IMG/VR virus record: IMGVR_UViG_3300006141_000006
DNA: 64,000 bases
Direction: 5' to 3' (one strand)
From: an uncultured virus (IMG/VR IMGVR_UViG_3300006141_000006)
Taxonomy: Duplodnaviria > Heunggongvirae > Uroviricota > Caudoviricetes
Shown one piece after another: positions 1 to 64,000 of this stretch. The translations under genes were made by a program, and so were the position numbers. Numbering within the stretch: position 1 is the first letter of the stretch; every line of letters begins with the position of its first letter. The notes below the pieces were generated by a model. It was not told the DNA's origin. It saw only the letters and a list, made by a program, of their open reading frames with translations, and ran no database searches.

Positions 1-82
1 CTGGCATGACACCAAGTTTGTTGCCCAGGGTCAGGCAGAGGCAGCATGGAATAAGCGACCGGGCCGGAGGGAAACGTTGTGA
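1..82 (+). CDS. 3' end of Lar-family restriction alleviation protein (partial)
   Basis: Frame 2 reads WHDTKFVAQGQAEAAWNKRPGRRETL*, same as the C-terminus of 43078-43296. Confidence 0.75.
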   Translation, partial: WHDTKFVAQGQAEAAWNKRPGRRETL

Positions 83-210
83 AGTACTGCTGCAATGAAT
101 GCAAAAACAAGGACTGCCCGGTCAACTACAAAAACGCGCCAAAGGGCGAACGGATTGAATTTGCCGCCCTTTGTGGCTCGAAACAATGCACGGGCTACAA
201 GCGCCCGTGA
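79..210 (+). CDS. Small Cys-rich hypothetical protein (43 aa)
   Basis: GTG overlapping the upstream TGA; MKYCCNECKNKDCP...; frame conserved in the copy at 43293-43424 despite substitutions. Confidence 0.65.
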   Translation: MKYCCNECKNKDCPVNYKNAPKGERIEFAALCGSKQCTGYKRP

Positions 211-228
211 GTCGATGGAGGAATCATC

Positions 229-774
229 ATGAGTTTATCAATCGATCTGCCCCAAACCTACACATTTTCCCTTTGCATCGACCGGGGAGGACACACCATT
301 GTTGACACAACGGTCGAAGTGCCGGACACCAGAGAGGGAATCGCCAGAGCAAAGAGGACCATCCAGCGTCTGATGAACGAATACGCCCCAATCCCCAAGA
401 CCCCGGAGCTGGTGGGACTGGACCTGGAGAGCCAGACCCCCACCGACCCGCCGCCGGCAGCGGAGACCGTACCTACCCCGCCCCCGGAGAAAAAGCCGGA
501 AGGGGCGCGGGGACTGCTTCGCCTCCACTGCCCGGAGTGCGGGAGCACCTTCGGGACATTCCTGCGGGAGTACCAAACGGAGATAGCGTGTAAGTGCGGC
601 CATCACATCGACCTCACGGGCCAGCTTGGTCGGTACCACGCCGTCTGCCCGTATTGCCAGCATGAGATCTGGGGCAAGACCAACAGCGAGGAACCAGTGG
701 TTGAAGTTCAGTGCAAGTGCAAAGAGATGATTCGGCTTCAGTGGGTACCGGAAGCCAGAGAATATCAGAACTGA
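229..774 (+). CDS. Hypothetical phage protein with Pro-rich linker and C-terminal Zn-ribbon repeats
   Basis: GGAGG RBS; CPEC, CKCG, CPYC, CKCK motifs. Confidence 0.75.
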   Translation: MSLSIDLPQTYTFSLCIDRGGHTIVDTTVEVPDTREGIARAKRTIQRLMNEYAPIPKTPELVGLDLESQTPTDPPPAAETVPTPPPEKKPEGARGLLRLHCPECGSTFGTFLREYQTEIACKCGHHIDLTGQLGRYHAVCPYCQHEIWGKTNSEEPVVEVQCKCKEMIRLQWVPEAREYQN

Positions 775-789
775 AGAAAGGCGAGGAGG

Positions 790-1071
790 TTGCCCAGAAT
801 GCCTAAGAAATACATCGACAGCCGCGGTTGGAAGTACCAGGTCATGCCTGGCCTTGGTGAGAACACCTTTAAGGCCCGGTACCAGCGGCCGGAGAAACAG
901 GGTGATGTCGGCTGGAAGGGGGTGGCCGCCGTCCCGTGGCGCGGAAGCCGTGAGGAAGCCCAGACCGACCTTGACCAGCTGGCCGAGAAGGACGGGATGC
1001 TGGTGGTGCTACCGCCCAACGCCCCTCTGCCCCTGGAGGATCTGCGGGAGATGGGAGGAAAATCCTATTAG
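790..1071 (+). CDS. Hypothetical phage early protein
   Basis: GAGGAGG RBS, co-oriented ORF. Confidence 0.65.
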   Translation: MPRMPKKYIDSRGWKYQVMPGLGENTFKARYQRPEKQGDVGWKGVAAVPWRGSREEAQTDLDQLAEKDGMLVVLPPNAPLPLEDLREMGGKSY

Positions 1072-1207
1072 CATGTTGGACTGCAAGAGGATAGTCCGCC
1101 GCCGCACTGGAATGTTCTTGACCCGTTCTATGCACAACATATCGAGGATTACGGATACGGGAAGCGGTGGCTGGCGTATCGCTATGAGCTGGAGGGAGGG
1201 GGAGGCT

Positions 1208-1660
1208 GTGGAGATTAAAACCTACCCGGAGATGAACAAAACCATCAAGGACTTGCTCAGGCGCAGCGAGGAGCCGATGAACCTTTACATCCTGGCCCGG
1301 ATTGAGGAACTGGAAAAGCAACTGGCGGAGGCCGTGGAAGACATCTGGAGGTATTCGACCGGGAACACTTGCCGCTCCTGCATCGAGTGGAAGGAGGGGC
1401 GGTGCTCCAGGCCGGGGCCGAAAGACTGCGGGGGTTATTCCTGGTGGAAGTGGAGGGGGTTCGGTGAAGATGATCCCCCGAGGGATCCCCGGAGCCGTTT
1501 CGAGCGGCTCAAGGCGTGCAGGACACCCACGGACATGGTACTGCTGCTGAATGGGAATGAGCGGCGGTTTTGTCCGAAAGCATACGGGGCCAAGCCTGAC
1601 AAGTGCGAGGAACCCTGTGGACGGTGCATTGTTCAATGGCTGGAGGAGATAGCGCAATGA
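1208..1660 (+). CDS. Hypothetical Cys-rich phage protein
   Basis: GTG after GGAGG; stop overlaps the next start (ATGA). Confidence 0.6.
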   Translation: MEIKTYPEMNKTIKDLLRRSEEPMNLYILARIEELEKQLAEAVEDIWRYSTGNTCRSCIEWKEGRCSRPGPKDCGGYSWWKWRGFGEDDPPRDPRSRFERLKACRTPTDMVLLLNGNERRFCPKAYGAKPDKCEEPCGRCIVQWLEEIAQ

Positions 1661-2097
1661 ACTGGAAACGAGAGGCAGTCGATAAGCTGAAAAACTATGA
1701 GGCCCACAAGCAAGCTCTGGAATGCCTGCCCAAAGAGATCAAGCGGTTGGAGAGTGCCTATACTGGCATTCGTAGCGCCACTACCGACGGCACGCCTGTT
1801 TCTGGCGGCGGCAACACTCGGGAGGACTCCATGCTCTCCAACATTGTTCACCGGGACGAGTTGAAGCGGCGGCTGAAGGAGGCCCGTCTGTGGGTGGCCC
1901 AGGTTGACAAGGCCCTGGCCGTCCTGGATGACGAGGAAAGGCTTGTTTTAGACCGGTTTTACATCCATCGGGCAAAGGGGGCTGTCGAGGCCTTGTGCGA
2001 GATCCTGGGCCTGGAGAAAAGCGCCGTCTATGACAGGCGGGACAAGGCTTTGCGGCATTTCACCCTGGCCCTTTATGGGGTCACTGAGACGGAGTAA
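1657..2097 (+). CDS. ArpU/RinA-like late transcriptional activator
   Basis: Coiled N-terminus plus sigma-4-like HTH (LDDEERLVLDRFY...SAVYDRRDKAL); immediately upstream of terminase genes. Confidence 0.8.
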   Translation: MNWKREAVDKLKNYEAHKQALECLPKEIKRLESAYTGIRSATTDGTPVSGGGNTREDSMLSNIVHRDELKRRLKEARLWVAQVDKALAVLDDEERLVLDRFYIHRAKGAVEALCEILGLEKSAVYDRRDKALRHFTLALYGVTETE

Positions 2098-2192
2098 AAA
2101 AGTCCGGAAAAAAACCGGGCGATTTTTCCGAAAGACCGTGGTACAATGCTATCATACGAAATGCGCCACCGGGCAACCGGGGCGCATTTTTG
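2098..2192 (+). promoter_or_regulatory. Putative late promoter region of phage A (activator site, extended -10, leader hairpin)
   Basis: CCGGAAAAAAACCGG/TTTTTCCG repeats; TGgTACAAT at 2139-2147; hairpin AAATGCGCC...GGCGCATTTTT at 2159-2191. Confidence 0.55.
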
Positions 2193-2224
2193 ATGTTTTG
2201 ATTTTCGAGAAGGATGGTGAAATT

Positions 2225-2683
2225 ATGGGTGCAGCAGGCAGACCCCGCAGGTTCAAAAGCGAAAAAGCCCTAAGTGCGGCGTGGGATGAGTACAAGGCCT
2301 GGTGCGGTGACCAAAAGGTGCTGACCCACGATTTCAGCGCGAAAAATTCCCAGTTTGTCTCCGCGGAGCTGAGACGCAGCGTGACCTATACCATCGAGGG
2401 CTTCTGCATGTGGGCGGGGCTGGCCCGGTCCGCGTTCTATGAGACCTGCGGCAAACAGTATCCGGACACCGTCACGCGCATGAAGGAAGAGTGCGAGGTG
2501 GATGCCCGGATGAAGTTTGAACTGGGGATCATCGACACCCGCCTGGCGCCTCTGTGGATGAGCAAGTATGGGTACAGTACCAAGACCGAAGCTGTCCCAA
2601 CACAGGGGCAGGAGGATGACCCCATCACCAAGAGCCTGAAGGAGACGGCAAATGTTTTCGGAAAAGCAAATAAAAATTCTTGA
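2225..2683 (+). CDS. Terminase small subunit (DNA-packaging protein)
   Basis: GRPRRFKS N-terminus, YTIEGFC HTH; precedes TerL. Confidence 0.8.
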   Translation: MGAAGRPRRFKSEKALSAAWDEYKAWCGDQKVLTHDFSAKNSQFVSAELRRSVTYTIEGFCMWAGLARSAFYETCGKQYPDTVTRMKEECEVDARMKFELGIIDTRLAPLWMSKYGYSTKTEAVPTQGQEDDPITKSLKETANVFGKANKNS

Positions 2684-3902
2684 ATGGCCTTACACAGGAA
2701 AGCGGGCGCTGATCTGTGACGGTGCGGTCCGTTCCGGCAAGACCTCCGTCATGTCTCTGTCTTTCATTCTGTGGGCCATGGGGAACTTTGACAAGTGCAG
2801 CTTTGGCCTTTGCGGAAAGACGGTAGGCAGCGCTGAGCGGAACATCATCCAGCCGCTGTTGGGCGTCTCCTACCTTCAGGAGCAGTTCTCGTTGGAGTAC
2901 ACCCGCTCCGGCCATGTGCTGACCGTTACACGGGGACTGCGTTCCAACCAATTTTACGTGTTCGGAGGCCGGGATGAATCGTCCTATATGCTCATCCAGG
3001 GCGTCACCCTGGCGGGGGTCCTGCTGGACGAGGTGGCTTTGATGCCTCGGTCCTTTGTGGAGCAGGCCCTGGCCCGGTGCAGCGTGGCGGGGGCAAAGCT
3101 GTGGTTCAACTGCAACCCGGATGTGCCAGAACACTGGTTTCGAAAGGAGTGGCTGCTGAAACTCCGGGAGAAGGACGCCACCCACCTGCATTTTACCATG
3201 AACGACAATCCAAGCCTGTCGGAGGAGACACGGGCCATGTACCGCGGCATGTATGCCGGAGTGTTCAAGCGCCGGTACATTGATGGTGAGTGGACGGCGG
3301 GGGATGGGCTGATCTACGACATGTTTGACCCTGATGCCAACAGCTACGACGACCTCACTCGCCCCAAGGGCCTGCCCTACATCGCTGCCCGCACCATTGC
3401 CATCGACTACGGGACGGCGAACCCCACCGTGTTCCTGGACATCTACGACGATGGTGAGACGGTCTGGGTGGACCGGGAGTACCGCTGGGACAGCCGTGAT
3501 GTGGATACGACCGGCCTACGACAGAAGACGGATTGGGAATATGCCGACGATTTGGCTGTGTTCATGGGAACAGATCCGCAGTTCCTGTGCCCCGTGATTG
3601 TAGATCCATCCGCCGCCAGCTTCATCGCCGAGCTGCAGCGCCGGGGGATGTACGTCATCCGGGGTGACAACGATGTGCCGAACGGCATCCGGCGGGTCGC
3701 CCAGCTGTTGAGCCGGCGGGTGTTGATGATCCACCGCCAGTGTCAGGGGCTGATCGGCGAACTGCAAAGCTATGTCTGGGACAGTAAGGCGGCCCAAATG
3801 GGAGTGGAAAAGCCAGTGAAGAGCTTGGACCACGGGCCGGATGCCCTGCGCTACTACGTTAACACGGTCCTGCCCAAGTGGCGGTACGGAGAGGAGGGAT
3901 AA
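2652..3902 (+). CDS. terL: Terminase large subunit, PBSX family
   Basis: Walker A GAVRSGKT, Walker B LLDE, nuclease motifs IDYG and DHGPDALRY. Confidence 0.95.
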   Translation: MFSEKQIKILEWPYTGKRALICDGAVRSGKTSVMSLSFILWAMGNFDKCSFGLCGKTVGSAERNIIQPLLGVSYLQEQFSLEYTRSGHVLTVTRGLRSNQFYVFGGRDESSYMLIQGVTLAGVLLDEVALMPRSFVEQALARCSVAGAKLWFNCNPDVPEHWFRKEWLLKLREKDATHLHFTMNDNPSLSEETRAMYRGMYAGVFKRRYIDGEWTAGDGLIYDMFDPDANSYDDLTRPKGLPYIAARTIAIDYGTANPTVFLDIYDDGETVWVDREYRWDSRDVDTTGLRQKTDWEYADDLAVFMGTDPQFLCPVIVDPSAASFIAELQRRGMYVIRGDNDVPNGIRRVAQLLSRRVLMIHRQCQGLIGELQSYVWDSKAAQMGVEKPVKSLDHGPDALRYYVNTVLPKWRYGEEG

Positions 3903-3903
3903 C

Positions 3904-5658
3904 ATGAGTAAGCGGAGAAGAAAGCCTGCCCCGGTGCCGGAGCCGGTCCGGACAGGAGACGCCTTTTCCAACCCGCTTTTCCGGCTGGGGTACGGCTCCC
4001 AGTCCCCCTTGGAGGCCACGGATTACCCTCTGACCAGGATGACGGACAACTATGCCCTGCTTAACTCCCTCTATCGGGACAACTGGGTGGTCCAAAATGT
4101 CGTTGGAATCATACCCGATGACATGACCAAGAAGTGGTTTACCCTGGGCGGAGTTGGTCCGGACCACCTGCGGCAGCTGGAGCAGGCCCAGCGGCGTACG
4201 GCCCTCCGGGACCGAGTGAACACCGGCCTCAAGTGGGGGCGGCTGTACGGCGGTGCGGCGGGGATCCTCCTCATCCGGGGCCAGGAGGACCGGCTGGACC
4301 GCCCCCTGGACCTGGAGCTGGTGCTGCCTGGAACCTTTGCCGGCATCTACATCGTGGACCGCTGGAGCGGCATCACCCCGGAGACGGAGCTGGTGGATGA
4401 CCTGTCGGACCCGGACTTCGGGCTCCCGGCCTATTACCAGGTCAACAGCCCCGAGGGGGGTATCGTCGCCCGGGTCCACCACTCCAGGGTACTCCGGTTC
4501 ACGGGCCGGGAGCTGCCCTACCTGGAGAAGCTGGCGGAGATGTATTGGGGTGAGAGCGAGGTTGAGGCCCTCTATCAGGACGTGGTCAAACATGACAACG
4601 TCTCCGCCAACATGGCGGCCCTCACCTTCCGGGCCAATATTGACACCATGGAGGTCGAGAGCCTGGACCAGCTCTTTTCCGTCTCCTCCGGGGCCCAGCA
4701 GAGGCGATTCTGGAACGTCATGCAGGCCCAGAGCGTGCTGCGCTCCAACTTCGGGATGCAGCTGGTGAACAAGGGCGACCAGATCAACAACACGCAGTAC
4801 ACGTTTACCGGCCTCCAGGAGGTCTATGACAGTATGTGCCACGACCTGTCCGGCGCGTCCCGGATCCCGGTGACCAAGCTCTTCGGACGGTCCCCGGCGG
4901 GGATGAATTCCACTGGGGAGAGCGACCTGCGCAACTACTACGACTACGTGGACACCCTCCGGGAGAATGTGCTGAGGCCTATTCTGGAGCGCATCCTTCC
5001 GGTACTGTGTATGTCGGCCTGGGGCGCGGTGCCAGAGGACCTGGATATCATCTTTCCGCCCCTCTGGATGCCTACGCCCAGGGAGCTGGCGGAGATTGCG
5101 GAGAAAAAGGCCCTTGCCATACGGGATATCTTTCAGGCAGGACTGCTGGCGGTGGACACGGCTCAAAGGGAACTCAAGAAGCTCTCCGACGAGGTCGGAC
5201 TGTTCGGCAGCATCTCCGACGAGGAGATCGAGGCCAACGCCGGCAAGACGTACCAGGATGTGACAAGTTTATACGATTCTCTGGCCGGATTGACTCTGCC
5301 GCCCAGTATCGGCGGGGATGATTTAGAGGAGGACGACGGCCCTTTTGAGCAGGCGACCGGGGACGCGCTGGCGCTGGATTTCAATCCGCACCACGATCCT
5401 GCGTCCGGCCGCTTTACTAGCGGCGGCGGCGGTGGTACAATGGGAAAGACCAAGTACGCGCCATCGCCGCAGAGGAATAAGTCCGGCATCCAGCTCAAGC
5501 CGAAAACATATGCAAGACTGTGCGGCATATTGGGCACGAGATACCCCGGATTGGAAGCCGGGGAGGTCAGAACAATACGGAATGCTCAAAAGCAGTATAC
5601 AGTGAAAGCAGACGGATATGGCGGTATGGAGGTCATAAGTATCCAAAATATCAAATAG
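3904..5658 (+). CDS. Portal protein (DUF1073-like) with acidic linker and ~90-aa basic C-terminal extension
   Basis: Position after TerL; WGRLYGG and PAGMNSTGESDLRNYYD motifs typical of this portal family. Confidence 0.88.
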   Translation: MSKRRRKPAPVPEPVRTGDAFSNPLFRLGYGSQSPLEATDYPLTRMTDNYALLNSLYRDNWVVQNVVGIIPDDMTKKWFTLGGVGPDHLRQLEQAQRRTALRDRVNTGLKWGRLYGGAAGILLIRGQEDRLDRPLDLELVLPGTFAGIYIVDRWSGITPETELVDDLSDPDFGLPAYYQVNSPEGGIVARVHHSRVLRFTGRELPYLEKLAEMYWGESEVEALYQDVVKHDNVSANMAALTFRANIDTMEVESLDQLFSVSSGAQQRRFWNVMQAQSVLRSNFGMQLVNKGDQINNTQYTFTGLQEVYDSMCHDLSGASRIPVTKLFGRSPAGMNSTGESDLRNYYDYVDTLRENVLRPILERILPVLCMSAWGAVPEDLDIIFPPLWMPTPRELAEIAEKKALAIRDIFQAGLLAVDTAQRELKKLSDEVGLFGSISDEEIEANAGKTYQDVTSLYDSLAGLTLPPSIGGDDLEEDDGPFEQATGDALALDFNPHHDPASGRFTSGGGGGTMGKTKYAPSPQRNKSGIQLKPKTYARLCGILGTRYPGLEAGEVRTIRNAQKQYTVKADGYGGMEVISIQNIK

Positions 5659-5670
5659 GAGACATTCAGA

Positions 5671-5919
5671 ATGGAAGAAAAACTGCGCAAGTTTCTGGAA
5701 CCGTATATCGGGCAAGGCGAACTTAAAAAGGACAAGGTTCAGCAAGATGACGTGGATATGTTGATATGCTCTGCTGTGTACGACCATATTGAGCAGGAGA
5801 TTATTAACTACGGAACGGCCCACCCAGAAGCGCCGTTCTGGGATTTTCTGAATTTCATCAAGCCTGGGCTAAAGGGTGTCACACAGGAAGAGCTTCTGAC
5901 GGACGAGGACGACGAATAA
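5671..5919 (+). CDS. Small acidic protein, candidate immunity partner of the portal extension
   Basis: AGGAG RBS, 82 aa, D/E-rich, lower GC, directly after the portal extension. Confidence 0.6.
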   Translation: MEEKLRKFLEPYIGQGELKKDKVQQDDVDMLICSAVYDHIEQEIINYGTAHPEAPFWDFLNFIKPGLKGVTQEELLTDEDDE

Positions 5920-6000
5920 CCCAATAAAAGGAAGATGCAATCGCCGCCCGTAAGCAAGCCGAAATCAAGTATTTTGGCGAGTATCACAGAAAAAATTAAC

Positions 6001-6038
6001 AATCCCCCACTATCTCGATATGAGGTGGCGGGGGATTC
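6001..6038 (+). terminator. Stem-loop after the acidic ORF
   Basis: AATCCCC-CAC...GTG-GCGGGGATT pairing; weak U tract. Confidence 0.45.
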
Positions 6039-6061
6039 TCTATAGAACAGGAGGCGGTGCA

Positions 6062-7219
6062 ATGCCATCATTGAAACGGGTATCTGAATCAAAAGAATTA
6101 CAACGGCTGATCGCCGCGTTTCTCAAGGCAGAGACAGATATCATCAACGAGATTGCCCGTCTGCGGGCAGGCGGGCTGGTGGACTATCACGCGGAGGCGG
6201 CACTGGAGCGGGTCCAGACCATCCTCCACAGGTTAGAATACGAATCCTGGACCTACGTCCCCCGGATGATTGAACGTCAGTTCTACATCAAGCACCCAGG
6301 GGCCCGGAAGCGCCTGGATATCCCGGAGACGGCGGAGAAGCACATTTCTGGTTACGTCAATGCAGCGGTCCTCACCGGCGAGCAGATGGACATCGTCCAA
6401 CGTTTGACCATGAATCTCATGGGCGAGATAGACGCCGCTGCCGCCACGGTGACGGCCACCCTGCAAAACGCCCTAGTAGGCCGTATCGAGCCGGACGTGT
6501 TCCGGCGGGCAGGCCTGGAGCAGGTCCTGGCTCTGGAGGCTGCGGGCCGGGGGGTATATAAGGAACTCCCGAAGTTTGTAGAGGTCCTTCGGCGGGAGGG
6601 CGTCACCGCCTTTATCGACAAAGCGGGGCGCCACTGGAGCCTCCACACATACGGCAGCATGGTTCTCCGCACCACCAGCCGCCAGGCAGAGGTGCTGTCC
6701 GTACTCACCCGGGACCCGGAGCAGGACCTGTACAAAATCAGCAGCCACAACACCACCTGCCGGCGCTGCGCCCCTCTGGAGGGCCGGGTCTACTCCAGGA
6801 GCGGCACGGACCCGGACTTCCCACCCTTGGCAGCGGCGTTCGGGAAGGTGGACCCGACGGGGCCGGACACGCTGCTCAACTCCTGGCTGAACATCCATCC
6901 GAACTGCCTCCACGCCCTCATCGCCTGGACTCCGGCGGGGCGGAGCGAGGAGGAACTGCGGAAGATCAAGAAGTTCTCCAGCTTCAAGACTAACCCACCC
7001 ACCCGGGATCCCCGGACAGAAAAGCAGATTGAGGCCTACCGCCTGAAGGAGCGGGGGCGGGCCCAGTGGCTGGCGGACTACCGGCAGTGGGAGCGGTACC
7101 GCCTGACCATCCCGGACGATACGCCCAGGACCTTCGGAACGTTTCAGCGCCACAAGCAGGCGGATGATGATAAGTACAAGCACTGGGAGAAGCTTTACAG
7201 GGAGGCGAATCACGCGTGA
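6062..7219 (+). CDS. Minor capsid / head morphogenesis protein (MuF-related, minor capsid 2 type)
   Basis: CRRCAPLEGRVYS and IHPNCLH motifs; head-module position. Confidence 0.85.
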   Translation: MPSLKRVSESKELQRLIAAFLKAETDIINEIARLRAGGLVDYHAEAALERVQTILHRLEYESWTYVPRMIERQFYIKHPGARKRLDIPETAEKHISGYVNAAVLTGEQMDIVQRLTMNLMGEIDAAAATVTATLQNALVGRIEPDVFRRAGLEQVLALEAAGRGVYKELPKFVEVLRREGVTAFIDKAGRHWSLHTYGSMVLRTTSRQAEVLSVLTRDPEQDLYKISSHNTTCRRCAPLEGRVYSRSGTDPDFPPLAAAFGKVDPTGPDTLLNSWLNIHPNCLHALIAWTPAGRSEEELRKIKKFSSFKTNPPTRDPRTEKQIEAYRLKERGRAQWLADYRQWERYRLTIPDDTPRTFGTFQRHKQADDDKYKHWEKLYREANHA

Positions 7220-8430
7220 TTTTTTACTACGGCACTCAGCTCAGCCCCCATATGGATAAGACCCCGGAGGGCTATCTCATCTGCCGGGACGTGCCCATTG
7301 CCCGGACCGGCTCCCAGGAGTATCTGGCTCGGGAATTACAGCTTGACGGCGACCCGGAGCGGGTGGTCACCGTCAACCGCTATCCGGAGGATGTCTTTGA
7401 GCCGGCGGCCCTGGCCTCCTTCGAGGGCAAGGATATCACCCAGGGCCATCCCCCGGAGGACGTGGGGCCGGAGAACTTCGCCAGCTACTCCAAAGGCCAC
7501 ATCCAGAACGTCCGGCGGTCCGGAGATTACATCGTGGCTGACCTCATCCTAAAGGACGCCAACCTGGTGTCTGACGTGTGGAATGGGGTAACCCGAGAGG
7601 TCTCCTGCGGGTACCTGTGTGAGTATGTTCCGGACGGGAGCGGCTATAAGCAGCAGCACATCAGAGGCAATCACGTGGCGGTGGTCCCTAGAGGCCGTGC
7701 CGGCCACGAGGTAGCAATAAAAGACGCCGCCAAAACGGCGGAGAAAGGCAGGAAAACCATGAGCAAATTTACGGAAGCCATCCTCAACGCCTTCGGAATG
7801 GCGGTGCAGGAGGCGGAGACCCCGGAGGAGGTCCAGGGCCTGGCAGCCACGGCGGCAAAGGCACTGGATGCGGCTCCGGCTGAAAGCAAGGAGACGGACC
7901 CCCAGCCTGCTGGCGACCAGTCCTGTGGCACCGGCGACGTGATGGTCGAGCGGGCCCCCAAGGGCGATGACCTGGGCAGTAAGCTGGACAGGCTCATCGA
8001 GATGATGGAATCTCTCCAGCACAAGAACGACCGGGAGGAGAAGGCCCTCCGGGACGAGGAGGACCTGGACGACCTTATTGAGAAGCTGGCCGGCACAGCC
8101 CCCGTGGAGAAGGAGGCCTCCGTCACCATCCCGGCGGACGAGATGGCGGACATGTCTCCGGCGGCCAAGGACGCTGCGGTGGCGCTGCTCAAGCAGGTCC
8201 GCCCTGCGGTGGCAGCGATCAAGGACGAGACGGAGCGCTCCCGGGTGGTGGACGCCCTTCTCTCCACCATCCAGGGGCCCAACGTTATGGGCCAGGTCAT
8301 GGAGGCCACAGCGGCAAATGCCAGGAAGGCGGCGGATTCCGCTAAGACCAGTACCTTCGAGGACCGGTGCCGGGAGTCGGAGGCGGCCTATGCCGCCCGG
8401 AACCCCCACAAGAAACAGAAGGAGGATTAA
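7216..8430 (+). CDS. Prohead protease-scaffold (DUF2213-like)
   Basis: TPEGYL...PIARTG, EVSCGY, NHVAVVPRGRAG motifs; acidic helical C-terminal half. Confidence 0.85.
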   Translation: MIFYYGTQLSPHMDKTPEGYLICRDVPIARTGSQEYLARELQLDGDPERVVTVNRYPEDVFEPAALASFEGKDITQGHPPEDVGPENFASYSKGHIQNVRRSGDYIVADLILKDANLVSDVWNGVTREVSCGYLCEYVPDGSGYKQQHIRGNHVAVVPRGRAGHEVAIKDAAKTAEKGRKTMSKFTEAILNAFGMAVQEAETPEEVQGLAATAAKALDAAPAESKETDPQPAGDQSCGTGDVMVERAPKGDDLGSKLDRLIEMMESLQHKNDREEKALRDEEDLDDLIEKLAGTAPVEKEASVTIPADEMADMSPAAKDAAVALLKQVRPAVAAIKDETERSRVVDALLSTIQGPNVMGQVMEATAANARKAADSAKTSTFEDRCRESEAAYAARNPHKKQKED

Positions 8431-8433
8431 CCT

Positions 8434-8946
8434 ATGTACGGACTGACACCTCAGAATATCGGCAAGGTAATGAACCACGGCTACGCCGGCAGCTATGCCC
8501 GGCAGCCGGACATGATCGCCAACACCCACCCCGCAGGGGCGGACCTGCCCTTCGGCGCGGCGCTCCAGTACGACGCCAACGGCGCGGTGGTACCCATGGG
8601 CGCTGGGAGTACGGCCCAGGACTTCGTGGGCGTAGCCTCCCGGGAGGTCAAAAGCGCCCTGAGCTACCTGGAGCAGGATATCGGGGCCTACGCCAAGACC
8701 GAGGCGGTTCCCGTGTTCATGCGCGGGGCTATCAACGTCAAGTGCAATGTGGGGGCTCCCAAGCTGGGCGGCGAGGTCTATGTCCGCATTGCGGCCAACG
8801 AGAGTATCCCCACCGGCGTGGTGGGCGGCTTCGAGGCGGCGGCGGACGGCGGGAACACCGTGGAGCTGACCAACTGCCAGTGGGCCGGTCCCGCAGATGC
8901 CAATGGCATCGCCGAGCTGCGCATCCTGACCATGAATAAGGCGTAA
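8434..8946 (+). CDS. Head decoration/cement protein
   Basis: Between scaffold and capsid, 170 aa, beta-rich. Confidence 0.75.
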   Translation: MYGLTPQNIGKVMNHGYAGSYARQPDMIANTHPAGADLPFGAALQYDANGAVVPMGAGSTAQDFVGVASREVKSALSYLEQDIGAYAKTEAVPVFMRGAINVKCNVGAPKLGGEVYVRIAANESIPTGVVGGFEAAADGGNTVELTNCQWAGPADANGIAELRILTMNKA

Positions 8947-8958
8947 GGAGGAGAGAAC

Positions 8959-9981
8959 ATGAAAAGATTTCAGAATGTCGGCACCTTTGACGCCGGCGTA
9001 ATCACCAGCTCCGGCGGCGCTGCGCCCGGCGGGAACGCCATGACCATGGACGCGGCCGGAATTGCCTCCGGCATGGCGTTCCTCACCAGCGAGCTGGAGA
9101 AGCGGGACCCGCTGATCCGCAAGCCTCTGACCAGCGTCACCTATCCCCGTGACATCGTGGTCAAGTCCGGCGGGGGCTGGGTGGACTATGTCTCCGCCCA
9201 AGCGGTTGACTACGGTATCACCGGAGGCTCCGGCGGCAGTCCCCTTCAGGCCGGCGGCTCCAACGGCTTGCCCATCGTCCAGGCGAACCTGGAGAAGGGC
9301 CTGTACAAAGCCCACACCTTCGCTGCAGCCCTGCGGGTGATGTGGGTGGATATGCAGAAGGCCAATTACACCGGCCGCTCCCTGGACCAGCTGCTCCAGG
9401 AGGGAATGCGCACAGCCTACGACAAGCACATGGACCAGAATGTCTACACCGGCATGGAGAAGTACGGCTCTACAGGGCTTGTGAATAACCCCGATGTGAC
9501 CGAGACCTCTGTCACAGGCGGTACCTGGGCTACCAAGACCAAGGAGCAGATTCTGGCGGACATCAACAGCGCCCTCACAGCGGTCTGGGAGGCTGCGGAG
9601 TATGACGAGGACGCCATGCCCAACCACATCCTGCTGCCCTATGAGCAGTATACCTACATCATGAACACCATGGTCACGGATCTGGCTACGGAGACCATCC
9701 TGGACTACGTACTCAAGAACAACGTGGCCAACAAGAACGGCAAGAGCCTGTACATTGGGGCCGCCCGCTGGTGTAAGGGCGCGGGCACCGGAGGCACGGA
9801 CCGCATGGTGGTCTACGTCAACCATGAGCGGTTCCTCCAGGTGGAGGAGCTGGTTCCCCTGGCTCGGGTCATGAGCCAGCCTAACGCTACGGAGTTCTGC
9901 TACGACACGGCCTATGCGGCGAACCTCTCCGAAGTGGAGCTGTTCTATCCCCAGACCATGCAGTACTTTGACGGAATTTAA
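8959..9981 (+). CDS. Major capsid protein (DUF2184/HK97-fold type)
   Basis: 340 aa; TMDA N-terminal motif, GLVNNP; synteny. Confidence 0.85.
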   Translation: MKRFQNVGTFDAGVITSSGGAAPGGNAMTMDAAGIASGMAFLTSELEKRDPLIRKPLTSVTYPRDIVVKSGGGWVDYVSAQAVDYGITGGSGGSPLQAGGSNGLPIVQANLEKGLYKAHTFAAALRVMWVDMQKANYTGRSLDQLLQEGMRTAYDKHMDQNVYTGMEKYGSTGLVNNPDVTETSVTGGTWATKTKEQILADINSALTAVWEAAEYDEDAMPNHILLPYEQYTYIMNTMVTDLATETILDYVLKNNVANKNGKSLYIGAARWCKGAGTGGTDRMVVYVNHERFLQVEELVPLARVMSQPNATEFCYDTAYAANLSEVELFYPQTMQYFDGI

Positions 9982-9994
9982 GGAGGGTGCGGAA

Positions 9995-10276
9995 ATGTTT
10001 GTAGTATCCAGGAGAAACATCATCCTCCCCGGCCCCAATGGGGAGCGGTTCAAAATGCAGAAAGACTACATGGGGCCGGTCCCGGACTGGGCGAAGGATT
10101 CTGCCTATCTCAAGGCCCTGGAGGCGGACGGCAAAGTGATCCTCTCCGCCTCTGGCACGGACAAGGACTTCGGCAAGAAGGAGAAGAGCCCCAAGAAGAA
10201 GCCCCCCAAGGAGGAGACCGAGGAAGAGGAGCCTGCGCCGGACGGCCAGGAGGATCCGGATGATCTGGGCAAATAA
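9995..10276 (+). CDS. Hypothetical head-associated protein
   Basis: AAGGAGG RBS, after capsid. Confidence 0.7.
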   Translation: MFVVSRRNIILPGPNGERFKMQKDYMGPVPDWAKDSAYLKALEADGKVILSASGTDKDFGKKEKSPKKKPPKEETEEEEPAPDGQEDPDDLGK

Positions 10277-10748
10277 GCCGCAGTTCTTCGGTGTCCGGGC
10301 GGCAGCGTCCAACATCGGCCACAGCCGGAGAAAGTACACGGCAACTATGTTCCAGAAGGATTTCCCCCAGTTCTCCAAGGCGGACGGGACGGGCCTGGTG
10401 CCTCCCGCCATTCTGAAGGAGTTTATCCAGCAGGCCCGCGCCGTCATTCAGCCGGACAAATGGCTGGATGGCTGGCGGTATGCCTGTGGGCTCTATGTAG
10501 CTCACAATGCTGCACTGTACCTGCGGACATGGTCCGAGGGCAGCGACAGCCCAGCCCAGGCGGCCGCGTCGGGGGCACTGGTGGGAGTGGTCAAGTCCGC
10601 CCAACTGGGAGACAGCTCCGTTTCCTATGACACCAGTGCCCTGACCCAGGCCACTGGAGAATGGGGAGACCTGAATGCCACCCAGTACGGCCAGCTTCTG
10701 GCCACCAGGGCCCGCTTGGCTGGCATGGGAGGGACCTACGTCGTATGA
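10260..10748 (+). CDS. Head-tail adaptor (DUF4054-like)
   Basis: FQKDFPQF and TQYGQ motifs. Confidence 0.8.
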   Translation: MIWANKPQFFGVRAAASNIGHSRRKYTATMFQKDFPQFSKADGTGLVPPAILKEFIQQARAVIQPDKWLDGWRYACGLYVAHNAALYLRTWSEGSDSPAQAAASGALVGVVKSAQLGDSSVSYDTSALTQATGEWGDLNATQYGQLLATRARLAGMGGTYVV

Positions 10749-11152
10749 ACTACAACGACTGGTACACCGATCTGGTGGATATCTATCGAGTACAAAACCG
10801 CCGGGAGGGCGCACTGACCAAGCAGGATCGGGTCCAGGTGGCAGCGGGTGTGCCCTGCCGTGTCTATCGGAACAGCGTCCATGGTCCCCGAATGCAGCCC
10901 ACTGCCGCTAAGGTAGAGCAGGAGGACAAGCTGGCCTGCGCCAATGAGGTTGATATCCAGGCGGGGGATGAGCTCATCGTCCATCGGGGCGCGAGACTGG
11001 GGCAGTCCCGTCAGGAGATGAGAGCCTTTTCCGGGGAACCGGCCTATTTCTACGAGCCCTTCGGGGCGGTCCTCCCCGGTCTGGCCCATCAGGAGCTGGC
11101 TTTGCTTCAGGTCGAGTATCTGAGAGGAGAGGTGCAGGATGGCGCTAGGTGA
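10745..11152 (+). CDS. Head closure/stopper protein
   Basis: Synteny; IQAGDELIV and terminal HQE motif. Confidence 0.7.
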   Translation: MNYNDWYTDLVDIYRVQNRREGALTKQDRVQVAAGVPCRVYRNSVHGPRMQPTAAKVEQEDKLACANEVDIQAGDELIVHRGARLGQSRQEMRAFSGEPAYFYEPFGAVLPGLAHQELALLQVEYLRGEVQDGAR

Positions 11153-11651
11153 CGCCCTCAGGCAGCGGCTGGAAGAACTCCAGGCCCGAATCCCTGTAGT
11201 CCAGCAGATGTTTTATGACATTGCCCAGGGGGCTACTATGCGAGCAGTAGAAGAGGCCAAAGACCATACACCGCCTAACGGTGACGAGAAGGACCGGGGA
11301 ACAGGCATGATTACCGGCGAGCTGGCCCAACACTGGGCGAACGACAGCCAAGTGGCCCCGGTCGTCACTGGGGACGAGTATCATACAGCTCTGGCCAACA
11401 ACATCCAGTACGCTAGCTATGTCAATGATGGCCACCGCATGGACAAGCACTTTGTCCCGGGCTTGATTGTGAACCCCTATACCGGTCTGCTGGAACGAGT
11501 GGATCCTGGAATACCTGGCGCCGGACTGATGGTGGGTACCAAGACGGCCTATGTTCCCGGCCTGTATATGAAAGAAAAAGGCGTGGACAAGTACAAGGAG
11601 GTTGTAGAGTTCGAGCTGAACAAGCTGCCAAAGAAGGTGTTTGGGCCATGA
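11139..11651 (+). CDS. HK97 gp10-like neck protein
   Basis: NNIQYASYVNDGHR motif. Confidence 0.8.
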   Translation: MALGDALRQRLEELQARIPVVQQMFYDIAQGATMRAVEEAKDHTPPNGDEKDRGTGMITGELAQHWANDSQVAPVVTGDEYHTALANNIQYASYVNDGHRMDKHFVPGLIVNPYTGLLERVDPGIPGAGLMVGTKTAYVPGLYMKEKGVDKYKEVVEFELNKLPKKVFGP

Positions 11652-12100
11652 TATTCACAATACAGGCTATCTCTGGCTCTCTGGCCAGCTATCTGGCCCC
11701 GGAGTTACCCGGTGTGACTTTCTATGACAACCCAAACCAGCAGGGGACCAAACCGCCGGCGGTGTTTCTACGGCGCACCAATGCCCGGATTGCCAAGAAG
11801 ATGGGTGATCGCTTCCTGCGCACCTTGGGGCTGGACCTGGTCTATCTGGAGGAGTTCAACCAGGTTGGCATGGAGGACCGCTACACCGCTGCCGCTGATA
11901 TTTTGGACCAGATGCTGGAGACCTTCCCTTACACGAGTGAGGAGGGCGCAGAAACTGCCCTCTTGCGGACCTACGAGCGCAAATGGGACATCATTGATGG
12001 CGACCTGCATTATAAATTCAACCTGAAAGTCTGGGTAAGCCGTGAGGAGGATGCGGTCCTCATGCGCTCGATCCAGAGCTACCAAGAGGAGGTATCGTAA
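11648..12100 (+). CDS. Tail terminator-like protein
   Basis: Position before sheath; QQG.KPPA and DGDLHYKF motifs. Confidence 0.7.
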   Translation: MIFTIQAISGSLASYLAPELPGVTFYDNPNQQGTKPPAVFLRRTNARIAKKMGDRFLRTLGLDLVYLEEFNQVGMEDRYTAAADILDQMLETFPYTSEEGAETALLRTYERKWDIIDGDLHYKFNLKVWVSREEDAVLMRSIQSYQEEVS

Positions 12101-12283
12101 ATGCCCAAGACCGCTGAAGAGAAAGAGGCGGAGCTCCGGTATCCAACCGCCGCTCTGTTGAACAGCAAGGAGCTGGCCGGATACCAGCAGGACTTTGCCA
12201 AGGTCCTGCTGACCAAACCGGACTATACCCTCCAGGAGGCCAAGGATACCCTGGAGAAGTTTTTCAAAGGAGGGAAAATCTGA
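12101..12283 (+). CDS. Small pre-sheath protein
   Basis: GAGG RBS, 60 aa, coupled to sheath start. Confidence 0.7.
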   Translation: MPKTAEEKEAELRYPTAALLNSKELAGYQQDFAKVLLTKPDYTLQEAKDTLEKFFKGGKI

Positions 12284-13632
12284 TGGCCGGAGGCACATGG
12301 ACCGCTCAAAACAAGGTGCGGCCTGGTATCTATATCAATTTTAAAACTGGTACGACTCCCGTGGCCGCCCCAGGCACCCGGGGGACCGTGGCCATTGCCA
12401 AGGCTCTGTCCTGGGGGCCGGTGGGCCAGGTAATGACCATCAACGCGGGGGACAATCTGACGCCCTTTGTGGGCTACGCCATTACAGAGCCCCAGGCGCT
12501 GTTCCTGCGGGAGATGTTCAAGGGGACCAACACTACCGGCGGCCCAACCAAGGTGCTGTTGTACCGCCTGACGGCGGACGGCGCAACCTCCGCAGAGGCT
12601 TCCATCGGTACAGAGGGCGCTGTCACGGTTACTGCTCGGTACCCTGGCGCCCGGGGAAACGACATCTCCGTGGTGGTTACCGATTCGGTGGATGACCCCG
12701 GCAATTTCACGGTGTCCACCGTGGTGAACGGCCAGATTGTGGACGAGCAGCAGGCGCAGACGGCAGCCCAGCTCCAGCCTAACGGCTGGGTCTCGTTCAG
12801 CGGTAACGGTCCCATCACCGCCACAGCGGGGGTCAGCCTTACTGGAGGAGCGGACGGCACGGTGCAGGCTTCCGCCTATGCCACCGCCCTGGAAGCTCTG
12901 GAGCCCTACTACTTCGATATCCTGGCCTACGACGGCGTAGAGACCACCGTTCTGGCAGCCATGACCGCCTTTGTCAAGCGAATGGCGGAGCAGGCCGGCC
13001 GGTATACCCAGCTGGTGGCCGCCGGCGCCAGCGGAGCGGACAGCCGCTTTGTTATCAACAACAAATGCGGTGTGGTCCTCACCGATGGCGCCCAGCTTAC
13101 CCCGCAGCAGGTGATCTGGTGGCTGGCGGGGGCCGAGGCTGGAGCCCAGTACTACCAGCCTCTGTCCTACTCCGTCTATCCCGGCGCCGCGGCGGTGACG
13201 CCCAAGCTGACGGACAGTGAGATTTCGGCGGCTATTCTGGCCGGAGATGTTGTCCTCAGCGAGGAGTTTGGCCAGGTCCGCATTGAGACGGATGTCAACA
13301 CCCTGACTACCTACACCCAGGATATCGGCGAGGTCTTCCACAAAAACCGGACCATGCGGGTGTGCAACTCCCTGGCCAATGACCTGTACCGGGAATTCTC
13401 CCAGAACTTCCTGGGCCACGTCAACAACGATGAGGCTGGGCGGAGCAGCTTCAAGGCCACCATCCTGGACTATTTGCGTACCATGTACAACCGGGGCGCC
13501 CTCCGGGACCGCCCCACCAGCGACGATGTGACAGTGGAGCAGGGGAACAGCCTGGACAGTATTGTCATCACCATCGCCATCCGTATCGCGGACTCTGTAG
13601 AGAAGGTCTATATGACCATCTCCGTGTCCTGA
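12283..13632 (+). CDS. Contractile tail sheath protein (XkdK-like)
   Basis: MAGGTW..QNKVRPG.Y N-terminus; ARYPGARGN; LTGGADG. Confidence 0.92.
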   Translation: MAGGTWTAQNKVRPGIYINFKTGTTPVAAPGTRGTVAIAKALSWGPVGQVMTINAGDNLTPFVGYAITEPQALFLREMFKGTNTTGGPTKVLLYRLTADGATSAEASIGTEGAVTVTARYPGARGNDISVVVTDSVDDPGNFTVSTVVNGQIVDEQQAQTAAQLQPNGWVSFSGNGPITATAGVSLTGGADGTVQASAYATALEALEPYYFDILAYDGVETTVLAAMTAFVKRMAEQAGRYTQLVAAGASGADSRFVINNKCGVVLTDGAQLTPQQVIWWLAGAEAGAQYYQPLSYSVYPGAAAVTPKLTDSEISAAILAGDVVLSEEFGQVRIETDVNTLTTYTQDIGEVFHKNRTMRVCNSLANDLYREFSQNFLGHVNNDEAGRSSFKATILDYLRTMYNRGALRDRPTSDDVTVEQGNSLDSIVITIAIRIADSVEKVYMTISVS

Positions 13633-13646
13633 AGGAGGGATAAGCT

Positions 13647-14120
13647 ATGAGTTTTCTGTTGGAGCGCGATACCCTAAACGGCGCTTCGGGCAAGGCCTTC
13701 GTCACCATTGACGGCCAGGTCAAGGAGCTGTTTGGGGCTAAGAAGGTCCAGACCCAGGCGGAGATTGCCTCCACCGACATGAAGGTCATCGGCACCAAGA
13801 AGGTGCAGAAGAAGCCGGGGGCGGTCACCCAGACGGGCACCATGACCATCTACTACGGTACGCCCCTGTTCCTGGATATGGTGGCCCAGTATATCCGCAC
13901 CGGGGTCATGCCCTATTTCACCCTCCAGACCACTAACGACGACCCCACCACCACCGTGGGGACGCAGACGGTTGCCTACTACAACTGCAAGCTGTCCGGA
14001 ACCATCCCCCTGTCCATTCTGGACGCCGATGTGGATATGCTGACTATGGATATCAGCTTCACCTACGAGGACTTTGAGCCTCTGTCCGCTTTCCACGATC
14101 CCGCCGAGACAGGGACCTGA
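13647..14120 (+). CDS. Tail tube protein (XkdM-like)
   Basis: After sheath; NDDP..TVG.Q and FTYEDF motifs. Confidence 0.9.
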   Translation: MSFLLERDTLNGASGKAFVTIDGQVKELFGAKKVQTQAEIASTDMKVIGTKKVQKKPGAVTQTGTMTIYYGTPLFLDMVAQYIRTGVMPYFTLQTTNDDPTTTVGTQTVAYYNCKLSGTIPLSILDADVDMLTMDISFTYEDFEPLSAFHDPAETGT

Positions 14121-14132
14121 AAGGAGTACTAA

Positions 14133-14537
14133 ATGAGTAATTTGAACGTGTTTTTGAACCCTGCCCAGGTGGAAAATGAGACGGTGGTCGTCTCCAAACG
14201 TTTCTTGGATGAGCAGGGCACGCCGGTTCCCTTTGTCATCCGCCCCATTACCCAGAGGGAGAATGACCTCCTGGTCCGACAGTCTACCCGAACGGTCAAG
14301 GTTAACGGCCAGCCGGTGGAGAAACTTGACAACGTGGAGTACAGCCGCCGGGTAGTGGTGGCCGCCACTGTCATCCCGGACTTCACCAGCGAGGAGCTGT
14401 GCCGGGCCTACGGTACCATGGATCCCTTAGAGGTCCCTGGAAAAATGCTGCTGGTGGGGGAGTACAACAAGCTGTCCGCCGCCATCATGGCTCTGTCCGG
14501 GCTTGAGGACGACCTGGAGGAGCAGGCAAAAAACTGA
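14133..14537 (+). CDS. Tail assembly chaperone (XkdN-like)
   Basis: Between tube and TMP; ends EQAKN at a slippery site. Confidence 0.85.
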   Translation: MSNLNVFLNPAQVENETVVVSKRFLDEQGTPVPFVIRPITQRENDLLVRQSTRTVKVNGQPVEKLDNVEYSRRVVVAATVIPDFTSEELCRAYGTMDPLEVPGKMLLVGEYNKLSAAIMALSGLEDDLEEQAKN

Positions 14538-14701
14538 TGGCCCGGGGAGACCCGGACACGCTGCTGGCCTACTACATGTTCGTCAATCATGGGTGGGCTC
14601 CCGGCAGGGTTGCGGAGCTTTCCCCGGGCGAAAAGGTGCTGACAACTCTGTTCGCCCTGAAGGAGATCAAATCGAGACCCAAGCCGAAAGGAGGCGGTTA
14701 A
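14528..14701 (+). other. Programmed -1 frameshift site A AAA AAC (14528-14534) and downstream -1 frame ORF (chaperone G/GT extension)
   Basis: GCA AAA AAC TGA; the -1 frame is open (KKLMARGDPDTLLAYYMF...) to TAA at 14699-14701, abutting the TMP start. Confidence 0.8.
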
Positions 14702-16720
14702 ATGGCAACGACACGGGAGGAGCTTGTCCTGGTTGACCGGTTTTCCGCCACCTTTGGTCAGTTCCTGAGTCTGCTGGCCCGTGCCGCTGGGGCGGGAAAG
14801 GCTGCGGCGGCCAGCCAGAAGCAGTTTGAGGGGGCCGCCCGCATGGCGGGAACATCCCTTGACCAGATGGCCGGAGCGGCCGCAGAGGCCGCCACAGCGC
14901 AGGAACGGCTGGATTCTGCGGTGGACCGGTCAGCGTCTTCTGCCAATAAGTTGGGAGACGCCGCAGTCAAGGCGTCCAGGAATCAGGACAAGATGAACCG
15001 CAGTATGAACCAGGGCCAGAACTCTGCCGCCGGACTGGAGCGGCGGATGCTGGGGCTGGCCAAAGCCTATCTCAGTCTGCGCACTGTCCAGGCCTTTGTG
15101 GGTCTGTCCGACACCATGACTCAGACCACCGCCCGGCTGGACCGGATGAATGACGGACTCCAGACCACCGCTCAGCTCCAGGATATGATTTACCAGGCCG
15201 CCCAGCGGTCCCGGGGGAATTATCAGGAGACGGTGGACATGGTAGGGAAACTGGGCACCATGGCCGGAGAGGCATTCTCCAGTAGTGCTGAGTTGGTGGC
15301 GTTTGCGGAACAGATCAACAAGCAGTTTAAGCTGGCAGGCACCAGTACCCAGGGAGCCCAGGCCGCTATGCTCCAGTTGACACAGGCCATGTCCTCCGGA
15401 GTGCTGCGGGGGGAGGAGCTGAACTCCGTGCTGGAGCAGGCCCCTACCATTGCCCAATCCATTGCCAAATATATGGGTGTCAGTGTCGGCCAGATGAGGG
15501 AGCTGGCGTCCGAGGGAAAGATTACATCCCAAGTGGTAAAGGCCGCCCTGTTTGCCGCGGCGGATGAAACAAATGCGGCCTTTGAGCGTATTCCTCTTAC
15601 GTTTGGGCAGGCTTGGACTATGGCAGGCAATGCCGCTGTCAACTCCTTCCGCCCGGCCCTGCAAAAGCTGAATGATCTGCTGAACAGTGAGCTGGGACAG
15701 AAGGCTGTCAACGGGCTGATAGCTGGTTTTGAATTGCTGGGCTCCGCCGCCGAGGGCGTCGTTGACCTGATGGCTGCGGGGGCGCAGCTGGTCGCGGACA
15801 ACTGGGACTTTGTTTCCACTGTCCTCACCTTTGCGGCGGGAGCCGTTCTGGCCTTCACCGCCCTGTCTGTGGCCTGTTCGCTACAGCGGGCGGCGGCCTG
15901 GGCCCTAGCCAACTGGCCTGTCTTGCTGTTTATTACGCTAATTGGTATGGTTATCACAGCCATGTACGCAATGGGGATGAGCAGCGAGGAGATTTTCGCC
16001 AAAGTCGCGGCGGGGGCCGGCTGGCTGTATACATTTAGCTACAACTTGGTAGCCGCTGGCTGGAACCTGATTGCCACCTTTGCTGAGTTTTTCGCCAACG
16101 TCTTTGACAATCCAGTTGCAGCTATTGCAAATTTGTTCTTGGGCCTATTCAACTTCATCATGGACGTGGTGAGCAACGCCGCTGGGGCTATCGACGCGCT
16201 GCTGGGCTCTAATCTGTCCGGTGCGGTGAAGGGCTTCCAGGGGAAGGTCAACCAATTTGTCACTGATATATTCGGGGAAAATCAGGTGAAGGTGGAGCGG
16301 ATGACCCAGATCAGCTATGCCGACACTATGGCTAAGTGGTCCCAGGCAGGAGCAGGAATGGGCCGCGCCCTGGATAATTTCAGCGTCAACGATATTCTGG
16401 GCGGCTTCTCCGGGACCGGCACTGACTTCTCTGCCATGCTGGACGCTTCTGGGATCCCCGGCAGCCTGGAAGCCATTGGCAAAGACACAGCGGCTATCAA
16501 GCGCAGCGTTTCCCTGTCCGAGGAGGACATGAAGCTCCTGGTGGACATGGCTGAGCGACAGTACATAAACAACATCCGCCTGACTGCGCAGACGCCCATT
16601 ATCACTGTCAATGGCCAGAACACTGGCGACACCGAGTTGGACCGGCAGCGCCTAGCGGATGCGCTCCAGGCCATTCTGCTGGAACAGGCCGCCAGTCATA
16701 CCGACCGGAGCTACAGCTGA
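14702..16720 (+). CDS. Tape measure protein (phage A)
   Basis: Ala-rich; QLTQAMSSGVLRGEELNSVLEQAP tape-measure motif; hydrophobic segments. Confidence 0.92.
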   Translation: MATTREELVLVDRFSATFGQFLSLLARAAGAGKAAAASQKQFEGAARMAGTSLDQMAGAAAEAATAQERLDSAVDRSASSANKLGDAAVKASRNQDKMNRSMNQGQNSAAGLERRMLGLAKAYLSLRTVQAFVGLSDTMTQTTARLDRMNDGLQTTAQLQDMIYQAAQRSRGNYQETVDMVGKLGTMAGEAFSSSAELVAFAEQINKQFKLAGTSTQGAQAAMLQLTQAMSSGVLRGEELNSVLEQAPTIAQSIAKYMGVSVGQMRELASEGKITSQVVKAALFAAADETNAAFERIPLTFGQAWTMAGNAAVNSFRPALQKLNDLLNSELGQKAVNGLIAGFELLGSAAEGVVDLMAAGAQLVADNWDFVSTVLTFAAGAVLAFTALSVACSLQRAAAWALANWPVLLFITLIGMVITAMYAMGMSSEEIFAKVAAGAGWLYTFSYNLVAAGWNLIATFAEFFANVFDNPVAAIANLFLGLFNFIMDVVSNAAGAIDALLGSNLSGAVKGFQGKVNQFVTDIFGENQVKVERMTQISYADTMAKWSQAGAGMGRALDNFSVNDILGGFSGTGTDFSAMLDASGIPGSLEAIGKDTAAIKRSVSLSEEDMKLLVDMAERQYINNIRLTAQTPIITVNGQNTGDTELDRQRLADALQAILLEQAASHTDRSYS

Positions 16721-16732
16721 GAGGAGGTCCAT

Positions 16733-17473
16733 ATGGAAAATAAGTATGGCCTGTATCTCTCTCGAGACGGAACCACGGTCCGCTTTCCGGTTAACCCTGA
16801 ATCTTACAAGATCACCAAGGACGGCGACAACAGTGAGTATAACGTCCTGGGCGTGGGGCCTATTATGGTGCCCCGCACCCCTAAGCTCCGAACGGTTTCC
16901 TGGTCCGGGCTTCTGCCCGGCCGGGAGGACTTGGGGGCGGTTCTCACCGCCAACGGATTTCAGCCGCCAAAATTCTATATTGACTTTCTCCAGAAGGCTA
17001 TGGATGAGAAGGCAGTGCTTCGCTTTGTGGCCAACCGGTACACAGAGGATGGCGCCGCCATCTTTGATACCAACATGGAGGTGCTGGTCACCTCCTTCCA
17101 TACGGAGGAGAGAGGCGGTGAGACCGGGGATTTCTACTACGACCTGGCTCTCAGCGAGTATCGGGACTATTCCGCCAAAACAGTCACGCTCCAGCAGCCG
17201 GAGCCTTCCCAGCCGGTGGTGGCTACTGCGGAACCCACCCGGTCCATCCCCAGCAGCCAGCTTACAGTGGGCCAGGAGGTCGTGGTCAACGGCAATTACT
17301 ACTATTCCAGCTGGGGTGCAGAGCCCCACGGAACCTTTTCCGGATTTCAGGGCAAAATATCCCGGATCGTCACCACCGATCCCAATCGGGCATATCCGTA
17401 CCACATTACAACCAAATCTGGAGGTGCCCGAGGCTGGGTAAAGGAGTCTCAAATTCAGGTGGTGGGTGTATGA
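16733..17473 (+). CDS. XkdP-like tail tube initiator with C-terminal SH3-like domain
   Basis: FPVNPE...GETGDFYY.L.L.EYR motif; C-terminus PYHI...GWV. Confidence 0.75.
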   Translation: MENKYGLYLSRDGTTVRFPVNPESYKITKDGDNSEYNVLGVGPIMVPRTPKLRTVSWSGLLPGREDLGAVLTANGFQPPKFYIDFLQKAMDEKAVLRFVANRYTEDGAAIFDTNMEVLVTSFHTEERGGETGDFYYDLALSEYRDYSAKTVTLQQPEPSQPVVATAEPTRSIPSSQLTVGQEVVVNGNYYYSSWGAEPHGTFSGFQGKISRIVTTDPNRAYPYHITTKSGGARGWVKESQIQVVGV

Positions 17474-18447
17474 CCTATGAATTGATCTTGCTGGAAAAGG
17501 GAACCGGGAAAAGCTGGGACATCGCTCCTCAGGTGCAGAAGGTGACCTACACCACCAACCGCACCGGTGCCCCCGGGACACTAAAATTTACTGTCAACGC
17601 TTCTGGCATCTCCTTTGTGGAGGGAGACTCCATCCGTTTCTCTGTAGACGGCCAGTTGGTCTTCCTGGGCTGGGTATTCACCAAATCCAGGGACCGGTAC
17701 TCTGTGATCGACGTCACCTGCTATGACCAGCTGCGTTACCTGAAGGCCAGCGCCAGCTACTGCTTTGTGGCCCGCACCGTCGGGCAGATCATCCAGGAGA
17801 TTGCCCAGGACTTTCAGCTTACCGTGGGGACGCTGGACGACACCGGCTATGCTATTCCCACGCTCATTATGGAGGAAAAGAGCTGCCTGGACATCATCTC
17901 CACCGCTATCCAGAAGACTCTGCTGGCCACCGGTAAGCTGTACACCTTCTTCGACGACGGCGGGTCTCTGTCCCTTCGTGAGGCGGGGGCCATGGTGGCC
18001 ACTGGGATGGTGGGTACCGGCTCCCTGCTGCTGGACTACACCTACAAGACGGACATCGACGAACAGACCTACAACTCTATCAAGCTAGTGCGCCCCAACG
18101 AGACCACCGGCCGGGGAGATGTTTTCCAGGCTATGGACAGCAGCAATGTAGCCAGATGGGGCCTGCTTCAGCTGTATGAGACGGTGGACGAGGCGCTCAA
18201 CGACGCCCAGGTGGCCGCTCAGGCAAAATCCATGCTGGAGTACCACAACCGCCGCTGGAGGACGCTGAAGGTGTCCGCGCTGGGCCTGGCCGGGCTTCGC
18301 GCCGGACAGATGCTGATGATGGATGTGCCCTACTTGGGGGACATCAACCTGAATCAGCTGGTCCTGTTGGAAAAGGTGACCCATACTTACCAGAGCGAAC
18401 TACACACAATGGACTTTGAGGTGCGTGAGCTGGGGGAGGTGACGTAG
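17470..18447 (+). CDS. Baseplate hub (XkdQ-like)
   Basis: YDQLRYLK and WGLLQ motifs; synteny. Confidence 0.85.
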   Translation: MTYELILLEKGTGKSWDIAPQVQKVTYTTNRTGAPGTLKFTVNASGISFVEGDSIRFSVDGQLVFLGWVFTKSRDRYSVIDVTCYDQLRYLKASASYCFVARTVGQIIQEIAQDFQLTVGTLDDTGYAIPTLIMEEKSCLDIISTAIQKTLLATGKLYTFFDDGGSLSLREAGAMVATGMVGTGSLLLDYTYKTDIDEQTYNSIKLVRPNETTGRGDVFQAMDSSNVARWGLLQLYETVDEALNDAQVAAQAKSMLEYHNRRWRTLKVSALGLAGLRAGQMLMMDVPYLGDINLNQLVLLEKVTHTYQSELHTMDFEVRELGEVT

Positions 18448-18941
18448 TGGACCTGATTGAAGTTTTGCAGCAGATCAACCAGAGCAGCATGGACGCCTAT
18501 GGCCTGTCCGACCTGGCTATCGGCACCGTCACAAAGGTGGACCCACTGGAGGTCACCCTTCGAGAGTCCATGGCCCCCCTGCCTCAGGAGGTGCTCCACC
18601 TCACGGCGGCGGTCATTGAGAAAAAAATCCCGGTCCTTGCCCACGAACACACTACCAGCGGCCTTCGTCACAATCACAGCGTCAGAATTACGGATAAAGA
18701 CTATGACACCAGCGACGGTTTGACCCCCGATGCTTACCTCACAGACCAACAACTTAAAGACATCGTTTGCTATGAGGATGGAAAGCCTTTGCCGGTAGAA
18801 AATGGCTGCATTATCCTGAACCGCGGACTTGCCGCCGGGGACAAGGTACTCCTGCTGCGCTGTATGCGGGGACAGCAATTTATCATTTTATCGCGCATTT
18901 TTGAAAGGGGGACCTCCAATGGCGACGCTTCCGCAGGCTGA
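18447..18941 (+). CDS. Baseplate spike-like protein (XkdR/DUF2577-like)
   Basis: GTVTKVDPL; L..GDKVLLLR..GQQF. Confidence 0.8.
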   Translation: MDLIEVLQQINQSSMDAYGLSDLAIGTVTKVDPLEVTLRESMAPLPQEVLHLTAAVIEKKIPVLAHEHTTSGLRHNHSVRITDKDYDTSDGLTPDAYLTDQQLKDIVCYEDGKPLPVENGCIILNRGLAAGDKVLLLRCMRGQQFIILSRIFERGTSNGDASAG

Positions 18942-19329
18942 TATTGATTTTTCCAAAGGCATCACCTTCCAGGATCAGCCCTCCCTTACTTGGATCGCGG
19001 ACCCGGTGACCCACCGGCTCCGGGGCAGAGGGGACAACTACCAGGCCGTCTGCCAGGCGGTAGAGGTCATTGTCAGTGTGGAGCGGTTCCACTGGCAGAT
19101 ATATACCCCAAACTTCGGGACCGACCTGGAGGGGCTGCTGGGCAGCGATCCGGGCTACGTGGCCTCTGAGCTCCAGCGCCGGCTGTCCGACGCCTTCCTG
19201 CCCGATAACCGCATCCTGGGGATTACGGACTTCTCCTACACCTTCCGGGATACCACACTGACGGCCGAGGTGACCGTCAACACCGTGTTCGGCCCCGTCC
19301 CAACCACTGTGGAGGTGACGCTCAGTTGA
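18919..19329 (+). CDS. Baseplate wedge/sheath initiator (XkdS/DUF2634-like)
   Basis: ERF...IY..NFG; VNTVFG motif. Confidence 0.8.
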   Translation: MATLPQADIDFSKGITFQDQPSLTWIADPVTHRLRGRGDNYQAVCQAVEVIVSVERFHWQIYTPNFGTDLEGLLGSDPGYVASELQRRLSDAFLPDNRILGITDFSYTFRDTTLTAEVTVNTVFGPVPTTVEVTLS

Positions 19330-20444
19330 TTGATTTTGATACCAAGACCTACCGGGCCCTGGTCAACACCATGCTGGCCCGTGTGCCCAACTCCCTGGAC
19401 AAGCGGGAAGGATCCATGATCCAGACGGCCCTGGGGGCGGGGGCCTATGCCCTGGAGGAATTCTATCTGGACTTGGACAAGGTGCAGCGGGGTGGCTTCA
19501 TCCAGACTGCCGTGGGACACGACCTGGAGAATCTGGCCGTCATCGCCAATGTGGAGCGTTACCCGGCCTCTCCGGCGGTGCGGCTGGGGGTGTTCAACTT
19601 GGACACCATTCCTATCGGGGCCCGCTTCTCCACCATCGACGGCGGGGACAGCGTCAACTTTGCGGTCACCGCCCAGCTGGGGCCCGGCCGCTGCCAGCTC
19701 ACCTGCGAGGTACCCGGCGTCATCGGAAACCAGTATACTGGCCCCATCCTGCCCATCACCACCATTCCCGGGCTGAACTCCGCCCAAATTACCGATATCC
19801 TGGTGGCGGGTGACGACGAGGAGACCGACGAATCTCTACGGGGACGGACTATCTCCGCCCTGCGGGAGCGCCCCTTTGGGGGGAATGTGGCCGATTACAA
19901 GCGGGTGGTGCTGGCCATTGATGGTGTGGGCGGTGTGCAGGTCTACCCCACCTGGAACGGCGGAGGGACAGTAAAACTGTCCGTCCTGGGCTCTGACTGG
20001 ATGCCGGCCTCTGCCCAGCTGGTGGAGACGGTACAGAATACGGTGGACCCGCCCCCGAATCAGGGAATCGGCTATGGAACAGCTCCCATTGGGGCTCAGG
20101 TCACCGTCACTACGCCGGAGGCCGTCCCCATTAATGTGACAGCCACATTGGCCGTGGGAGCCGGCTATGTGCTTAGCCAGCTCCAGAACCAGGTGGAGCA
20201 GGCCATCAGCGCCTACCTCCTCTCCGTCCGCCAGGCCTGGGACACCCCTACACCCGCAGGACTTACCGACTACTCCAGCTGGGTCTACGTGGCACGGCTG
20301 ACAGCGGCCATCCTCCAGGTGCCCGGCGTGGTCAACGCCACGGGAGTGACCCTCAACGGAGGCGCAGCGGACCTGGAGCTGACGGAGACCGGGCAGACCC
20401 AGCAAGTGCCGGTTTTTGGAACGGTGGTGTTGACTGGTGCCTGA
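19326..20444 (+). CDS. Baseplate J-like protein (XkdT-like)
   Basis: DKREGS, G.DEETDESLR, GGNVADY, WNGGGTVK motifs. Confidence 0.9.
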   Translation: MIDFDTKTYRALVNTMLARVPNSLDKREGSMIQTALGAGAYALEEFYLDLDKVQRGGFIQTAVGHDLENLAVIANVERYPASPAVRLGVFNLDTIPIGARFSTIDGGDSVNFAVTAQLGPGRCQLTCEVPGVIGNQYTGPILPITTIPGLNSAQITDILVAGDDEETDESLRGRTISALRERPFGGNVADYKRVVLAIDGVGGVQVYPTWNGGGTVKLSVLGSDWMPASAQLVETVQNTVDPPPNQGIGYGTAPIGAQVTVTTPEAVPINVTATLAVGAGYVLSQLQNQVEQAISAYLLSVRQAWDTPTPAGLTDYSSWVYVARLTAAILQVPGVVNATGVTLNGGAADLELTETGQTQQVPVFGTVVLTGA

Positions 20445-21321
20445 GACCGATATCTGCCAATATTGGCCGGAGTGGTTCCGAAGAATCCTGGACTTCCAGG
20501 CCCTGTGCCAGACAGAGGGGGAGGAGCTGCGGGTGATGGCCGAGGCGATGGACCAGGTGCGGCAAAACCTGTATGTCCAGACCATGGATGATGGGGCTAC
20601 CGCGGAGTGGGAGTCCATTTTTCGCATCGTGGCCACCCCGGCGGTGGAGTCTCTGGATTTCCGCCGGGACCGGGTGCTGAACCGACTGTCCATGCGGCCG
20701 CCCTTTACCCTCACCTACCTCTATCAGCGGCTGGACGCCCTTTTTGGCCCCGGCAACTGGGAGGTGGAGATGGACTATCCCAACTACACCCTGTACATCG
20801 AGGCGGCGGTGGAGGATCAGCAGTACTTCTCGGAGCTGTCCGCCACCATGGACATAGTCAAGCCCTGCCACATCGTCTACATCAGCCGTCCCCGGGTGTC
20901 AGCCGCTCTCCTTTTGTCGGAGGAGATTGCCCTTACCCAGGGCAGATACAACTACCGTTTGGGCAGCTGGGCTTTGGGTCAACTGCCCTTCCGCAGCCAG
21001 GATAAGGAGGAGATTATCAAGATGGCCACACAGCCCAGTATTCAGCCTGCGTTTCTGAATCAGACCGCCGCCTTTGTGGCGGATGATGTCCAGGCTGTCC
21101 GCATCAATGGGACGCTGCTTATCAGCACCCTGTCCCATTCCAGCTCTGAAAATGTAGGCATGGTAGGGTACACCGTACTCAAGGCCCAAGTCCAGGAAGT
21201 CACCTTGATCGAACTGCTGGACGCCGCTGGGGCGGTACTGGCTTCCAGCGCGGTCTATGTGCCCATCAATGAGGATAAGGTGGCCTTCCGCCACCGCTTT
21301 ACTGTAAAGGAGGGAACCTGA
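20437..21321 (+). CDS. Baseplate wedge protein (XkdU/DUF2313-like)
   Basis: WE....I...ESLDFRR and KPCH motifs. Confidence 0.8.
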   Translation: MPETDICQYWPEWFRRILDFQALCQTEGEELRVMAEAMDQVRQNLYVQTMDDGATAEWESIFRIVATPAVESLDFRRDRVLNRLSMRPPFTLTYLYQRLDALFGPGNWEVEMDYPNYTLYIEAAVEDQQYFSELSATMDIVKPCHIVYISRPRVSAALLLSEEIALTQGRYNYRLGSWALGQLPFRSQDKEEIIKMATQPSIQPAFLNQTAAFVADDVQAVRINGTLLISTLSHSSSENVGMVGYTVLKAQVQEVTLIELLDAAGAVLASSAVYVPINEDKVAFRHRFTVKEGT

Positions 21322-21322
21322 T

Positions 21323-22861
21323 ATGGCTGCCAACAGACCTTTGCTGTCGCCCCTGCCCGCTGATCTACCAGAGGACTGGCAGGACAACCAGATTGTCGCC
21401 CCCGAGGGGGCGGACGCGGGGCTGACAGAACAGCACGGCTACAACTACCTCATGCAGCAGGTCAACGACGCCCAGCGGGCGGCGAATCAGTTGGGAGAAA
21501 GGCAAACCCAGTTCCAGAGTGACTTGGAGGATAAGCAGGACAAACTCTCTGGTACCCAGGGGCAAATAGTGGGCTTTGACGAAGAGGGACACGCCGTGGC
21601 GCAGGAACCTGACGTAGGCCGTTCTATGGCTGGACAGACGGTGGAGCCTACACAGGGGCATACTGTCACAGCAGGTGAGGGCGCGGAAGTATTCAACGAC
21701 TATCGCCCAAGAACTTTTGATGAAAATGGAGCCCCTGCACAAGGGAATGTAGCAAGTGGTCCGTATGCTCATGCAGAGGGCCAAAGAACTACTGCAAGTG
21801 GCACATATGCTTCTTCACATGCAGAAGGCTACAGAACTACCGCAAGTGGACAATATGGATCACATGCGGAGGGATATGACACTAAAGCAACCTCGCTCGC
21901 CGCGCATGCAGAAGGCCAAGAAACTACCGCAAGGGAACAAGCTTCACATGCAGAAGGCTACAGAACTACCGCAAGTGGACAATATGGATCACATGCAGAA
22001 GGTAAAAACACTACTGCTAGCGGAAGTTGTTCACATGCAGAAGGCGAAGAAACTACTGCAAATGGATCTTGTACGCATGCAGAGGGTAGAGGCACTACTG
22101 CAAATGGATACAATTCACATGCAGCAGGGAAGAACACCATTGCTAATGACTATCAATATGTCGTAGGGACTTATAATGTTGAAAAGCCAGGGGATGTAGA
22201 TAAAGACCGTTTTATAGTTGGAGGCGGATGGAGCACCCCAAAAAACGCCTTTCGTGTCAATTATAATGGTAATTGCTATGGATCTGGTTCGTGGAATACT
22301 AGCGGTGCCGACTACGCCGAACTTTTCGAGTGGCAGGACGGCAACCCGGACGCCGAGGACCGGGCGGGGCTGTTTGTGACACTGGATGGAGAATACATCC
22401 GCATTGCGACCCCGGCGGACGACTACATTCTGGGGATTGTATCGGCGTCCCCCTCGGTGGTGGGCGACGTCTACGACGACCAGTGGGCCGGGATGTACCT
22501 GCGGGACGTGTTCGGCCGGACCATCGTTAAGGAGCAGGACTTCCCGGCGGAGACAATGGAAGTTCCCGGTGAGGACGGGCAGATGGAGACAGTAGAAATC
22601 CGCCCCGCCTTCCGAGTTCCGGCCCCTGTGGTCAACCCGGAATACAACCAATCAGAGCCATACCAGCCCCGCACCCAACGCCCGGAGTGGGGTGCTGTGG
22701 GCCTGCTGGGGAAGCTGGTGGCCGTGGATGACGGTACCTGCCAGGTCAACGGCTGGGCTACGGTAGGCGTGGGCGGTGTGGCCACCGCCAGCCCCGAACG
22801 GACCAAGTACCGCATCATGGCCCGGCTGGATGACACCCATGTGCGGGTAATGATCCTGTAG
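21323..22861 (+). CDS. Tail fibre/spike with HAEG (Hep/Hag-like) repeats and C-terminal peptidase-G2-like intramolecular chaperone
   Basis: Nine S/AHAEG..T.A.G-type repeats; GADYAELFEW, PR..RPEW..VGLLGKL. Confidence 0.82.
   Translation: MAANRPLLSPLPADLPEDWQDNQIVAPEGADAGLTEQHGYNYLMQQVNDAQRAANQLGERQTQFQSDLEDKQDKLSGTQGQIVGFDEEGHAVAQEPDVGRSMAGQTVEPTQGHTVTAGEGAEVFNDYRPRTFDENGAPAQGNVASGPYAHAEGQRTTASGTYASSHAEGYRTTASGQYGSHAEGYDTKATSLAAHAEGQETTAREQASHAEGYRTTASGQYGSHAEGKNTTASGSCSHAEGEETTANGSCTHAEGRGTTANGYNSHAAGKNTIANDYQYVVGTYNVEKPGDVDKDRFIVGGGWSTPKNAFRVNYNGNCYGSGSWNTSGADYAELFEWQDGNPDAEDRAGLFVTLDGEYIRIATPADDYILGIVSASPSVVGDVYDDQWAGMYLRDVFGRTIVKEQDFPAETMEVPGEDGQMETVEIRPAFRVPAPVVNPEYNQSEPYQPRTQRPEWGAVGLLGKLVAVDDGTCQVNGWATVGVGGVATASPERTKYRIMARLDDTHVRVMIL
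21813..21996 (+). repeat. 55-bp exact direct repeat inside the tail fibre gene (21813-21867 and 21942-21996)
   Basis: CTTCACATGCAGAAGGCTACAGAACTACCGCAAGTGGACAATATGGATCACATGC occurs twice, offset 129 nt. Confidence 0.92.
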
Positions 22862-22976
22862 GCATCTACGGTGGGGCCATAGCCAGACTGATCGGGGGCA
22901 AACCGAGAACGTGAAGCAAGGCGAGGTGCAGAAATGCCCCCGTCTTTCTATATGCCACAGAAAGGGGGTGACGGGC

Positions 22977-23219
22977 ATGGAGGGCATTGTTGTGGCGCTG
23001 ATTAGTCTTGCGGGGTCTGCTGTCGGTTCCCTGGTCGGTATTCTGACCTCCTCCAAGCTGACCCAGTACCGGCTGGAGCAGTTGGAGAAGAAGGTGGATG
23101 TTCACAACCAGGTTATTGACCGGGTGTACAAGCTGGAGGAGCGCACCGAGCTCCAAGAGGAGAAAATCAAGGTGGCCAACCACCGCATTGAGGACCTGGA
23201 AAAGGCGGCGACTGCGTAG
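22977..23219 (+). CDS. Lysis-module membrane protein (N-terminal TM plus coiled coil)
   Basis: Hydrophobic N-terminus; YRLEQLEKKV..HN. Confidence 0.7.
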   Translation: MEGIVVALISLAGSAVGSLVGILTSSKLTQYRLEQLEKKVDVHNQVIDRVYKLEERTELQEEKIKVANHRIEDLEKAATA

Positions 23220-23287
23220 AGGCCTGGAGCGCTGAGAAACAGCAATTCACAAAAATGGCCGTTTTTGTAAAATGGACATAAGAAAGG

Positions 23288-23545
23288 ATGTTACAAATGA
23301 CAAAAATTGATTGGAAACGCAAACTGAGCTCCCGGAAGCTGTGGGCGGCAGCGGCGGGGATCGTCACTGGCCTGGCTATGGTGTTCGGGCTGGACGAGGG
23401 CACCATGGCCAACGTGGCCGGCGCTGTGGTGTCTGTGGCCTCGGTGGTGGCCTACATCATCACCGAGGGCAAGGTGGATGAGGCGGCCGCCAGAAAGGCC
23501 GCAGAGGATGTCCAGAAGGCAGCGGGGACGGTGCGGGATGAATAA
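23288..23545 (+). CDS. Holin
   Basis: DWKRKLSSRKLW, two TM helices, EG.VD C-terminus. Confidence 0.82.
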   Translation: MLQMTKIDWKRKLSSRKLWAAAAGIVTGLAMVFGLDEGTMANVAGAVVSVASVVAYIITEGKVDEAAARKAAEDVQKAAGTVRDE

Positions 23546-24311
23546 GCGGCCGGTCAGCTACCTTCAGACGGACAAGCGCTGGAAGTCCGTCCCCTACGCC
23601 GTGAAGGGAAAGGAGAACGGCACCATCGGCACCAGCGGCTGCGGGCCCACCTCGGCGGCTATGCTGCTGGCCACCCTGGTGGACCCTAAGATTACCCCGG
23701 TGGAGTGCGCACAGTGGTCCATGGACCACGGGTATAAGTACGTCAATCAGGGCACCGCCTGGGCCTACTTTGTTCCTCAGTTTGCCGCCTACGGCATCCG
23801 CTGCCAGCAGAACGTGGGTAAGGACCACGAGAAGGTCAAGAAAGCCCTCGGTGAGGGCTGGTACGCCATCGCCCTGATGGGCCCTGGGACGTGGACCAAG
23901 GGCGGACACTACATCGTGGTGTGGGACTGGGACGACAAGGTGAGGATCAACGACTCCGCCAGCACAAAGGACAAGCGGCTCAACGGGGACCCCGCCACAT
24001 TCAAGAAAGAGGTCAGGCAGTATTGGATTGTTGACGCCAGGAATTACAACAGAGGAGATGAGGACATGGATCAGAATAAGTTTAATCAGATGTTTGCCGC
24101 TGCCATGCAGCAGCATCGTCAGGAACTGCGGGACAACGACTGCGGCGGCTGGAGTGAGGAGGCCCGGCGTTTTGTGGTGGAGCAGGGCATCTTCGCCGGC
24201 GGCGACCCTGGCCCGGACGGCCAGCCCAACTACATGTGGGAAGATCTTCTGACCCGGGAGCAGGCGGCTCAACTGCTCTACGCTTTCGCCCGAAAGTTTA
24301 ATCTGGCATGA
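23538..24311 (+). CDS. Endolysin candidate, C39-like cysteine peptidase with C-terminal SLH-like segment
   Basis: YLQTD.RW, SGCGPTS.AM, GHYIV, IND; LTREQAA. Confidence 0.75.
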   Translation: MNKRPVSYLQTDKRWKSVPYAVKGKENGTIGTSGCGPTSAAMLLATLVDPKITPVECAQWSMDHGYKYVNQGTAWAYFVPQFAAYGIRCQQNVGKDHEKVKKALGEGWYAIALMGPGTWTKGGHYIVVWDWDDKVRINDSASTKDKRLNGDPATFKKEVRQYWIVDARNYNRGDEDMDQNKFNQMFAAAMQQHRQELRDNDCGGWSEEARRFVVEQGIFAGGDPGPDGQPNYMWEDLLTREQAAQLLYAFARKFNLA

Positions 24312-24643
24312 GGATCGAGCTTGAAGGGAGACGTCCCCGGGGACGCAGGAGGCGCCGGAAGCAGGCTGAGTACTCCAAGCAACTGATTGCCGATATCCGG
24401 GCCCTGCTCTGGGTGGTGACAGTGGGCGGGCTGCTGCTGGCCGCCTACTGTATCCGCACCGGCTACGGTGGGGCTCTGCCCTGGCTCACCGCCATGGTGG
24501 GGCTGCCCTGGACCGCCCATGGAGTGGTCTGCTCCAACTACCTCAGTATGGCCAAGTCCGACCACAAGCGGGGCGGCATCACCTATGAGGCGGCAAAGGC
24601 AGCCCACTTTGGGCAGGAAAGTGAGAACAGCCCTCCGATATGA
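24308..24643 (+). CDS. Small membrane protein at end of lysis module
   Basis: Basic N-terminus, two hydrophobic segments. Confidence 0.7.
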   Translation: MRIELEGRRPRGRRRRRKQAEYSKQLIADIRALLWVVTVGGLLLAAYCIRTGYGGALPWLTAMVGLPWTAHGVVCSNYLSMAKSDHKRGGITYEAAKAAHFGQESENSPPI

Positions 24644-24647
24644 TGAT

Positions 24648-24688
24648 AGCCCCCGTTGCGCCAATCAGCGTGACGGGGGCTTTTCTTC
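24648..24688 (+). terminator. Intrinsic terminator ending the phage A late operon
   Basis: AGCCCCCGT...ACGGGGGCT followed by TTTCTT. Confidence 0.75.
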
Positions 24689-25174
24689 ATGCCGCCTATA
24701 CGGGCCAGAAACGGCCCTAGAAGAGCCGCCACGGCGGGGGAGTGTAATTACCCTTTCCACCTTGCAAATGCCCCTGTTATTTCACCTTGATTTTCTGCCT
24801 TACTCTGTTAGCCGGGGAATATCCCGGGCCTTGAAATTCGCAATCGGTTGGGAATTTGAAAAGGGTATAAAAAATCCCTGGACGCCTTCACATCCGGAGT
24901 CAAGAAGGGAGGTCAATCTTCTCCCTTGGAGCGGGGGGCGCCGGTTCGGGTTTTCACCCGCGGTTCACTGTTGGGCGTCAGCATAATATTCGATGGACTT
25001 TTTCAGGGCTGTTTCTGGAGATGGGAACGGCCCTGATTCTAGCGTCCATTTAGCGTCTATGGACGCTAAAACTGGCAAAATTGAAGAAGGTACACAAAAA
25101 ATAAAAACCCTGAAACCCTTGCTACACAAGGATTACAGAGGTTCACTAAAATACACCAAACATGGCTAAGACAG

Positions 25175-25219
25175 TTGGTAAGGATGAGGTCCCCAGTTCA
25201 AATCTGGGTAGCAGCTCCA
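25175..25219 (+). pseudogene. att core: 3' half of tRNA-Thr(GGT) (anticodon loop to CCA), 5' half absent
   Basis: TTGGTAAGGATGAGGTCCCCAGTTCAAATCTGGGTAGCAGCTCCA contains the GGT anticodon, T-loop GTTCAAAT and CCA end. Confidence 0.88.
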
Positions 25220-25260
25220 AGAAAAGCCTTGTGCCGCAACGGTTACAAGGCTTTTCTTAT
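25219..25260. terminator. Bidirectional terminator between att core and integrase
   Basis: AAGAAAAGCCTTGT...ACAAGGCTTTTCTT perfect 14-bp stem. Confidence 0.8.
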
Positions 25261-25355
25261 TTCTCCAACGGCCCCGGAATTTCGGGTTTAGCGTCCATTT
25301 AGCGTCCAATCTGGCAAAGGTTTACCACGGAATACACAGTTGAGCGGTCGGGAAG

Positions 25356-26774
25356 TCAATTCCCGGCCGCTTTTTTCATACCCTTTTCGGGCGGATTTTC
25401 AGCTCCCACAAGGTCATTGAAACGGTCAAAGGTCTGCATGGCTTTAGCCTGGGCGGAGGCTATGGCGTGGGCGTAGATGTTGGCCGTGGTGCTGGCCTGG
25501 GCGTGGCCCAGCTGCCGGGAGACAACCACCAGGGGCACGCCGTCGGCTATCATCAGGGAGGCGTATGTGTGCCGCAGGCTGTGAACCGTCACCTTCGGCA
25601 TACCTGACCGGGCAATAAAGCCGCTGAACCACTGCGTCAGGCTGTCGGGGAACATGGGCGCCCCGGTGTCGGTGGTAAACACCCGCCCGTCCTGATCTTC
25701 CCAGGCGTCACCCAGCTGTTCCCGCCTGGTGTCCTGCCAGGCCCTATACTCCAGCAGTAACATAATAGCGGCGGTAGAGATGGGCAGAGGCCGGGCCGAT
25801 GTAGTAGTTTTCGGTGTGCCCACATAGACCCCCTTGCCGGGCAGATAGTTGGAGGTCTGGCGGATGGTGATGGTATGCTCGTCCAAGTCTACGTCCTGCC
25901 AGCGGAGGCCCAGCAACTCCGCCCGGCGCAGGCCGGAAAGAAGGTCAAAGGTGATGGGTGCCCGCCACTTGACCGGCTCGGCCTGCAACAGCTCCAGGAG
26001 ACGCCGGGCGTCGTCCTCCTCCAGATAGGCCGCCTCATGGCCGCCCAGGCTGGGCTTCTCCGCTGCGTCTGCCGGGTTGATCTGAATATAACCCCATTTG
26101 ACCGCCCGGGAGAGGACGGAGGAAAGGGTACGGTGGTAGGAGATCACGCTGGCCGGGGCCAGCGGTTCCCCGTGGGTGGTGACAGTAAAAGCCCTGGCGG
26201 TCTTCATCCCCACGGCCTGGGCGATAGCGTCAGCGGATTCCCGGTTGATGGGCTTGCCCTCTATGGCCTGCTTGACGGTGGCCCGGCTGACGCCGGCACG
26301 ACCGGCAAAGGCAGTCATGGCCCCGCGCTGAGTGCCGATCCGCTCCCGCAGGTCGATTTTACAAACGGCAGTGGTGCGGTTGCGGACCCCCTTCTCCTGG
26401 AGGTTCTGGTAAAAGCTGTTGATGTGGCCGGTACGGAGGTCACAGAGCCGGATGTGGCCGAGGGCCTGGTTGATGCGCTGAAGGTGCTCCGTGTAGGTGG
26501 CTATGGTTTTCGGTTTGAGGTACAGCTGGGCATACTCGGTCATGTACTTTTCTGCGAAGTCGACAAAGCGCATATTGCCGTTGGAGGTGGCCCCGGTCAA
26601 AACCTTTTCCTCGAACAAGACCGCTTGCCGCTCCAGCTCCTTCTTGATCTGCCGCTCAGACATTCCCGGTTCCGGTACCCACGTCATATATTGACGGAGC
26701 CGCTTGCCGGCATAGTCATAGCCCTGGGAGACGGTAATTTTATAACCTCTCCCCTGTTTTTGAATGGTTGCCAT
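25356..26774 (-). CDS. int: Tyrosine integrase (with internal HTH-like insertion)
   Basis: SGLRRAE (R), TPKT (K), HSLRH, LGH, IYAH catalytic set; ATG after GGAGG at 26774. Confidence 0.95.
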   Translation of the reverse strand: MATIQKQGRGYKITVSQGYDYAGKRLRQYMTWVPEPGMSERQIKKELERQAVLFEEKVLTGATSNGNMRFVDFAEKYMTEYAQLYLKPKTIATYTEHLQRINQALGHIRLCDLRTGHINSFYQNLQEKGVRNRTTAVCKIDLRERIGTQRGAMTAFAGRAGVSRATVKQAIEGKPINRESADAIAQAVGMKTARAFTVTTHGEPLAPASVISYHRTLSSVLSRAVKWGYIQINPADAAEKPSLGGHEAAYLEEDDARRLLELLQAEPVKWRAPITFDLLSGLRRAELLGLRWQDVDLDEHTITIRQTSNYLPGKGVYVGTPKTTTSARPLPISTAAIMLLLEYRAWQDTRREQLGDAWEDQDGRVFTTDTGAPMFPDSLTQWFSGFIARSGMPKVTVHSLRHTYASLMIADGVPLVVVSRQLGHAQASTTANIYAHAIASAQAKAMQTFDRFNDLVGAENPPEKGMKKAAGN

Positions 26775-26775
26775 C

Positions 26776-26885
26776 TTGCTTTTTCCTCCTGCATTTGATA
26801 TGATAGGAGGGCAGTTAGGCCGTCGCAAAGTCTACTGCCCTCTTTGCCCTCCTCGGTGTTGGTAGCACCGGGGAGGGTTTTTTTC
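26776..26885 (+). ncRNA. Putative antisense RNA in the integrase leader (promoter plus terminator)
   Basis: TTGCTT(26776)-17-TATGAT(26799); hairpin CCCTCCTCGGTG...CACCGGGGAGGG followed by T-run to 26884. Confidence 0.5.
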
Positions 26886-27342
26886 ATGCCCATTCGTCTG
26901 CCGGGTGCTCCGGCACGACTTCCCCCATTCGATACTCCGCAAGGGCGTTGCTGACCCCCATATAGGCGGCCGCACGCTCATAACTGCGGGACAGGTAGGG
27001 TTGTAATTCCTCGTCGCTATATATCAGGTCAACCGCAAACTGGTTGGCCTCGGTTTCATAGCGGCCAGTGATGATGAAAGTGCGGGTATCCATGAATATC
27101 CGATTTAGGCCCCGGTGAAGGAAGGAATGCCCCAGCTCATGGGCGCAGACAAAGCGTGCTGTGGCCTCGTCCAGCTCCGAGTCCAAGTAAATGATATGGC
27201 ACCGCTTCAGATATTGATAAAAGCCCCGCACCCCCACAAGGGGAGTGTGGATGATGGTGTAGCCCAGCTCTTCCGCAATTCTGAAGGGGTCACGGGTGCC
27301 GTGCTTGTCCACCAGCCTCTCCGCAAGGCGTTTAATATCCAA
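26884..27342 (-). CDS. ImmA/IrrE-family metallopeptidase (antirepressor protease)
   Basis: GTRDPF.IA, HELGH, E.EAN.FA; next to repressor. Confidence 0.9.
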   Translation of the reverse strand: MDIKRLAERLVDKHGTRDPFRIAEELGYTIIHTPLVGVRGFYQYLKRCHIIYLDSELDEATARFVCAHELGHSFLHRGLNRIFMDTRTFIITGRYETEANQFAVDLIYSDEELQPYLSRSYERAAAYMGVSNALAEYRMGEVVPEHPADEWA

Positions 27343-27349
27343 TAGCGGT

Positions 27350-27826
27350 TTACTCCTTTCTAAATTTCTTGGGGGTAAACCGCTCTTTATTTTTGACCTT
27401 GGCGGCCTCCAGCCCTAGCTTCATAGCGGCCCTGATACTCTCCCGGGCCTCGTCACTCATGGGATCTCCGTCAAACTGCAAATCGCCGGCTGTGTCCAGG
27501 GCCTCCATGATCCGCTCCAGGTCACGGGCTATATCCCGCCTGTCCCTATCTGTGAGGGTGGAAGTGCTTTCATCCTCATAGCTGTTTATGTCCTGGAGGA
27601 TACGGTCATTGTCCAGCTGGGAAAACGGATCATTGACGTTGCCTGCCAGGTAATCAACAGAAACATGGAAATAGTCAGCCATCTTATGGAGTATGGGCGC
27701 ACGGGGAACAGACCCTTTGCTCCAACCTGTTACAGTTCCAGATGATTTTACGCCACATGCGGCAGCAACAGCATTTGGAGATTTCCCGGCTTCATTGCAG
27801 AGCTCAATGAACCTAGTCCAAAACAT
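27350..27826 (-). CDS. XRE-family immunity repressor
   Basis: N-terminal HTH (...ADYFHVSVDYL); C-terminal K.FTPKK.R typical of ImmA-linked repressors. Confidence 0.87.
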   Translation of the reverse strand: MFWTRFIELCNEAGKSPNAVAAACGVKSSGTVTGWSKGSVPRAPILHKMADYFHVSVDYLAGNVNDPFSQLDNDRILQDINSYEDESTSTLTDRDRRDIARDLERIMEALDTAGDLQFDGDPMSDEARESIRAAMKLGLEAAKVKNKERFTPKKFRKE

Positions 27827-27860
27827 ATAAAATCACACCCCCGGAATTGTGCAGAATAAC

Positions 27861-28040
27861 AAAACTAATGAAACTAATATTTTTGGCGTTGACTTTCTAA
27901 TAAAACTAATATATACTTTGCCATGTTGATACAGACAACACAAAACCAGGCCCCCCAAAATGCGGGCGTTTCTTATGTTTGTTGGCTCTTACATGATAAA
28001 CGGTTTTTTGCTCTGTGTCAATAGAAATATTAGTTTTCTT
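27861..28040. promoter_or_regulatory. Genetic switch: face-to-face promoters with AAACTAAT operator-like repeats
   Basis: Rightward TTGACT(27889)-17-TATACT(27912); leftward TTGACA(28021-28016)-17-TATCAT(27998-27993); AAACTAAT x3 plus inverted ATTAGTTT. Confidence 0.75.
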
Positions 28041-28068
28041 AGAAAATGGCATTAGAAAGGAGGACATC

Positions 28069-28293
28069 ATGCCTATCTTCGAAATCAACAGATTTCGCAA
28101 GGCCCGGCTCTCTGCAAAAATGACCCAGGCCCAAGCAGCGGAGAAGATCGGGGTTGACCCCATCACCATTATTCAGTGGGAAAAGGGTTCCAACACGCCG
28201 ACAAAGCGGAATCTGGAGAAAGCGGCAACGGTGTATGGTTGCAGCACAAGCGACCTGCTGGAGCCTGATGCCGTTTCCGTTGGTTCGGGCTGA
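28069..28293 (+). CDS. Cro-like XRE HTH regulator
   Basis: MTQAQAAEKIGV..ITIIQWEKG; divergent from repressor; AAGGAGG RBS. Confidence 0.87.
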   Translation: MPIFEINRFRKARLSAKMTQAQAAEKIGVDPITIIQWEKGSNTPTKRNLEKAATVYGCSTSDLLEPDAVSVGSG

Positions 28294-28311
28294 CCCTTAC
28301 CACCGCCCTTA

Positions 28312-28360
28312 TGCACCTTGAAAATTGAATCTCAAAAAATACGGTATTGCCGCCAATACC
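28312..28360 (+). promoter_or_regulatory. boxA-like motif plus small hairpin (nut-like site) after cro
   Basis: TGCACCTTGAAAATTGAAT, then GGTATTG-CCGC-CAATACC; same core as 57881. Confidence 0.5.
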
Positions 28361-28374
28361 AAGGAGGTGAAAGG

Positions 28375-28641
28375 ATGGACGGCACCAAGAGCATCCCGCG
28401 GATGCGGACGGCGGCAAAGATTGTCGCGGAGATCAAGGCGCTTGACCCCGATACGGAAATGACGGAGTTCCATATCCGCCAGATGGCGAAGGATGGCACC
28501 GTCCCCGTGGTGTGGGCCGGGCGCAAGGCACTTATCAACCTGGACGATGTTTTAGATCTCATGCGGCTGGGGACGGCCCGGCCCACCGAGGAGGCAGCCC
28601 CCGCCGTTGGAGGTATCCGGCGCATTGATCCAAAACGTTAA
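28375..28641 (+). CDS. Excisionase-like DNA-binding protein
   Basis: RMRT...IRQMAKDG.VPVVWAGRKALIN winged-HTH pattern. Confidence 0.7.
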   Translation: MDGTKSIPRMRTAAKIVAEIKALDPDTEMTEFHIRQMAKDGTVPVVWAGRKALINLDDVLDLMRLGTARPTEEAAPAVGGIRRIDPKR

Positions 28642-28651
28642 GGAGGTACCC

Positions 28652-28804
28652 ATGAAGAAGAAATTTACCTTTGAGGACTATCGGAGGGCTCTGATCGGTG
28701 TGGGTGACGCCACCAAGGAGCGCATTCTGGCCGAGGCTGGCAAGCACCTGGACGCCTGGCAACTGGAGCGCCTGGTGCGTATCGCCTACCCGGAGCCGGC
28801 GTGA
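28652..28804 (+). CDS. Small hypothetical protein
   Basis: AAGGAGG RBS, 50 aa. Confidence 0.65.
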   Translation: MKKKFTFEDYRRALIGVGDATKERILAEAGKHLDAWQLERLVRIAYPEPA

Positions 28805-28816
28805 GAGGAGGAAACC

Positions 28817-29737
28817 ATGCCTACCTATTACACCATCAACGAGGCCACTGCAAGGACGGCCAAGCACATGATGAGCTATGACGACTATAAAGAGGGCAGC
28901 GCCACCGCTGAATACCGGCGTATGGTAGATAGAGCCGCCGAGATTGCGGAACGGCAAAAGCGCCGGGTGGATCCTATGTACCATGAGAAGATTGACCATC
29001 TGCTTGACCTCTACGCCCGGAAATTGGCCGAGAACATGAACCAGCATTACAGCATTATGACCCGTTGCCCCTCCATTATGGTTGCTGGTGGTAGCAATTT
29101 CACTGTTCAGAAGAAACATAAGCAAAATGCCGCTGAGGACAAGAACAATGAGGAGTGGCGGCACATCCAAGGCTTGCTTGACAAAATTCGCGGTACCGGC
29201 ATGGGCGGGATCAGCAGTGATGACCAGCAGGCCGTTGAAAAGCTGAGGGCAAAGCTGGAGGGACTGGAAAAGCACCAGGCGCTGATGAAAGCGGCCAATG
29301 CGGCCATCCGTATGAAGGATACCGTAAAGGGTGATGCCAAGCTGGCAGAACTGGGCTACACCATGGAGGAGATTAAGCAGCTCCGGGAACCGGATTGGTG
29401 TGGGCGTGTTGGCTATCCCGCTTTTGAGCTGACCAACAACAATGCCAATATCCGCCGCATTAAGGAGCGCATTGCGGAGCTGGAAAAGCGCCGCAGCTCC
29501 CCCGCCCCCGAGGGTTGGACTTTTGACGGCGGCGAGGTAGTGATGAACACCGAGGAGAACCGGGTACAGATCGTCTTTGAAGGAAAACCGGACGCTGACC
29601 TCCGGGCAGAGCTGAAAAGTGAGGGCTTTCGCTGGGCACCGTCACAGGGAGCGTGGCAGAGGCAGCTCAACGAGAACGGTATCCGGGCAGCCAAGCGGAT
29701 CAAAGCTATTTCTCCCGGGGATGGAGGCACAGAATGA
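28817..29737 (+). CDS. DUF3560-like protein
   Basis: ISSDD..AVEKL..KL, LTNNNANIRRIK.RI, GFRWAPSQGAWQRQL motifs. Confidence 0.65.
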   Translation: MPTYYTINEATARTAKHMMSYDDYKEGSATAEYRRMVDRAAEIAERQKRRVDPMYHEKIDHLLDLYARKLAENMNQHYSIMTRCPSIMVAGGSNFTVQKKHKQNAAEDKNNEEWRHIQGLLDKIRGTGMGGISSDDQQAVEKLRAKLEGLEKHQALMKAANAAIRMKDTVKGDAKLAELGYTMEEIKQLREPDWCGRVGYPAFELTNNNANIRRIKERIAELEKRRSSPAPEGWTFDGGEVVMNTEENRVQIVFEGKPDADLRAELKSEGFRWAPSQGAWQRQLNENGIRAAKRIKAISPGDGGTE

Positions 29738-30435
29738 CAATCAAAGAGGCCCTTGAAAATCGTCGTCGGTGTCTGGCTTATCTGGAGGGCTGTGGGCCAA
29801 GGGCCACCCCCGAGAATGTGGAAGCTGCGAGGCTGTCAAATGAGGAACGGAGGGGCACGGCCCCCCGTGTCCTCCCCGGCAGGCGGACGTTGCGGCGTTC
29901 GCTGGAGGCATGGAAACGGGCGGCCATAGGGCTTTTTGTGCTGGCCGTCCTGTGCAACGTGGCCCAGGCCCTTGTTTATGGCTACCTGCGGGGCCAGCTG
30001 GAGCAGGAGCTTCAGCTGGCGGAGGAAAGCCGGGACAGCGCCATCCAGGAGTTTGCGGCGGCGTCTCTGGCGAGTGCCCAGGAGAAACAGGCCAGGTCCG
30101 CCCAGGCGGCAGAGTATGAGGCCGTGGGAGCCTGGGAGTACATCGGCGAGTGTCGGCTTACCGCTTACTGCTGTGAACCATACGCCCACGTCTGCGGCAC
30201 CGGGGACGGTCTGACGGCCACGGGGATCCCCGTCACCCCCGGCATAGCCGCCGTTGACCCCGCTGTGATTCCCCTGGGCAGCACATTGATAATTGACGGA
30301 CAGCGATACCTCGCCGCTGATGTTGGAGGGGCCGTAGTCGGGCAGACGGTAGATATTGCCGTTGCTACCCACCAGGAGGCCGTCGAGTTTGGCGTCCAGC
30401 GTGCCCCCGTATGGATTGCAAAGGAGGCACAGTAA
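29734..30435 (+). CDS. Membrane-anchored 3D-domain protein
   Basis: TM helix, coiled coil, TAYC...TATG...AVDP.VIPLGS...A.D.GG...DI. Confidence 0.8.
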   Translation: MTIKEALENRRRCLAYLEGCGPRATPENVEAARLSNEERRGTAPRVLPGRRTLRRSLEAWKRAAIGLFVLAVLCNVAQALVYGYLRGQLEQELQLAEESRDSAIQEFAAASLASAQEKQARSAQAAEYEAVGAWEYIGECRLTAYCCEPYAHVCGTGDGLTATGIPVTPGIAAVDPAVIPLGSTLIIDGQRYLAADVGGAVVGQTVDIAVATHQEAVEFGVQRAPVWIAKEAQ

Positions 30436-30791
30436 TGAGCATTCAAGAACAGGCTATTGCTCTGCTGGAGGCCCAGCAGGCCAAGGTCAAGCCCCGTTCT
30501 CCCCAGTGGATGGTGGGGGAGCAGCTGAAGGACATTTGCCGCATGGAGCCCAAGAGCGCGGAGCTCATTGCCCAGGATTTGGAGAACGAGGCCATGAGCA
30601 TCACCGCCGCCGAGAAGAAGATCAAGGCCTATGCCGACGGCCACAAGACCGGCAACTTTTCCTGCGTCACCCCGGCGGAGGCTGAGAATATCCTGCGAGA
30701 GTTCTACGGCCTCCCCCGTCCTGATGAAGTCAAACCTGCCGCTCCCCCCGCTCCGGCTAAAAAGCTAGTTGACCCATTTGACTTCCTGTAA
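30435..30791 (+). CDS. PcfK-like protein (family related to AcrIIA9)
   Basis: Directly upstream of PcfJ; helical with C-terminal DPFDFL. Confidence 0.5.
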   Translation: MSIQEQAIALLEAQQAKVKPRSPQWMVGEQLKDICRMEPKSAELIAQDLENEAMSITAAEKKIKAYADGHKTGNFSCVTPAEAENILREFYGLPRPDEVKPAAPPAPAKKLVDPFDFL

Positions 30792-30805
30792 GGGGGCGGG
30801 AGAGC

Positions 30806-32434
30806 GTGGAGCAGATTGATTATGAGCCGCTGCTACCCAAAACGCCACCCGTTGACCTGGTTCAATGGGCTTTAGAGCAGGAGGCCTTTCAACAGGAGTA
30901 TTTGATCTATAAGGCGGGGCGGATCTATGAGCCGCTGGAAGATCGGACGCGCCCCGCCGTTGAGGTGGTATGTACCCACTGCGGCAAAACCTTTTACGCT
31001 GAAAAGGTTGACGCAGGAGGATGTAGCGCCTGCTATGCCCCGGCCCCGTTCGGGTGGTATCACCAGGAAATGTCGGAAAGCGTTATCAGCGGCAGCCTGA
31101 CCATGTGCCCCGTATGCGGGTGTGAGGTGAAGGTCGTTCATGTCGGGAGTATCCCGAGGGGGATCGAAGACGGGGCCTGGATAACCACCATGTCCCGCCT
31201 CCCTGTGGAGGGCCGCAAAGACCGCTTTGTGCTGACCGAATGGCTGGTAAAACGCTGGATTGAAAAATCAGGGGAAAGCCGGTACACCACTGACCCGTAC
31301 AGCGCCTGGGTGGTAGAGGAAAAGAAGGTTGTCCGCCTAATGGGCTATCTAAGGACTATGGGAGGCTCCATCTCCGTTTTCCACAAATGGGCACAACGGA
31401 AGACATTCAATGATGTGTACGGTACCGTGTCCATTTGCTATCCCTGGGATAAGTCCATTCTGGAGGGCACCACAGCCGAAAACTGCAAGCTGGACTTGTA
31501 CCAGGAGGCAGGAGGCAAACGGCTGGTAAGTTACCTGGCCCTATGGCGCAAGCGTCCCACCGTTGAAAATCTGCTGGTACAAGGGTGCGGTCGTTTCCTG
31601 GCGGAATTGATTGACCATGAAAAGAGCAGCGGAACGGATCACGGCGGTATCCCGAAATTGTCTGACGTCAACTGGAAGGAAAAGCGCCCCGCGCAGATGC
31701 TGGGCCTCAACAAAGAGGAATTTCGGTATATGCGGCAAATGCGCTGGAACGTGGAGGATTTGGAGCGGTATCGGCTGGTAAAAAAGTCCGGCCTGCCCGT
31801 GAGGTTGCCGGAAGACATGGAACTGCTGAGAGGTAAGCCAGCCTATGAGGTCAACCGGATTTTAGAGGAGGGACCCCCGCAAGATTTCTGGCGCATTCTC
31901 CGCTATCTCAAAAAGCAGAAAATGACCTGGGGAATTTTACAGGACTATTGGCACATGGCTCATAAGCTCCACCGGGATCTGAATGACAGCCTTGTGCGCT
32001 GGCCTCGCAATTTGCACGCCGCACATGACCAAGTAATGGAGGAGCAGCAGGCCAGAGTGAATGCGGAGCTTAATGCGATGTTTCTGGAGCGGGCCGCTGA
32101 ATTGGAACCCTTGTCATTTGAACTGGACGGCCTGTTGATTCGGCCTTGCCAGACCGAGGCTGAATTGATCCAGGAGGGGAAGGACTTACATCATTGCGTG
32201 GCTACCTACGCAAAACGCCACGCAGAGGGCAAGACCGCAATCCTGTTTATCCGTCAGGTAACGGAGCCCGATAAACCGTTCTTTACCCTTGAATTTGACG
32301 AGAAGGCCAAGAAGGTCAGGCAGAACCGGGGCCTTCGTAACTGTGACCGTACCCCGGAAGTTAAGGCATTTGAAAAGGCGTGGCTGAGTTTCGTCCGCCG
32401 CGCTAAACCGAAAGAAAGGATAAGGATAGCATAA
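30806..32434 (+). CDS. PcfJ domain protein
   Basis: DY..MA, WP.NL.AAHD, EG..LHHCVATY, PFFTLE, Q.RG.RN. Confidence 0.85.
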   Translation: MEQIDYEPLLPKTPPVDLVQWALEQEAFQQEYLIYKAGRIYEPLEDRTRPAVEVVCTHCGKTFYAEKVDAGGCSACYAPAPFGWYHQEMSESVISGSLTMCPVCGCEVKVVHVGSIPRGIEDGAWITTMSRLPVEGRKDRFVLTEWLVKRWIEKSGESRYTTDPYSAWVVEEKKVVRLMGYLRTMGGSISVFHKWAQRKTFNDVYGTVSICYPWDKSILEGTTAENCKLDLYQEAGGKRLVSYLALWRKRPTVENLLVQGCGRFLAELIDHEKSSGTDHGGIPKLSDVNWKEKRPAQMLGLNKEEFRYMRQMRWNVEDLERYRLVKKSGLPVRLPEDMELLRGKPAYEVNRILEEGPPQDFWRILRYLKKQKMTWGILQDYWHMAHKLHRDLNDSLVRWPRNLHAAHDQVMEEQQARVNAELNAMFLERAAELEPLSFELDGLLIRPCQTEAELIQEGKDLHHCVATYAKRHAEGKTAILFIRQVTEPDKPFFTLEFDEKAKKVRQNRGLRNCDRTPEVKAFEKAWLSFVRRAKPKERIRIA

Positions 32435-32439
32435 GCAAA

Positions 32440-33675
32440 ATGAGCGAAATGGATATGGAGCGGGAGGAAATGGAGGAGGGGCGTATCCTCAGCGCCGATT
32501 TTGGCCTGAGCGTCCCGCCAGCCCCCGCGGAGGTTGCCCCGGCCCCGCCCCGCACCGTGGAGACGGTGACGCTGGAGATCCGCACGTTGCAGAGGCAGGC
32601 CCAGCAGATCATGTTGGGCTACGCCGTCGAGATCGGCCGACGGCTGGAGGAGGTCAAGGCTATTCTCCCGCATGGGCAGTGGGGGGACTATCTGAAGAAC
32701 GAGGTCGATTACTCCCAGTCCACCGCAAACAATTTCATGCGCATTTACCGTGAGTACGGCGCCGCACAGCAGAGCCTTTTCGGCGGCGAGGCAAAATCCC
32801 AAGCGTTTGCGAATTTGACCTACACCAAGGCGCTGCGCCTGCTGGCAATCCCTGACGAGGAGGAGCGGGAGCAGTTTATGGCCGAGCATGATGTGGGGAG
32901 TATGAGCAACCGGGAACTGGACAAGGCCCTAAAGGAGCGGGAGGAGGCCTTGGAGGCGGCGGCCGCCGCCCAGGACGAGGCCCAGGGGGCGCGGCGGGAA
33001 GCTGACCGGCTCCGGGAGGAGTTGGCCGGTCAGGCCCAGGTCTACAAGGCCAAGCTGACCAGTGCAGAGGTTGAGGCCAAGCAGGCCAGAGACGCCCAGG
33101 AGAAAGCGACCGCCAAGGCCCAGCGCCTCCAGGACGCTTTGAGCAAGGCCAATACCTCCGCCCAGGCCGCCGAGGCTGAACATACCAAGATGCTCCAGGA
33201 GTTGGAGGAACTGCGCAAGCGCCCCGCCGAGGCGGATACAGAGGCCGTGGAGGCCGCCCGGAAAGCCGCCATTGAGGAGATGACGGGCAAGGTGGACAAG
33301 GCCAAGGAGGCCAAGAAAAAGGCTGACACGGCCCGGAAAGCCGCCGAGGAGGCCCTGGCCGCCGCACAAAAGGAACTGGCCGAGTTGAAAGCCAAGGAGC
33401 CACAGGTTCGGGAGCTTACCCCCGAGGAGATCCAGGCTATGACTGCCGGTGAGGTGGAAAAGGCCCAGGCGGCCACCACCGAGCGGATGCAGGCCCTTGA
33501 GAAGCTGCTGGCCCAGGCTGACCCCGATGCAACCACCTTCAAGGTGCTGTTCACCAGCTGGCAGGAAACCTATGGGAAGATGATGGAGGCCCTGGAGCGG
33601 ATCAGAGCCACGGACAGCGACAAGGCCGGCAAACTGCAAGGGGCTATCCGGGCAGTGGTGGAGGGGATGGCTTGA
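32440..33675 (+). CDS. DUF3102 domain coiled-coil protein
   Basis: IGRRL.E.K..LPHGQWG.YL...S.STANNFM. Confidence 0.82.
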   Translation: MSEMDMEREEMEEGRILSADFGLSVPPAPAEVAPAPPRTVETVTLEIRTLQRQAQQIMLGYAVEIGRRLEEVKAILPHGQWGDYLKNEVDYSQSTANNFMRIYREYGAAQQSLFGGEAKSQAFANLTYTKALRLLAIPDEEEREQFMAEHDVGSMSNRELDKALKEREEALEAAAAAQDEAQGARREADRLREELAGQAQVYKAKLTSAEVEAKQARDAQEKATAKAQRLQDALSKANTSAQAAEAEHTKMLQELEELRKRPAEADTEAVEAARKAAIEEMTGKVDKAKEAKKKADTARKAAEEALAAAQKELAELKAKEPQVRELTPEEIQAMTAGEVEKAQAATTERMQALEKLLAQADPDATTFKVLFTSWQETYGKMMEALERIRATDSDKAGKLQGAIRAVVEGMA

Positions 33676-33890
33676 CCGAAATTCAGAACGGCATTTATGC
33701 CACCCCTACCGATGAATTGACCGCCCTGGCCCTGGAGGCCCGGAAACGGAAAATCAGCTACGGCCAGTTGGTCAGCACCACCACCGGCTATGAGCAGCAG
33801 CAGATTATTCGTCAGTACTGCATCGAGCGGGGAAAGAAGGGTACCGCCCCGGAGAAGAAAGCCGCCAAAACGAAGAAGAAAAGGAGCTAA
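33672..33890 (+). CDS. Small hypothetical protein
   Basis: Coupled ORF; ISYGQ motif. Confidence 0.6.
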   Translation: MTEIQNGIYATPTDELTALALEARKRKISYGQLVSTTTGYEQQQIIRQYCIERGKKGTAPEKKAAKTKKKRS

Positions 33891-33892
33891 GT

Positions 33893-35158
33893 ATGTCAGT
33901 CAAAATTACGCAGTTTGAGGCTGAGAACGTCAAGCGCATTAAGGCGCTGACCCTCACCCCGGCCCCCACCGGCCTGACGGTGATCGGGGGCCGCAACAAC
34001 CAGGGCAAGACCTCGGGTCTGGATGCCATTGTGTGGGCACTGGGAGGGGACCGCTACCGGCCCTCCCAGGCCCAGCGGGAGGGCTCCGTCCTCCCGCCCC
34101 GGCTCCGCCTGGAGCTGTCCAATGGGATCATCGTGGAGCGGTCGGGCAAGAACAGCGATTTGAAGGTGACGGACGCCTCGGGCCGCAAGGCGGGCCAGCA
34201 GCTGCTCAATTCCTTTGTGGAGCAGTTGGCCCTTGATATGCCCCGGTTCATGCAGTCCACCAGCAAGGAAAAGGCTACCACCCTCCTGCGCATTATCGGC
34301 CTGGAGGAGCAGGTGGAAAAGCTGGAGCGGCAGGAGAAGGAGTTGTATAACCAGCGGCACGCTATCGGCCAGATTGCCGACCAAAAGGCGAAGTACGCCA
34401 AGGAGTTGCCCAGCTACCCCGAGGCCCCCGCCGAGCCGATTTCCGCTTATGACCTCATTCAGCGCCAGCAGGACATCCTTGCCCGGAATGGTGAGAACCA
34501 ACGCAAACGGGAACGGGCCGCCCAGCTGGAGCAGGAGAAGCAGAGCCTTTACCGCCAGTTGGAGGAGTTGAGCGCACGCTATACCACGGTATGCGCGGAC
34601 TGTGAAACGGCCCAAAAGTCGGCCCTGGATTTGGTGGACGAATCTACGGAGGAGTTGGAGGCCAGTATCCGGGATACGGAGGCCATCAATGCCAAGGTTC
34701 GCACCAACCAGGACAAGGCCCGGGCGGAGGCCGAGGCCAAGGAATGCAGCGACCAGTACACCGGCCTGACGGCCCAGCTGGAGGCGGTGCGCCAGCAGAA
34801 GACCGATCTCCTGCAAGGGGCGAAACTGCCCCTCCCCGGCCTCTCTGTTGAGGATGGGGAATTGACCTATCAGGGCAAGCCCTGGGATTGCATGAGCGGC
34901 TCAAATCAGTTAAAAGTTTCCACAGCTATTGTCAGAGCCCTCAAGCCCAGCTGTGGGTTCGTCTTGGTTGATGGCCTGGAGGCAATGGATATTGAGACTT
35001 TGCGGGAATTTGGCGAATGGGCCGAACAGGAGGGCCTACAGATTATTGCAACCAGGGTTTCCTCCGATGGAGAGGGTTGCAGCATTATCATTACAGACGG
35101 ATACTCCGAGGTCCCTCAGCCGAAAGCAACGACCACATGGGAAGCGGGGAAATTCTAA
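33893..35158 (+). CDS. SMC/SbcC-like AAA ATPase
   Basis: GGRNNQGKTS Walker A, coiled coil, MSG signature, LVDGLE Walker B. Confidence 0.87.
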   Translation: MSVKITQFEAENVKRIKALTLTPAPTGLTVIGGRNNQGKTSGLDAIVWALGGDRYRPSQAQREGSVLPPRLRLELSNGIIVERSGKNSDLKVTDASGRKAGQQLLNSFVEQLALDMPRFMQSTSKEKATTLLRIIGLEEQVEKLERQEKELYNQRHAIGQIADQKAKYAKELPSYPEAPAEPISAYDLIQRQQDILARNGENQRKRERAAQLEQEKQSLYRQLEELSARYTTVCADCETAQKSALDLVDESTEELEASIRDTEAINAKVRTNQDKARAEAEAKECSDQYTGLTAQLEAVRQQKTDLLQGAKLPLPGLSVEDGELTYQGKPWDCMSGSNQLKVSTAIVRALKPSCGFVLVDGLEAMDIETLREFGEWAEQEGLQIIATRVSSDGEGCSIIITDGYSEVPQPKATTTWEAGKF

Positions 35159-35170
35159 AAGGAGCGCATT

Positions 35171-35344
35171 ATGAAAAACGATTATGTGTCAACACAAGTT
35201 CGGCTCCCTGTCGGTATGCATGAGTACATCAAGCAAGAGGCAACGCGGATGGGGATTGCTCAGAACGCTTTCCTTGTTATCCTCTTAGAGCAAGGGAAAA
35301 AACTCTGGAACGCACAGGTCAATCTTCATCTGGAAGCACAATAG
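35171..35344 (+). CDS. Arc-like ribbon-helix-helix protein (57 aa, not in ORF track)
   Basis: AAGGAG RBS; MKNDYVSTQVRLPVGMHEYIKQEATRMGIAQNAFLVILL. Confidence 0.65.
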   Translation: MKNDYVSTQVRLPVGMHEYIKQEATRMGIAQNAFLVILLEQGKKLWNAQVNLHLEAQ

Positions 35345-35507
35345 GTCCATGTTCGGCTTCGTAAGCATCAATGCCTTTCTTCATAAAATATTCGACTTGA
35401 GCGTTTACGGTACGCATTTCACTTTCAGCAATAATTTTTGTTTTGGCATAAAGGACTTCATCATATCGCATTTGTGTAGCAATTTTTCCCGGTTTTGCCG
35501 CTGGCAT
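35319..35507 (-). CDS. Arc/Mnt-like ribbon-helix-helix regulator
   Basis: TQMRYDEVLYAKTKIIAESEMRTVNAQVEYF; AAGGGGG RBS. Confidence 0.75.
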   Translation of the reverse strand: MPAAKPGKIATQMRYDEVLYAKTKIIAESEMRTVNAQVEYFMKKGIDAYEAEHGPIVLPDED

Positions 35508-35530
35508 AATAAAACCCCCTTGTAATTTAG

Positions 35531-35612
35531 TAGCTATTTAATACTAAAACATATTGACATAGAGGTCAAGTAGTAGTATAGTATCGTAAAGCTATTAAAT
35601 AGCTATTAAAAA
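35531..35612. promoter_or_regulatory. Overlapping divergent promoters with AGCTATT operator repeats
   Basis: Rightward TTGACA(35554)-17-TATAGT(35577); leftward TTGACC(35569)-17-TAGTAT; palindrome AGCTATTAAATAGCT. Confidence 0.7.
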
Positions 35613-35625
35613 GGAGGGCCCTATT

Positions 35626-35850
35626 ATGAACGCCAAGATAATCAACTTCCCACGCCCGCACATGGGGATAGACCGTCCGGCACTCTGGATTATTAACGTG
35701 TTTAACGGAGCAAAGGACAAATGCACCTGTGAACTTATGGAAAATCATGCTGGCTGGTGTGTTCATATTTGCGCCAGTTCGTTCGAGCGTGCGGAGGAAT
35801 TGCGGCTTCAATGCGCACAAGACTTTGTATGGGAGGTAAAACATGGGTAA
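35626..35850 (+). CDS. Hypothetical protein
   Basis: AAGGAGG RBS downstream of promoter. Confidence 0.65.
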   Translation: MNAKIINFPRPHMGIDRPALWIINVFNGAKDKCTCELMENHAGWCVHICASSFERAEELRLQCAQDFVWEVKHG

Positions 35851-36385
35851 TCTGATTGATTTGACCGGGCAGAGATTCGGTAGGCTCGAAGTCATAGGTT
35901 TCGCTGGATATAAAAAACGGTCTGATGGTCATAACGCCAGCTATTGGCGGTGCGCATGTTCATGTGGGCAGGAAACATTGGTTTCAGCCAGAAACTTAAA
36001 CAGCGGGGCAGTGAAATCATGTGGGTGTTTAAGATTGGACAAATTTAAAGAATGTCGAACAGTTCACGGGGCCTCACCAAAATATGGGAAAAAGGACCGC
36101 TTGTACATAATTTGGACTGGCATGAAACAAAGATGTTACAACCGCAACCATAAAAATTACAGGGACTACGGTGGTCGCGGTATCACCGTCTGCGAAGGAT
36201 GGTTCCATGATTTCACTGCTTTCCATAATTGGGCGCTTGCTCATGGGTATGCTGATGATTTGACGATTGACCGTATCGACAATGACAAAGGTTATAGCCC
36301 GGATAATTGTCGCTGGGCTACCATGAAAGAGCAAAGGAAAAATCAGCGTCCCCGAGGCAGGAAAAAGAAAGGAGAAACTGAATGA
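35843..36385 (+). CDS. HNH homing-type endonuclease
   Basis: DLTGQRFGRL, W.C.C.CG, SCGC, YGGRGI.VC, TIDRIDN.KGY.P.NCRW. Confidence 0.87.
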   Translation: MGNLIDLTGQRFGRLEVIGFAGYKKRSDGHNASYWRCACSCGQETLVSARNLNSGAVKSCGCLRLDKFKECRTVHGASPKYGKKDRLYIIWTGMKQRCYNRNHKNYRDYGGRGITVCEGWFHDFTAFHNWALAHGYADDLTIDRIDNDKGYSPDNCRWATMKEQRKNQRPRGRKKKGETE

Positions 36386-37500
36386 ACATTACCCGAGGGA
36401 AAATCCCCAGCGCAAAGAAAATTTGCGTGTATGGCGTGGAAGGTGTTGGAAAAAGCACCTTTGTGTCTCACTTCCCCGCGCCGCTGTTTATTGACACGGA
36501 GGACAGCACAAAGGAGTTGGACGTATCTCGGTTCGACAAGCCCACGTCCTGGGAAATGCTCTTGCAGGAAGTACGGTATGTAATTGACCACCACGAGGTT
36601 TGCAAGACGCTGATTATTGATACCTTGGACTGGGCGGAAAAGTTATGTATCAAGTCTGTCTGTGCCAAGTATCAGAAAAGCGGCCTGGAGTCGTTCGACT
36701 ATGGCCGGGGGTACACCTTCACCTATGAGAGTTTTGGGGAACTGCTGAACCTACTGTCAGAAGTCACGAATCGGGGTATCCATGTTGTACTTACCGCTCA
36801 TGCCGCAACAAAGCGGCGGGAGCAACCGGACGAATTTGGAACTTATGACTGTTGGGGACTGAAATTGATTGACAGTCCGAAATGTAGCATTGCCAACATG
36901 GTGAAGGAATACGTGGACATTCTGCTTTTCGTCAACTACAAGGTTATGGTTGTGGCGGCGGATGATAAAGGCAAAAAGCACAAAGCGCAAGGCGGCAAAC
37001 GTATCATGTATACTGCTCATCACCCGTGCTGGGACGCAAAGAACCGGCTGGGACTGCCGGAGGAGCTGCCCCTGGACTTCTCCGCCCTGGCGCAGTACAT
37101 CGGCACGGGGGCGGCCCCCGCCGCCCCGGTGACACCGCCCCCGGCGCAGGCCAGCGCCCCCGCCCCTGCTCCGGCCCCTGCGGGTACGAGTGCGGCCCCG
37201 CAACCGGCGCCGCCGCCCCCTCCGCCCCCGGCACCTGACCCGGCCCCGCCGCCTACCCCGGCACCCCAGGAGGACGCCAAGCCCCAGGATAACGCCGATG
37301 CGCTCAAGGCGCTGCGTGATCTGATGAAAGCCAACGGTGTGGATGATTACCAAGTGCAGGCGGCCTTTGCGGCCCGTGGGTATTTCCCGGAGCAAACCCC
37401 GCTGGAGAATTTGCCGGCCGACTTCATCCAAGGCGTTTTGGTCGGCGCATGGGCGCAGGTCTACAACTGGATTAAGGCCAATGACCCCCTCCCCTTTTAG
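36382..37500 (+). CDS. AAA_24/Sak4-like ATPase (recombination) with Pro/Ala-rich linker
   Basis: YGVEGVGKST, IIDTLDWAE, W.AKNR; acidic LPF tail. Confidence 0.85.
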   Translation: MNITRGKIPSAKKICVYGVEGVGKSTFVSHFPAPLFIDTEDSTKELDVSRFDKPTSWEMLLQEVRYVIDHHEVCKTLIIDTLDWAEKLCIKSVCAKYQKSGLESFDYGRGYTFTYESFGELLNLLSEVTNRGIHVVLTAHAATKRREQPDEFGTYDCWGLKLIDSPKCSIANMVKEYVDILLFVNYKVMVVAADDKGKKHKAQGGKRIMYTAHHPCWDAKNRLGLPEELPLDFSALAQYIGTGAAPAAPVTPPPAQASAPAPAPAPAGTSAAPQPAPPPPPPPAPDPAPPPTPAPQEDAKPQDNADALKALRDLMKANGVDDYQVQAAFAARGYFPEQTPLENLPADFIQGVLVGAWAQVYNWIKANDPLPF

Positions 37501-37596
37501 GGCCTTATAACCTGGGAAGGAAAGAGAGGATAGTTGTACGGCCAAGTGCAACTATCCTCCCGCAAAAATTTTGGACAGCTTGAAAGGAGCTACAAC

Positions 37597-38124
37597 ATGA
37601 GCGAGTACGATTCTATGCCCCGCGAATTTGGCTGGGATGATGAAATCCAGCGTGATGACAGCCCGTTCCAGGTTCTCCCCGAGGGGGACTACAACTTCAC
37701 CGTGAAGAAATTCGAGCGTGCCCGGCACAGCGGCAGCGAGAAAATCCCGGCCTGCAACAAGGCCATCCTGACGGTGACGGTCAGCAGCGCCGAGGCGTCT
37801 GGCGATGTGATAACCAGTCTGTTCCTCCACAGCAAGTTCGAGTGGAAACTGTGCCAGTTCTTTACCTCCATCGGCCAGCGCAAACACGGTGAGGCCATGC
37901 GGATGAATTGGGGGGCCGTCCCCGGCTCAACCGGCGTCTGTCATGTGGGTGTCCGCAAGTGGACGGGCAACGACGGCAAGGAGCGGGAGAGCAACGAGAT
38001 CACGGAGTTCTACGACCCGGAGAGTGCGCCGGCAGTCCAGCCCCCTGCGGTCCAAGGCTCCGACCAGCAGTGGACTGAATTGCCCCAGGGGACCCCCACC
38101 CCCTGGAACACGGGGACTTTCTAA
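37597..38124 (+). CDS. DUF669-like single-stranded DNA-binding protein
   Basis: LPEGDY.F.V motif; follows Sak4-like gene. Confidence 0.75.
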   Translation: MSEYDSMPREFGWDDEIQRDDSPFQVLPEGDYNFTVKKFERARHSGSEKIPACNKAILTVTVSSAEASGDVITSLFLHSKFEWKLCQFFTSIGQRKHGEAMRMNWGAVPGSTGVCHVGVRKWTGNDGKERESNEITEFYDPESAPAVQPPAVQGSDQQWTELPQGTPTPWNTGTF

Positions 38125-39705
38125 ATGGAGCTGAGGCCCTATCAACAGGAGGCCCGGGAGGCTGTAAAAAGCGACTGGGCCTCCGGGTTCCTCAGGACGC
38201 TCCTGGTATTGCCGACCGGCTGCGGAAAGACCATTGTTTTCTCAAAGATCGTTGAGGACATGGTACGCTCTGGCCGCCGGTGCCTGATTCTGGCCCATCG
38301 TGGGGAGCTGCTAGATCAGGCCGCCGACAAGCTGCTCCAGGCTACGGGCCTTCGCTGCTCCGTGGAGAAAGCGGAGGAGACGTGCCTGGACAGCTGGTAC
38401 CGGGTAACGGTTGGCTCCATCCAGAGCCTTATGAGGGAGAAACGGCTGGGACAGTTCCCGGCTGACTATTTCGACGTGATCGTGGTGGACGAGGCCCACC
38501 ATGCCCTGTCTGACGGCTATCAGCGGGTGCTTACCTACTTTGAAGAGGCGCGGGTACTGGGAGTTACCGCCACCCCCGACCGTGGGGATATGCGCAACCT
38601 GGGCCAGTACTTTGAGCACCTGGCCTATGAATATACCCTGCCCAGGGCCATCAAAGACGGCTATCTTTGCCCAATCAAGGCCGTCACCATCCCCCTGACC
38701 CTTGACCTCTCTCGTGTTGGGGTACAGGCTGGGGACTTCAAAAACTCCGACATTGACACGGCCCTTGATCCTTACTTACACCAGATCGCCGAGGAGATGC
38801 GTACCTACTGCGAGAACCGCAAGACGGTGGTATTCCTGCCCCTGGTACGCACTTCTCAAAAGTTTTGCCGCCTGCTCAATGCCCAGGGGTTCCGGGCGGC
38901 GGAGGTCAACGGCAATAGCCAAGACCGGGCGGAGGTCCTCAAGGACTTTGACGAGGGAAAATACAACGTCCTGTGTAACTCCATGCTGCTGACCGAGGGC
39001 TGGGACTGTCCCAGCGTGGATTGCGTGGTGGTGCTACGGCCCACAAAGGTACGGAGCCTGTATAGCCAGATGGTGGGACGTGGTACCCGCCTGTTTCCCG
39101 GCAAAGAGGACCTGCTGCTCCTGGACTTCCTGTGGCATACCGAGCGCCATGAGCTGTGCCACCCCGCCAACCTGATTTGTGAATCGGACGAGGTGGCCCG
39201 GAAGATGACCGAGAACATCGAGGCGGCCGGATGCCCGGTTGACATTGAGGAGGCCGAGAAAAAGGCCAGCGAGGATGTCGTGGCCCAGCGGGAGGAGTCC
39301 CTGGCAAAGCAGCTGGCCGAAATGCGCTCCCGCAAGCGCAAGCTGGTGGATCCCTTGCAATTTGAAATGTCCATCCAGGCGGCGGACCTGTCCAGCTATG
39401 TTCCCTCCTTCGGATGGGAGATGGGGCCGCCTAGCGACCAACAGCGGGCCACCCTGGAAAAGCTGGGCATTTTCCCGGACGAGATTGAAACCGCCGGCAA
39501 GGCGACGCTGCTCCTGGACCGGTTGGCAAAGCGCCGGGTGGAGGGCCTGACGACCCCGAAACAAATTCGGTTCCTGGAGGGCAAAGGGTTCCAGCATGTG
39601 GGCCAGTGGCAGTTTGATACGGCAAAGCACCTGATTGACCGGATTGCCGCCAATGGCTGGCGGGTGCCCGGAAACATTAACCCGTCTGAGTATGTAGGAG
39701 TGTAA
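38125..39705 (+). CDS. SF2 DEAD/DEAH-box helicase
   Basis: LRPYQ, PTGCGKT, DEAHH, TATP, QMVGRG. Confidence 0.93.
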   Translation: MELRPYQQEAREAVKSDWASGFLRTLLVLPTGCGKTIVFSKIVEDMVRSGRRCLILAHRGELLDQAADKLLQATGLRCSVEKAEETCLDSWYRVTVGSIQSLMREKRLGQFPADYFDVIVVDEAHHALSDGYQRVLTYFEEARVLGVTATPDRGDMRNLGQYFEHLAYEYTLPRAIKDGYLCPIKAVTIPLTLDLSRVGVQAGDFKNSDIDTALDPYLHQIAEEMRTYCENRKTVVFLPLVRTSQKFCRLLNAQGFRAAEVNGNSQDRAEVLKDFDEGKYNVLCNSMLLTEGWDCPSVDCVVVLRPTKVRSLYSQMVGRGTRLFPGKEDLLLLDFLWHTERHELCHPANLICESDEVARKMTENIEAAGCPVDIEEAEKKASEDVVAQREESLAKQLAEMRSRKRKLVDPLQFEMSIQAADLSSYVPSFGWEMGPPSDQQRATLEKLGIFPDEIETAGKATLLLDRLAKRRVEGLTTPKQIRFLEGKGFQHVGQWQFDTAKHLIDRIAANGWRVPGNINPSEYVGV

Positions 39706-39710
39706 GCGTA

Positions 39711-41924
39711 ATGGAAAACACCCTTGATCTGCTGGAGGCGCTGGAGCATATCGACCCGGCTGGCCTCTCATATCAGGAATGGGTTGCCGTTGGCATGGGA
39801 TTGAAGGAAGCAGGCTATCCCGCCTCTGCCTGGGAGGACTGGAGCCGTCGGGACGGTAAGCGGTATCATCCGGGGGAGTGCCTGCGCAAGTGGGAGAGCT
39901 TCACCGGGAATGCGGAGCCGGTCACAGGCGGCACGGTGGTGAAGATGGCCATGGACATGGGCTGGCGGCCTGCCCCCTCTCAGCCCGGCCATGAATTGAG
40001 CTGGGATGATGAAATCAGCGCAAAGGACGAGCAGATAATCGTCAATACGGCATGGTTGGAGAGCCGGGAGATACAGGAGCCCCCCGACAGTAAATGGCAC
40101 CCGGCCCATGACCTGATTGAATACCTCGGTACCCTCTTTTCCCCGGATGATTACGTCGGCTATGTGACAGAGACATTCGAGGCGGAGGACGGGGAGCGTA
40201 AGCCCACCCGAGGGAATTATGACCGCACGGCGGGCCAGCTGATCGAGGCGCTGAAGAAGTGCGGGGATGACCTGGGGGCGGTGCTGGGGGATTATGACCC
40301 CGGCACGGGGGCCTGGATACGGTTCAATCCCCTGGACGGCAAGGGCGTGAAGAATGACAACGTGACCGCCTTTCGGTTTGCCCTGATTGAATCGGACAGC
40401 ATGGATTTGGGGGAGCAGAACGCTTTTATCCGGGAATTGGAGTTGCCTGTGGCCTGCCTGGTGTACTCGGGCGGCAAAAGCATCCACGCCATTGTCCGCA
40501 TTGATGCCGCCTCTTATGAGGAGTACCGTACCCGTGTTGACTACCTGTATTCCGTCTGTGAAAAGAACGGGATGAAGGTTGACAAGCAGAACCGCAACCC
40601 CTCCCGGCTGTCCCGCCTGCCCGGCGCCAAGCGGAACAATCACAAGCAATTCCTGGTGGACACCAATATCGGCAAGGCCTCCTGGAGCGAGTGGAGGGAG
40701 TGGATCGAGAGCGTCAGCGACGACCTGCCCGACCCGGAAAATATGGCCTCCGCCTGGGACAACCTGCCCCAGCTGGCCCCGCCTCTGATTGAGGGCGTTC
40801 TGCGTCAGGGACACAAGCTGCTTCTGGCCGGGCCGAGCAAGGCCGGCAAGTCCTATGCTCTCATTGAGCTGTGCTGCTCTATCGCCGAGGGGCGGCCGTG
40901 GCTGGGCTTTTCCTGCGCTCAGGGGCGTGTCCTGTACGTCAACCTGGAGTTGGATAGGGCCTCCTGCCTACATCGTTTTCGGGACGTATACGAGGCCCTG
41001 GGATACCCCCCGCAGCACCTGGGGAGCATCGACGTTTGGAACCTCCGTGGCCGCTCCATCCCTATGGATAAACTGGCACCCAAGCTGATACGCCGCTGCC
41101 TGAAAAAGAACTATATCGCAATCGTTATTGATCCCATTTACAAGGTCATCACCGGCGACGAAAACAGCGCCGACCAGATGGCGAAATTCTGTAATCAGTT
41201 TGACAAGGTATGTACCGAGCTGGGCTGTGCGGTCATTTACTGCCACCATCACAGCAAGGGCAGCCAGGGGAGCAAGCGGAGCATGGATCGGGCCAGCGGT
41301 TCGGGCGTATTTGCCCGTGACCCTGATGCCCTCCTTGACCTCATTGAACTGCCGATAGGCGAGGATCTTCGCAAGCAGGAGATTAACAACGCTGTGGGCC
41401 GGGCCTGTACGGCGGCCCTCCAGGCGGCGGGGAAATTGGATGAAGTCAGCCAGGACGATCTATGCAGTGAGAAGGCCGCCCTGGCCGCCGTAGAGGCCGT
41501 TTTAGGGCCGCAGGGTTACAGGGACACTATGACCGCCGTGGAGGCCGCTAAAAAGGCCGCAGAAGCCCGTACAGGGTGGCGTATTGATGGGACACTCAGA
41601 GAGTTTCCGAAATTTCCCCCGGTCAACCTGTGGTTTGACTTTCCTGTTCACCGCAACGACGAGAGCGGCGTCCTGGCCGACATTGACCCGGAAGGGGATA
41701 CCCCCGGCTGGCAACGGGCCATGCAAAAGCGCAAGCCTAAAGAAGTCAAGGCAAAGGAGCGAAAAGATTCCATTGCGCTGGCATTTGAGGCCTGCGGCAT
41801 AGAGGGCAAAGTTACGATTAGCGCCCTTGCTGAGTACATGGGTGTGACGGAAAAAACGGTCAGGAACCGGCTGAAGGAGCACGGCGGCTTTTGGATTGAT
41901 GATGGGGAGGTCGGTAAAAAGTAG
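39711..41924 (+). CDS. Primase-helicase (PriCT-2 plus AAA_25/RepA-like)
   Basis: Y.EW..VGM.LK, SGGKSIHA, GPSKAGKS, IDPIY, HHHSKG; C-terminal HTH. Confidence 0.87.
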   Translation: MENTLDLLEALEHIDPAGLSYQEWVAVGMGLKEAGYPASAWEDWSRRDGKRYHPGECLRKWESFTGNAEPVTGGTVVKMAMDMGWRPAPSQPGHELSWDDEISAKDEQIIVNTAWLESREIQEPPDSKWHPAHDLIEYLGTLFSPDDYVGYVTETFEAEDGERKPTRGNYDRTAGQLIEALKKCGDDLGAVLGDYDPGTGAWIRFNPLDGKGVKNDNVTAFRFALIESDSMDLGEQNAFIRELELPVACLVYSGGKSIHAIVRIDAASYEEYRTRVDYLYSVCEKNGMKVDKQNRNPSRLSRLPGAKRNNHKQFLVDTNIGKASWSEWREWIESVSDDLPDPENMASAWDNLPQLAPPLIEGVLRQGHKLLLAGPSKAGKSYALIELCCSIAEGRPWLGFSCAQGRVLYVNLELDRASCLHRFRDVYEALGYPPQHLGSIDVWNLRGRSIPMDKLAPKLIRRCLKKNYIAIVIDPIYKVITGDENSADQMAKFCNQFDKVCTELGCAVIYCHHHSKGSQGSKRSMDRASGSGVFARDPDALLDLIELPIGEDLRKQEINNAVGRACTAALQAAGKLDEVSQDDLCSEKAALAAVEAVLGPQGYRDTMTAVEAAKKAAEARTGWRIDGTLREFPKFPPVNLWFDFPVHRNDESGVLADIDPEGDTPGWQRAMQKRKPKEVKAKERKDSIALAFEACGIEGKVTISALAEYMGVTEKTVRNRLKEHGGFWIDDGEVGKK

Positions 41925-42185
41925 AGGGAAAATAACGTAAAATTTCCCTTTCCCTCTGAGGGAAAAATACGGGATTTTCTCTCCTTTCCCTCAGAGAAAA
42001 AAACGCAAATTTCCTTTGTTTCCCTGCGGGAGAAAAAAACGGAAAAATCCGTTATTTTCCCGAGGGGAGAAAAAAGTACCCCCCTACGGGGGGTAAATAA
42101 ATCATTTCCCTGCGGTCAACGGGGGGAAGTAGTCGTGCGAAAGCTACGCACGACGACTCCTTCCCCCTGACCGTTGACAAAAAAG
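41925..42185. repeat. Putative replication origin: AGGGAAA/TTTCCCT iteron-like repeats and long hairpin
   Basis: Multiple GAG(G/A)(G/A)AAAA..ACG and TTTCCC copies; TACCCCCTACGGGGGGTA; GTCAACGG...CCGTTGAC stem. Confidence 0.55.
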
Positions 42186-42222
42186 TTTTCAACAATGTCG
42201 TACTTTAGCGAGGTAAAGACAC

Positions 42223-42618
42223 ATGAGAATTGAGTTTTTCATGCCGATGATCCCGCCCACCGCCACGCACCAGGAAAAGAAATGGCGGGTTGTGAAGGGC
42301 AAGCCGGTAAGCTACGATCCCCCGGAAGTGGTGGCGGCCCGGTCAAAGCTGACGGACCATCTGGCCGGGCATAGGCCGGAGCAGCGCATGAGGGGAGCCG
42401 TGCGGCTTTTGGTGAAATGGTGTTTCCCCAGGGGGGAGCATGAGGACGGCGAGTACCGGATCACCAAGCCCGACACGGATAACCTGAACAAGCTGCTGAA
42501 GGACTGCATGACCGCTGTGGGGTTCTGGAAGGACGATGCGCAGGTATCCTCGGAGATATGCGAAAAGTTTTGGGCCGAGGTACCGGGGATATACGTCTGC
42601 GCTGAGGAAATCAAGTAA
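42223..42618 (+). CDS. rusA: RusA-family Holliday junction resolvase
   Basis: KPDTDNL.K.L.D...DDAQV. Confidence 0.88.
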   Translation: MRIEFFMPMIPPTATHQEKKWRVVKGKPVSYDPPEVVAARSKLTDHLAGHRPEQRMRGAVRLLVKWCFPRGEHEDGEYRITKPDTDNLNKLLKDCMTAVGFWKDDAQVSSEICEKFWAEVPGIYVCAEEIK

Positions 42619-42661
42619 CAGGCAAATTGCCAACCGATTACGAATTTTGGAGGTTATCGCA

Positions 42662-43081
42662 ATGACAGCAAAAGAGTTAGCAATCGAATTGAATGGCCGG
42701 GATACCGGCGAGGAAATGGAATGGGGAGAGGCACAAGACGCAAAGGCTGCTGGCCTGGTTGTGGTGTACGGCTACTCCGACGATAATGTGGAGCTCTGCG
42801 GGGCCATCAACGACGAGGTTGGAGCCTACAACGGCACGACTGTCTACCTCACCCCTGACGGCATTCTCCAGGAGCCGGACTGCGGCCAGGATGATTGCCC
42901 GTACTTTGCCAAGGAGCGGGAGAAGGCCAAAAACATCAAGGCCGTGTGGCACGACGAGGGCGGCCCCAGCTGGACGTTCGAGACCGACATCCCCCACGAG
43001 ACGTTCACCATCATGGAGGACGGCGCACCGTGGTGCATCGGGATCGTGTTCAGCATGGCGGATTTGGAGGTGACGGTATGA
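42662..43081 (+). CDS. Conserved hypothetical phage protein
   Basis: GGAGG RBS; GYSDD..E..GAI.DE motif. Confidence 0.7.
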   Translation: MTAKELAIELNGRDTGEEMEWGEAQDAKAAGLVVVYGYSDDNVELCGAINDEVGAYNGTTVYLTPDGILQEPDCGQDDCPYFAKEREKAKNIKAVWHDEGGPSWTFETDIPHETFTIMEDGAPWCIGIVFSMADLEVTV

Positions 43082-43296
43082 ACCTCAAACCGTGTCCATT
43101 CTGCGGCTCACATGACGTAGCCATCATGCGGGAGGGCAAGAGCGATAAGAACGCTGCTTACCGGGTGGTGTGCCGCCACTGCAAGACCAGGGGGCCGAAG
43201 ACATGGGTGCAGCCCTGGCATGACACCAAGTTTGTTGCCCAGGGTCAGGCAGAGGCAGCATGGAATAAGCGACCGGGCCGGAGGGAAACGTCGTGA
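43078..43296 (+). CDS. Lar-family restriction alleviation protein
   Basis: LKPCPFCG...C..C...AWN.R. Confidence 0.8.
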   Translation: MNLKPCPFCGSHDVAIMREGKSDKNAAYRVVCRHCKTRGPKTWVQPWHDTKFVAQGQAEAAWNKRPGRRETS

Positions 43297-43425
43297 AGTA
43301 CTGCTGCAATGAATGCAAAAACAAGGACTGCCCAGTTAACTACAAAAACGCGCCCAAGGGAGCGCCGATTCAGCTCGCTGCCCTCTGCGGCTCGAAACAA
43401 TGCATGGGCTACAAGCGCCCGTGAG
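43215..43425 (+). repeat. Direct repeat copy 2 (homologous to 1-211)
   Basis: Direct comparison with the window start. Confidence 0.97.
43293..43424 (+). CDS. Small Cys-rich hypothetical protein (paralog of 79-210)
   Basis: GTGA overlap, conserved frame. Confidence 0.65.
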   Translation: MKYCCNECKNKDCPVNYKNAPKGAPIQLAALCGSKQCMGYKRP

Positions 43426-43435
43426 GAGGAGAACA

Positions 43436-43633
43436 ATGCCAGACTGTAAAATATGTGACCGCTCTGTTCTGGCGGGGCCGGTAATGCACAGCGAGTGCCT
43501 GAAGAAGCTGGTGGCTGAAACGGCGGAGCAGTTCTGCGACAACTACTGCCGCTGGCCCCTGACGAATGCCAATCAGCTTGAAGCGCATTGCGATAGCTGC
43601 CCCATGGAGCAGCTGATGAAACTGGCGCAGTAA
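43436..43633 (+). CDS. Small Cys-rich hypothetical protein
   Basis: GAGGAG RBS; CKIC, CDNYC, CDSCP. Confidence 0.65.
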   Translation: MPDCKICDRSVLAGPVMHSECLKKLVAETAEQFCDNYCRWPLTNANQLEAHCDSCPMEQLMKLAQ

Positions 43634-43647
43634 GACGAGGAGAAGAT

Positions 43648-44151
43648 ATGAAGATTCTGGATATAGTGAAGTTTAACGACGGAGTGGCGTTTGTCGTCGA
43701 CGAAATGCCCACCTTGACCTACGAGAAAATGGCCGCTCCGGTCTCGGCCTGCGAGGGTGAGTACGAGAAGTTCGCCTTTGCGGGAAGGGAGTTCCTGATT
43801 GGAAGCGATGAAAGAGGTGTGTTCTATGATATCCTGTATCACCGCGTCGAACCCGGTGGACGGAAAGCATTTGCTGGTCGCGAGTTTTCACTCCCGATGA
43901 TGAATGGTGAAACATTTAAAACCGATGGCTGGTGGTGGGACGGAGGTTCGACCGTGGCTGCGAGGATGCTCGGAATTGAGATGGGCAGAGTAACAATCAA
44001 AGACTGCTCTTCTCTCGAAAAATGCTTCGTTTTCACTGCACTGTATACGGACATGAAGATGTTCGATCTATCGTGTTATTGGGGTACATGGCAAACGGAG
44101 CCGCCCGGTGGTGGTCATCAGGGACACCACGTGCAAAACGGAGAAGTATAA
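43648..44151 (+). CDS. Hypothetical protein (3' end possibly rearranged)
   Basis: GAGGAG RBS; tail after ~44065 looks out of frame. Confidence 0.55.
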   Translation: MKILDIVKFNDGVAFVVDEMPTLTYEKMAAPVSACEGEYEKFAFAGREFLIGSDERGVFYDILYHRVEPGGRKAFAGREFSLPMMNGETFKTDGWWWDGGSTVAARMLGIEMGRVTIKDCSSLEKCFVFTALYTDMKMFDLSCYWGTWQTEPPGGGHQGHHVQNGEV

Positions 44152-44193
44152 CCCGATCTTCTTCATGGAGATTGAAGGCGTCAAGCCGGAGAA

Positions 44194-44577
44194 GTGAGGG
44201 AGGGGCGGACATGGCTTGCGCGGCTGACGCTGGCGACGGCGCGGCGGCTGGCCGTCCAGGAGTTCGGGACGGCAAAGGGCCTGGAGCCGGACCAGGGGAC
44301 GTGCCTGGAAGGGTTCTTCACTATGCAGATGGGGAACATGGGCGTATCCATCTGCCCGGACCTGGGAATGAGCGGGTGCATCGTGATCCGGGCCGGGCTG
44401 TGTACGGCAAGCCATACCTGTGTCGGCTACTTCAACCGGGAGACGCTGGAGCCGGACTTTGACGTAATGGACAAGTACGAGCGCCGGGAAAAGCGCGAGG
44501 CACTGGAAATCTGGGTGGGAGACATCGGCCCGGACGCCTGCCACAAGCTCATTGATGAAGTGTGGAACGCACAATGA
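44194..44577 (+). CDS. Hypothetical protein
   Basis: Co-oriented, coupled ORF; start uncertain. Confidence 0.55.
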   Translation: MREGRTWLARLTLATARRLAVQEFGTAKGLEPDQGTCLEGFFTMQMGNMGVSICPDLGMSGCIVIRAGLCTASHTCVGYFNRETLEPDFDVMDKYERREKREALEIWVGDIGPDACHKLIDEVWNAQ

Positions 44578-44807
44578 CAAACCTGGAACTAATCACACAG
44601 AACGCGCAGACGCTTGAAGATTTTCTGGAGGCCGTACAAGACGATGCACTGGAAGCGGAAGGATGCTCCTATGAATTGCACCCTCCACCAACGGTAGGGC
44701 CGGAAGAAATCGCGGTCACATGGAAAGAGTGGCTGGGGATGGATGCGGAGGACGAAATGGTGTGTCTGCCTAACGGGCGGACAATCGAGCGTTGGGAAAG
44801 TAGGTGA
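44574..44807 (+). CDS. Hypothetical acidic protein
   Basis: ATGA overlap; MTN.E.I N-terminus. Confidence 0.6.
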   Translation: MTNLELITQNAQTLEDFLEAVQDDALEAEGCSYELHPPPTVGPEEIAVTWKEWLGMDAEDEMVCLPNGRTIERWESR

Positions 44808-44816
44808 TAGCGGAAA

Positions 44817-45701
44817 ATGGACAAGGAGCAAACTGCGATTGCCCGCCTCCGGGAAGCGTCCTCTATGTCATTAAAGGTCTACAAGCAACCACTGGTGGTA
44901 ACGACATCCGGCGGGAAAGACAGCAGCGTGTGTGTTGCGCTGGCCGAGCGGGCCGGTATCCCATTTGAGGTCATGCACAATCACACAACGGCGGACGCGC
45001 CGGAGACGGTCTATTTCGTCCGGGATGAAATGCGGCGCTTAGAGTTTAAAGGAATTAAGTGTGATGTAAACTATCCGGTCTACAAAGGCGTGAGAACGTC
45101 AATGTGGCAGTTGATACCTCAAAAGTTAATGCCGCCGACACGGCTTGTTCGGTATTGCTGTGCAATCCTGAAAGAGCGCGGCGGGGCAGGGCGTTTCATT
45201 ACAACGGGTGTACGGTGGGAAGAATCGCCAAGCAGAAGGGAAAACAGAGGGATTTATGAAGCCGGGAGAAAAGTGGTCCTAAACAATGATAACGACGACC
45301 GCCGCCGCCTATTTGAAAATTGCCGATTGCAGGCAAAAAGGGTATGCAATCCGATTATCGAATGGACGGACGCGGATGTTTGGGACTACATCGAAAGTGA
45401 ACGCCTGACACTAAATCCACTGTATCAATGCGGATTTTCCCGCGTCGGATGTATCGGATGCCCCATGGCAGGAACGAAGGGCCGTCAAAAAGAGTTTGCA
45501 CGTTATCCTAAATACCAGTACAACTATATCCTTGCTTTTGACCGGATGCTGAAAGAACGGGAGCGAAAAGGAAAGATGCAAGGAAACTGGAATATGGGAA
45601 CGACCGGAGAAGATGTATTTCATTGGTGGATGGAGGACGGCGTGCTGCCTGGACAAATCGACATAGAAGATTTAATGGGCGAAATGGAGGACGAAGCATG
45701 A
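44817..45701 (+). CDS. PAPS-reductase-family (PP-loop) protein
   Basis: SGGKDS, RYCC..LKE, GVRWEES..R, RVGCIGCP. Confidence 0.88.
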   Translation: MDKEQTAIARLREASSMSLKVYKQPLVVTTSGGKDSSVCVALAERAGIPFEVMHNHTTADAPETVYFVRDEMRRLEFKGIKCDVNYPVYKGVRTSMWQLIPQKLMPPTRLVRYCCAILKERGGAGRFITTGVRWEESPSRRENRGIYEAGRKVVLNNDNDDRRRLFENCRLQAKRVCNPIIEWTDADVWDYIESERLTLNPLYQCGFSRVGCIGCPMAGTKGRQKEFARYPKYQYNYILAFDRMLKERERKGKMQGNWNMGTTGEDVFHWWMEDGVLPGQIDIEDLMGEMEDEA

Positions 45702-46459
45702 ACACAATCTACAAACCGAAGGGCGCGGCGGCGGAGTACGGCGACTATGCCGTGAACATCTACACCGGATGCCCCCACCGCTGCTACTACTGTTTCGCGC
45801 CCAAGGTCCTCCACCGGGACCGGGAAGCGTTTCACTCCTGCGTGGAGCCGCGCAAGGGAATTGTGGAGGAACTGCGGCGGAAGCTGGAGCGGGAGAAAAT
45901 CACTGGGAAGCTGGTCCACCTGTGCTTCACCTGTGACCCGTATCCCACCGGCTGCGACACGACCACCACGCGGGAGGTCATTCAGACGTTGAAGGAGTTC
46001 GGGAACCACGTCCAGATTCTCACCAAAGGGAGCGGGATTTGCGACTTTGACCTGCTGGACGGCGGGGATTGGTACGGCGTGACCATATCCTGCGGGTGGC
46101 CTATGGAAGATGCGGCGGAGCCCGGAGCGGTCAGCCTGGAAAGCCGCCTGTATGACCTGGAGGAAGCGAAGCGCAGGGGGATTAACACATGGGTATCGTT
46201 CGAGCCGGTCCTTGATCCGGAAGCCGTACTGGCGTGTATTTATGGATGCGCGTACTTCATCGACAAAGTAAAAGTCGGGAAGCTGAACTACCACCCGTCG
46301 GACATCGACTGGGGACAGTTTGGCCGCAACGCCGAAATGATGTGCCGGGAGCTGGGTCTGGACTACTACATCAAGGACAGCCTGCGGGCGGAAATGGACA
46401 AGCCCCCAACGCGCCGCGTGAAATCCGCCTGCTCCAGCGGTAGTGCAATAACCGCTTGA
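45698..46459 (+). CDS. Radical SAM protein (spore-photoproduct-lyase-like)
   Basis: N.YTGCPHRCYYC (CxxxCxxC), DPY, ILTK, SFEP. Confidence 0.85.
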   Translation: MNTIYKPKGAAAEYGDYAVNIYTGCPHRCYYCFAPKVLHRDREAFHSCVEPRKGIVEELRRKLEREKITGKLVHLCFTCDPYPTGCDTTTTREVIQTLKEFGNHVQILTKGSGICDFDLLDGGDWYGVTISCGWPMEDAAEPGAVSLESRLYDLEEAKRRGINTWVSFEPVLDPEAVLACIYGCAYFIDKVKVGKLNYHPSDIDWGQFGRNAEMMCRELGLDYYIKDSLRAEMDKPPTRRVKSACSSGSAITA

Positions 46460-46514
46460 TTTTCCGAGCAGAGCCGGATTTTTACAAGTATGACCCGAAG
46501 AGGGGGTAAGGAGT

Positions 46515-46745
46515 GTGGACTATACTCTAATGAAACAGAGCGGTTTCCCGAAAAGATTACGCTATTTGCGTGACTGGCACCGGATGAAGCGCAAAACACT
46601 GGGAGAGTGTTGTGGTATGAGCAAGGATATGATTGGGAAATATGAACGTGGGGAACGAGAGCCTTCTGTTAAAAATCTTATTCGTCTTGCGGATTTTTTT
46701 AACGTGTCGACAGACTATCTCCTTGGGCGTGAAAAAATTTTTTAA
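46515..46745 (+). CDS. XRE HTH protein, candidate late regulator of phage B
   Basis: YERGEREPS...LADFFNVSTDYLLG; last gene before TerS. Confidence 0.8.
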   Translation: MDYTLMKQSGFPKRLRYLRDWHRMKRKTLGECCGMSKDMIGKYERGEREPSVKNLIRLADFFNVSTDYLLGREKIF

Positions 46746-46917
46746 GCTGCCCACCAGGAGGGGGAAAATTGCCTCAAACCTGTGTTATGATAAGACTACG
46801 GAGGTTCCTCCTGCCTCCGCATTCTTCCTTTTACGCCTTGCCTGGGTTGACGGGGGCGGCATTGCCGTCCCCGTACAGGCCCAATATTACACAAAATTTT
46901 CTTTGAGAGGTGGGGAT

Positions 46918-47433
46918 ATGGCATTAACACCGAAACAGGAACGATTTGTACAGGAATATTTGGTGGACCTCAATGCCACCGCTGCCGCGAAAAGAGCGGG
47001 ATACAGCGAGAAAACAGCCGGCGAACAGGCTGCGCGGCTGTTAACGAATGTTAAGATTCAGCTTGCAATTCAGGAGGCACAGAAATTACTTAGAAATCGT
47101 ACTGAGATTACCCAAGATATGGTCATCCGTGAAACGGCAAAGCTGGCTTTTTTCGATATTCGGAAGATGTTCGATAAAGACGGAAAGCCTCTTGATATAT
47201 CCAATCTAGATGATGATACAGCCGCTGCTTTGGTGGGGCTGGATGTTCAAGACGTGTATGAGTTCAACAACGACGAAAAGCAGTTTATCGGCTATATCAA
47301 AAAATACAAGATGGCTGATAAACTGAAAGCTTTGGAGCTTTTGGGTAAGCGATTCGGCACCTGGGAGCCGCAGAATAAACAACAGACCGCCGTGGAGGAC
47401 TTGACCGCGCTGGCGGAGAAATTGAGGGTGTGA
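46918..47433 (+). CDS. terS: Terminase small subunit (phage B)
   Basis: LTPKQERFVQEYLVDLNAT.AA.RAGYS; KLKALELLGK. Confidence 0.92.
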   Translation: MALTPKQERFVQEYLVDLNATAAAKRAGYSEKTAGEQAARLLTNVKIQLAIQEAQKLLRNRTEITQDMVIRETAKLAFFDIRKMFDKDGKPLDISNLDDDTAAALVGLDVQDVYEFNNDEKQFIGYIKKYKMADKLKALELLGKRFGTWEPQNKQQTAVEDLTALAEKLRV

Positions 47434-47437
47434 GAAG

Positions 47438-47662
47438 ATGGAATGGATTAGTGTGAAAGATAAAATGCCAACAGGGTATGTCTTTATTGAAGAAGGGCTT
47501 GCAGAACCAGAAGAATACATTGTCCATGTAAAAGGGGCGGAATCCTCCACAACAGCAATGTTTGATGGGGAAAAGTTTGTAAAATCTGTCTTTGAAGATA
47601 TCGGTGGATTTGCAGACGAGATAGATTATTGGATGCCGCTCCCGGAGCCGCCGAAATCATGA
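47438..47662 (+). CDS. DUF551-like protein
   Basis: MEWISVKD..P...WMPLPEPP. Confidence 0.8.
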   Translation: MEWISVKDKMPTGYVFIEEGLAEPEEYIVHVKGAESSTTAMFDGEKFVKSVFEDIGGFADEIDYWMPLPEPPKS

Positions 47663-48975
47663 TCCTCACCCAAACCATTCCATGGTCCGACTTTTCGGAC
47701 AAACACAAACGGTACATAAACACCGCAATAGACAACCGCATTTGCGTGGCGGAGGGGGCCATCCGCTCCGGCAAGACCATCGACCACTGCATTATTGCCG
47801 CAGCACACTTGGAGCTCTGCCGGGATAAAATCCACCTTGCCAGCGGCTCTACTATCGGAAACGCCAAGCTGAATATCGGCGTGTGCAATGGTTTTGGTCT
47901 GGAAGCCCTGTTCCGGGGCCGCTGTAAGTGGGGAAAATACAGGGACAATGAAGCACTTTTCCTTTACACGCAGACCGGTGAAAAAATCGTAGTGTTTGCC
48001 GGCGGCGGTAAGGCCGACAGCTACAAGCGCATCTTAGGCAACTCTTATGGTTTGTGGATTGCCACGGAGATCAACGAGCACTACGACAGCGATAACAGCC
48101 GTGAGAGCTTCATCAAAGTCGCCTTTGGCCGTCAGGCTGCGGCTCTGGACCCACTGGTTTTGTGGGACTTGAATCCCTGCAATCCAAATCATAAGATTTA
48201 CAGCGAGTACATAGACCATTACACCAAAACAAACCTGCCCGGATATCTCTACCAACATTTCACAATTGACGATAACCTGGCTATTTCAGATGACCGCCGG
48301 GAGGAAATCAAGGCGCAGTATGACCCTAACAGTGTGTGGTATCGCCGGGATATCCTGGGGGAGCGGTGTGTGGCGGAGGGGCTGGTTTACCCCATGTTCA
48401 GCGGCGATATGGTCGTGGACGAAATCCCCTGGCAGGCCCTTCAGCGCGGGGAGTGGTTTATCTCTGTGGATTATGGTACCGTCAATCCAACATCGGCGGG
48501 TCTGTGGTGCCTGTGGAAAGAAACCGCGTATAGGGTGGACGAATATTACTATGACAGCCGAAAACCGGGAAACCATCAGCAAACAGACGAAGAACACTAT
48601 ATGGGACTGAAAAAGCTGTCCGGAGGGCGGAGGATTCAGCGTGTGATCGTTGATCCTTCTGCCGCCAGCTTCAAAGAAACCATTCGCCGACACGGGGAAT
48701 TTGCTGTTTGGGACGCGAACAATCACGTATTAGATGGTATCCGCCTGACAGGGACGCTGCTGCAAACCGGACGAATCTTGATTCATCGGAACTGCGGGGA
48801 CTGTATCCGGGAGTTGGAATCGTACCGTTGGGATACGGAAGCTCCGGTGGACACGGTGATCAAAGAAAACGACCATGCAATGGACGATATGCGTTATTTC
48901 TGTGCAACAATCCTAGGACGTGAGCTGCGGGGGACGGGTAGCATTTATGAGTTTTATCGACCAGTTTCTGAATAA
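47659..48975 (+). CDS. terL: Terminase large subunit, PBSX family (phage B)
   Basis: GAIRSGKT, VDYGT.NP, DPSAASF, DHAMDDMRY. Confidence 0.93.
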   Translation: MILTQTIPWSDFSDKHKRYINTAIDNRICVAEGAIRSGKTIDHCIIAAAHLELCRDKIHLASGSTIGNAKLNIGVCNGFGLEALFRGRCKWGKYRDNEALFLYTQTGEKIVVFAGGGKADSYKRILGNSYGLWIATEINEHYDSDNSRESFIKVAFGRQAAALDPLVLWDLNPCNPNHKIYSEYIDHYTKTNLPGYLYQHFTIDDNLAISDDRREEIKAQYDPNSVWYRRDILGERCVAEGLVYPMFSGDMVVDEIPWQALQRGEWFISVDYGTVNPTSAGLWCLWKETAYRVDEYYYDSRKPGNHQQTDEEHYMGLKKLSGGRRIQRVIVDPSAASFKETIRRHGEFAVWDANNHVLDGIRLTGTLLQTGRILIHRNCGDCIRELESYRWDTEAPVDTVIKENDHAMDDMRYFCATILGRELRGTGSIYEFYRPVSE

Positions 48976-50356
48976 ATTCGGCTATGAAAAACGGGATAGA
49001 GAAACGATCCCTTCCGGGATCATTGAAAAAGAGTTCGGCGTACCGTCCGCTATATCCAGAAATATGGAGGACAACCTTAGCCTCTGGTGGCGGATGTACA
49101 CAAACCATCCGCCTTGGGAAACCTGTGAGGTTCGCCCTCTGGGAATTCCGGGGGCGATTGGGCGGGAACTGGCGCAGCACGCGCTTTCGGAGTTTTCCGT
49201 ATCCGTATCCGGCAGCGCGCGGGCGGAATACATCAACCAGCAGATGCAGCGTGCGTCGGCAAACTTTGGTAGTCAACTGGAAGCGGGGCTTTGCCTGGGT
49301 GGTATTGCCCTAAAGCCATACCCGGAAGGAGGGAAAATTTTGGTGGACGCCGTTTCCACAGGCTTTACCCCTACGCGTTTTGATGGGAGCGGGCAGGTCA
49401 CCGGCGGCGTATTCCAAAGCGTTCCCTTTCGGCAGAAGAACCAGTGGTTTATCAAATTGGAATATCACAGCTTCCAGCCGGACAAACACGGAGAGCCGGT
49501 CTATGTTGTGGAAAACCGGGCGTTTCGCAGCGGAAGGAGCGGAGGGATCGGGGCGCAGGTTCCGCTTTCTTCTGTAGCAGAGTGGGCAGACCTTGCAGAA
49601 CGCAGCGAGATTAAAAACCTGGAAGGCCCGCTGTTCGCCTATTTCAAACCGCCGGGCGTAAATCAAGTTGAACCGTCCTCTCCGCTGGGGATGTCGGTCT
49701 ATGCCGGCGCGGTCGTCGATTTGGTGCGGCAGGCAGATGAGCAGTGGGAAAAGCTACGGTGGGCTTATCATGCGGCGGAACCAAAGATCCTTACCGACGG
49801 GCTTCTGGACCCAGGACAGTTCGACAGCCGTCTTTTTATCGGCGGGCGTTTTTCCTCCACAGGAAACCTTTTTCAGATTTTTGATCCAGAAGTTAAAGAC
49901 AGCGCCTATTACCGCGGGTTCCAATACATCCTTCAGCGCATTGAGTTTGATACCGGCCTCGCCTTTGGGACGCTTTCTGACCCGCAAAGCGTGGAAAAGA
50001 CGGCAACAGAAATCATGGCGGCAAAGCAGCGGCAGTTTGTAACAGAAAGTGCGATCCAGCAAGCGTTCCAGAAAACGCTGGACGGCTTGATTTCCGCAAT
50101 GAACGCGTGGTGCGATTTAGGCGGCCTGGCCCCGCCTGGGGGATATCGAACGGATTATAATTGGGGGGACGGCGTCCTGGACGACCCGGAAACCAAGAGG
50201 CAGGATATGGCTATGGGGCTGCAACTGCTGAACGCGGCTATTATTGGGCCGGTAGAGTATCGAATGCGCTATTTTGGCGAAGACGAGGAGACCGCCCGCA
50301 GGATGCTGCCGGATACGGAAGATCTGGTGGATGAGGAACAGGACGAGGTGGAGTAA
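48947..50356 (+). CDS. Portal protein (A118/SPP1 gp6-like)
   Basis: SPLGMS.Y, IE...GL..G, KTATEI motifs. Confidence 0.88.
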   Translation: MSFIDQFLNKFGYEKRDRETIPSGIIEKEFGVPSAISRNMEDNLSLWWRMYTNHPPWETCEVRPLGIPGAIGRELAQHALSEFSVSVSGSARAEYINQQMQRASANFGSQLEAGLCLGGIALKPYPEGGKILVDAVSTGFTPTRFDGSGQVTGGVFQSVPFRQKNQWFIKLEYHSFQPDKHGEPVYVVENRAFRSGRSGGIGAQVPLSSVAEWADLAERSEIKNLEGPLFAYFKPPGVNQVEPSSPLGMSVYAGAVVDLVRQADEQWEKLRWAYHAAEPKILTDGLLDPGQFDSRLFIGGRFSSTGNLFQIFDPEVKDSAYYRGFQYILQRIEFDTGLAFGTLSDPQSVEKTATEIMAAKQRQFVTESAIQQAFQKTLDGLISAMNAWCDLGGLAPPGGYRTDYNWGDGVLDDPETKRQDMAMGLQLLNAAIIGPVEYRMRYFGEDEETARRMLPDTEDLVDEEQDEVE

Positions 50357-51937
50357 ATGCCGCGCTACCCCTTTACGCCGGAAATCCTGGACGCGCTCCC
50401 GGAGGAACTGGCCGAACTCTTTCGCGATCTGGAACGAAAGCTGCTGCAAGAAATCTGTTCCAGACTGAACGCGTCGGGACAGCTCAACGAGGTAACGGTG
50501 CAGAGCATTCGCGCCCTGCGCGCTCACGGCATTGACCTGAAAGAAATACGGCGGGCGATTGACGAGGCCACCGGCATTGGAGAGGCCCGGCTAAACGATC
50601 TTCTAAACGATGTTGTAGCCCGCAACCAGGCATATTATATGGAAATGATCGACTTGGCAAAGGTGACAGAGCCGGAAACACTCCTAAGCCATGAGGATAT
50701 TTGGGCAATCCAGGAACAGACCCGCGGAGAGCTGCGAAATCTGACGCGTTCTATGGGCTTTCTGGTGACGCAGGGCCGTCATAGGGTGATGCTGCCGCCT
50801 GCAAAAGCCTACCAGTGGGCTTTGGACAGCGCAGAGCTTCAGATTATGTCCGGGGCGATCAGTTACAATCAAGCCATTGCCGGCGCAGTACGGCATCTGG
50901 CGGAAAGCGGGTTCAAAACCGTCCGCTATGAGAGCGGGCACGTGGACAGCCTGGATGTCGCCGTCAGAAGGGCCGTTATGACGGGTGTGAATCAGATCAA
51001 CCAGAAATACCGCGAGCAATCCATGGACTACCTTGGTACAGATTTGGTGGAGGTTACGGCCCACCTGGGAGCGCGGAACATCGACGGCCCCAGGGGCTGG
51101 GAGAACCATGCCGCATGGCAGGGGAAGGTATACCATTGGGAAGCAAAATCCCGGGCATCCAAAGGGAAGTACCCAAGTTTTGAGGACGCCTGTGGTGTGG
51201 GAAGCGTTACCGGAATCGGAGGGGCCAACTGCCGCCACTCCTATTGGCCTTTCATCGAGGGCGTATCCGAGCGCACCTATACCGACGCGGAATTAGAAGC
51301 CATGAAGCCTGAGAACCGGCCCAAAATCCTGTTTGAGGGCCGGGAATATGACGATTACCAGGCCACGCAAAAACAACGGCAGATTGAGCGCGCCATCCGC
51401 AAGCAAAAACGGCTCAAAATGGCCTTTGAAGACGCCGGGCTGACCAATGAAGCGCAGTCCTCCGGTATCCGCCTGCGCCGCCTGAATGAAAAATACCGCC
51501 AGTTCAGCAGAGCGGCCGGACTGCCAAAGCAAAGAGAGCGGATGAAGGTTTCCTATGTGGATGAGGCTTCAAAAACGAGAGCATCGGCGTTGAGAATCCG
51601 AAGAATACGGGAAGCAATTCGTCGGGGCGATTATCCGCTCACCATCAACCCAGAAAAGCAAGCGCGGCACATGGCGGCAACTGCAATACCGGGGCGCAGC
51701 GTTATCACGATCCCACAGGAGGAATTGCAGAGGATCATCAATAAACAGGCCGGAAGTGGTCATATTGAACTTACACGCGGACTTGAATGGAAGAACAAGG
51801 AAATTGTTGATGTTGGGAAAGAAATTGGCTATACAGTAAACAAAAAAGGTGATATAATACCAGCGAGAAGTATTGCCATTCATTACAGCAAAACCGGCGT
51901 TCATGCTGTCCCAAATTCAAGGAGGTTGGAAAATTGA
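50357..51937 (+). CDS. Minor capsid (MuF-related) protein with C-terminal Ntox50-like toxin domain
   Basis: H.GAR, H..WQGKVY, GANCRH; tail INPEKQARH...GRS.IT...IHYSKTGVHAVP. Confidence 0.82.
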   Translation: MPRYPFTPEILDALPEELAELFRDLERKLLQEICSRLNASGQLNEVTVQSIRALRAHGIDLKEIRRAIDEATGIGEARLNDLLNDVVARNQAYYMEMIDLAKVTEPETLLSHEDIWAIQEQTRGELRNLTRSMGFLVTQGRHRVMLPPAKAYQWALDSAELQIMSGAISYNQAIAGAVRHLAESGFKTVRYESGHVDSLDVAVRRAVMTGVNQINQKYREQSMDYLGTDLVEVTAHLGARNIDGPRGWENHAAWQGKVYHWEAKSRASKGKYPSFEDACGVGSVTGIGGANCRHSYWPFIEGVSERTYTDAELEAMKPENRPKILFEGREYDDYQATQKQRQIERAIRKQKRLKMAFEDAGLTNEAQSSGIRLRRLNEKYRQFSRAAGLPKQRERMKVSYVDEASKTRASALRIRRIREAIRRGDYPLTINPEKQARHMAATAIPGRSVITIPQEELQRIINKQAGSGHIELTRGLEWKNKEIVDVGKEIGYTVNKKGDIIPARSIAIHYSKTGVHAVPNSRRLEN

Positions 51938-52158
51938 ATATCCCTGCTCCTGATATTTACTTTGGAAAAAGAATAAAAGTTTATTCTCCTGAAGGAGACG
52001 TTACAGTTGGAGATTTTTTCGGGTTTAGCTATGACTATGACGATGATGATAACGAAATCCTCGATTTTGACGTTATGCGGGAAGATGGTTTTTTGATTAG
52101 TTTTATAGAGGACGAGATTGAACGGATTGAAGTCATTGGAGATGTGAAAGATGCATAA
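51934..52158 (+). CDS. Small acidic candidate immunity protein
   Basis: Overlaps the toxin stop (TTGA), very D/E-rich, AT-rich. Confidence 0.7.
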   Translation: MNIPAPDIYFGKRIKVYSPEGDVTVGDFFGFSYDYDDDDNEILDFDVMREDGFLISFIEDEIERIEVIGDVKDA

Positions 52159-52336
52159 GAGTACCATAAATCCGGAAAGCTGGTATCGTTGCCAACACTG
52201 CGGAAAGGCCCTTTTCCCATTGCGAGAGGACACCCGCATTGAGCATATGCCGTTCCGATGCAAGGCGTGTAAGAATGACATTGAAGTGAACACATTCCCT
52301 ACAAAAATAAATAACCTAAGAGCCAAGAGCCTGTGA
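52151..52336 (+). CDS. Com-like zinc-ribbon regulator
   Basis: WYRCQHCGKAL...FRCKACK. Confidence 0.65.
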   Translation: MHKSTINPESWYRCQHCGKALFPLREDTRIEHMPFRCKACKNDIEVNTFPTKINNLRAKSL

Positions 52337-52392
52337 GCCAAGAGCCGTTAACCTGTCGGATATTCCGGCGGGCTGACGGCTCTTTATTTTTG
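52318..52392 (+). terminator. Four GAGCC repeats overlapping an intrinsic terminator
   Basis: AAGAGCC AAGAGCC TGTGAGCC AAGAGCC; stem AGAGCCGTTA...TGACGGCTCT then TTATTTTT. Confidence 0.75.
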
Positions 52393-52470
52393 ACCGGCCC
52401 GAAGTCGCAAAACTACGGGGCAGCGGTGGAGGCAACCCACGCGAAAAAAGCGAAGCTGCAAAGGAGAAGT

Positions 52471-53091
52471 ATGACACGGGAATTTTTGAAAACATTGGGC
52501 ATTGAGGACGCCGGCATTGACAAAATCCTGGATGAGAATATGCAGGACATCGGGAAAGAAAAACGAAAGACAGATGCGGCGGAAACGGCGCTGTCCACGG
52601 CGGAAACCGCGCTGTCCGCAGCGCAAGACGAGTTGGAGACGCTGAAAAAGGCGGGCAGCAATACCGCCGCTGTCCAGCAGCAGCTCGCCGACCTTCAGGC
52701 CAAGTATGACACAGATACCAACAGCTTACGCACGCAGCTGGCAGACCGGGACTATTCCGACGCCATCGCCCGCGCCATCGTCCGCAAGGCAATCAAGTTC
52801 AGCTCCAAAAGTGCGGAGCGGGCTTTTACCGCGGCCCTCAAGGAACAGAAGTTGGAATTGAAGGACGGTGAGCTGTCCGGCTTGGACGACTTCATCAAAG
52901 CCCAGCGGGAGGCAGACCCAGACGCTTTTGCGCCGGACAAACCCGCCGCGCGCTTTGTTACAGGCAGTGGAGGCGGGCACGGGGAGCCGCCCGAGAGCCT
53001 TCCGGAGAACGTGGTTCAGGCCAAAGAAATGGGCGCGGCGCGGGCTGCCGGTCGGAAAGCCTCTGCGGACATTATCAAAAATTATTTGTAA
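52471..53091 (+). CDS. Scaffolding protein (GP20-like)
   Basis: MTREFLK.LG N-terminus, coiled coil; AAGGAG RBS. Confidence 0.85.
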   Translation: MTREFLKTLGIEDAGIDKILDENMQDIGKEKRKTDAAETALSTAETALSAAQDELETLKKAGSNTAAVQQQLADLQAKYDTDTNSLRTQLADRDYSDAIARAIVRKAIKFSSKSAERAFTAALKEQKLELKDGELSGLDDFIKAQREADPDAFAPDKPAARFVTGSGGGHGEPPESLPENVVQAKEMGAARAAGRKASADIIKNYL

Positions 53092-53103
53092 AGGAGCGAA
53101 TTC

Positions 53104-53448
53104 ATGAAATTCAAAACGACTTCCATAGGCGGGACAGTTGAAATTCTTGCGGCGAACGATTTTGATGCAATCCCGTTCAGCGTGACCGAATCCAGTGTTG
53201 TCAAAGCAGGCACGCCCATGACGCTGGATGGCAGGAAAGCGGCGTCTGCCTCTGCGGACGGCATTCTGCTGTACGACGTGAACCCGGAGGAAAACCCAAA
53301 CGCCGCCCTGCTTGTGCGGGGTGTGATCGACCAGACAAAAGCGGAGGCCCATTCCGGCACGGCCTATGACGCCGCCGCGTTAAAAACAGCCGTTCCTGGA
53401 ATCGTCCTCCGAAATAATATCGGCGTAACTGCCGCTGATACAGAATAA
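53104..53448 (+). CDS. Head decoration protein
   Basis: VKAGTP, GILLYDV; precedes capsid. Confidence 0.75.
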   Translation: MKFKTTSIGGTVEILAANDFDAIPFSVTESSVVKAGTPMTLDGRKAASASADGILLYDVNPEENPNAALLVRGVIDQTKAEAHSGTAYDAAALKTAVPGIVLRNNIGVTAADTE

Positions 53449-53459
53449 GGAGGCTAATT

Positions 53460-54587
53460 ATGGATCTGAGAGAATTTTTTACTCCCGCAGCCATCGCCGC
53501 CCAATACAACGAGGCTGCCTCAAACAAAATCCCTTACCTGGGAACCGGCTTGTTTCCAGCGAAAAAAAAAGCAGGCTTGGACCTGAGCTGGCTGAAGGGT
53601 TCCAAGGGCTTGCCTGTATCCTTGATGCCCTCCGCTTTTGACGCGAAGGCCACCTTCCGGGACCGTATCGGCTTTGAAAAGCTGGAAACGGAAATGCCCT
53701 TCTTCCGCGAGGGTTTCAAGATCAAGGAAAAAGACCGGCAGGAATTGCTTCGGGTGCAGGACAGCAACGATCCTTACGCCCGCACTATGATTGACCGCGT
53801 TTTTGACGACGCCAACAACCTCATTGACGGCGCAAATGTAGTTCCCGAGCGCATGATTATGCAGCTGCTGTTCCCGGAGGACGGCGCTGCTGGGATCGCC
53901 ATTCAGGCAAATGGAATGGACTACACCTTTAATTACGACTTGGATGGAGGGTGGAAGAAGCACAACTACATGGCTTTGTCCGGCGGAGACCTATGGACGG
54001 CCAGCACGACCGCCGATCCTTTTCAGGTATTCAAAGCCGCAAAGGACCGCATCCGCAGCCGAACCGGCACAGAGCTGACGGTGGCAATCATGAACACCAC
54101 TACTTTCAATCTCCTGGCAGCGGCGGATGCTGTGAAAAAACGTTATCTGACGACCAGCGGGTTGACCTTGGGGTATCTCACGGACGACGAGGTAAAAAGC
54201 GTGGTCAGCGGAACATCCCGTATCCAGATTGCCATCTATGATAAACAGTATAAGGATGAAAGCGGAATTTCTCATTCCTTTGTCCCCGATGGCTATGTAG
54301 CGATGATCCCGACAGGGGACTTAGGCAGCACCTGGTACGGCACTACGCCGGAGGAAGCTGACCTGATGTCCTCCCCCAATGCAGAGGTGAGTATTGTCAA
54401 CACCGGCGTAGCGATCACGCGGGAGATTACTACGCACCCCGTCAACATCAATACATATGCCTCGGAGATCGTTTTGCCGTCCTTTGAGCGGATGGATGAG
54501 GTTGCGGTGATCAAAGTCACCGGCGGAGACAATGCAGCTGCTCAGAACAGCGAACCGCCTGTTCTGAAGGCCCGGAGCAAACAATAA
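53460..54587 (+). CDS. Major capsid protein (lambda gpE-like family)
   Basis: LFP, FDA....R, MPFF, G.TWYG.TPEE, VLPSF. Confidence 0.88.
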   Translation: MDLREFFTPAAIAAQYNEAASNKIPYLGTGLFPAKKKAGLDLSWLKGSKGLPVSLMPSAFDAKATFRDRIGFEKLETEMPFFREGFKIKEKDRQELLRVQDSNDPYARTMIDRVFDDANNLIDGANVVPERMIMQLLFPEDGAAGIAIQANGMDYTFNYDLDGGWKKHNYMALSGGDLWTASTTADPFQVFKAAKDRIRSRTGTELTVAIMNTTTFNLLAAADAVKKRYLTTSGLTLGYLTDDEVKSVVSGTSRIQIAIYDKQYKDESGISHSFVPDGYVAMIPTGDLGSTWYGTTPEEADLMSSPNAEVSIVNTGVAITREITTHPVNINTYASEIVLPSFERMDEVAVIKVTGGDNAAAQNSEPPVLKARSKQ

Positions 54588-54605
54588 AAGAAGGTTGATT
54601 GCCAA

Positions 54606-55028
54606 ATGGCTTATGCAGACTATGACTTTTACCGGAACGTGTATTGGGGAAACGCCATTTTTGAGGAAGACTTTCTCAGGCTTTCTGAACAGGCTTCCGA
54701 CTATATCAGGGCAGCCACAAGCGGCATCTCCGACCACGTAGACGGCGGACCGCTTGAGGCAGTGAAAAAATGTACCTGCGCCGTTGCAGACGTACTCTTG
54801 GACGAGAGTATCATAACCGCCAACGCGTTCAGCGGAGAACAGGCGGTTTCCAGTGAAACGGTAGGCGGATGGTCCAAAAGCTACCGGGTAGCGTCCATCT
54901 CCGCTGCGGAGACAGCGTATTTAAGCAGCCGTAAACAAGATGCATTGCGGCTGTACCTAGAAACGCTTCCGGCCTTTGCGCCGGTTTTCAAAGTAAGGAG
55001 TTTTTCATGCTTTCACCGCGCCGAATGA
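54606..55028 (+). CDS. Head-tail connector
   Basis: MAYADY.FY...Y.G, SETVG.WS.SY. Confidence 0.8.
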   Translation: MAYADYDFYRNVYWGNAIFEEDFLRLSEQASDYIRAATSGISDHVDGGPLEAVKKCTCAVADVLLDESIITANAFSGEQAVSSETVGGWSKSYRVASISAAETAYLSSRKQDALRLYLETLPAFAPVFKVRSFSCFHRAE

Positions 55029-55501
55029 ACGCACCGCGTCGGAAGGGCCAATCATACGGCGGCATGTTCCCACACACGGTCACCCTTTATAACGTCTCCA
55101 TCGAAGAAGATAAGGATTACAACGAGACGTTTATTAACCACATCACAATCCTGCGGGGCGTCCTGCTGGACGCCTCCAAGGCCGTCAATGTCCGCAGCAG
55201 CGGACTTGAGGGCGCGGATGCCGTAAATCTATACATCCCATTTTCTGTGGAGGCGGTAGACGGTATAACCGGGGAACCGAAACGTTATACCGGTCCGTTG
55301 GAGTTCTGGCGGAGAGCGGATAAATCTGAACTCTGGACGCTCTCCGACGGCGGAAATACCTTTTTCATCAAAGGCGAAGCCGTGGAACCAACCGCCACCG
55401 TGGAACTGATCGAAATGAAATATGACGGCGTGTATAACGTCACGAAGATCGACGAAAAGGATTTCGGAAACCTGAAACATTGGGAAGTGGGTGGTAATTG
55501 A
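55007..55501 (+). CDS. Head closure protein
   Basis: TVTLYN, terminal HWEVGG; start uncertain. Confidence 0.7.
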   Translation: MLSPRRMNAPRRKGQSYGGMFPHTVTLYNVSIEEDKDYNETFINHITILRGVLLDASKAVNVRSSGLEGADAVNLYIPFSVEAVDGITGEPKRYTGPLEFWRRADKSELWTLSDGGNTFFIKGEAVEPTATVELIEMKYDGVYNVTKIDEKDFGNLKHWEVGGN

Positions 55502-55915
55502 GTGAAGTTGAGGTTTGATATTACCATCAGAGGCATGGACCTACTTGGACGAAGAATGGCGCACGCCTCAAAAGAGGCAAAGCACGCTATGGCGGTCCAG
55601 GCAGCCAAAGATACCGAACCCTTTGTGCCTGCAAGGACAAAATCGCTGGCAAACCGAACAAAAGTCATAGATGATACCATTATTTATCCCGGCCCCTCTG
55701 CACACTATCTTTACATCGGGAAACTTTTCGTAGACCCGAATACCGGAAGCGCGTGGGCTCCGAGCGGCGCAACAAAAGTTATCACAGGAACTAATTTGCA
55801 ATACAGCAAATCCGTTCACAAAAAAGCCCAAGATCATTGGTTTGAGGCGTCCAAGGCGCAAAATATCGAGAAATGGATACGAGTTGCAGGAAGGGCTATT
55901 CAGCATGAGTTCTGA
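55502..55915 (+). CDS. Neck/minor capsid protein
   Basis: PFVP..T..L, A..HWFE motif. Confidence 0.75.
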   Translation: MKLRFDITIRGMDLLGRRMAHASKEAKHAMAVQAAKDTEPFVPARTKSLANRTKVIDDTIIYPGPSAHYLYIGKLFVDPNTGSAWAPSGATKVITGTNLQYSKSVHKKAQDHWFEASKAQNIEKWIRVAGRAIQHEF

Positions 55916-56366
55916 TAACAAACCTATTCAACTGGTAACACGGGAGGAGGAAGATAAAGTCTCCCGGAATCTGTTGAAATTTTTGAACACTTTCCCGGAT
56001 ATCCCGCCTTCCGTAGACGCAATCAAATACGAATTTTTACGGGATGACATTCCTGGTATGGCGCTTTCCACCGTTCAGGGGACATACATAGCCGAACGGA
56101 ATATTATTGGCGGGTATACGGCGGAATACCAATTCAAAATTATCTATCGTATGAAACCGGGCGACAGCATGGACAAGCGGTTAAAAGCAGATGAGCTTTT
56201 GAACCGCCTTGGAGACTGGGCATCCGGACAGACGCCGGATATCGGAGAGGGATTGTCCGTACAAACACTTGAACCGACGACCCGTTCTTCCTTATATGGG
56301 ATGTTTGAGAACGGCGACGAAGATCATCAAATATTTATGAGGCTTTTGTATGATGTAAAGCCTTAG
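55905..56366 (+). CDS. Tail terminator-like protein
   Basis: Synteny before major tail protein. Confidence 0.7.
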   Translation: MSSDNKPIQLVTREEEDKVSRNLLKFLNTFPDIPPSVDAIKYEFLRDDIPGMALSTVQGTYIAERNIIGGYTAEYQFKIIYRMKPGDSMDKRLKADELLNRLGDWASGQTPDIGEGLSVQTLEPTTRSSLYGMFENGDEDHQIFMRLLYDVKP

Positions 56367-56380
56367 AAAGTGAGGAAACT

Positions 56381-56890
56381 ATGGCCGAAAAAAGAAGCAC
56401 ATTTGCTCTTTTCATTGACACAACGCCGAAAGAAACAACGGCAGATTACGCACTTGTCGGAGATGGCGTAACAGAACTTTCGATCTCGTACAACCCGCAA
56501 ACCAATACCGAACAGTATATTCACCAGGACACGGCCAACACGGAGTTGACCGGATATCAGCCCAACGCCCCCGTTACCGCACAGGTTATCAAAGGCGATA
56601 AGGCGTTTGAGTACATCAATGATCTTCGCAACCGGCTCCCGATTGGCAGCGATGCACACACAAATATTATTATGATTGATAAGTTTGAACCGGACAGCAA
56701 CGGGGCTTATCCAGCCACAAAACAGCCGGTTTCCATCCAAATTGACAGCTACGGTGGCGCGGCTTCCGACCCGCTGTCCATCGGATACACCATCAACTGG
56801 CGCGGAAGCGGAACAACCGGAACCTTTAACCCGTCGGACCGCACGTTCACCGAGGGGGCGGCAGCAGCGTATAGAGAGGATGAGATTTAA
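56381..56890 (+). CDS. Major tail tube protein (siphovirus)
   Basis: L....NP.T..EQYI motif; no sheath gene. Confidence 0.82.
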   Translation: MAEKRSTFALFIDTTPKETTADYALVGDGVTELSISYNPQTNTEQYIHQDTANTELTGYQPNAPVTAQVIKGDKAFEYINDLRNRLPIGSDAHTNIIMIDKFEPDSNGAYPATKQPVSIQIDSYGGAASDPLSIGYTINWRGSGTTGTFNPSDRTFTEGAAAAYREDEI

Positions 56891-56892
56891 GA

Positions 56893-57321
56893 ATGGATAG
56901 AATTCGCGTCAACACAGGCGAAAAGAAAATCGAAGTGAATGACAACGGCGACTTTATTACCATCAATTTCAGCGACCACGATTTCCCATCCCGTTTCTTT
57001 GCAATGCTTGATCATGTAGAGCTTTTGGCAAAGGAAGCGGAACCAAAAGAAAAAGAAATCCGCGCCAATTTTGCGGACGACAATAATGGCCTTATTCGCG
57101 CCTTATCCGACCTGGACAAGGATATCCACCGGTCTATTATGGCGGAAGTTGATTCCCTGTTCGGAGACGGGACCTGCCAGAAAGTATTTGGGGATATTAT
57201 CCCTGGAATCGAATTGTATGACGACTTTTTCAATCAGCTTCTTCCGTATATCCAGCAGTTTGGAGAAGAACGGGCAAAGCGTATGAGCAAATACCGCGCC
57301 AGCCGAACCGGCAATGTATAA
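56893..57321 (+). CDS. Tail assembly chaperone
   Basis: D.LFG.GT..KVFG motif; synteny. Confidence 0.75.
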   Translation: MDRIRVNTGEKKIEVNDNGDFITINFSDHDFPSRFFAMLDHVELLAKEAEPKEKEIRANFADDNNGLIRALSDLDKDIHRSIMAEVDSLFGDGTCQKVFGDIIPGIELYDDFFNQLLPYIQQFGEERAKRMSKYRASRTGNV

Positions 57322-57862
57322 CGCCATTTTAGACCGTCTGCCGGAGGATTACAACGGCTGGTTAATTCGCACAGATTACCGAATTGGCGTGCAAATCCAG
57401 CTCTGCCTCTCAGATTTGGACTTGTCTCCCGGTGAAAAAACGGCGGCGGCATTGTCGCTGCTGTATGGTAAAGGGATCCCAGATTTGGAAACGGCTCTGG
57501 AAGGGCTTTCCTGGTTTATGTCCTGCGGACACCCGGAGGAAGCCGCCGGAGATGACGGGGGCCCGGAAATCTATTCGTTTGAATACGATTCCGCCCGCAT
57601 TGTATCGGCATTCTGGAAAACGTTTGGATTGGATATCAGCCGCGAGAAACTGCATTGGTTTCAATTCGTCCCAATGATTGGTGACTTGGCAGACACGGCT
57701 TTTACAAGTGTAATTGATATCCGGACAACCGAACTAGCGGAAATTGATAAAAAGAAGCGTTCGGAATTTATCCGCATGAAAAAAAGGTTTGCTCTGCCAG
57801 AATTGTATACGCCGGAACAAGAATCCGCAATCAACGATTTTATGGACCGGCTGAAACAATAA
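57314..57862 (+). CDS. Gp15-like tail assembly protein
   Basis: I.TDYR, FE.D...I.SAF...G.D....LHW.QF. Confidence 0.82.
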   Translation: MYNAILDRLPEDYNGWLIRTDYRIGVQIQLCLSDLDLSPGEKTAAALSLLYGKGIPDLETALEGLSWFMSCGHPEEAAGDDGGPEIYSFEYDSARIVSAFWKTFGLDISREKLHWFQFVPMIGDLADTAFTSVIDIRTTELAEIDKKKRSEFIRMKKRFALPELYTPEQESAINDFMDRLKQ

Positions 57863-57880
57863 AACCGCGTAATGCGGCAT

Positions 57881-57920
57881 TGCACCTTGACAACTTCATA
57901 GAGATAGCGGAAATTTTGAT
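57881..57920 (+). promoter_or_regulatory. boxA-like motif fused to left arm of 30-nt inverted repeat (candidate antiterminator)
   Basis: TGCACCTTGACAAC overlapping CAACTTCATAGAGATAGCGGAAATTTTGAT (57891-57920), complementary to 59974-60003. Confidence 0.75.
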
Positions 57921-57926
57921 AATGAA

Positions 57927-57953
57927 ACCGCCCACTTAAAAATTGTGGGCGGT
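57927..57953 (-). terminator. Hairpin terminator for the minus-strand moron ORF
   Basis: ACCGCCCAC...GTGGGCGGT 9-bp stem. Confidence 0.7.
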
Positions 57954-57960
57954 GTATGTA

Positions 57961-58209
57961 TTACGGCAAGAACCAATTATGACCGCACGATTGGCAAAGG
58001 CACATCTTTTTCATAATTGTTTTCGTTTTTTCCTCGCCCTTGGCTTTTTTCCACACAAGATTTGACATTCCGAACGTCATCATAGCAGTTGTAGTTCTCA
58101 TGGAATTGTTAATATGTCCACCAAGCCCAATGCCTGTCTTCTTGGTCTTACTGCCAACTTCCTCCATGGAAATCGTCACATTTGTGCTTCTGCATTTGGG
58201 ACAAGTCAT
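57961..58209 (-). CDS. Moron: split Zn-ribbon protein with central hydrophobic segment
   Basis: MTCPKC...CQSCG; AAGGAGG RBS; own promoter TGGACA-17-TATTTT near 58235-58262. Confidence 0.7.
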   Translation of the reverse strand: MTCPKCRSTNVTISMEEVGSKTKKTGIGLGGHINNSMRTTTAMMTFGMSNLVWKKAKGEEKTKTIMKKMCLCQSCGHNWFLP

Positions 58210-58292
58210 TTCAAGCGCCTCCTTTCTTTTTTTAAAATACCACAAAATCCTCCGCGTGTCCACAAAAACAGAAAATTTTTCTAAATTCCCTC

Positions 58293-58334
58293 TTGACAAA
58301 CGTATCCACAATATTGTATTATAAATGTGGATAC
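58293..58334 (+). promoter_or_regulatory. Moron promoter with GTATCCACA/TGTGGATAC inverted operator
   Basis: TTGACA(58293)-18-TATTAT(58317); half-sites 58302-58310 and 58326-58334. Confidence 0.72.
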
Positions 58335-58353
58335 AAAAGAAGGAGGTGAAATT

Positions 58354-58524
58354 GTGCCCCCAAAAGGTAGGCCGACGGACGACCCTAAAACGCTAAGCAC
58401 TCGGATTAGACTGTCAGAAGAAGACATTCAGCGGCTTGAATTTTGTGTGCAAGCTACCGGCATGAAAAAGTCTGAAATTATCCGGCTTGGTATTAAGGAA
58501 GTCTACGAAAGGCTAAAAAAGTGA
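58354..58524 (+). CDS. Ribbon-helix-helix (Arc/CopG-like) autoregulator
   Basis: KGRPTDDPK...RIRLSEE...SEIIR.GI; AAGGAGGTG RBS. Confidence 0.8.
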   Translation: MPPKGRPTDDPKTLSTRIRLSEEDIQRLEFCVQATGMKKSEIIRLGIKEVYERLKK

Positions 58525-58621
58525 AGTAGCCCGACACCGTGGAAAGTTCCGGACTACTTCATTGACCCTCACCCGGAGGCGAGGCTAAATCTATTATAGC
58601 CCGCCTCCTGGTGAAAATCAA
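58516..58621 (-). ncRNA. Putative ~70-nt antisense RNA (sar-like) with its promoter
   Basis: Minus-strand TTGATT(58621-58616)-17-TATAAT(58598-58593); hairpin GAAGTAG...CTACTTC with T-run on the minus strand. Confidence 0.55.
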
Positions 58622-58631
58622 GGAGGAATTT

Positions 58632-58835
58632 ATGAGCGAAATTGAGAAGATGAAAAAGTACATCGAGCGGACGAAGCTCGACAAGTACAGGTATTGCCTT
58701 AGTATGGCAGAGGGGTTTTCTCTGGCGCATATGGCGCGTGAGACGAACGACTTCCCTTTTGAAGTGGTAACCCTTGCTTTCAACTATGGCAAGGCCAAAG
58801 GCTACCGGGCGGCGAAAGCGGAGGCGCGGAAATGA
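58632..58835 (+). CDS. Small hypothetical protein
   Basis: AAGGAGG RBS; AF.YG.AKGYRA motif. Confidence 0.72.
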   Translation: MSEIEKMKKYIERTKLDKYRYCLSMAEGFSLAHMARETNDFPFEVVTLAFNYGKAKGYRAAKAEARK

Positions 58836-59035
58836 AAAATCTCATTATCCCCTCCGGGAATCTGGAAAACATCACGGGACGGATGGTTTACCTCCATGCT
58901 CTTCTTGAAACCGTCTGCATGGCAATGAGTGATGATAAGATGTCCGATTCCCTTTCCGGTGTCATTGACCTTCTGCGGTCTATCCAGAATGACTTTGAAG
59001 CTGATATCGCCGCCGCTAAGGAGGTGACCACGTGA
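58832..59035 (+). CDS. Small hypothetical protein
   Basis: ATGA coupling, GGAGG RBS. Confidence 0.65.
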   Translation: MKNLIIPSGNLENITGRMVYLHALLETVCMAMSDDKMSDSLSGVIDLLRSIQNDFEADIAAAKEVTT

Positions 59036-59793
59036 ACGAACTCCAAGTCTTCAACTACGAGTCCAACGAGGTCCGTACCGTCATGATTGATGGTGAACCC
59101 TGGTTCGTCTTAAAGGACGTGTGTCAGGTGTTGGGGATTTCTAAGTACCGTGATGTCGCGTCTCGTTTGGACGATGATGAAAGGGGGCTGTTCAAGATGG
59201 ACACCCTTGGTGGGCTTCAGGAAATGACCATTATCAATGAGTCTGGCCTGTACTCCGTCATTCTCCGTTCGGACAAGCCGGAAGCAAAGCCGTTCCGCAA
59301 GTGGGTGACTTCCAAGGTCCTGCCCAGTATCCGGAAGACCGGCGAGTATAGCACCAGCAAGACCATACAGGACACCACGAAAGCATCCCTTGCTGAGGCT
59401 AGGCTGTTGAACAGTCAGGCACGGGAGCGGAACAGCCGGGTAAAGGAAGCGTCTATGTGGCTTGAGATTGCAAAAGTTGCGTCCGTACCGTCTTACTTTG
59501 CGATTTGCGCCCACTATGCAAGCACCGCACTGGCCGGGAAGGAAGTGCTTCCCTTGCCGGAGACTGGCGGACGTACTTATACCGCAAAGGAAGTCGGAGA
59601 AATTCTTGGCGGTATCAGCGCGAACAAGATTGGCAGGCTGGCTAACAAAAACGACTTGAAAACGCCGGAGTATGGTGTGGAGGTCTGGGATAAGTCCCCT
59701 CACAGCGGAAAACAGATTCCCTCTTGGCGTTACAATGAAAAGGGTGTTGAACGCCTGCGGCAGATTGTGGAGGCCCCGAATGAAACTGTTTGA
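59032..59793 (+). CDS. BRO-N family antirepressor
   Basis: VRTV..DGEPWFV.KDVC, INESGLY.VI.RS.KPEAK.FRKWVT..VLPSIRKTG.Y. Confidence 0.9.
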   Translation: MNELQVFNYESNEVRTVMIDGEPWFVLKDVCQVLGISKYRDVASRLDDDERGLFKMDTLGGLQEMTIINESGLYSVILRSDKPEAKPFRKWVTSKVLPSIRKTGEYSTSKTIQDTTKASLAEARLLNSQARERNSRVKEASMWLEIAKVASVPSYFAICAHYASTALAGKEVLPLPETGGRTYTAKEVGEILGGISANKIGRLANKNDLKTPEYGVEVWDKSPHSGKQIPSWRYNEKGVERLRQIVEAPNETV

Positions 59794-59941
59794 ACTTACG
59801 TATGACGGGGAACGGCTGACCATCCACCGGGAAGCAGAAGAACGCTTGACTGGTGAACAAAAGTACAGCCTTATTCAGACTGCCATTATTGCCGCAGCCG
59901 TTTGTGTCGTGGTGGCAGTAGTCTTCTCCGTGTTCCGGTAG
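59780..59941 (+). CDS. Small membrane protein
   Basis: GGAGG RBS; C-terminal TM helix. Confidence 0.6.
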   Translation: MKLFELTYDGERLTIHREAEERLTGEQKYSLIQTAIIAAAVCVVVAVVFSVFR

Positions 59942-59973
59942 AAGCAAAGTGAATTAAAAATCAAACTGAATAC

Positions 59974-60030
59974 ATCAAAGTTCCCGCTATCTCTATGAAG
60001 TTGAGACGGCGGGAACTTTTGGTTTCTAAT
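59974..60030 (+). terminator. Moron terminator whose 5' arm and loop are the right arm of the inverted repeat
   Basis: AAAGTTCCCGC-TA-TCTC-loop-GAGA-CG-GCGGGAACTTT then T-rich tract. Confidence 0.78.
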
Positions 60031-60053
60031 TTTTCAAGAAAGGCGGTGATATT

Positions 60054-63000
60054 TTGGCGGCTGGTTATGATGGCTCTATCAGAATCAAAGCATTATTGAA
60101 TCATGACCAATTCGACAGAGGCATTCAGGCCATGAATGATTCCGCAGATGACCTCAAAGACACGCTTGTAGAAGTTGCAAATGTTGTTGGAATTGCTTTT
60201 GGAATTGCAGCTATTGTAAATTTTGGGAAGGAAAGTGTCAATGCTGCATCTGCCTTAAGTAGTGCATTACTGGGATTACAAAGTATTGTTGAAGGGCAAG
60301 GTCAAAGTTTTAGAAAGGCTAATGCCTTTGTAGACGAATATATTTCTGATGGGCTTGTACCTCTGACAGATGCCGTAAAAGCATATAAAAATCTTGCCGC
60401 TAGAGGATATGATGACGAGCAAATCAAAAAAGTAATGATTGCTTTGAAAGATGCGGCGGCGTTTGGAAGACAATCTTCTTATTCTTTGGGTGAAGCGGTA
60501 TCCACGGCTGCGGAAGGCTTAAAAAACGAAAATTCTATTCTTGTTGATAATGCGGGTGTTACCAAAAACGTTGCAAAAATGTGGGACGATTATGCAAAAA
60601 GTATCGGAACCACGGCAAACAATTTGACGCAGGAGCAAAAGATTCAAGCCGAAGTCAACGGAATATTGGAAGAAACGCGATTTCAAGCCGGTGATGCGGC
60701 AAAACTGGTAAATACATATTCCGGCCAAGTGGCTATGCTGGGATTCAACTTCCAGCAGCTTAAAGTCCAGATCGGAAACGCCATTATGCCGGTTGTGCAG
60801 GCCGTTCTGCCGGGTATCAACGCAATTATCGCCGCCCTGCTGAAGCTGGCGAAGGTCTTTGCCAAGGTGACGGCGCTGCTGTTTGGAAAAGCAAATGCCG
60901 GAACCGTCGGGCAAGTTTCTGCCAATGAGGAAATTACATCCAGCGGACTTGCTGCGGCGGATGCAACGGACAAACTGGCAGACTCCACCGCAGGAGCCGG
61001 AAGCGCGTCTAAAAAAGCCGCAAAGGATATGAAAGGTATTCTTGCTGGGTTTGATGAACTGAACATCCTGGCAGATAAAGCGTCCGGCAGCTTGAGCGGT
61101 GCGGCTGGCGGTATTGGGGCGGGCGAAATTGACGCCGATATTCCAGAATTTGATATAGGCAATGATGCCGCAGAAGATGCAGAGGAGGCATTCAAATCCC
61201 TCGGGGAGATTTTCAAGGATACCCTAGGCTCTATGCTGACAGGAATTACCCGGCTGAAAGAGGTCTTCCTTGACTTTGCAGAGAGTTTCAATAATTTTAA
61301 CCAAACGCTCTACGATGCATTCAAATTCGACGGCGTATTAGAACGTGTGGAATGGCTGGGGCGGCGGTTGGCTGATGCATTCAACGCCCTCGTAAACGCC
61401 ATTGACTGGCAACTATGGGGGCAACGCCTGGGAGCTGGGCTGAATCTGGGCTTGCAGTTCCTGACGGAATTTATTTACACCTTCGACTGGATAAACCTCG
61501 GGAAGAAGCTGGCGGAGTTTATCAACGGCTTGGTTTACGAGGTCGACTGGTATGACTTTGGCCGGCTGCTGTGGGCCAAGTTCAAGATCGGCCTTGAAAC
61601 CTTTGCGGGGTTCCTCACAGGGTTGGATATGCCAGCTCTGGCGAAAGCAGCCAGCAGCATCATTATGGGATTCTTCGATGAAATGAAGAATACGATTGCT
61701 AAAATTGACTGGGCGGAAATTGGCCGTCAAGTTGCCCGTTTTTTATCCAATATTGATTGGATGGGTATGCTGGCTTCTGCTTTGGGCGCGATCAAAGCAG
61801 CCGTTCTGGCCGGATTTGATTTCCTGGTGGGCGTGATTGAGCAAGGAAGCCCTGGGCTTCTTGCCGCTGTTTCCCTTGTTGCCGGAGCAATGGGTGTGAA
61901 ATTTGCCACGGATGTTGTACCCAAAATAGTGAATATCGCCAATGCTTTCCAATCTTTTTTCAAAAAGATAAAAGATATTTCCGTGCTTTTAAAGTATGAA
62001 ATGGCTAATCTTTCCGGCGCAATCAACGCGGTATTCGGGCCTGGGTCTACGCTTGCCGGAATTGCAATGGTTGTTGGAGGAGCAGTCCTTGCTTTTACGA
62101 ATTTCTTCTCCATGCTCCAAAACGGATTCAGCTTGGCGAACGAAGTGCTCATGCTTCTGGGCATTGCCATTACGGCTTTGGGCGCAATCATTCTTGGCGT
62201 ATCTACGCCGGTTGCCGCAGCAATCGCTGGAATCGTAGCTGTGGCGGGTACGCTTGCGGCGGTGTTCCCAGACGTGGTAGCAGCGGTAATTACAAGCTGG
62301 GATACCTTGCGCCAAACTTTTGTGGATTCCTTACAACCGATTGTTGATGTTGTCAGTTCCATCCAAACATCTATTCAAGAATGGTTTGATCAGATGCGCG
62401 CCGGATGGGAAAACTACATTCAACCAGTGCTTCAGAATATTATTGATAAATTTAACGAGGTAGTACAACAGCACATTGCCCCGCTGATCGAGCAAATCCT
62501 GAAGCTCATTGGTAATATTTCAGAAGTTGTAAAAATTCTTTGGGAAACTATCTTATCTCCTTTTGTATCGTGGCTTATTGGGGTTATGGGACCCAAAATC
62601 GGTGCAACATTGGAATTTATTGGTAGTGTTTTTCTTACTACCATTGGCGTTATAAGCGACCTGATTACGGGTCTCCTGCAAACATTGAATGGCCTTATCA
62701 AATTTTTAACTGGTGTTTTCACAGGCGATTGGGAAAAGGCTTTCAACGGAATACGAAATACTGTCGACGGTGCAATAACATTTGTTTCTGGCATAATCGA
62801 CGGCTTCGTTGAAAATCTAAAAAGTGCAGTTAATTGGTTGAAAAATTTCCTAGGATTATCGAATGAAACCGCAAGAGTAAAATCACCAAGCGGATACAAC
62901 ACAATTCATAAGTATTCACAAGTTTATACCATTGGACGGGCAGAAAATGTTCTTAAATCTGCACCCCTGCCCCGTCTTGCCAACGGCGCAGTAATCCCAC

Positions 63001-63251
63001 CCAATCAGCAATTTGCTGCGATTTTGGGTGATCAGCGAAAAGGGTACAACATCGAAGCTCCTGCGGACCTTATTTACCAAATGGTCGCAAAAGGTATTCG
63101 GGATTCCGGCGCGGCCTTGAACGGCGGCGGAAACCGCCCCATTACCGTTATTCTGCAAGTAGACCGCCGGGAGCTTGGCCGCGTTGTTTATGAAGTGAAC
63201 ACCCAGGAAACACAGCGCGTCGGCGTTCGGCTGGCAAGGGGGACAACATGA
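60054..63251 (+). CDS. Tape measure protein (phage B)
   Basis: DGSIRI N-terminus, DW/IDW helical repeats, PRLANGAVIP C-terminal motif. Confidence 0.9.
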   Translation: MAAGYDGSIRIKALLNHDQFDRGIQAMNDSADDLKDTLVEVANVVGIAFGIAAIVNFGKESVNAASALSSALLGLQSIVEGQGQSFRKANAFVDEYISDGLVPLTDAVKAYKNLAARGYDDEQIKKVMIALKDAAAFGRQSSYSLGEAVSTAAEGLKNENSILVDNAGVTKNVAKMWDDYAKSIGTTANNLTQEQKIQAEVNGILEETRFQAGDAAKLVNTYSGQVAMLGFNFQQLKVQIGNAIMPVVQAVLPGINAIIAALLKLAKVFAKVTALLFGKANAGTVGQVSANEEITSSGLAAADATDKLADSTAGAGSASKKAAKDMKGILAGFDELNILADKASGSLSGAAGGIGAGEIDADIPEFDIGNDAAEDAEEAFKSLGEIFKDTLGSMLTGITRLKEVFLDFAESFNNFNQTLYDAFKFDGVLERVEWLGRRLADAFNALVNAIDWQLWGQRLGAGLNLGLQFLTEFIYTFDWINLGKKLAEFINGLVYEVDWYDFGRLLWAKFKIGLETFAGFLTGLDMPALAKAASSIIMGFFDEMKNTIAKIDWAEIGRQVARFLSNIDWMGMLASALGAIKAAVLAGFDFLVGVIEQGSPGLLAAVSLVAGAMGVKFATDVVPKIVNIANAFQSFFKKIKDISVLLKYEMANLSGAINAVFGPGSTLAGIAMVVGGAVLAFTNFFSMLQNGFSLANEVLMLLGIAITALGAIILGVSTPVAAAIAGIVAVAGTLAAVFPDVVAAVITSWDTLRQTFVDSLQPIVDVVSSIQTSIQEWFDQMRAGWENYIQPVLQNIIDKFNEVVQQHIAPLIEQILKLIGNISEVVKILWETILSPFVSWLIGVMGPKIGATLEFIGSVFLTTIGVISDLITGLLQTLNGLIKFLTGVFTGDWEKAFNGIRNTVDGAITFVSGIIDGFVENLKSAVNWLKNFLGLSNETARVKSPSGYNTIHKYSQVYTIGRAENVLKSAPLPRLANGAVIPPNQQFAAILGDQRKGYNIEAPADLIYQMVAKGIRDSGAALNGGGNRPITVILQVDRRELGRVVYEVNTQETQRVGVRLARGTT

Positions 63252-63643
63252 ATCTTCCTGTATTCACCGTTGACGGCACAGAGTATCCCAACGTGAACGT
63301 TTTGAGCTTGAAACGATCCTTTTCGGTCCTGGACGGTCCAAACGCCGGGCGGGTTATGGACGGCTCCATGCAGCGGGACATCATCGGTACTTATTATAAT
63401 TACACGCTGGAAATCGCATCCGATTACAGCGACCCGGAGGAATACGACCGGCTGTATGAGGTGATTTCCGCCCCGCAAAACAGCCATACCCTCATCATTC
63501 CATACGCACAGGGAACCCTTACCTTTCAGGCATATGTCGCAAACGGCGAAGATTCGCTTTTTCATATCTATGACGGCCTGAACAAGTGGGACGGCCTGTC
63601 CATCAACTTCATTGCCATGAAGCCGCAGAGGAAGCCAGCATGA
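63248..63643 (+). CDS. Distal tail (Dit-like) protein
   Basis: After TMP; AGR..DG.M.RDIIG. Confidence 0.72.
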   Translation: MNLPVFTVDGTEYPNVNVLSLKRSFSVLDGPNAGRVMDGSMQRDIIGTYYNYTLEIASDYSDPEEYDRLYEVISAPQNSHTLIIPYAQGTLTFQAYVANGEDSLFHIYDGLNKWDGLSINFIAMKPQRKPA

Positions 63644-64000
63644 GTGTTCGTATCGAGTATCAAGATATTGCCGCAGGCGCGGCGGAAGACGCCGGTATTT
63701 CCACGCAGGACGCGCAGTCCTTCAGTCAACCGGCCATGCTTCCTTTTCCGACAGACCTGCCGCCGCTGGCGTCGTTGGAACCGAATGGCTGGATTCTCGA
63801 CGGTTCCCGTGAAATCATAGACGGGCAGCCCGCCCGCTTTTGGTCAGCGGCCATGAGCGGGTCAGACGGCGCGTTTGAGGCCCCGCCGGAAATCACCATC
63901 GTTTTCCGCGCGCGGTACACGTCTCCGGGAATCTTTCTGCGGTTCGACCCCGCGTCCGGCGAATACTGCCCCCGTGTCACCATCCAATGGCGGCGCGGCA
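63640..64000 (+). CDS. Tail tip protein, 5' part (runs off the window)
   Basis: ATGA overlap; open frame MSVRIEYQDIAAGAAEDA... to window end. Confidence 0.7.
   Translation, partial: MSVRIEYQDIAAGAAEDAGISTQDAQSFSQPAMLPFPTDLPPLASLEPNGWILDGSREIIDGQPARFWSAAMSGSDGAFEAPPEITIVFRARYTSPGIFLRFDPASGEYCPRVTIQWRRG

Follow-up and report, generated by a model that had tools for sequence, protein, structure and literature searches.

Two unrelated virion modules flank an attP-like tRNA-Thr(GGT) junction in a contig that may hold two temperate phages head to tail

Temperate phages of the lambdoid type are modular, with interchangeable early, late and integration modules joined at gene boundaries, and one kind of early region is paired with different tail types. 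Homoimmune tandem lysogens of lambda can furthermore resolve by homologous recombination. The phages described here differ from lambdoid phages in their host group, the mouse-gut Oscillospiraceae, and in their genes. An array of two different tandem prophages at one attB, prophiT36-2a and prophiT36-2b, each excising independently, has been described in Mycobacterium abscessus (PMC9934374). According to that report, the two prophages share segments of similarity, meet in a hybrid attR/attL junction and are released via the middle site, features that recur, or in the case of release would recur, in the locus presented here. In the same text, the M. abscessus array was closed by sequencing, its attP products were detected by PCR, and its att site lies in a repressor gene (PMC9934374), whereas our locus is known from a contig alone, with the ends of the array outside it, and its att site lies in a tRNA.

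The window, that is, the whole stretch of 64,000 nucleotides analyzed here, is a piece of mouse-gut bacterial DNA that is recorded as an uncultured virus of the Caudoviricetes (IMG/VR record IMGVR_UViG_3300006141_000006). In our estimate, there is an even chance that it represents a head-to-tail tandem array of two temperate phages, A and B, at tRNA-Thr(GGT). To such an array, phage A would contribute its right-hand 25 kb (pre-late, contractile-tail virion and lysis genes) and phage B its left-hand 38.7 kb (tyrosine integrase, ImmA/XRE pair, replication, pre-late and long-tailed virion genes), with a hybrid att site between A and B. The window contains only these two parts, the left end of A and the right end of B lying outside, and PHROG annotation identified no bacterial genes in the 64 kb. 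An earlier note on this DNA had proposed two tandem prophages with a shared integration site and related early modules. The shared-site junction and the exchange of modules stood up, while the likeness of the early regions is seen over 211 bp only.

Among GenBank phages, only Flavonifractor phage Castelnaud (ON453903) and a 5-kb fragment matched positions 25000-45000, and none matched 1-25000. Castelnaud is an induced prophage of F. plautii YL31 (PMC10197239). It shares the replication module (amino acid identity of 69% for the SbcC-like protein, 82% for the helicase, 71% for the primase, 84% for RusA and 57% for the Sak4-like protein over 239 aligned residues of 372) and aligns with the 25000-45000 query at 74.6% nucleotide identity over 23% of it (about 4.6 kb). 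Castelnaud likewise encodes a tyrosine integrase, and its immunity region is of the ImmA type. However, this integrase is only 29% identical, the Castelnaud virion module matches no A or B protein, and there was no match in Castelnaud to the cassette of a Lar-like gene and a Cys-rich ORF described below. The IMG/VR provirus G402 (37.1 kb, rated 100% complete) has tRNA-Thr(GGT), an identical 45-bp core, the same arm motif, an integrase 79% identical in amino acid sequence, and a contractile-tail module of the A type (amino acid identity of 70% for the major head and 53% for the sheath). It differs in being a single prophage with a mostly unrelated early region, in which two early-type ORFs match at 41-57%.

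The middle of the proposed array contains the following features:
25039..25069, no single strand: lysis-side arm-type motif TTAGCGTCCA, twice in direct and once in inverted orientation, also present in viral contig G407
25175..25219, + strand: 45-bp att core, corresponding to tRNA-Thr(GGT) from its anticodon loop through to CCA at the 3' end, assigned by identity to the tRNA of relatives
25288..25308, + strand: integrase-side pair of direct TTAGCGTCCA copies (at the same place, two near-identical copies in G402 and one in genome contig G172:C7)
25356..26828, - strand: tyrosine integrase, 490 aa (Pfam Phage_integrase 1e-21 and SAM-like N-domain; phrog_1)
26884-27342, - strand: ImmA-like metalloprotease (Peptidase_M78 2.7e-16)
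27350-27826, - strand: XRE-type repressor (HTH_31/HTH_3 under cut-off; phrog_87/phrog_8 assigned across the ImmA/XRE pair)

In agreement with the earlier note, the window holds a single core (one match to a 32-nt core pattern, none expected), and its source is tRNA-Thr(GGT), since 45 of 45 nucleotides are identical to this tRNA in G402 and G172:C7. The core begins in the anticodon loop, the 5' half of the tRNA being replaced in the window by phage lysis-side DNA. An intact tRNA within the window was rejected, as ARAGORN found no tRNA gene in the 64 kb, and an Rfam scan of 24-29 kb gave only chance matches below threshold. In G402 and G172:C7, an intact tRNA-Thr(GGT) directly adjoins a homologous integrase, which is the layout that had been predicted left of the window; G172:C7 is about 86% identical in nucleotide sequence over the core, the arm and the end of the integrase. 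The window integrase scores 77.9 bits against Phage_integrase (cut-off 27.1), has its stop codon 137 bp from the core and is 100% identical in amino acid sequence in the viral contig (UViG) L025. These comparisons show that the last 45 nt of tRNA-Thr(GGT), at its 3' end, are the insertion site of this integrase family.

The arm motif has eight near-matches in the 64 kb, five of which cluster at 25039-25308, and the 18-mer form occurs twice where none is expected. The five TTAGCGTCCA copies, a motif conserved in relatives, are putative arm-type binding sites of the integrase. Because phage DNA and the same arm motif flank the core on both sides, the junction is indeed attP-like, and the same kind of integrase would serve both phages. 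Lysis-side DNA lies to the left of the core and an integrase arm to its right, as in a tandem array. G407 has the same lysis-side arm and core with a different tyrosine recombinase behind them, which shows that this tRNA carries stacked elements elsewhere too.

To the left of this junction lie the genes assigned to phage A:
229..2097, + strand: pre-late genes orf229-774, orf854-1660 and the late transcriptional activator at 1603-2097 (phrog_36/248)
2030..22861, + strand: virion module A (contractile tail), including a protease (PHROGs)
2030, 2652, 3841 and 8959, + strand: terS, terL, portal and major head (PHROGs)
12283-13632, + strand: sheath (phrog_279, 7.5e-118)
13647 and 14133, + strand: tube and XkdN-like gene (phrog_389)
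14702, + strand: tape measure (phrog_1068, 7.6e-159)
17470-21321 and 21323, + strand: baseplate and fibre (PHROGs)
22911..25169, + strand: lysis region and small ORFs, with a holin-like gene (23288-23545) and a Peptidase_C39_2 protein (23478-24311) (PHROG/Pfam)

The sheath-containing late module announced after the first repeat copy was borne out by the PHROG assignments, sheath, tube and baseplate all being present (phrog_279, 365, 6, 120), and the lysis genes reach about 24.3 kb. Positions 1208-2151 are 94.6-98.2% identical in G407 and 92.1-98.2% in the viral contig L224, with divergence from these relatives directly after TACAAT near 2150, and it is there that the alignments place the actual left border of virion module A. 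At the other end, the similarity of 24053-25225 to the end of G407 is broken into blocks of 77-91%. An XkdN-like gene and the matching of A-type modules in 11 of the 49 genomes of the genus (E <= 1e-80) would fit a defective PBSX-like tail or particle element lying beside one functional prophage B, module A then not being a second complete phage. However, ahead of module A lie a late activator and the early/late cassette of the phage, after it come lysis genes and the arm-motif cluster by the core, and all its ORFs are open in the frames used; furthermore, the provirus G402, rated 100% complete, pairs an A-type module with the same integrase family at tRNA-Thr. We therefore consider a defective element very improbable.

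The early region and the two copies of the boundary cassette are arranged as follows:
1..82, + strand: 3' end (last 26 codons, at bases 2-82) of copy A of a Lar-like restriction-alleviation gene (repeat alignment)
79..210, + strand: Cys-rich ORF, copy A, 43 aa (ORF call)
28015..43081, + strand: early region, with a Cro-like regulator, primase-like gene (28817), SbcC-like gene (33893), HNH (35843), Sak4 (36382), helicase (38125), primase (39711), RusA (42223) and orf42536-43081 (PHROGs)
41926-42065, within the early region: iteron-like repeats
43078..43296, + strand: full copy B of the Lar-like gene (Pfam Lar_restr_allev 1.4e-7)
43293..43424, + strand: Cys-rich ORF, copy B, 43 aa (ORF call)

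Positions 1-211 and 43215-43425 are 92% identical (92.4% in one alignment), matching the figure given earlier. Bases 1-77 equal 43215-43291 exactly, the first difference is at base 78, and all 16 mismatches lie within 78-211. The similarity ends at 211/43425, one base past the TGA of the Cys-rich ORF, so the divergence had been placed correctly after its stop codon. With 16 mismatches in 211 bases, the two copies do not fit a single genome simply wrapped as a circle, and this reading was rejected. What is repeated here is the terminal part of a conserved Lar/Cys-ORF cassette, by which the early/late boundary is marked in a large family of mosaic phages. The Cys-rich ORF matched no Pfam or PHROG family and, in a degenerate-motif search, was found to be kept in 10 metagenome contigs, which are short, and in several viral contigs. 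The exact 60-mer of window 1-60 matched one MAG contig in the genome contig collection and nothing in the viral contig collection, in which an exact 35-mer of 229-263 had no match either. The version of this ORF (A-like or B-like) was rejected as a pointer to the pairing of early and late regions, because relatives carry every combination. In mouse-gut Oscillospiraceae phages, this early/late boundary cassette recurs as a mosaic joint.

Base 1 of the window coincides with the start of the 77-nt exact repeat, and 77 is the usual largest k of SPAdes. Short-read contigs that start at a branching k-mer bear this mark, and the order of the contig could be an assembly walk or two-phage artefact and not that of one molecule, a reading that we hold to be somewhat less likely than the tandem array. 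A phage X of 43.2 kb, made up of late A, attP, integrase and early genes, would then be a cycle in the assembly graph, and a phage Y, perhaps with its own integrase and early genes, would share the Lar/Cys-ORF cassette with X. The contig would begin at the last shared 77-mer, circle X once and exit into module B of Y, X and Y occupying separate sites in one cell or residing in separate cells. However, a tandem array with near-identical early regions would yield the same graph and the same contig, and the 77-mer thus does not discriminate.

An assembly walk would also agree with the gene content of 1-43214, which, as had been claimed, is a complete set (packaging, head, tail, lysis, att, integrase, immunity and replication genes). 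Late A, the core, integrase and ImmA recur together in L025, in the same order and at 99.3-99.7% identity, and in two samples (G407 and L224) an early region 98% identical to this one leads to pre-late genes of the A type. Furthermore, a near-identical start of B is preceded by unlike DNA in run X15, one contig of which bridges the B copy of the Cys-rich ORF and the next B genes (42986-43989, one difference) and has 3,622 more bases without a match in the compared stretch; a contig of run X3 breaks at the same base 42986. Over about 256 nt, the Lar gene does not differ from that of an unrelated prophage in MAG contig G001:C37 (100% identity), which makes it a ready-made merge point in a graph. 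The joint bridged in X15, which L022 also has at 90%, and the gene order of L025 count at the same time as independent support for parts of the tandem layout. On the other hand, the contig crosses the lysis arm, the core and the integrase arm, which at k = 77 requires reads spanning the 45-bp core; since such reads must physically span it, the junction is probably real DNA, as in L025. In addition, prophages of the early type plus B type occur naturally (G450:C28).

The genes after the second cassette copy are as follows:
43400..46459, + strand: pre-late genes before module B, including small ORFs (Pfam)
44817-45701, + strand: PAPS-reductase-like gene (PAPS_reduct 7.7e-24)
45623-46459, + strand: radical-SAM-like gene (Radical_SAM 29.0 bits, just below the 29.5 cut-off)
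46633..64000, + strand: virion module B (no sheath), cut by the window end, with minor head, scaffold and connectors (PHROGs)
46633, 47629, 48920 and 53460, + strand: terS, terL, portal and major head (PHROGs)
56381 and 60054-63251, + strand: major tail and tape measure, then two distal tail genes (phrog_3099/820, 1535)
58040-59793, + strand: Ant/repressor-like insert (PHROGs)

This late module is sheath-less, as first described: the PHROG search identified a major tail and a tape measure and no sheath family in 46.6-64 kb, nor was one found downstream in the relative G454. UViGs L047-L049 and L052 are 96-99% identical over the aligning parts of 46405-52696, all without about 46986-47376, and these alignments place the true left edge of virion module B near 46405. 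When 401 family genomes were queried with 44001-64000, two matched at E <= 1e-150, both at <=86% identity. The lower GC content of late B seen by eye was recovered by calculation (0.507 versus 0.574 in the early region; late A 0.594, integrase/repressor 0.579, pre-late B 0.550). Its tetranucleotide correlation with the early region is 0.61, versus 0.87 between the early region and late A, and this compositional distance was counted against a tandem array. The viral contig (UViG) G454 is 96% identical to the last 1,025 bases of the window (62976-64000); further on it has tail and lysis genes, and after these a serine integrase and a CI-like repressor. The tRNA-Thr core is absent from its 20.2 kb, which is a counter-hint, drawn from a relative, to the third core predicted after the lysis genes of phage B. 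A serine integrase behind a B-type tail end, in DNA with a GC content of 0.45-0.55, near that of late B, would suit a separate phage Y. However, G454 differs from the window upstream of 62976 and is thus a mosaic relative, not phage Y itself; among the 49 genomes of the genus, 16 matched G454 and none was near-identical to it.

The exchange of modules is well supported at the population level, the early module occurring with differing virion modules in independent sequences. In the same-genus genome contig G450:C28, a similar replication module is followed by a B-type virion module (amino acid identity of 96.6% for the helicase, 90% for RusA and 78% for the major head), and virion module B is 62-81% identical in amino acid sequence to its same-genus counterpart. 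Genome G450 has both an A-type and a B-type prophage, which, like this contig and the stacked elements of G407, was counted in favour of a tandem array. A third virion type, with a DGR, is joined to this early module in G407 and L224 (98% nucleotide identity; 98.4% over 37225-43061 in G407), a fourth is joined to the replication module in Castelnaud, and a fifth, in G001:C37, is preceded by the boundary genes alone. Near-identical segments abut unrelated ones after the stop of the Cys-rich ORF, near 2150 (past the late activator), at 43061 and at 46405, and the divergence point after this ORF is only one among many mosaic joints. The feature is real and of a known kind, an ordinary outcome of viral module shuffling. 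For the early region joined to module B, no independent near-identical sequence was found. Of the 401 family genomes queried with 24001-44000, 316 matched; among the matches listed, most concerned the tRNA core and no near-identical prophage was seen. Contigs of run X1 are identical to 25474-36351 (four pieces) and also cover the end of late A; this run has hardly any cover at 44044-44700 and no cover at 25276, and no contig spans the whole 20 kb among the listed pieces from public runs. Absent contig cover proves nothing and was therefore weighed neither for a tandem array nor for an assembly walk.

If the window is a tandem array, the second phage may have integrated into the resident's attL or attR or recombined in via shared early DNA, and the middle site could serve the integrase to release either phage. 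If the host recombined the two early regions with each other, a 43.2-kb circle (late A, att, integrase and early genes) would result, and a single prophage with module B would remain. A broader proposal, which we consider unlikely though worth stating, is that the tRNA-Thr(GGT) site of mouse-gut Oscillospiraceae would be an exchange hub, where one integrase/replication backbone is refitted with at least four unrelated virion modules, contractile and non-contractile. The homoimmune tandem array would be the intermediate, host recombination between the repeated early regions releasing a viable 43.2-kb phage of the other morphotype.

As mosaic phages and polylysogeny are well known, the gain is one of detail for this host group and not of principle. 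If the contig is an assembly walk, it warns that conserved phage cassettes can fuse two phages into an apparent tandem prophage. If the array is real, it would be a concrete case of the swap of a whole virion module in temperate phages of hard-to-culture gut Firmicutes, with the joints of the exchange named (the Lar/Cys-ORF cassette, the late-activator promoter and the att core). The host-recognition machinery would be exchanged while the integration, immunity and replication genes are retained.

The genes of the window were mapped by a PHROG scan of 96 ORFs and a Pfam scan of 20 ORFs. Neither a tRNA gene nor a bacterial housekeeping gene was found in its 64 kb.

Features of the window (all but the core by PHROG/Pfam)
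229-2097, pre-late genes including the late activator
2030-22861, complete contractile-tail virion module (module A, of phage A): sheath 12283, tube, XkdN-like gene, baseplate
up to ~25.17 kb, lysis genes and small ORFs
25175-25219, 45-bp att core
25356-26828, minus strand, tyrosine integrase, 490 aa
26884-27826, minus strand, ImmA-like protease and XRE repressor
28015-43424, Cro-like gene, primase-like, SbcC-like, HNH, Sak4, helicase, primase, RusA, Lar, Cys ORF
43400-46459, pre-late genes (PAPS-reductase-like, radical-SAM-like)
46633-64000, sheath-less virion module (module B, of phage B), cut by the window end

Module A has sheath, tube and baseplate genes in place, and that it is defective seems very improbable. 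Its tail-fibre gene carries a 75-nt unit seven times (21728-22150), in register at 42/87-nt spacing and encoding peptide repeats of the HAEG..TTASG type. Module B includes, after the tail-chaperone region and before the tape-measure gene, a small-gene cluster (58040-59793) that has a repressor-like ORF (phrog_876) and encodes an Ant anti-repressor (phrog_130, 1.4e-63). A near-perfect inverted repeat (GCGGTTTAC ... GTAAACCGC; 27340-27388) spans the ImmA/repressor gene boundary and gave chance miRNA-like Rfam matches on both strands. In the primase-RusA gap (41926-42173), a repeat of 34-36 nt (GAGAAAAA..TTTCCCT type) occurs four times in direct orientation, resembling replication-origin iterons, and a 27-nt inverted repeat comes next.

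Comparison of the window with itself confirmed a match between 1-211 (copy A) and 43215-43425 (copy B) at 92% identity. Similarity ends one base past a TGA, in agreement with the earlier note, which had placed the split after the stop codon of a small Cys-rich ORF. The repeat comprises the final 26 codons of a Lar-like restriction-alleviation gene and the 43-aa Cys-rich ORF; bases 1-77 do not differ between the copies, and the 16 mismatches are confined to 78-211. Using a degenerate Cys-ORF motif, we gathered 10 metagenome contigs carrying relatives of this cassette. An orf42536-like gene lay upstream of the Cys ORF in 8 of them and Lar was present in 5, while the downstream side was variable (orf229-like gene in 3/10, B-type small genes in 1/10); in other contigs, the B-type small genes lay upstream instead. 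Contig L019 matches copy B at 99.1%, yet an A-type orf229 comes next. Over ~256 nt, the window and MAG contig G001:C37 have a 100% identical Lar gene; that contig is a prophage that encodes a serine integrase and whose virion module is different (lambda-like head, P2-like contractile tail). These comparisons make the repeat one of the joints in a highly mosaic phage family.

Other joints were located as well. For module A, the true left edge lies near 2150: the late activator differs from that of viral contig G407 at 1 position in ~440 nt, and the sequences split directly past a TACAAT. The left edge of module B lies near 46405, upstream of which viral contigs at 96-99% identity diverge. Part of the 266-aa terS ORF (46986-47376) is missing or replaced in three viral contigs (L048, L049 and L052; module B DNA 96-99% identical), which match its first 118 residues only. 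Directly before terS, DNA-modification-like genes differ among relatives (window 44817-46459; L127 7322-9208; L011 10326-11201): PAPS-reductase-like and radical-SAM-like in the window, ParB/methyltransferase-like and queuine tRNA-ribosyltransferase-like in G407, and PAPS-reductase-like in G001:C37. Given the adjoining Lar gene, the position may serve anti-restriction.

A pairing of related early genes with virion modules that are unrelated had been claimed for the window. The claim holds at the population level, since the replication module and A-type modules were each found in varied pairings; this is the modular arrangement classically known from temperate phages. G407 (41.9 kb) is 98.4% identical to 37225-43061 (helicase 100% aa) and continues with A-type pre-late genes, a virion module that resembles neither A nor B (baseplate, PAAR protein, reverse transcriptase beside a fibre gene), A-like lysis genes, the window's left arm and the core. 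Contig L224 comes from a different sample and shares 98.8% identity with G407. In a genome of the genus of G001, a window-type replication module (helicase 96.6%, RusA 90% aa) stands on one contig, G450:C28, with a B-type module (portal 63%, major head 78%). Castelnaud, an isolated Flavonifractor phage, resembles the window in its replication genes (57-84% aa) but carries yet another long-tail virion module. A-type modules also occur with other backbones: provirus G402 combines one with the window's integrase family and a different early region, and in G420:C52 one adjoins tRNA-Leu, with an integrase only 25% identical. A-type DNA was matched in 11 of 49 genomes of the genus. Genome G450 also carries an A-type prophage on a separate contig (C30). 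The G407 reverse transcriptase (L128 10672-15418; phrog_1423, 1.3e-70) lies directly downstream of the 823-aa tail-fibre gene, and the locus is probably a diversity-generating retroelement.

The core corresponds to the 3' 45 nt of tRNA-Thr(GGT), anticodon loop through CCA, and is identical in IMG/VR provirus G402 and genome contig G172:C7, where an intact tRNA-Thr(GGT) is followed directly by a homologous integrase. The G402 integrase shares 79% aa identity, with four more tRNAs clustered beyond; G172:C7 matches at 86% nt across core, arm and integrase end. In the window, lysis-side DNA replaces the 5' half of the tRNA. Three copies of the 10-nt motif TTAGCGTCCA lie left of the core and two lie right of it; these are 5 of its 8 near-matches in 64 kb, and an 18-mer containing it occurs twice against 0 expected. 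The right-hand copies are kept in G402 and G172:C7, and the left-hand cluster in G407. Because the motif flanks the core and its copies are kept in relatives, the junction is attP-like, as the earlier note had held, with the core flanked on either side by predicted arms of one integrase family.

Two head-to-tail prophages would have exactly this layout. Late A, core, integrase and ImmA recur at 99.3-99.7% in the independent IMG/VR contig L025, and the joint after copy B is spanned, with one difference, by a contig of public run X15. In two runs, loose contig ends at 25175 and 25220-25224 place the core in other contexts, one side ending in what looks like a tRNA 5'-half anticodon stem and the other leading to other right-hand flanks. 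G407 carries, after left arm and core, a different tyrosine recombinase that lacks the arm motif, indicating that stacking at tRNA-Thr(GGT) occurs elsewhere. For M. abscessus, one report documents prophages in tandem whose middle att site works (PMC9934374).

Against a tandem array, or leaving it undecided, the window starts exactly with the 77-nt identical run, the first difference being base 78. A short-read contig starting at a branching 77-mer would look the same, and 77 is the usual largest k of SPAdes. A cycle (late A, att, integrase, early) exiting into module B would then be written in the window's order, and both a tandem array whose early copies are near-identical and two separate phages would give that result. 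No near-identical independent sequence joining the early region to module B was found among those compared; G407 and L224 join a window-type early region to A-type pre-late genes. The X15 contig matching 42986-43989 has 3,622 additional bases outside the compared stretch, and a contig of run X3 breaks at the same base, 42986. Viral contig G454 is 96% identical to 62976-64000 and continues with tail genes, holin, endolysin, a serine integrase and a CI-like repressor; the tRNA-Thr core was absent from its 20.2 kb. Upstream of 62976 its sequence departs from that of the window, so it is a relative rather than the same phage. Late B has, as claimed, a lower GC content (0.507) than integrase and early region (0.574-0.579), against 0.594 in late A; tetranucleotide correlation of integrase/early region is 0.87 with late A and 0.61 with late B. 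By composition the integrase/early region is thus similar to late A, and late B stands apart. The natural early/B-type pair on G450:C28 shows a smaller drop (0.569 to 0.537). An assembly artefact or two separate phages is a real though somewhat doubtful explanation. The tandem prophages proposed earlier are partly supported, and we regard the array as about evenly balanced between true and false.

In a tandem array, the integrase would excise A via attL and the middle site, and B via the middle site and attR. Excision at different att pairs, proposed as a source of hybrids, would alone yield parental phages only. Host homologous recombination between alike early regions would free a 43.2-kb circle (unit 1-43214: late A, att, integrase, early genes) and leave a single prophage with module B; such a release is plausible. 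The window phages are tRNA-targeting mosaic temperate phages of a known kind, and possibly a tandem lysogen, likewise of a known kind.

Follow-up and report, generated by a model that had tools for sequence, protein, structure and literature searches.

A putative portable boxA, inverted repeat and terminator frame around accessory genes in the tail operons of gut Clostridia phages

Leader and spacer sites of rRNA (rrn) operons consist of boxB, boxA and boxC and work with NusA, NusB, NusE, NusG, SuhB and S4; in E. coli, rrn antitermination acts mainly on Rho-dependent terminators. The nut sites of phage lambda combine boxA and boxB with the N protein, and nutR lies just after cro. Lambda and P22 each obtain read-through from a late antiterminator that acts phage-wide (Q, gp23), and the late operon of P22 includes the immI region (arc-ant-mnt). 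Attenuators (the trp leader with its 2:3 versus 3:4 pairings, the T-box, PyrR) rely on alternative terminator and antiterminator pairings, and invertons (the Hin/Gin/Cin systems, gut invertons) have inverted repeats that flank an invertible segment. For rrn leaders, a boxA-bound complex held at the RNA exit of the polymerase has been described, and review passages report that rrn boxB is dispensable. In a published rrn model, a tethered leader strand is delivered to its downstream complement (PMC10250234).

Here we analyse a 64-kb stretch of DNA from an uncultured virus (the window) at the junction between its gp15 gene and tape-measure protein (TMP) gene, referred to as the slot. An earlier note on this DNA had described a ~2.1-kb accessory cassette at this junction, and matches to PF06854 and phrog_1535 confirm its two flanks. 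The final late gene ahead of the slot is gp15, whose stop codon occupies 57860-57862. Between it and the TMP gene lies an Arc/Ant-type moron bracketed by a 30-nt inverted repeat, the arms of which we call U1 (left) and U2 (right). The 3' strand of the terminator hairpin is called U3. The features are as follows.

57314..57862, + strand: gp15-family tail gene (PF06854, 2.4e-26; phrog_706)
57864..57878, + strand: small hairpin (CCGC gtaat GCGG) ending 2 nt before boxA (sequence)
57881..57894, + strand: host-type boxA, TGCACCTTGACAAC, the sole exact match within the 64-kb window
57891..57920, + strand: left arm U1 of the 30-nt inverted repeat (repeat search, pair table)
57927..57953, strand not given: hairpin at the 3' end of the leftward cargo gene (fold, sequence)
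57961..58311, - strand: small Zn-ribbon ORF, leftward cargo (weak Zn_ribbon match; CPKC motif)
58293..58334, + strand: cassette promoter and overlapping 9-bp inverted repeat (promoter scan; sequence)
58327..58524, + strand: ribbon-helix-helix Arc-like repressor (phrog_876 transcriptional repressor, 1.4e-13)
58611..59035, + strand: two small ORFs, 58611-58835 and 58832-59035, with no assigned function (ORF list)
59032..59793, + strand: antirepressor, BRO-N, Ant family (PF02498, 8.1e-28; phrog_130, 1.4e-63)
59780..59941, + strand: small ORF with a hydrophobic C-terminal stretch, the last cargo gene
59974..60003, + strand: right arm U2 of the inverted repeat (repeat search, pair table)
59977..60035, + strand: predicted intrinsic terminator, U2:U3 stem (59977-59993 / 60003-60019) then T-run
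60054..63251, + strand: tape-measure protein gene (phrog_1535, 1.4e-66)

The cargo between the arms forms an autonomous promoter-gene-terminator unit within a late operon, as morons and P22 immI do. The moron's own promoter had been placed at 58293, and our scan agrees (TTGACA-18-TATTAT, 58293-58322, 11/12 matches). Over it lies a 9-bp inverted repeat (GTATCCACA / TGTGGATAC) that looks like an operator, giving an arrangement that resembles immI: a predicted ribbon-helix-helix repressor gene and then ant, under a promoter with an overlapping repeat. The leftward Zn-ribbon ORF as listed is 116 aa long, with its true start probably internal, and the hairpin at 57927..57953 appears to serve as its terminator. 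ORF 58611-58835 is found again in other cargos. The product of 59780..59941 is likely a membrane protein, and similar ORFs occupy the same cargo end in four other loci (L041, L006, L005, L069). A blastn search of the reference phage collection found no relative of the locus, just short Ant-gene matches covering at most 5% of the query. As in P22 immI, late transcription must pass the cargo terminator; unlike lambda and P22, where a phage-wide factor does this, the slot seems to come with a cis-acting device of its own. Among 17 ORFs, many of them without any match, none was recognised as a phage-wide late antiterminator.

The inverted repeat stands up to scrutiny. Its arms are complementary at 28/30 positions (93%) and lie 2053 nt apart in the repeat search; with up to 3 mismatches allowed, the 30-mer has two sites only in the 64-kb window and no match in any of 100 dinucleotide shuffles. 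One arm difference is the U·G wobble in + strand RNA (left T, right G) that had been pointed out before, and the other is an A·C mismatch. The left copy does start within TGCACCTTGACAAC, at its last 4 nt, and the right copy is indeed the 5' arm plus loop of the hairpin. U1 is complementary to this 5' arm, its loop and the 3 nt upstream, and is largely unpaired in the local fold, where it sits between two local hairpins.

The hairpin itself is very stable (-28.4 kcal/mol, z -6.51; 0/200 shuffles equally stable) and is directly trailed by a U-tract (UUUUGGUUUCUAAUUUUUC, also given as UUUUGGUUUCU). Judged by its sequence, the U2:U3 stem with this tract qualifies as a predicted intrinsic (Rho-independent) terminator. 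It was absent from a simple terminator scan, which allows loops of 3-8 nt, because its 9-nt loop is above that limit. The RBS of the TMP gene starts ~20 nt past the T-run. The stretch between the terminator and the TMP start is too short for a promoter, so tail expression depends on read-through.

U1:U2 and U2:U3 are predicted to be mutually exclusive pairings. We co-folded the two arms against the terminator, as the earlier note had proposed, and the minimum free energy structure paired U2 with U1 rather than with U3 in 19/20 distinct arm combinations. The terminator wins in the L210 co-fold, and for 4/20 combinations the gain on co-folding (-3 to -8 kcal/mol) falls inside the range of shuffled controls. 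The arrangement is like that of attenuators, in that the middle element of three pairs with either neighbour, one pairing being the terminator and the other preventing it. It differs in that the antiterminator strand lies 0.5-5.7 kb upstream rather than tens of nucleotides away, and the decision would follow the transcript start, not a ligand, tRNA or ribosome.

Diverged relatives with different cargo retain the two arms together with the boxA-like word and terminator, as the earlier note's proposal would have it. We found the same frame in 28/28 non-redundant repeat pairs from Oscillospiraceae phages, in the order upstream stop codon, boxA, left arm, cargo, right arm/terminator, T-run and RBS. 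In every pair, boxA lies on one side only, and the hairpin and T-run lie on the other, followed by the RBS and next gene. The frame is short and modular (about 45 nt and 60 nt), encloses at least 14 different cargos of 0.45-5.7 kb, and is present in at least three gene contexts; its terminators range from -16 to -30 kcal/mol across distinct instances, with a T-run in all. Most U2:U3 stems contain two G·U pairs and are therefore stronger on + strand RNA. The cultured bacterium Flintibacter muris DSM 110149 carries the frame around a 446-bp cargo (locus L233). At the empty sites L011, L013 and L014, where gp15 abuts the TMP gene, there is no boxA, arm or terminator. Since cargo-free relatives lack the parts of the frame, it follows that the frame arrived with the cargo. 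Two further loci, L008 and L009, lack the terminator, and their boxA and U1 have decayed. Taken together, the comparisons suggest that boxA, arms and terminator make up a portable slot for swappable accessory genes in tail operons of gut Clostridia phages, one that probably lets late transcripts, but not the cargo's own, continue into the tail genes. In the portions of the literature that our search reached, we found no account of such an element.

Several single 18-mer matches also turned up in unrelated taxa or within coding genes (for example L228, L232, L189, L170, L213, L231). These come without boxA and hairpin and were set aside as chance; by hand arithmetic, ~35 such matches are expected in 596 Gb.

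Complementarity between U1 and U2 recurs across the frames, and covariation between them is thin. The two are complementary over ~28 positions in at least 16/20 distinct arm combinations, forming a near-perfect duplex of 24-35 bp (-33 to -51 kcal/mol). The earlier note had asked whether both arms covary. Double-sided changes do occur, at 3 peripheral positions of the ~28, but a 15-nt core is invariant. A scan with the 12 core bases left open returned 24 matches, of which 22 had the standard core and 2 carried single uncompensated changes. G·U (+ strand) and A·C arm mismatches are balanced by column, giving no strand asymmetry, and one A·C mismatch is conserved in 12/20 combinations. The invariant core fits fixed-sequence recognition or recent spread better than pairing selection alone.

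Recency could account for the core if the left arm were a relic, the functionless half of a duplicated terminator kept via recent spread, with an unrecognised late antiterminator giving read-through. U1 does resemble U3 (14/17 nt, read by eye), and many phage ORFs are unannotated. We nonetheless give the relic explanation little credence: boxA variants, U3 and the inner arm ends show divergence that U1 lacks, U1 has decayed where the terminator was lost, and U1 retains Watson-Crick pairing to U2 where U3 has G·U pairs. The frame also appears to function in unrelated backbones.

The earlier note had likened the word at the left arm to Firmicute boxA motifs, and exact or near-exact copies are present in the rrn 16S-23S spacers of two cultured hosts. 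The Flintibacter muris spacer carries TGCACCTTGAAAAC, and its rrn leader has a hairpin plus TGCACCTTGTAAAT; the window's TGCACCTTGACAAC matches the Flintibacter spacer boxA at 13/14 positions. The spacer of Pseudoflavonifractor sp. 524-17 carries TGTACCTTGAAAAC, and the boxA of two prophage frames in that genome is identical to this T variant; these two frames hold the only other exact T-variant copies in the genome. Against rrn mimicry, the host match is based on two host-phage pairs, and recombination may be why two prophages of the same host have a common T variant. Five further MAGs were checked for host boxA pairs, and none held a 23S gene. One more candidate, a boxA-like match on a small contig of the MAG containing L210, was discarded as the contig is not rRNA.

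Across instances, boxA is on the late-gene strand, 8-20 nt past the stop codon of the gene before it, and lies on the upstream side with respect to the late genes in 13/13 cargo groups with a nameable downstream gene. Both cultured hosts have a NusB gene. In searches for Rho, neither draft host genome gave a match to PF07497 (0/2) or, above cut-off, to TIGR00767 (0/2), making an anti-Rho role for boxA unlikely. The hairpin at 57864..57878 occupies a boxB-like position, matching the hairpin-boxA order of the host rrn leader; an equivalent hairpin is clear in the window, L001, L168, L069 and L026-type frames, and none is obvious in L210, L006 or L005.

The frame is like an rrn leader or spacer site in having boxA, preceded in some frames by a hairpin, then the 5' strand of a predicted helix and a 3' strand kilobases away, in sharing or nearly sharing the hosts' own rrn boxA, and in matching the tethered-strand model cited above. 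Unlike an rrn operon, it encloses protein-coding accessory genes in a tail operon rather than rRNA, and its strand on the downstream side is at once one half of a predicted intrinsic terminator. Nor is the arm sequence derived from rrn, in which the hosts have TGAACAGTG... after boxA.

The same layout could serve RNA processing, an alternative that the earlier note had raised. Here boxA alone, by way of a Nus-modified polymerase, would give read-through past the cargo and its terminator. U1:U2 would form a stem of the leader-trailer type for a double-strand RNase (RNase III) to cut, so that the cargo RNA is removed and the late mRNA becomes an upstream and a downstream part, each stable on its own. 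In the hosts, the 23S flanks have an equal layout, with boxA and the 9 nt after it pairing to the 3' flank of 23S; the arms would form a near-perfect 24-35 bp dsRNA; and review passages connect boxA complexes with the forming of helices that RNase III targets. Processing fails to explain, however, why every right arm is half of a terminator (the 5' half) and not a free strand, or why U1 covers the loop and the 3 nt upstream, exactly the RNA made before U3. We consider a processing role unlikely.

We favour, tentatively and at a little under an even chance, a mechanism in which the frame mimics an rrn leader, with boxA-tethered U1 RNA pre-empting the terminator on late transcripts only. The repeat would be part of a conserved portable frame for accessory genes in the late (tail) operon, its logic copying the leader and trailer of rRNA operons. 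Late transcripts from gp15 would include boxA and U1. NusB/NusE and partners would bind boxA, and both boxA and the neighbouring U1 would thereby stay at the polymerase's RNA exit. When U2 emerged 0.5-5.7 kb later, U1 would pair with it before U3 was made, the terminator would fail to form, and polymerase would continue into TMP and the later tail genes. Transcripts from the cargo promoter (58293), having neither boxA nor U1, would stop at U2:U3, and this stopping would keep the tail genes silent in the lysogen. Nus binding, tethering, co-transcriptional pairing and read-through are steps that we infer. It is possible, if somewhat doubtful, that the frame is a self-contained 'safe slot' that uses the host rRNA antitermination complex as an RNA-delivery machine. 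A boxA-tethered strand would then travel over kilobases and disarm the terminator, which would in this way read the promoter of origin of each transcript, letting late phage transcripts through and stopping those of the cargo.

This mechanism develops the earlier note's idea of a bypass on long late transcripts, for which the conservation, the host-matching boxA and the co-folds speak; the thin covariation, the balanced mismatches and the finding of both cargo orientations (below) weigh on the other side. Further points count against rrn mimicry. The E. coli preference for Rho-dependent terminators sits awkwardly with an intrinsic one; pairing over kilobases would have to outpace a local 17-bp hairpin; the A·C mismatch conserved in 12/20 combinations comes with no strand signal; and an L026-type allele with four A·C mismatches persists.

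That allele belongs to a group of relatives that bears on whether the arms act as DNA. The earlier note had listed the segment being seen in both orientations (DNA inversion) as a finding that would refute its idea, and in the related L026 group, the cargo does lie one way in 11 contigs and the other way in 8, between flanks at least 97% identical and with breakpoints inside the arm core. However, the pattern is that of a single old inversion with no invertase found, and we do not read it as refuting an RNA role. On the cargo tree, the 11 inverted copies form one clade, requiring 1 change (support 100/97), and have a common allele-specific substitution. The flank tree has 3 orientation changes, owing to allele exchange. 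After inversion, the arm duplex of this allele has four A·C mismatches, and it persists in 11/19 contigs. Because the frame is symmetric, it survives inversion, and for the same reason inversion has no evident switch-like consequence.

Several observations would nonetheless suit arms that are terminal repeats or recombination sites, through which a recombinase or the phage's general recombination inverts or exchanges cargo, with boxA and the terminator as ordinary add-ons. Besides both orientations with breakpoints in the core, cargos diverge sharply at the inner arm edges, the core is invariant in both arms, as for a protein-binding DNA site, and three or more gene contexts contain the frame. 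The stretch is contained, as contigs, in 20 public mouse-gut runs, and in those examined (X1, X2, X7 and the metatranscriptome X17) contigs stop at the arms or fork there, leading to other cargos or flanks. The contigs of the X17 metatranscriptome cover scattered pieces of the stretch only. The X2 run also has one unrelated 79-nt skip. Against this, one old inversion spread by recombination suffices for the L026 group, boxA is upstream in 13/13 groups, and window-type cargos keep their gene order in one orientation. No inverted (strand-changing) joint was present among the contigs of four mouse-gut runs examined. The resolvase/invertase family PF00239 was found in 0/5 near-complete phage records and the tyrosine integrase family PF00589 in 3/5, as terminal integrases only; no recombinase was found in the cargos, and none in the window phage apart from its integrase. 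The arm ends have no target duplication, and host genomes hold at most two arm pairs each, all in prophages, with no multi-copy element bearing these ends. We regard a DNA-level role as rather improbable. Two specific forms were rejected: an active invertible DNA switch, by the recombinase searches and the one-change cargo tree, and a transposon or mobile cassette, by the lack of target duplication, extra copies and a matching transposase. The locus is like invertons in that inverted repeats flank a segment seen both ways in related genomes, and unlike them in having no adjacent or phage-borne invertase found, a single inversion on the cargo tree and no evident switch.

If the proposed rrn-like mechanism is true, a terminator would be conditional on transcript origin through protein-tethered RNA pairing over kilobases, and the rrn antitermination complex would act as a chaperone of long-range mRNA structure outside rRNA, in hosts apparently without Rho. 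It would also explain how temperate phages of gut Clostridia carry autonomous lysogeny genes in mid tail operon without polar effects, and the frame could become an insulator part for synthetic operons. Even if boxA alone acts, host-matched boxA in late and early operons of Firmicute phages would extend Nus-dependent antitermination beyond lambdoid phages.

The comparison with lambda nut sites is mixed. As there, a phage boxA and host Nus factors are proposed to give read-through. The frame differs in that its hairpin, where there is one, precedes boxA, as in rrn, and in that its site is in a late operon and tied to a long-range complement; in addition, no N-like protein was recognised in the window phage. 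Elsewhere in this phage, a cro-like gene is followed directly by a second boxA of the host type, in a position like that of nutR. As a side observation, the small hairpin at 57864..57878 resembles a small terminator when read on the - strand.

Two tandem prophages lie in the window (1-25000 and 25356-64000), and the inverted repeat sits in the second, a siphovirus-type prophage that starts at a tyrosine integrase gene (25356-26828). Besides this integrase, no second recombinase was found from there to the window end, and no close relative of the phage was found in the reference phage collection. A repeat search and the sequence itself both give a 30-nt inverted repeat, 57891-57920 (left arm, U1) versus 59974-60003 (right arm, U2), with 28 of 30 positions complementary and a spacing of 2053 nt; in the pair table, the two differences are a U·G wobble on the + strand and an A·C mismatch. 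At ≤3 mismatches, the 30-mer has two sites only in the 64-kb window, and 0 of 100 shuffles contained any match. A local hairpin returned by the repeat search (59977-59993 / 60003-60019) overlaps the right copy. It folds at -28.4 kcal/mol (z -6.51, equalled by 0 of 200 shuffles), is followed by a U-rich run, and was absent from a simple terminator scan because its loop is 9 nt. The left copy begins inside the boxA-like word TGCACCTTGACAAC (57881-57894), which follows a hairpin (CCGC gtaat GCGG) and 3 nt, and U1 is unpaired between two hairpins in the local fold. The earlier note had described the repeat, hairpin and boxA-like word accurately.

Features of the slot and its cargo in the window
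gp15-family tail gene (PF06854), upstream of the slot
Cargo, 2.05 kb in total
Zn-ribbon ORF in the cargo, leftward, with its own hairpin
Strong cargo promoter, TTGACA-18-TATTAT, with a 9-bp inverted repeat overlapping it
RHH repressor-like gene in the cargo (phrog_876)
Two small ORFs in the cargo, between the RHH gene and the antirepressor
BRO-N/Ant antirepressor in the cargo
Small cargo ORF that likely encodes a membrane protein, given a hydrophobic stretch at its C-terminus
Tape-measure protein (TMP) gene, downstream of the slot

This cargo is an immI-like antirepressor moron. A gp15 search of viral contigs yielded 14 loci. Four of them belong to the same phage (97.7-99.8% identity); among these, L001 differs in the right half of its cargo. 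In three others (L005, L006, L007), tail-gene DNA identity is only about 65-70% and the cargos are quite different; the left word with its arm and the right arm with its hairpin are nearly unchanged. Three loci without cargo (L011, L013, L014) have the gp15 stop, RBS and TMP start all inside about 30 bp, and none has an arm, boxA-like word or hairpin. In L008 (5700-5997) and L009 the frame has decayed: 2 nt are inserted in boxA, about five positions of the left arm have changed, and no right arm or terminator was found, a single tiny leftward ORF being left before the TMP gene. That the left arm is a functionless relic strikes us as quite improbable.

Motif scans added many further arm pairs, convergent every time, in viral contigs, Pseudoflavonifractor sp. 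524-17 (two prophages), Flintibacter muris, and Oscillospiraceae, Clostridiales and Firmicutes MAGs. The genome collection also gave 65 single motif matches, about half of them expected by chance by our arithmetic; those inspected lacked the remaining frame features. Deduplication leaves 28 pairs, which comprise 20 distinct arm combinations and enclose at least 14 different cargos (0.45-5.7 kb). The order is the same in all pairs: upstream stop codon, 8-20 nt (often with a hairpin), boxA-like word, left arm, cargo, right arm forming the 5' half of a 14-17-bp hairpin, T-run, RBS and next gene. Comparison of related phages with different cargo, which the earlier note had proposed, thus finds both arms, the boxA-like word and the terminator kept. 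Cargos are typical lysogeny or accessory genes, encoding Zn-ribbon membrane proteins, lipoproteins, RHH and Ant/Rha regulators, toxin-antitoxin-like pairs and small membrane proteins. In most groups the slot lies immediately before the TMP gene or one small ORF away, with a gp15-family gene 5' of it in at least nine of the TMP-adjoining groups; in L041 it precedes a major-tail gene and in L210 it lies among unknown genes, so the frame is portable. When the frames are oriented by boxA, 13 of 13 groups have their named downstream gene on that strand. Frames at L193, L207, L241 and L164 have variant boxA words (TGTACCTTGATAAC, TGAACATTGAGAAT and a degenerate one), and arm complementarity is shorter, about 18 bp, in L193 and L207; the host MAGs of these four contain no rRNA operon.

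We searched the genomes behind three prophage loci for the host boxA. Flintibacter muris has a single exact match, TGCACCTTGAAAAC, in the stretch between 16S (255-1786) and 23S (2320-5161), and an inverted near-copy directly 3' of 23S. In Pseudoflavonifractor sp. 524-17 the spacer word is TGTACCTTGAAAAC, which likewise has an inverted counterpart 3' of 23S; just two more exact copies exist genome-wide, in its two prophage frames, with the same T variant. The Flintibacter rRNA operon (rrn) leader runs promoter, hairpin CCGC tgatga GCGG, TGCACCTTGTAAAT. Given these spacer and leader matches and the hairpin-boxA order of the window and the Flintibacter leader, the word flagged in the earlier note as boxA-like is the rrn boxA of these two cultured hosts and, in the window, stands in rrn order; the sequence 3' of it in the frame is not rrn-derived. 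In the rrn of both cultured hosts (L284 2148-2170 and 5217-5239; L285), the spacer boxA together with 9 nt after it can pair with the 23S 3' flank, which makes boxA one part of the 23S leader-trailer stem. NusB was found in both hosts. No Rho scored above cut-off with PF07497 or TIGR00767 in the draft genomes of the hosts of L188 and L233 (G006, G007). The missing Rho match speaks against an anti-Rho role of boxA in these Oscillospiraceae, which may lack the protein.

Terminator hairpins are strong across instances (-16 to -30 kcal/mol), and most contain two G·U pairs, which exist in + strand RNA only. Apart from one conserved A·C, the left arm is Watson-Crick with the 5' arm throughout; it also covers the loop and 3 nt 5' of the stem, that is, all RNA made ahead of the 3' arm. 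Arm duplex energies are -33 to -51 kcal/mol. When 75-nt left and 85-nt right pieces were co-folded for the 20 arm combinations, the left arm was the right arm's partner in 19; in four the gain did not exceed that of shuffled left pieces, and in L210 the terminator prevailed. Pairing between the arms is kept over about 28 consecutive positions. Covariation, which the earlier note had proposed to look for, is limited: three peripheral positions show double-sided changes (TA/CG, GC/AT, TA/AT), and a 15-nt core is invariant across arm combinations. A scan with the core left free returned the standard core in 22 of 24 cases and uncompensated single changes in two. Column by column, G·U and A·C cases balance out. 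An RNA helix is therefore neither proved nor excluded by covariation, and of all features the invariant core most needs explaining.

Expression of the tail genes has to get past a strong terminator, which cargo-free relatives lack. There is no space for a promoter between terminator and TMP gene, no phage-wide antiterminator was recognised, and the frame brings a host-type boxA together with a strand capable of pre-empting the terminator. For these reasons the bypass put forward in the earlier note is the best-supported reading, though we hold it tentatively, at somewhat less than an even chance. U1, tethered at boxA, would disarm pairing of U2 with the terminator 3' arm (U3, 60003-60019) on late transcripts, so that the tail genes are read; transcripts from the cargo promoter would stop at U2:U3. 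The conserved frame, the host boxA and the co-folds speak for this leading hypothesis, and sparse covariation against it. It is unlikely that the arms instead form an RNase III-type processing stem, with read-through by boxA alone. The rrn leader-trailer helix has been shown to be essential (PMC10250234), and boxA has been described at work outside rRNA, in E. coli suhB and other genes (PMC5725501).

The arms could also be DNA recombination sites, and the L026-type cargo, found in a group of closely related contigs, bears on this. It is a single AT-rich lipoprotein gene that brings along a promoter and a terminator of its own. Its 1047-bp inter-arm segment (L026 5995-7041) occurs both ways round between flanks at least 97% identical, 11 versus 8 among 19 related contigs, and alignment breakpoints overlap within the core. 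The flank tree implies at least three orientation changes, the two alleles having moved between backbones. On the cargo tree, all 11 one-orientation copies fall in one clade (one change, support 100/97), and they also have an arm substitution in common; one old inversion, later moved among backbones by recombination, therefore suffices. No resolvase-type gene was found in five near-complete records, a tyrosine integrase is present in only three of the five, and no cargo has a recombinase gene. The earlier note had named both orientations as grounds for refuting the RNA reading; they do occur in L026 relatives, but a single old event suffices to explain them, and we do not count them as a refutation. 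With no resolvase, a single change on the cargo tree and constant internal orientation of window-type cargos, we conclude that inversion arises rarely, as a side effect of inverted repeats, and is not what the arms are for; recombination sites are rather improbable. The frame outlasts inversion because the arms are symmetric; the inverted allele has four A·C mismatches, and its arm duplex falls from about -46 to -33 kcal/mol.

BoxA, intrinsic terminators, alternative pairing and morons are each already known. In the portion of the literature covered by our search, we found no description of their combination here: a kilobase-range antiterminator adjoining a host-matched boxA and framing a swappable gene slot in a Firmicute phage late operon.

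Another boxA-type word of this phage, TGCACCTTGAAAAT (28312-28325), lies 18 nt past the stop of a cro-like HTH gene (28015-28293), with a 7-bp hairpin (28343-28360) and RBS 3' of it. We take this position to be nutR-like; no N-like gene was recognised for it. Among five other complete records, two contain an additional boxA-like word, which lies on the same strand some 10 kb upstream. Elsewhere in the window, the first prophage (1-25000) is a contractile-tail phage with terminase, portal, sheath, tube, baseplate and lysis genes. At 50357-51937, a minor capsid protein 2 (Phage_min_cap2) has a C-terminal Ntox50 toxin domain, a MuF-like polymorphic-toxin layout. At 44817-46459, just 5' of the small terminase gene, a PAPS-reductase-like gene adjoins a radical-SAM gene, and the two may act as a pair in modifying DNA or nucleotides.
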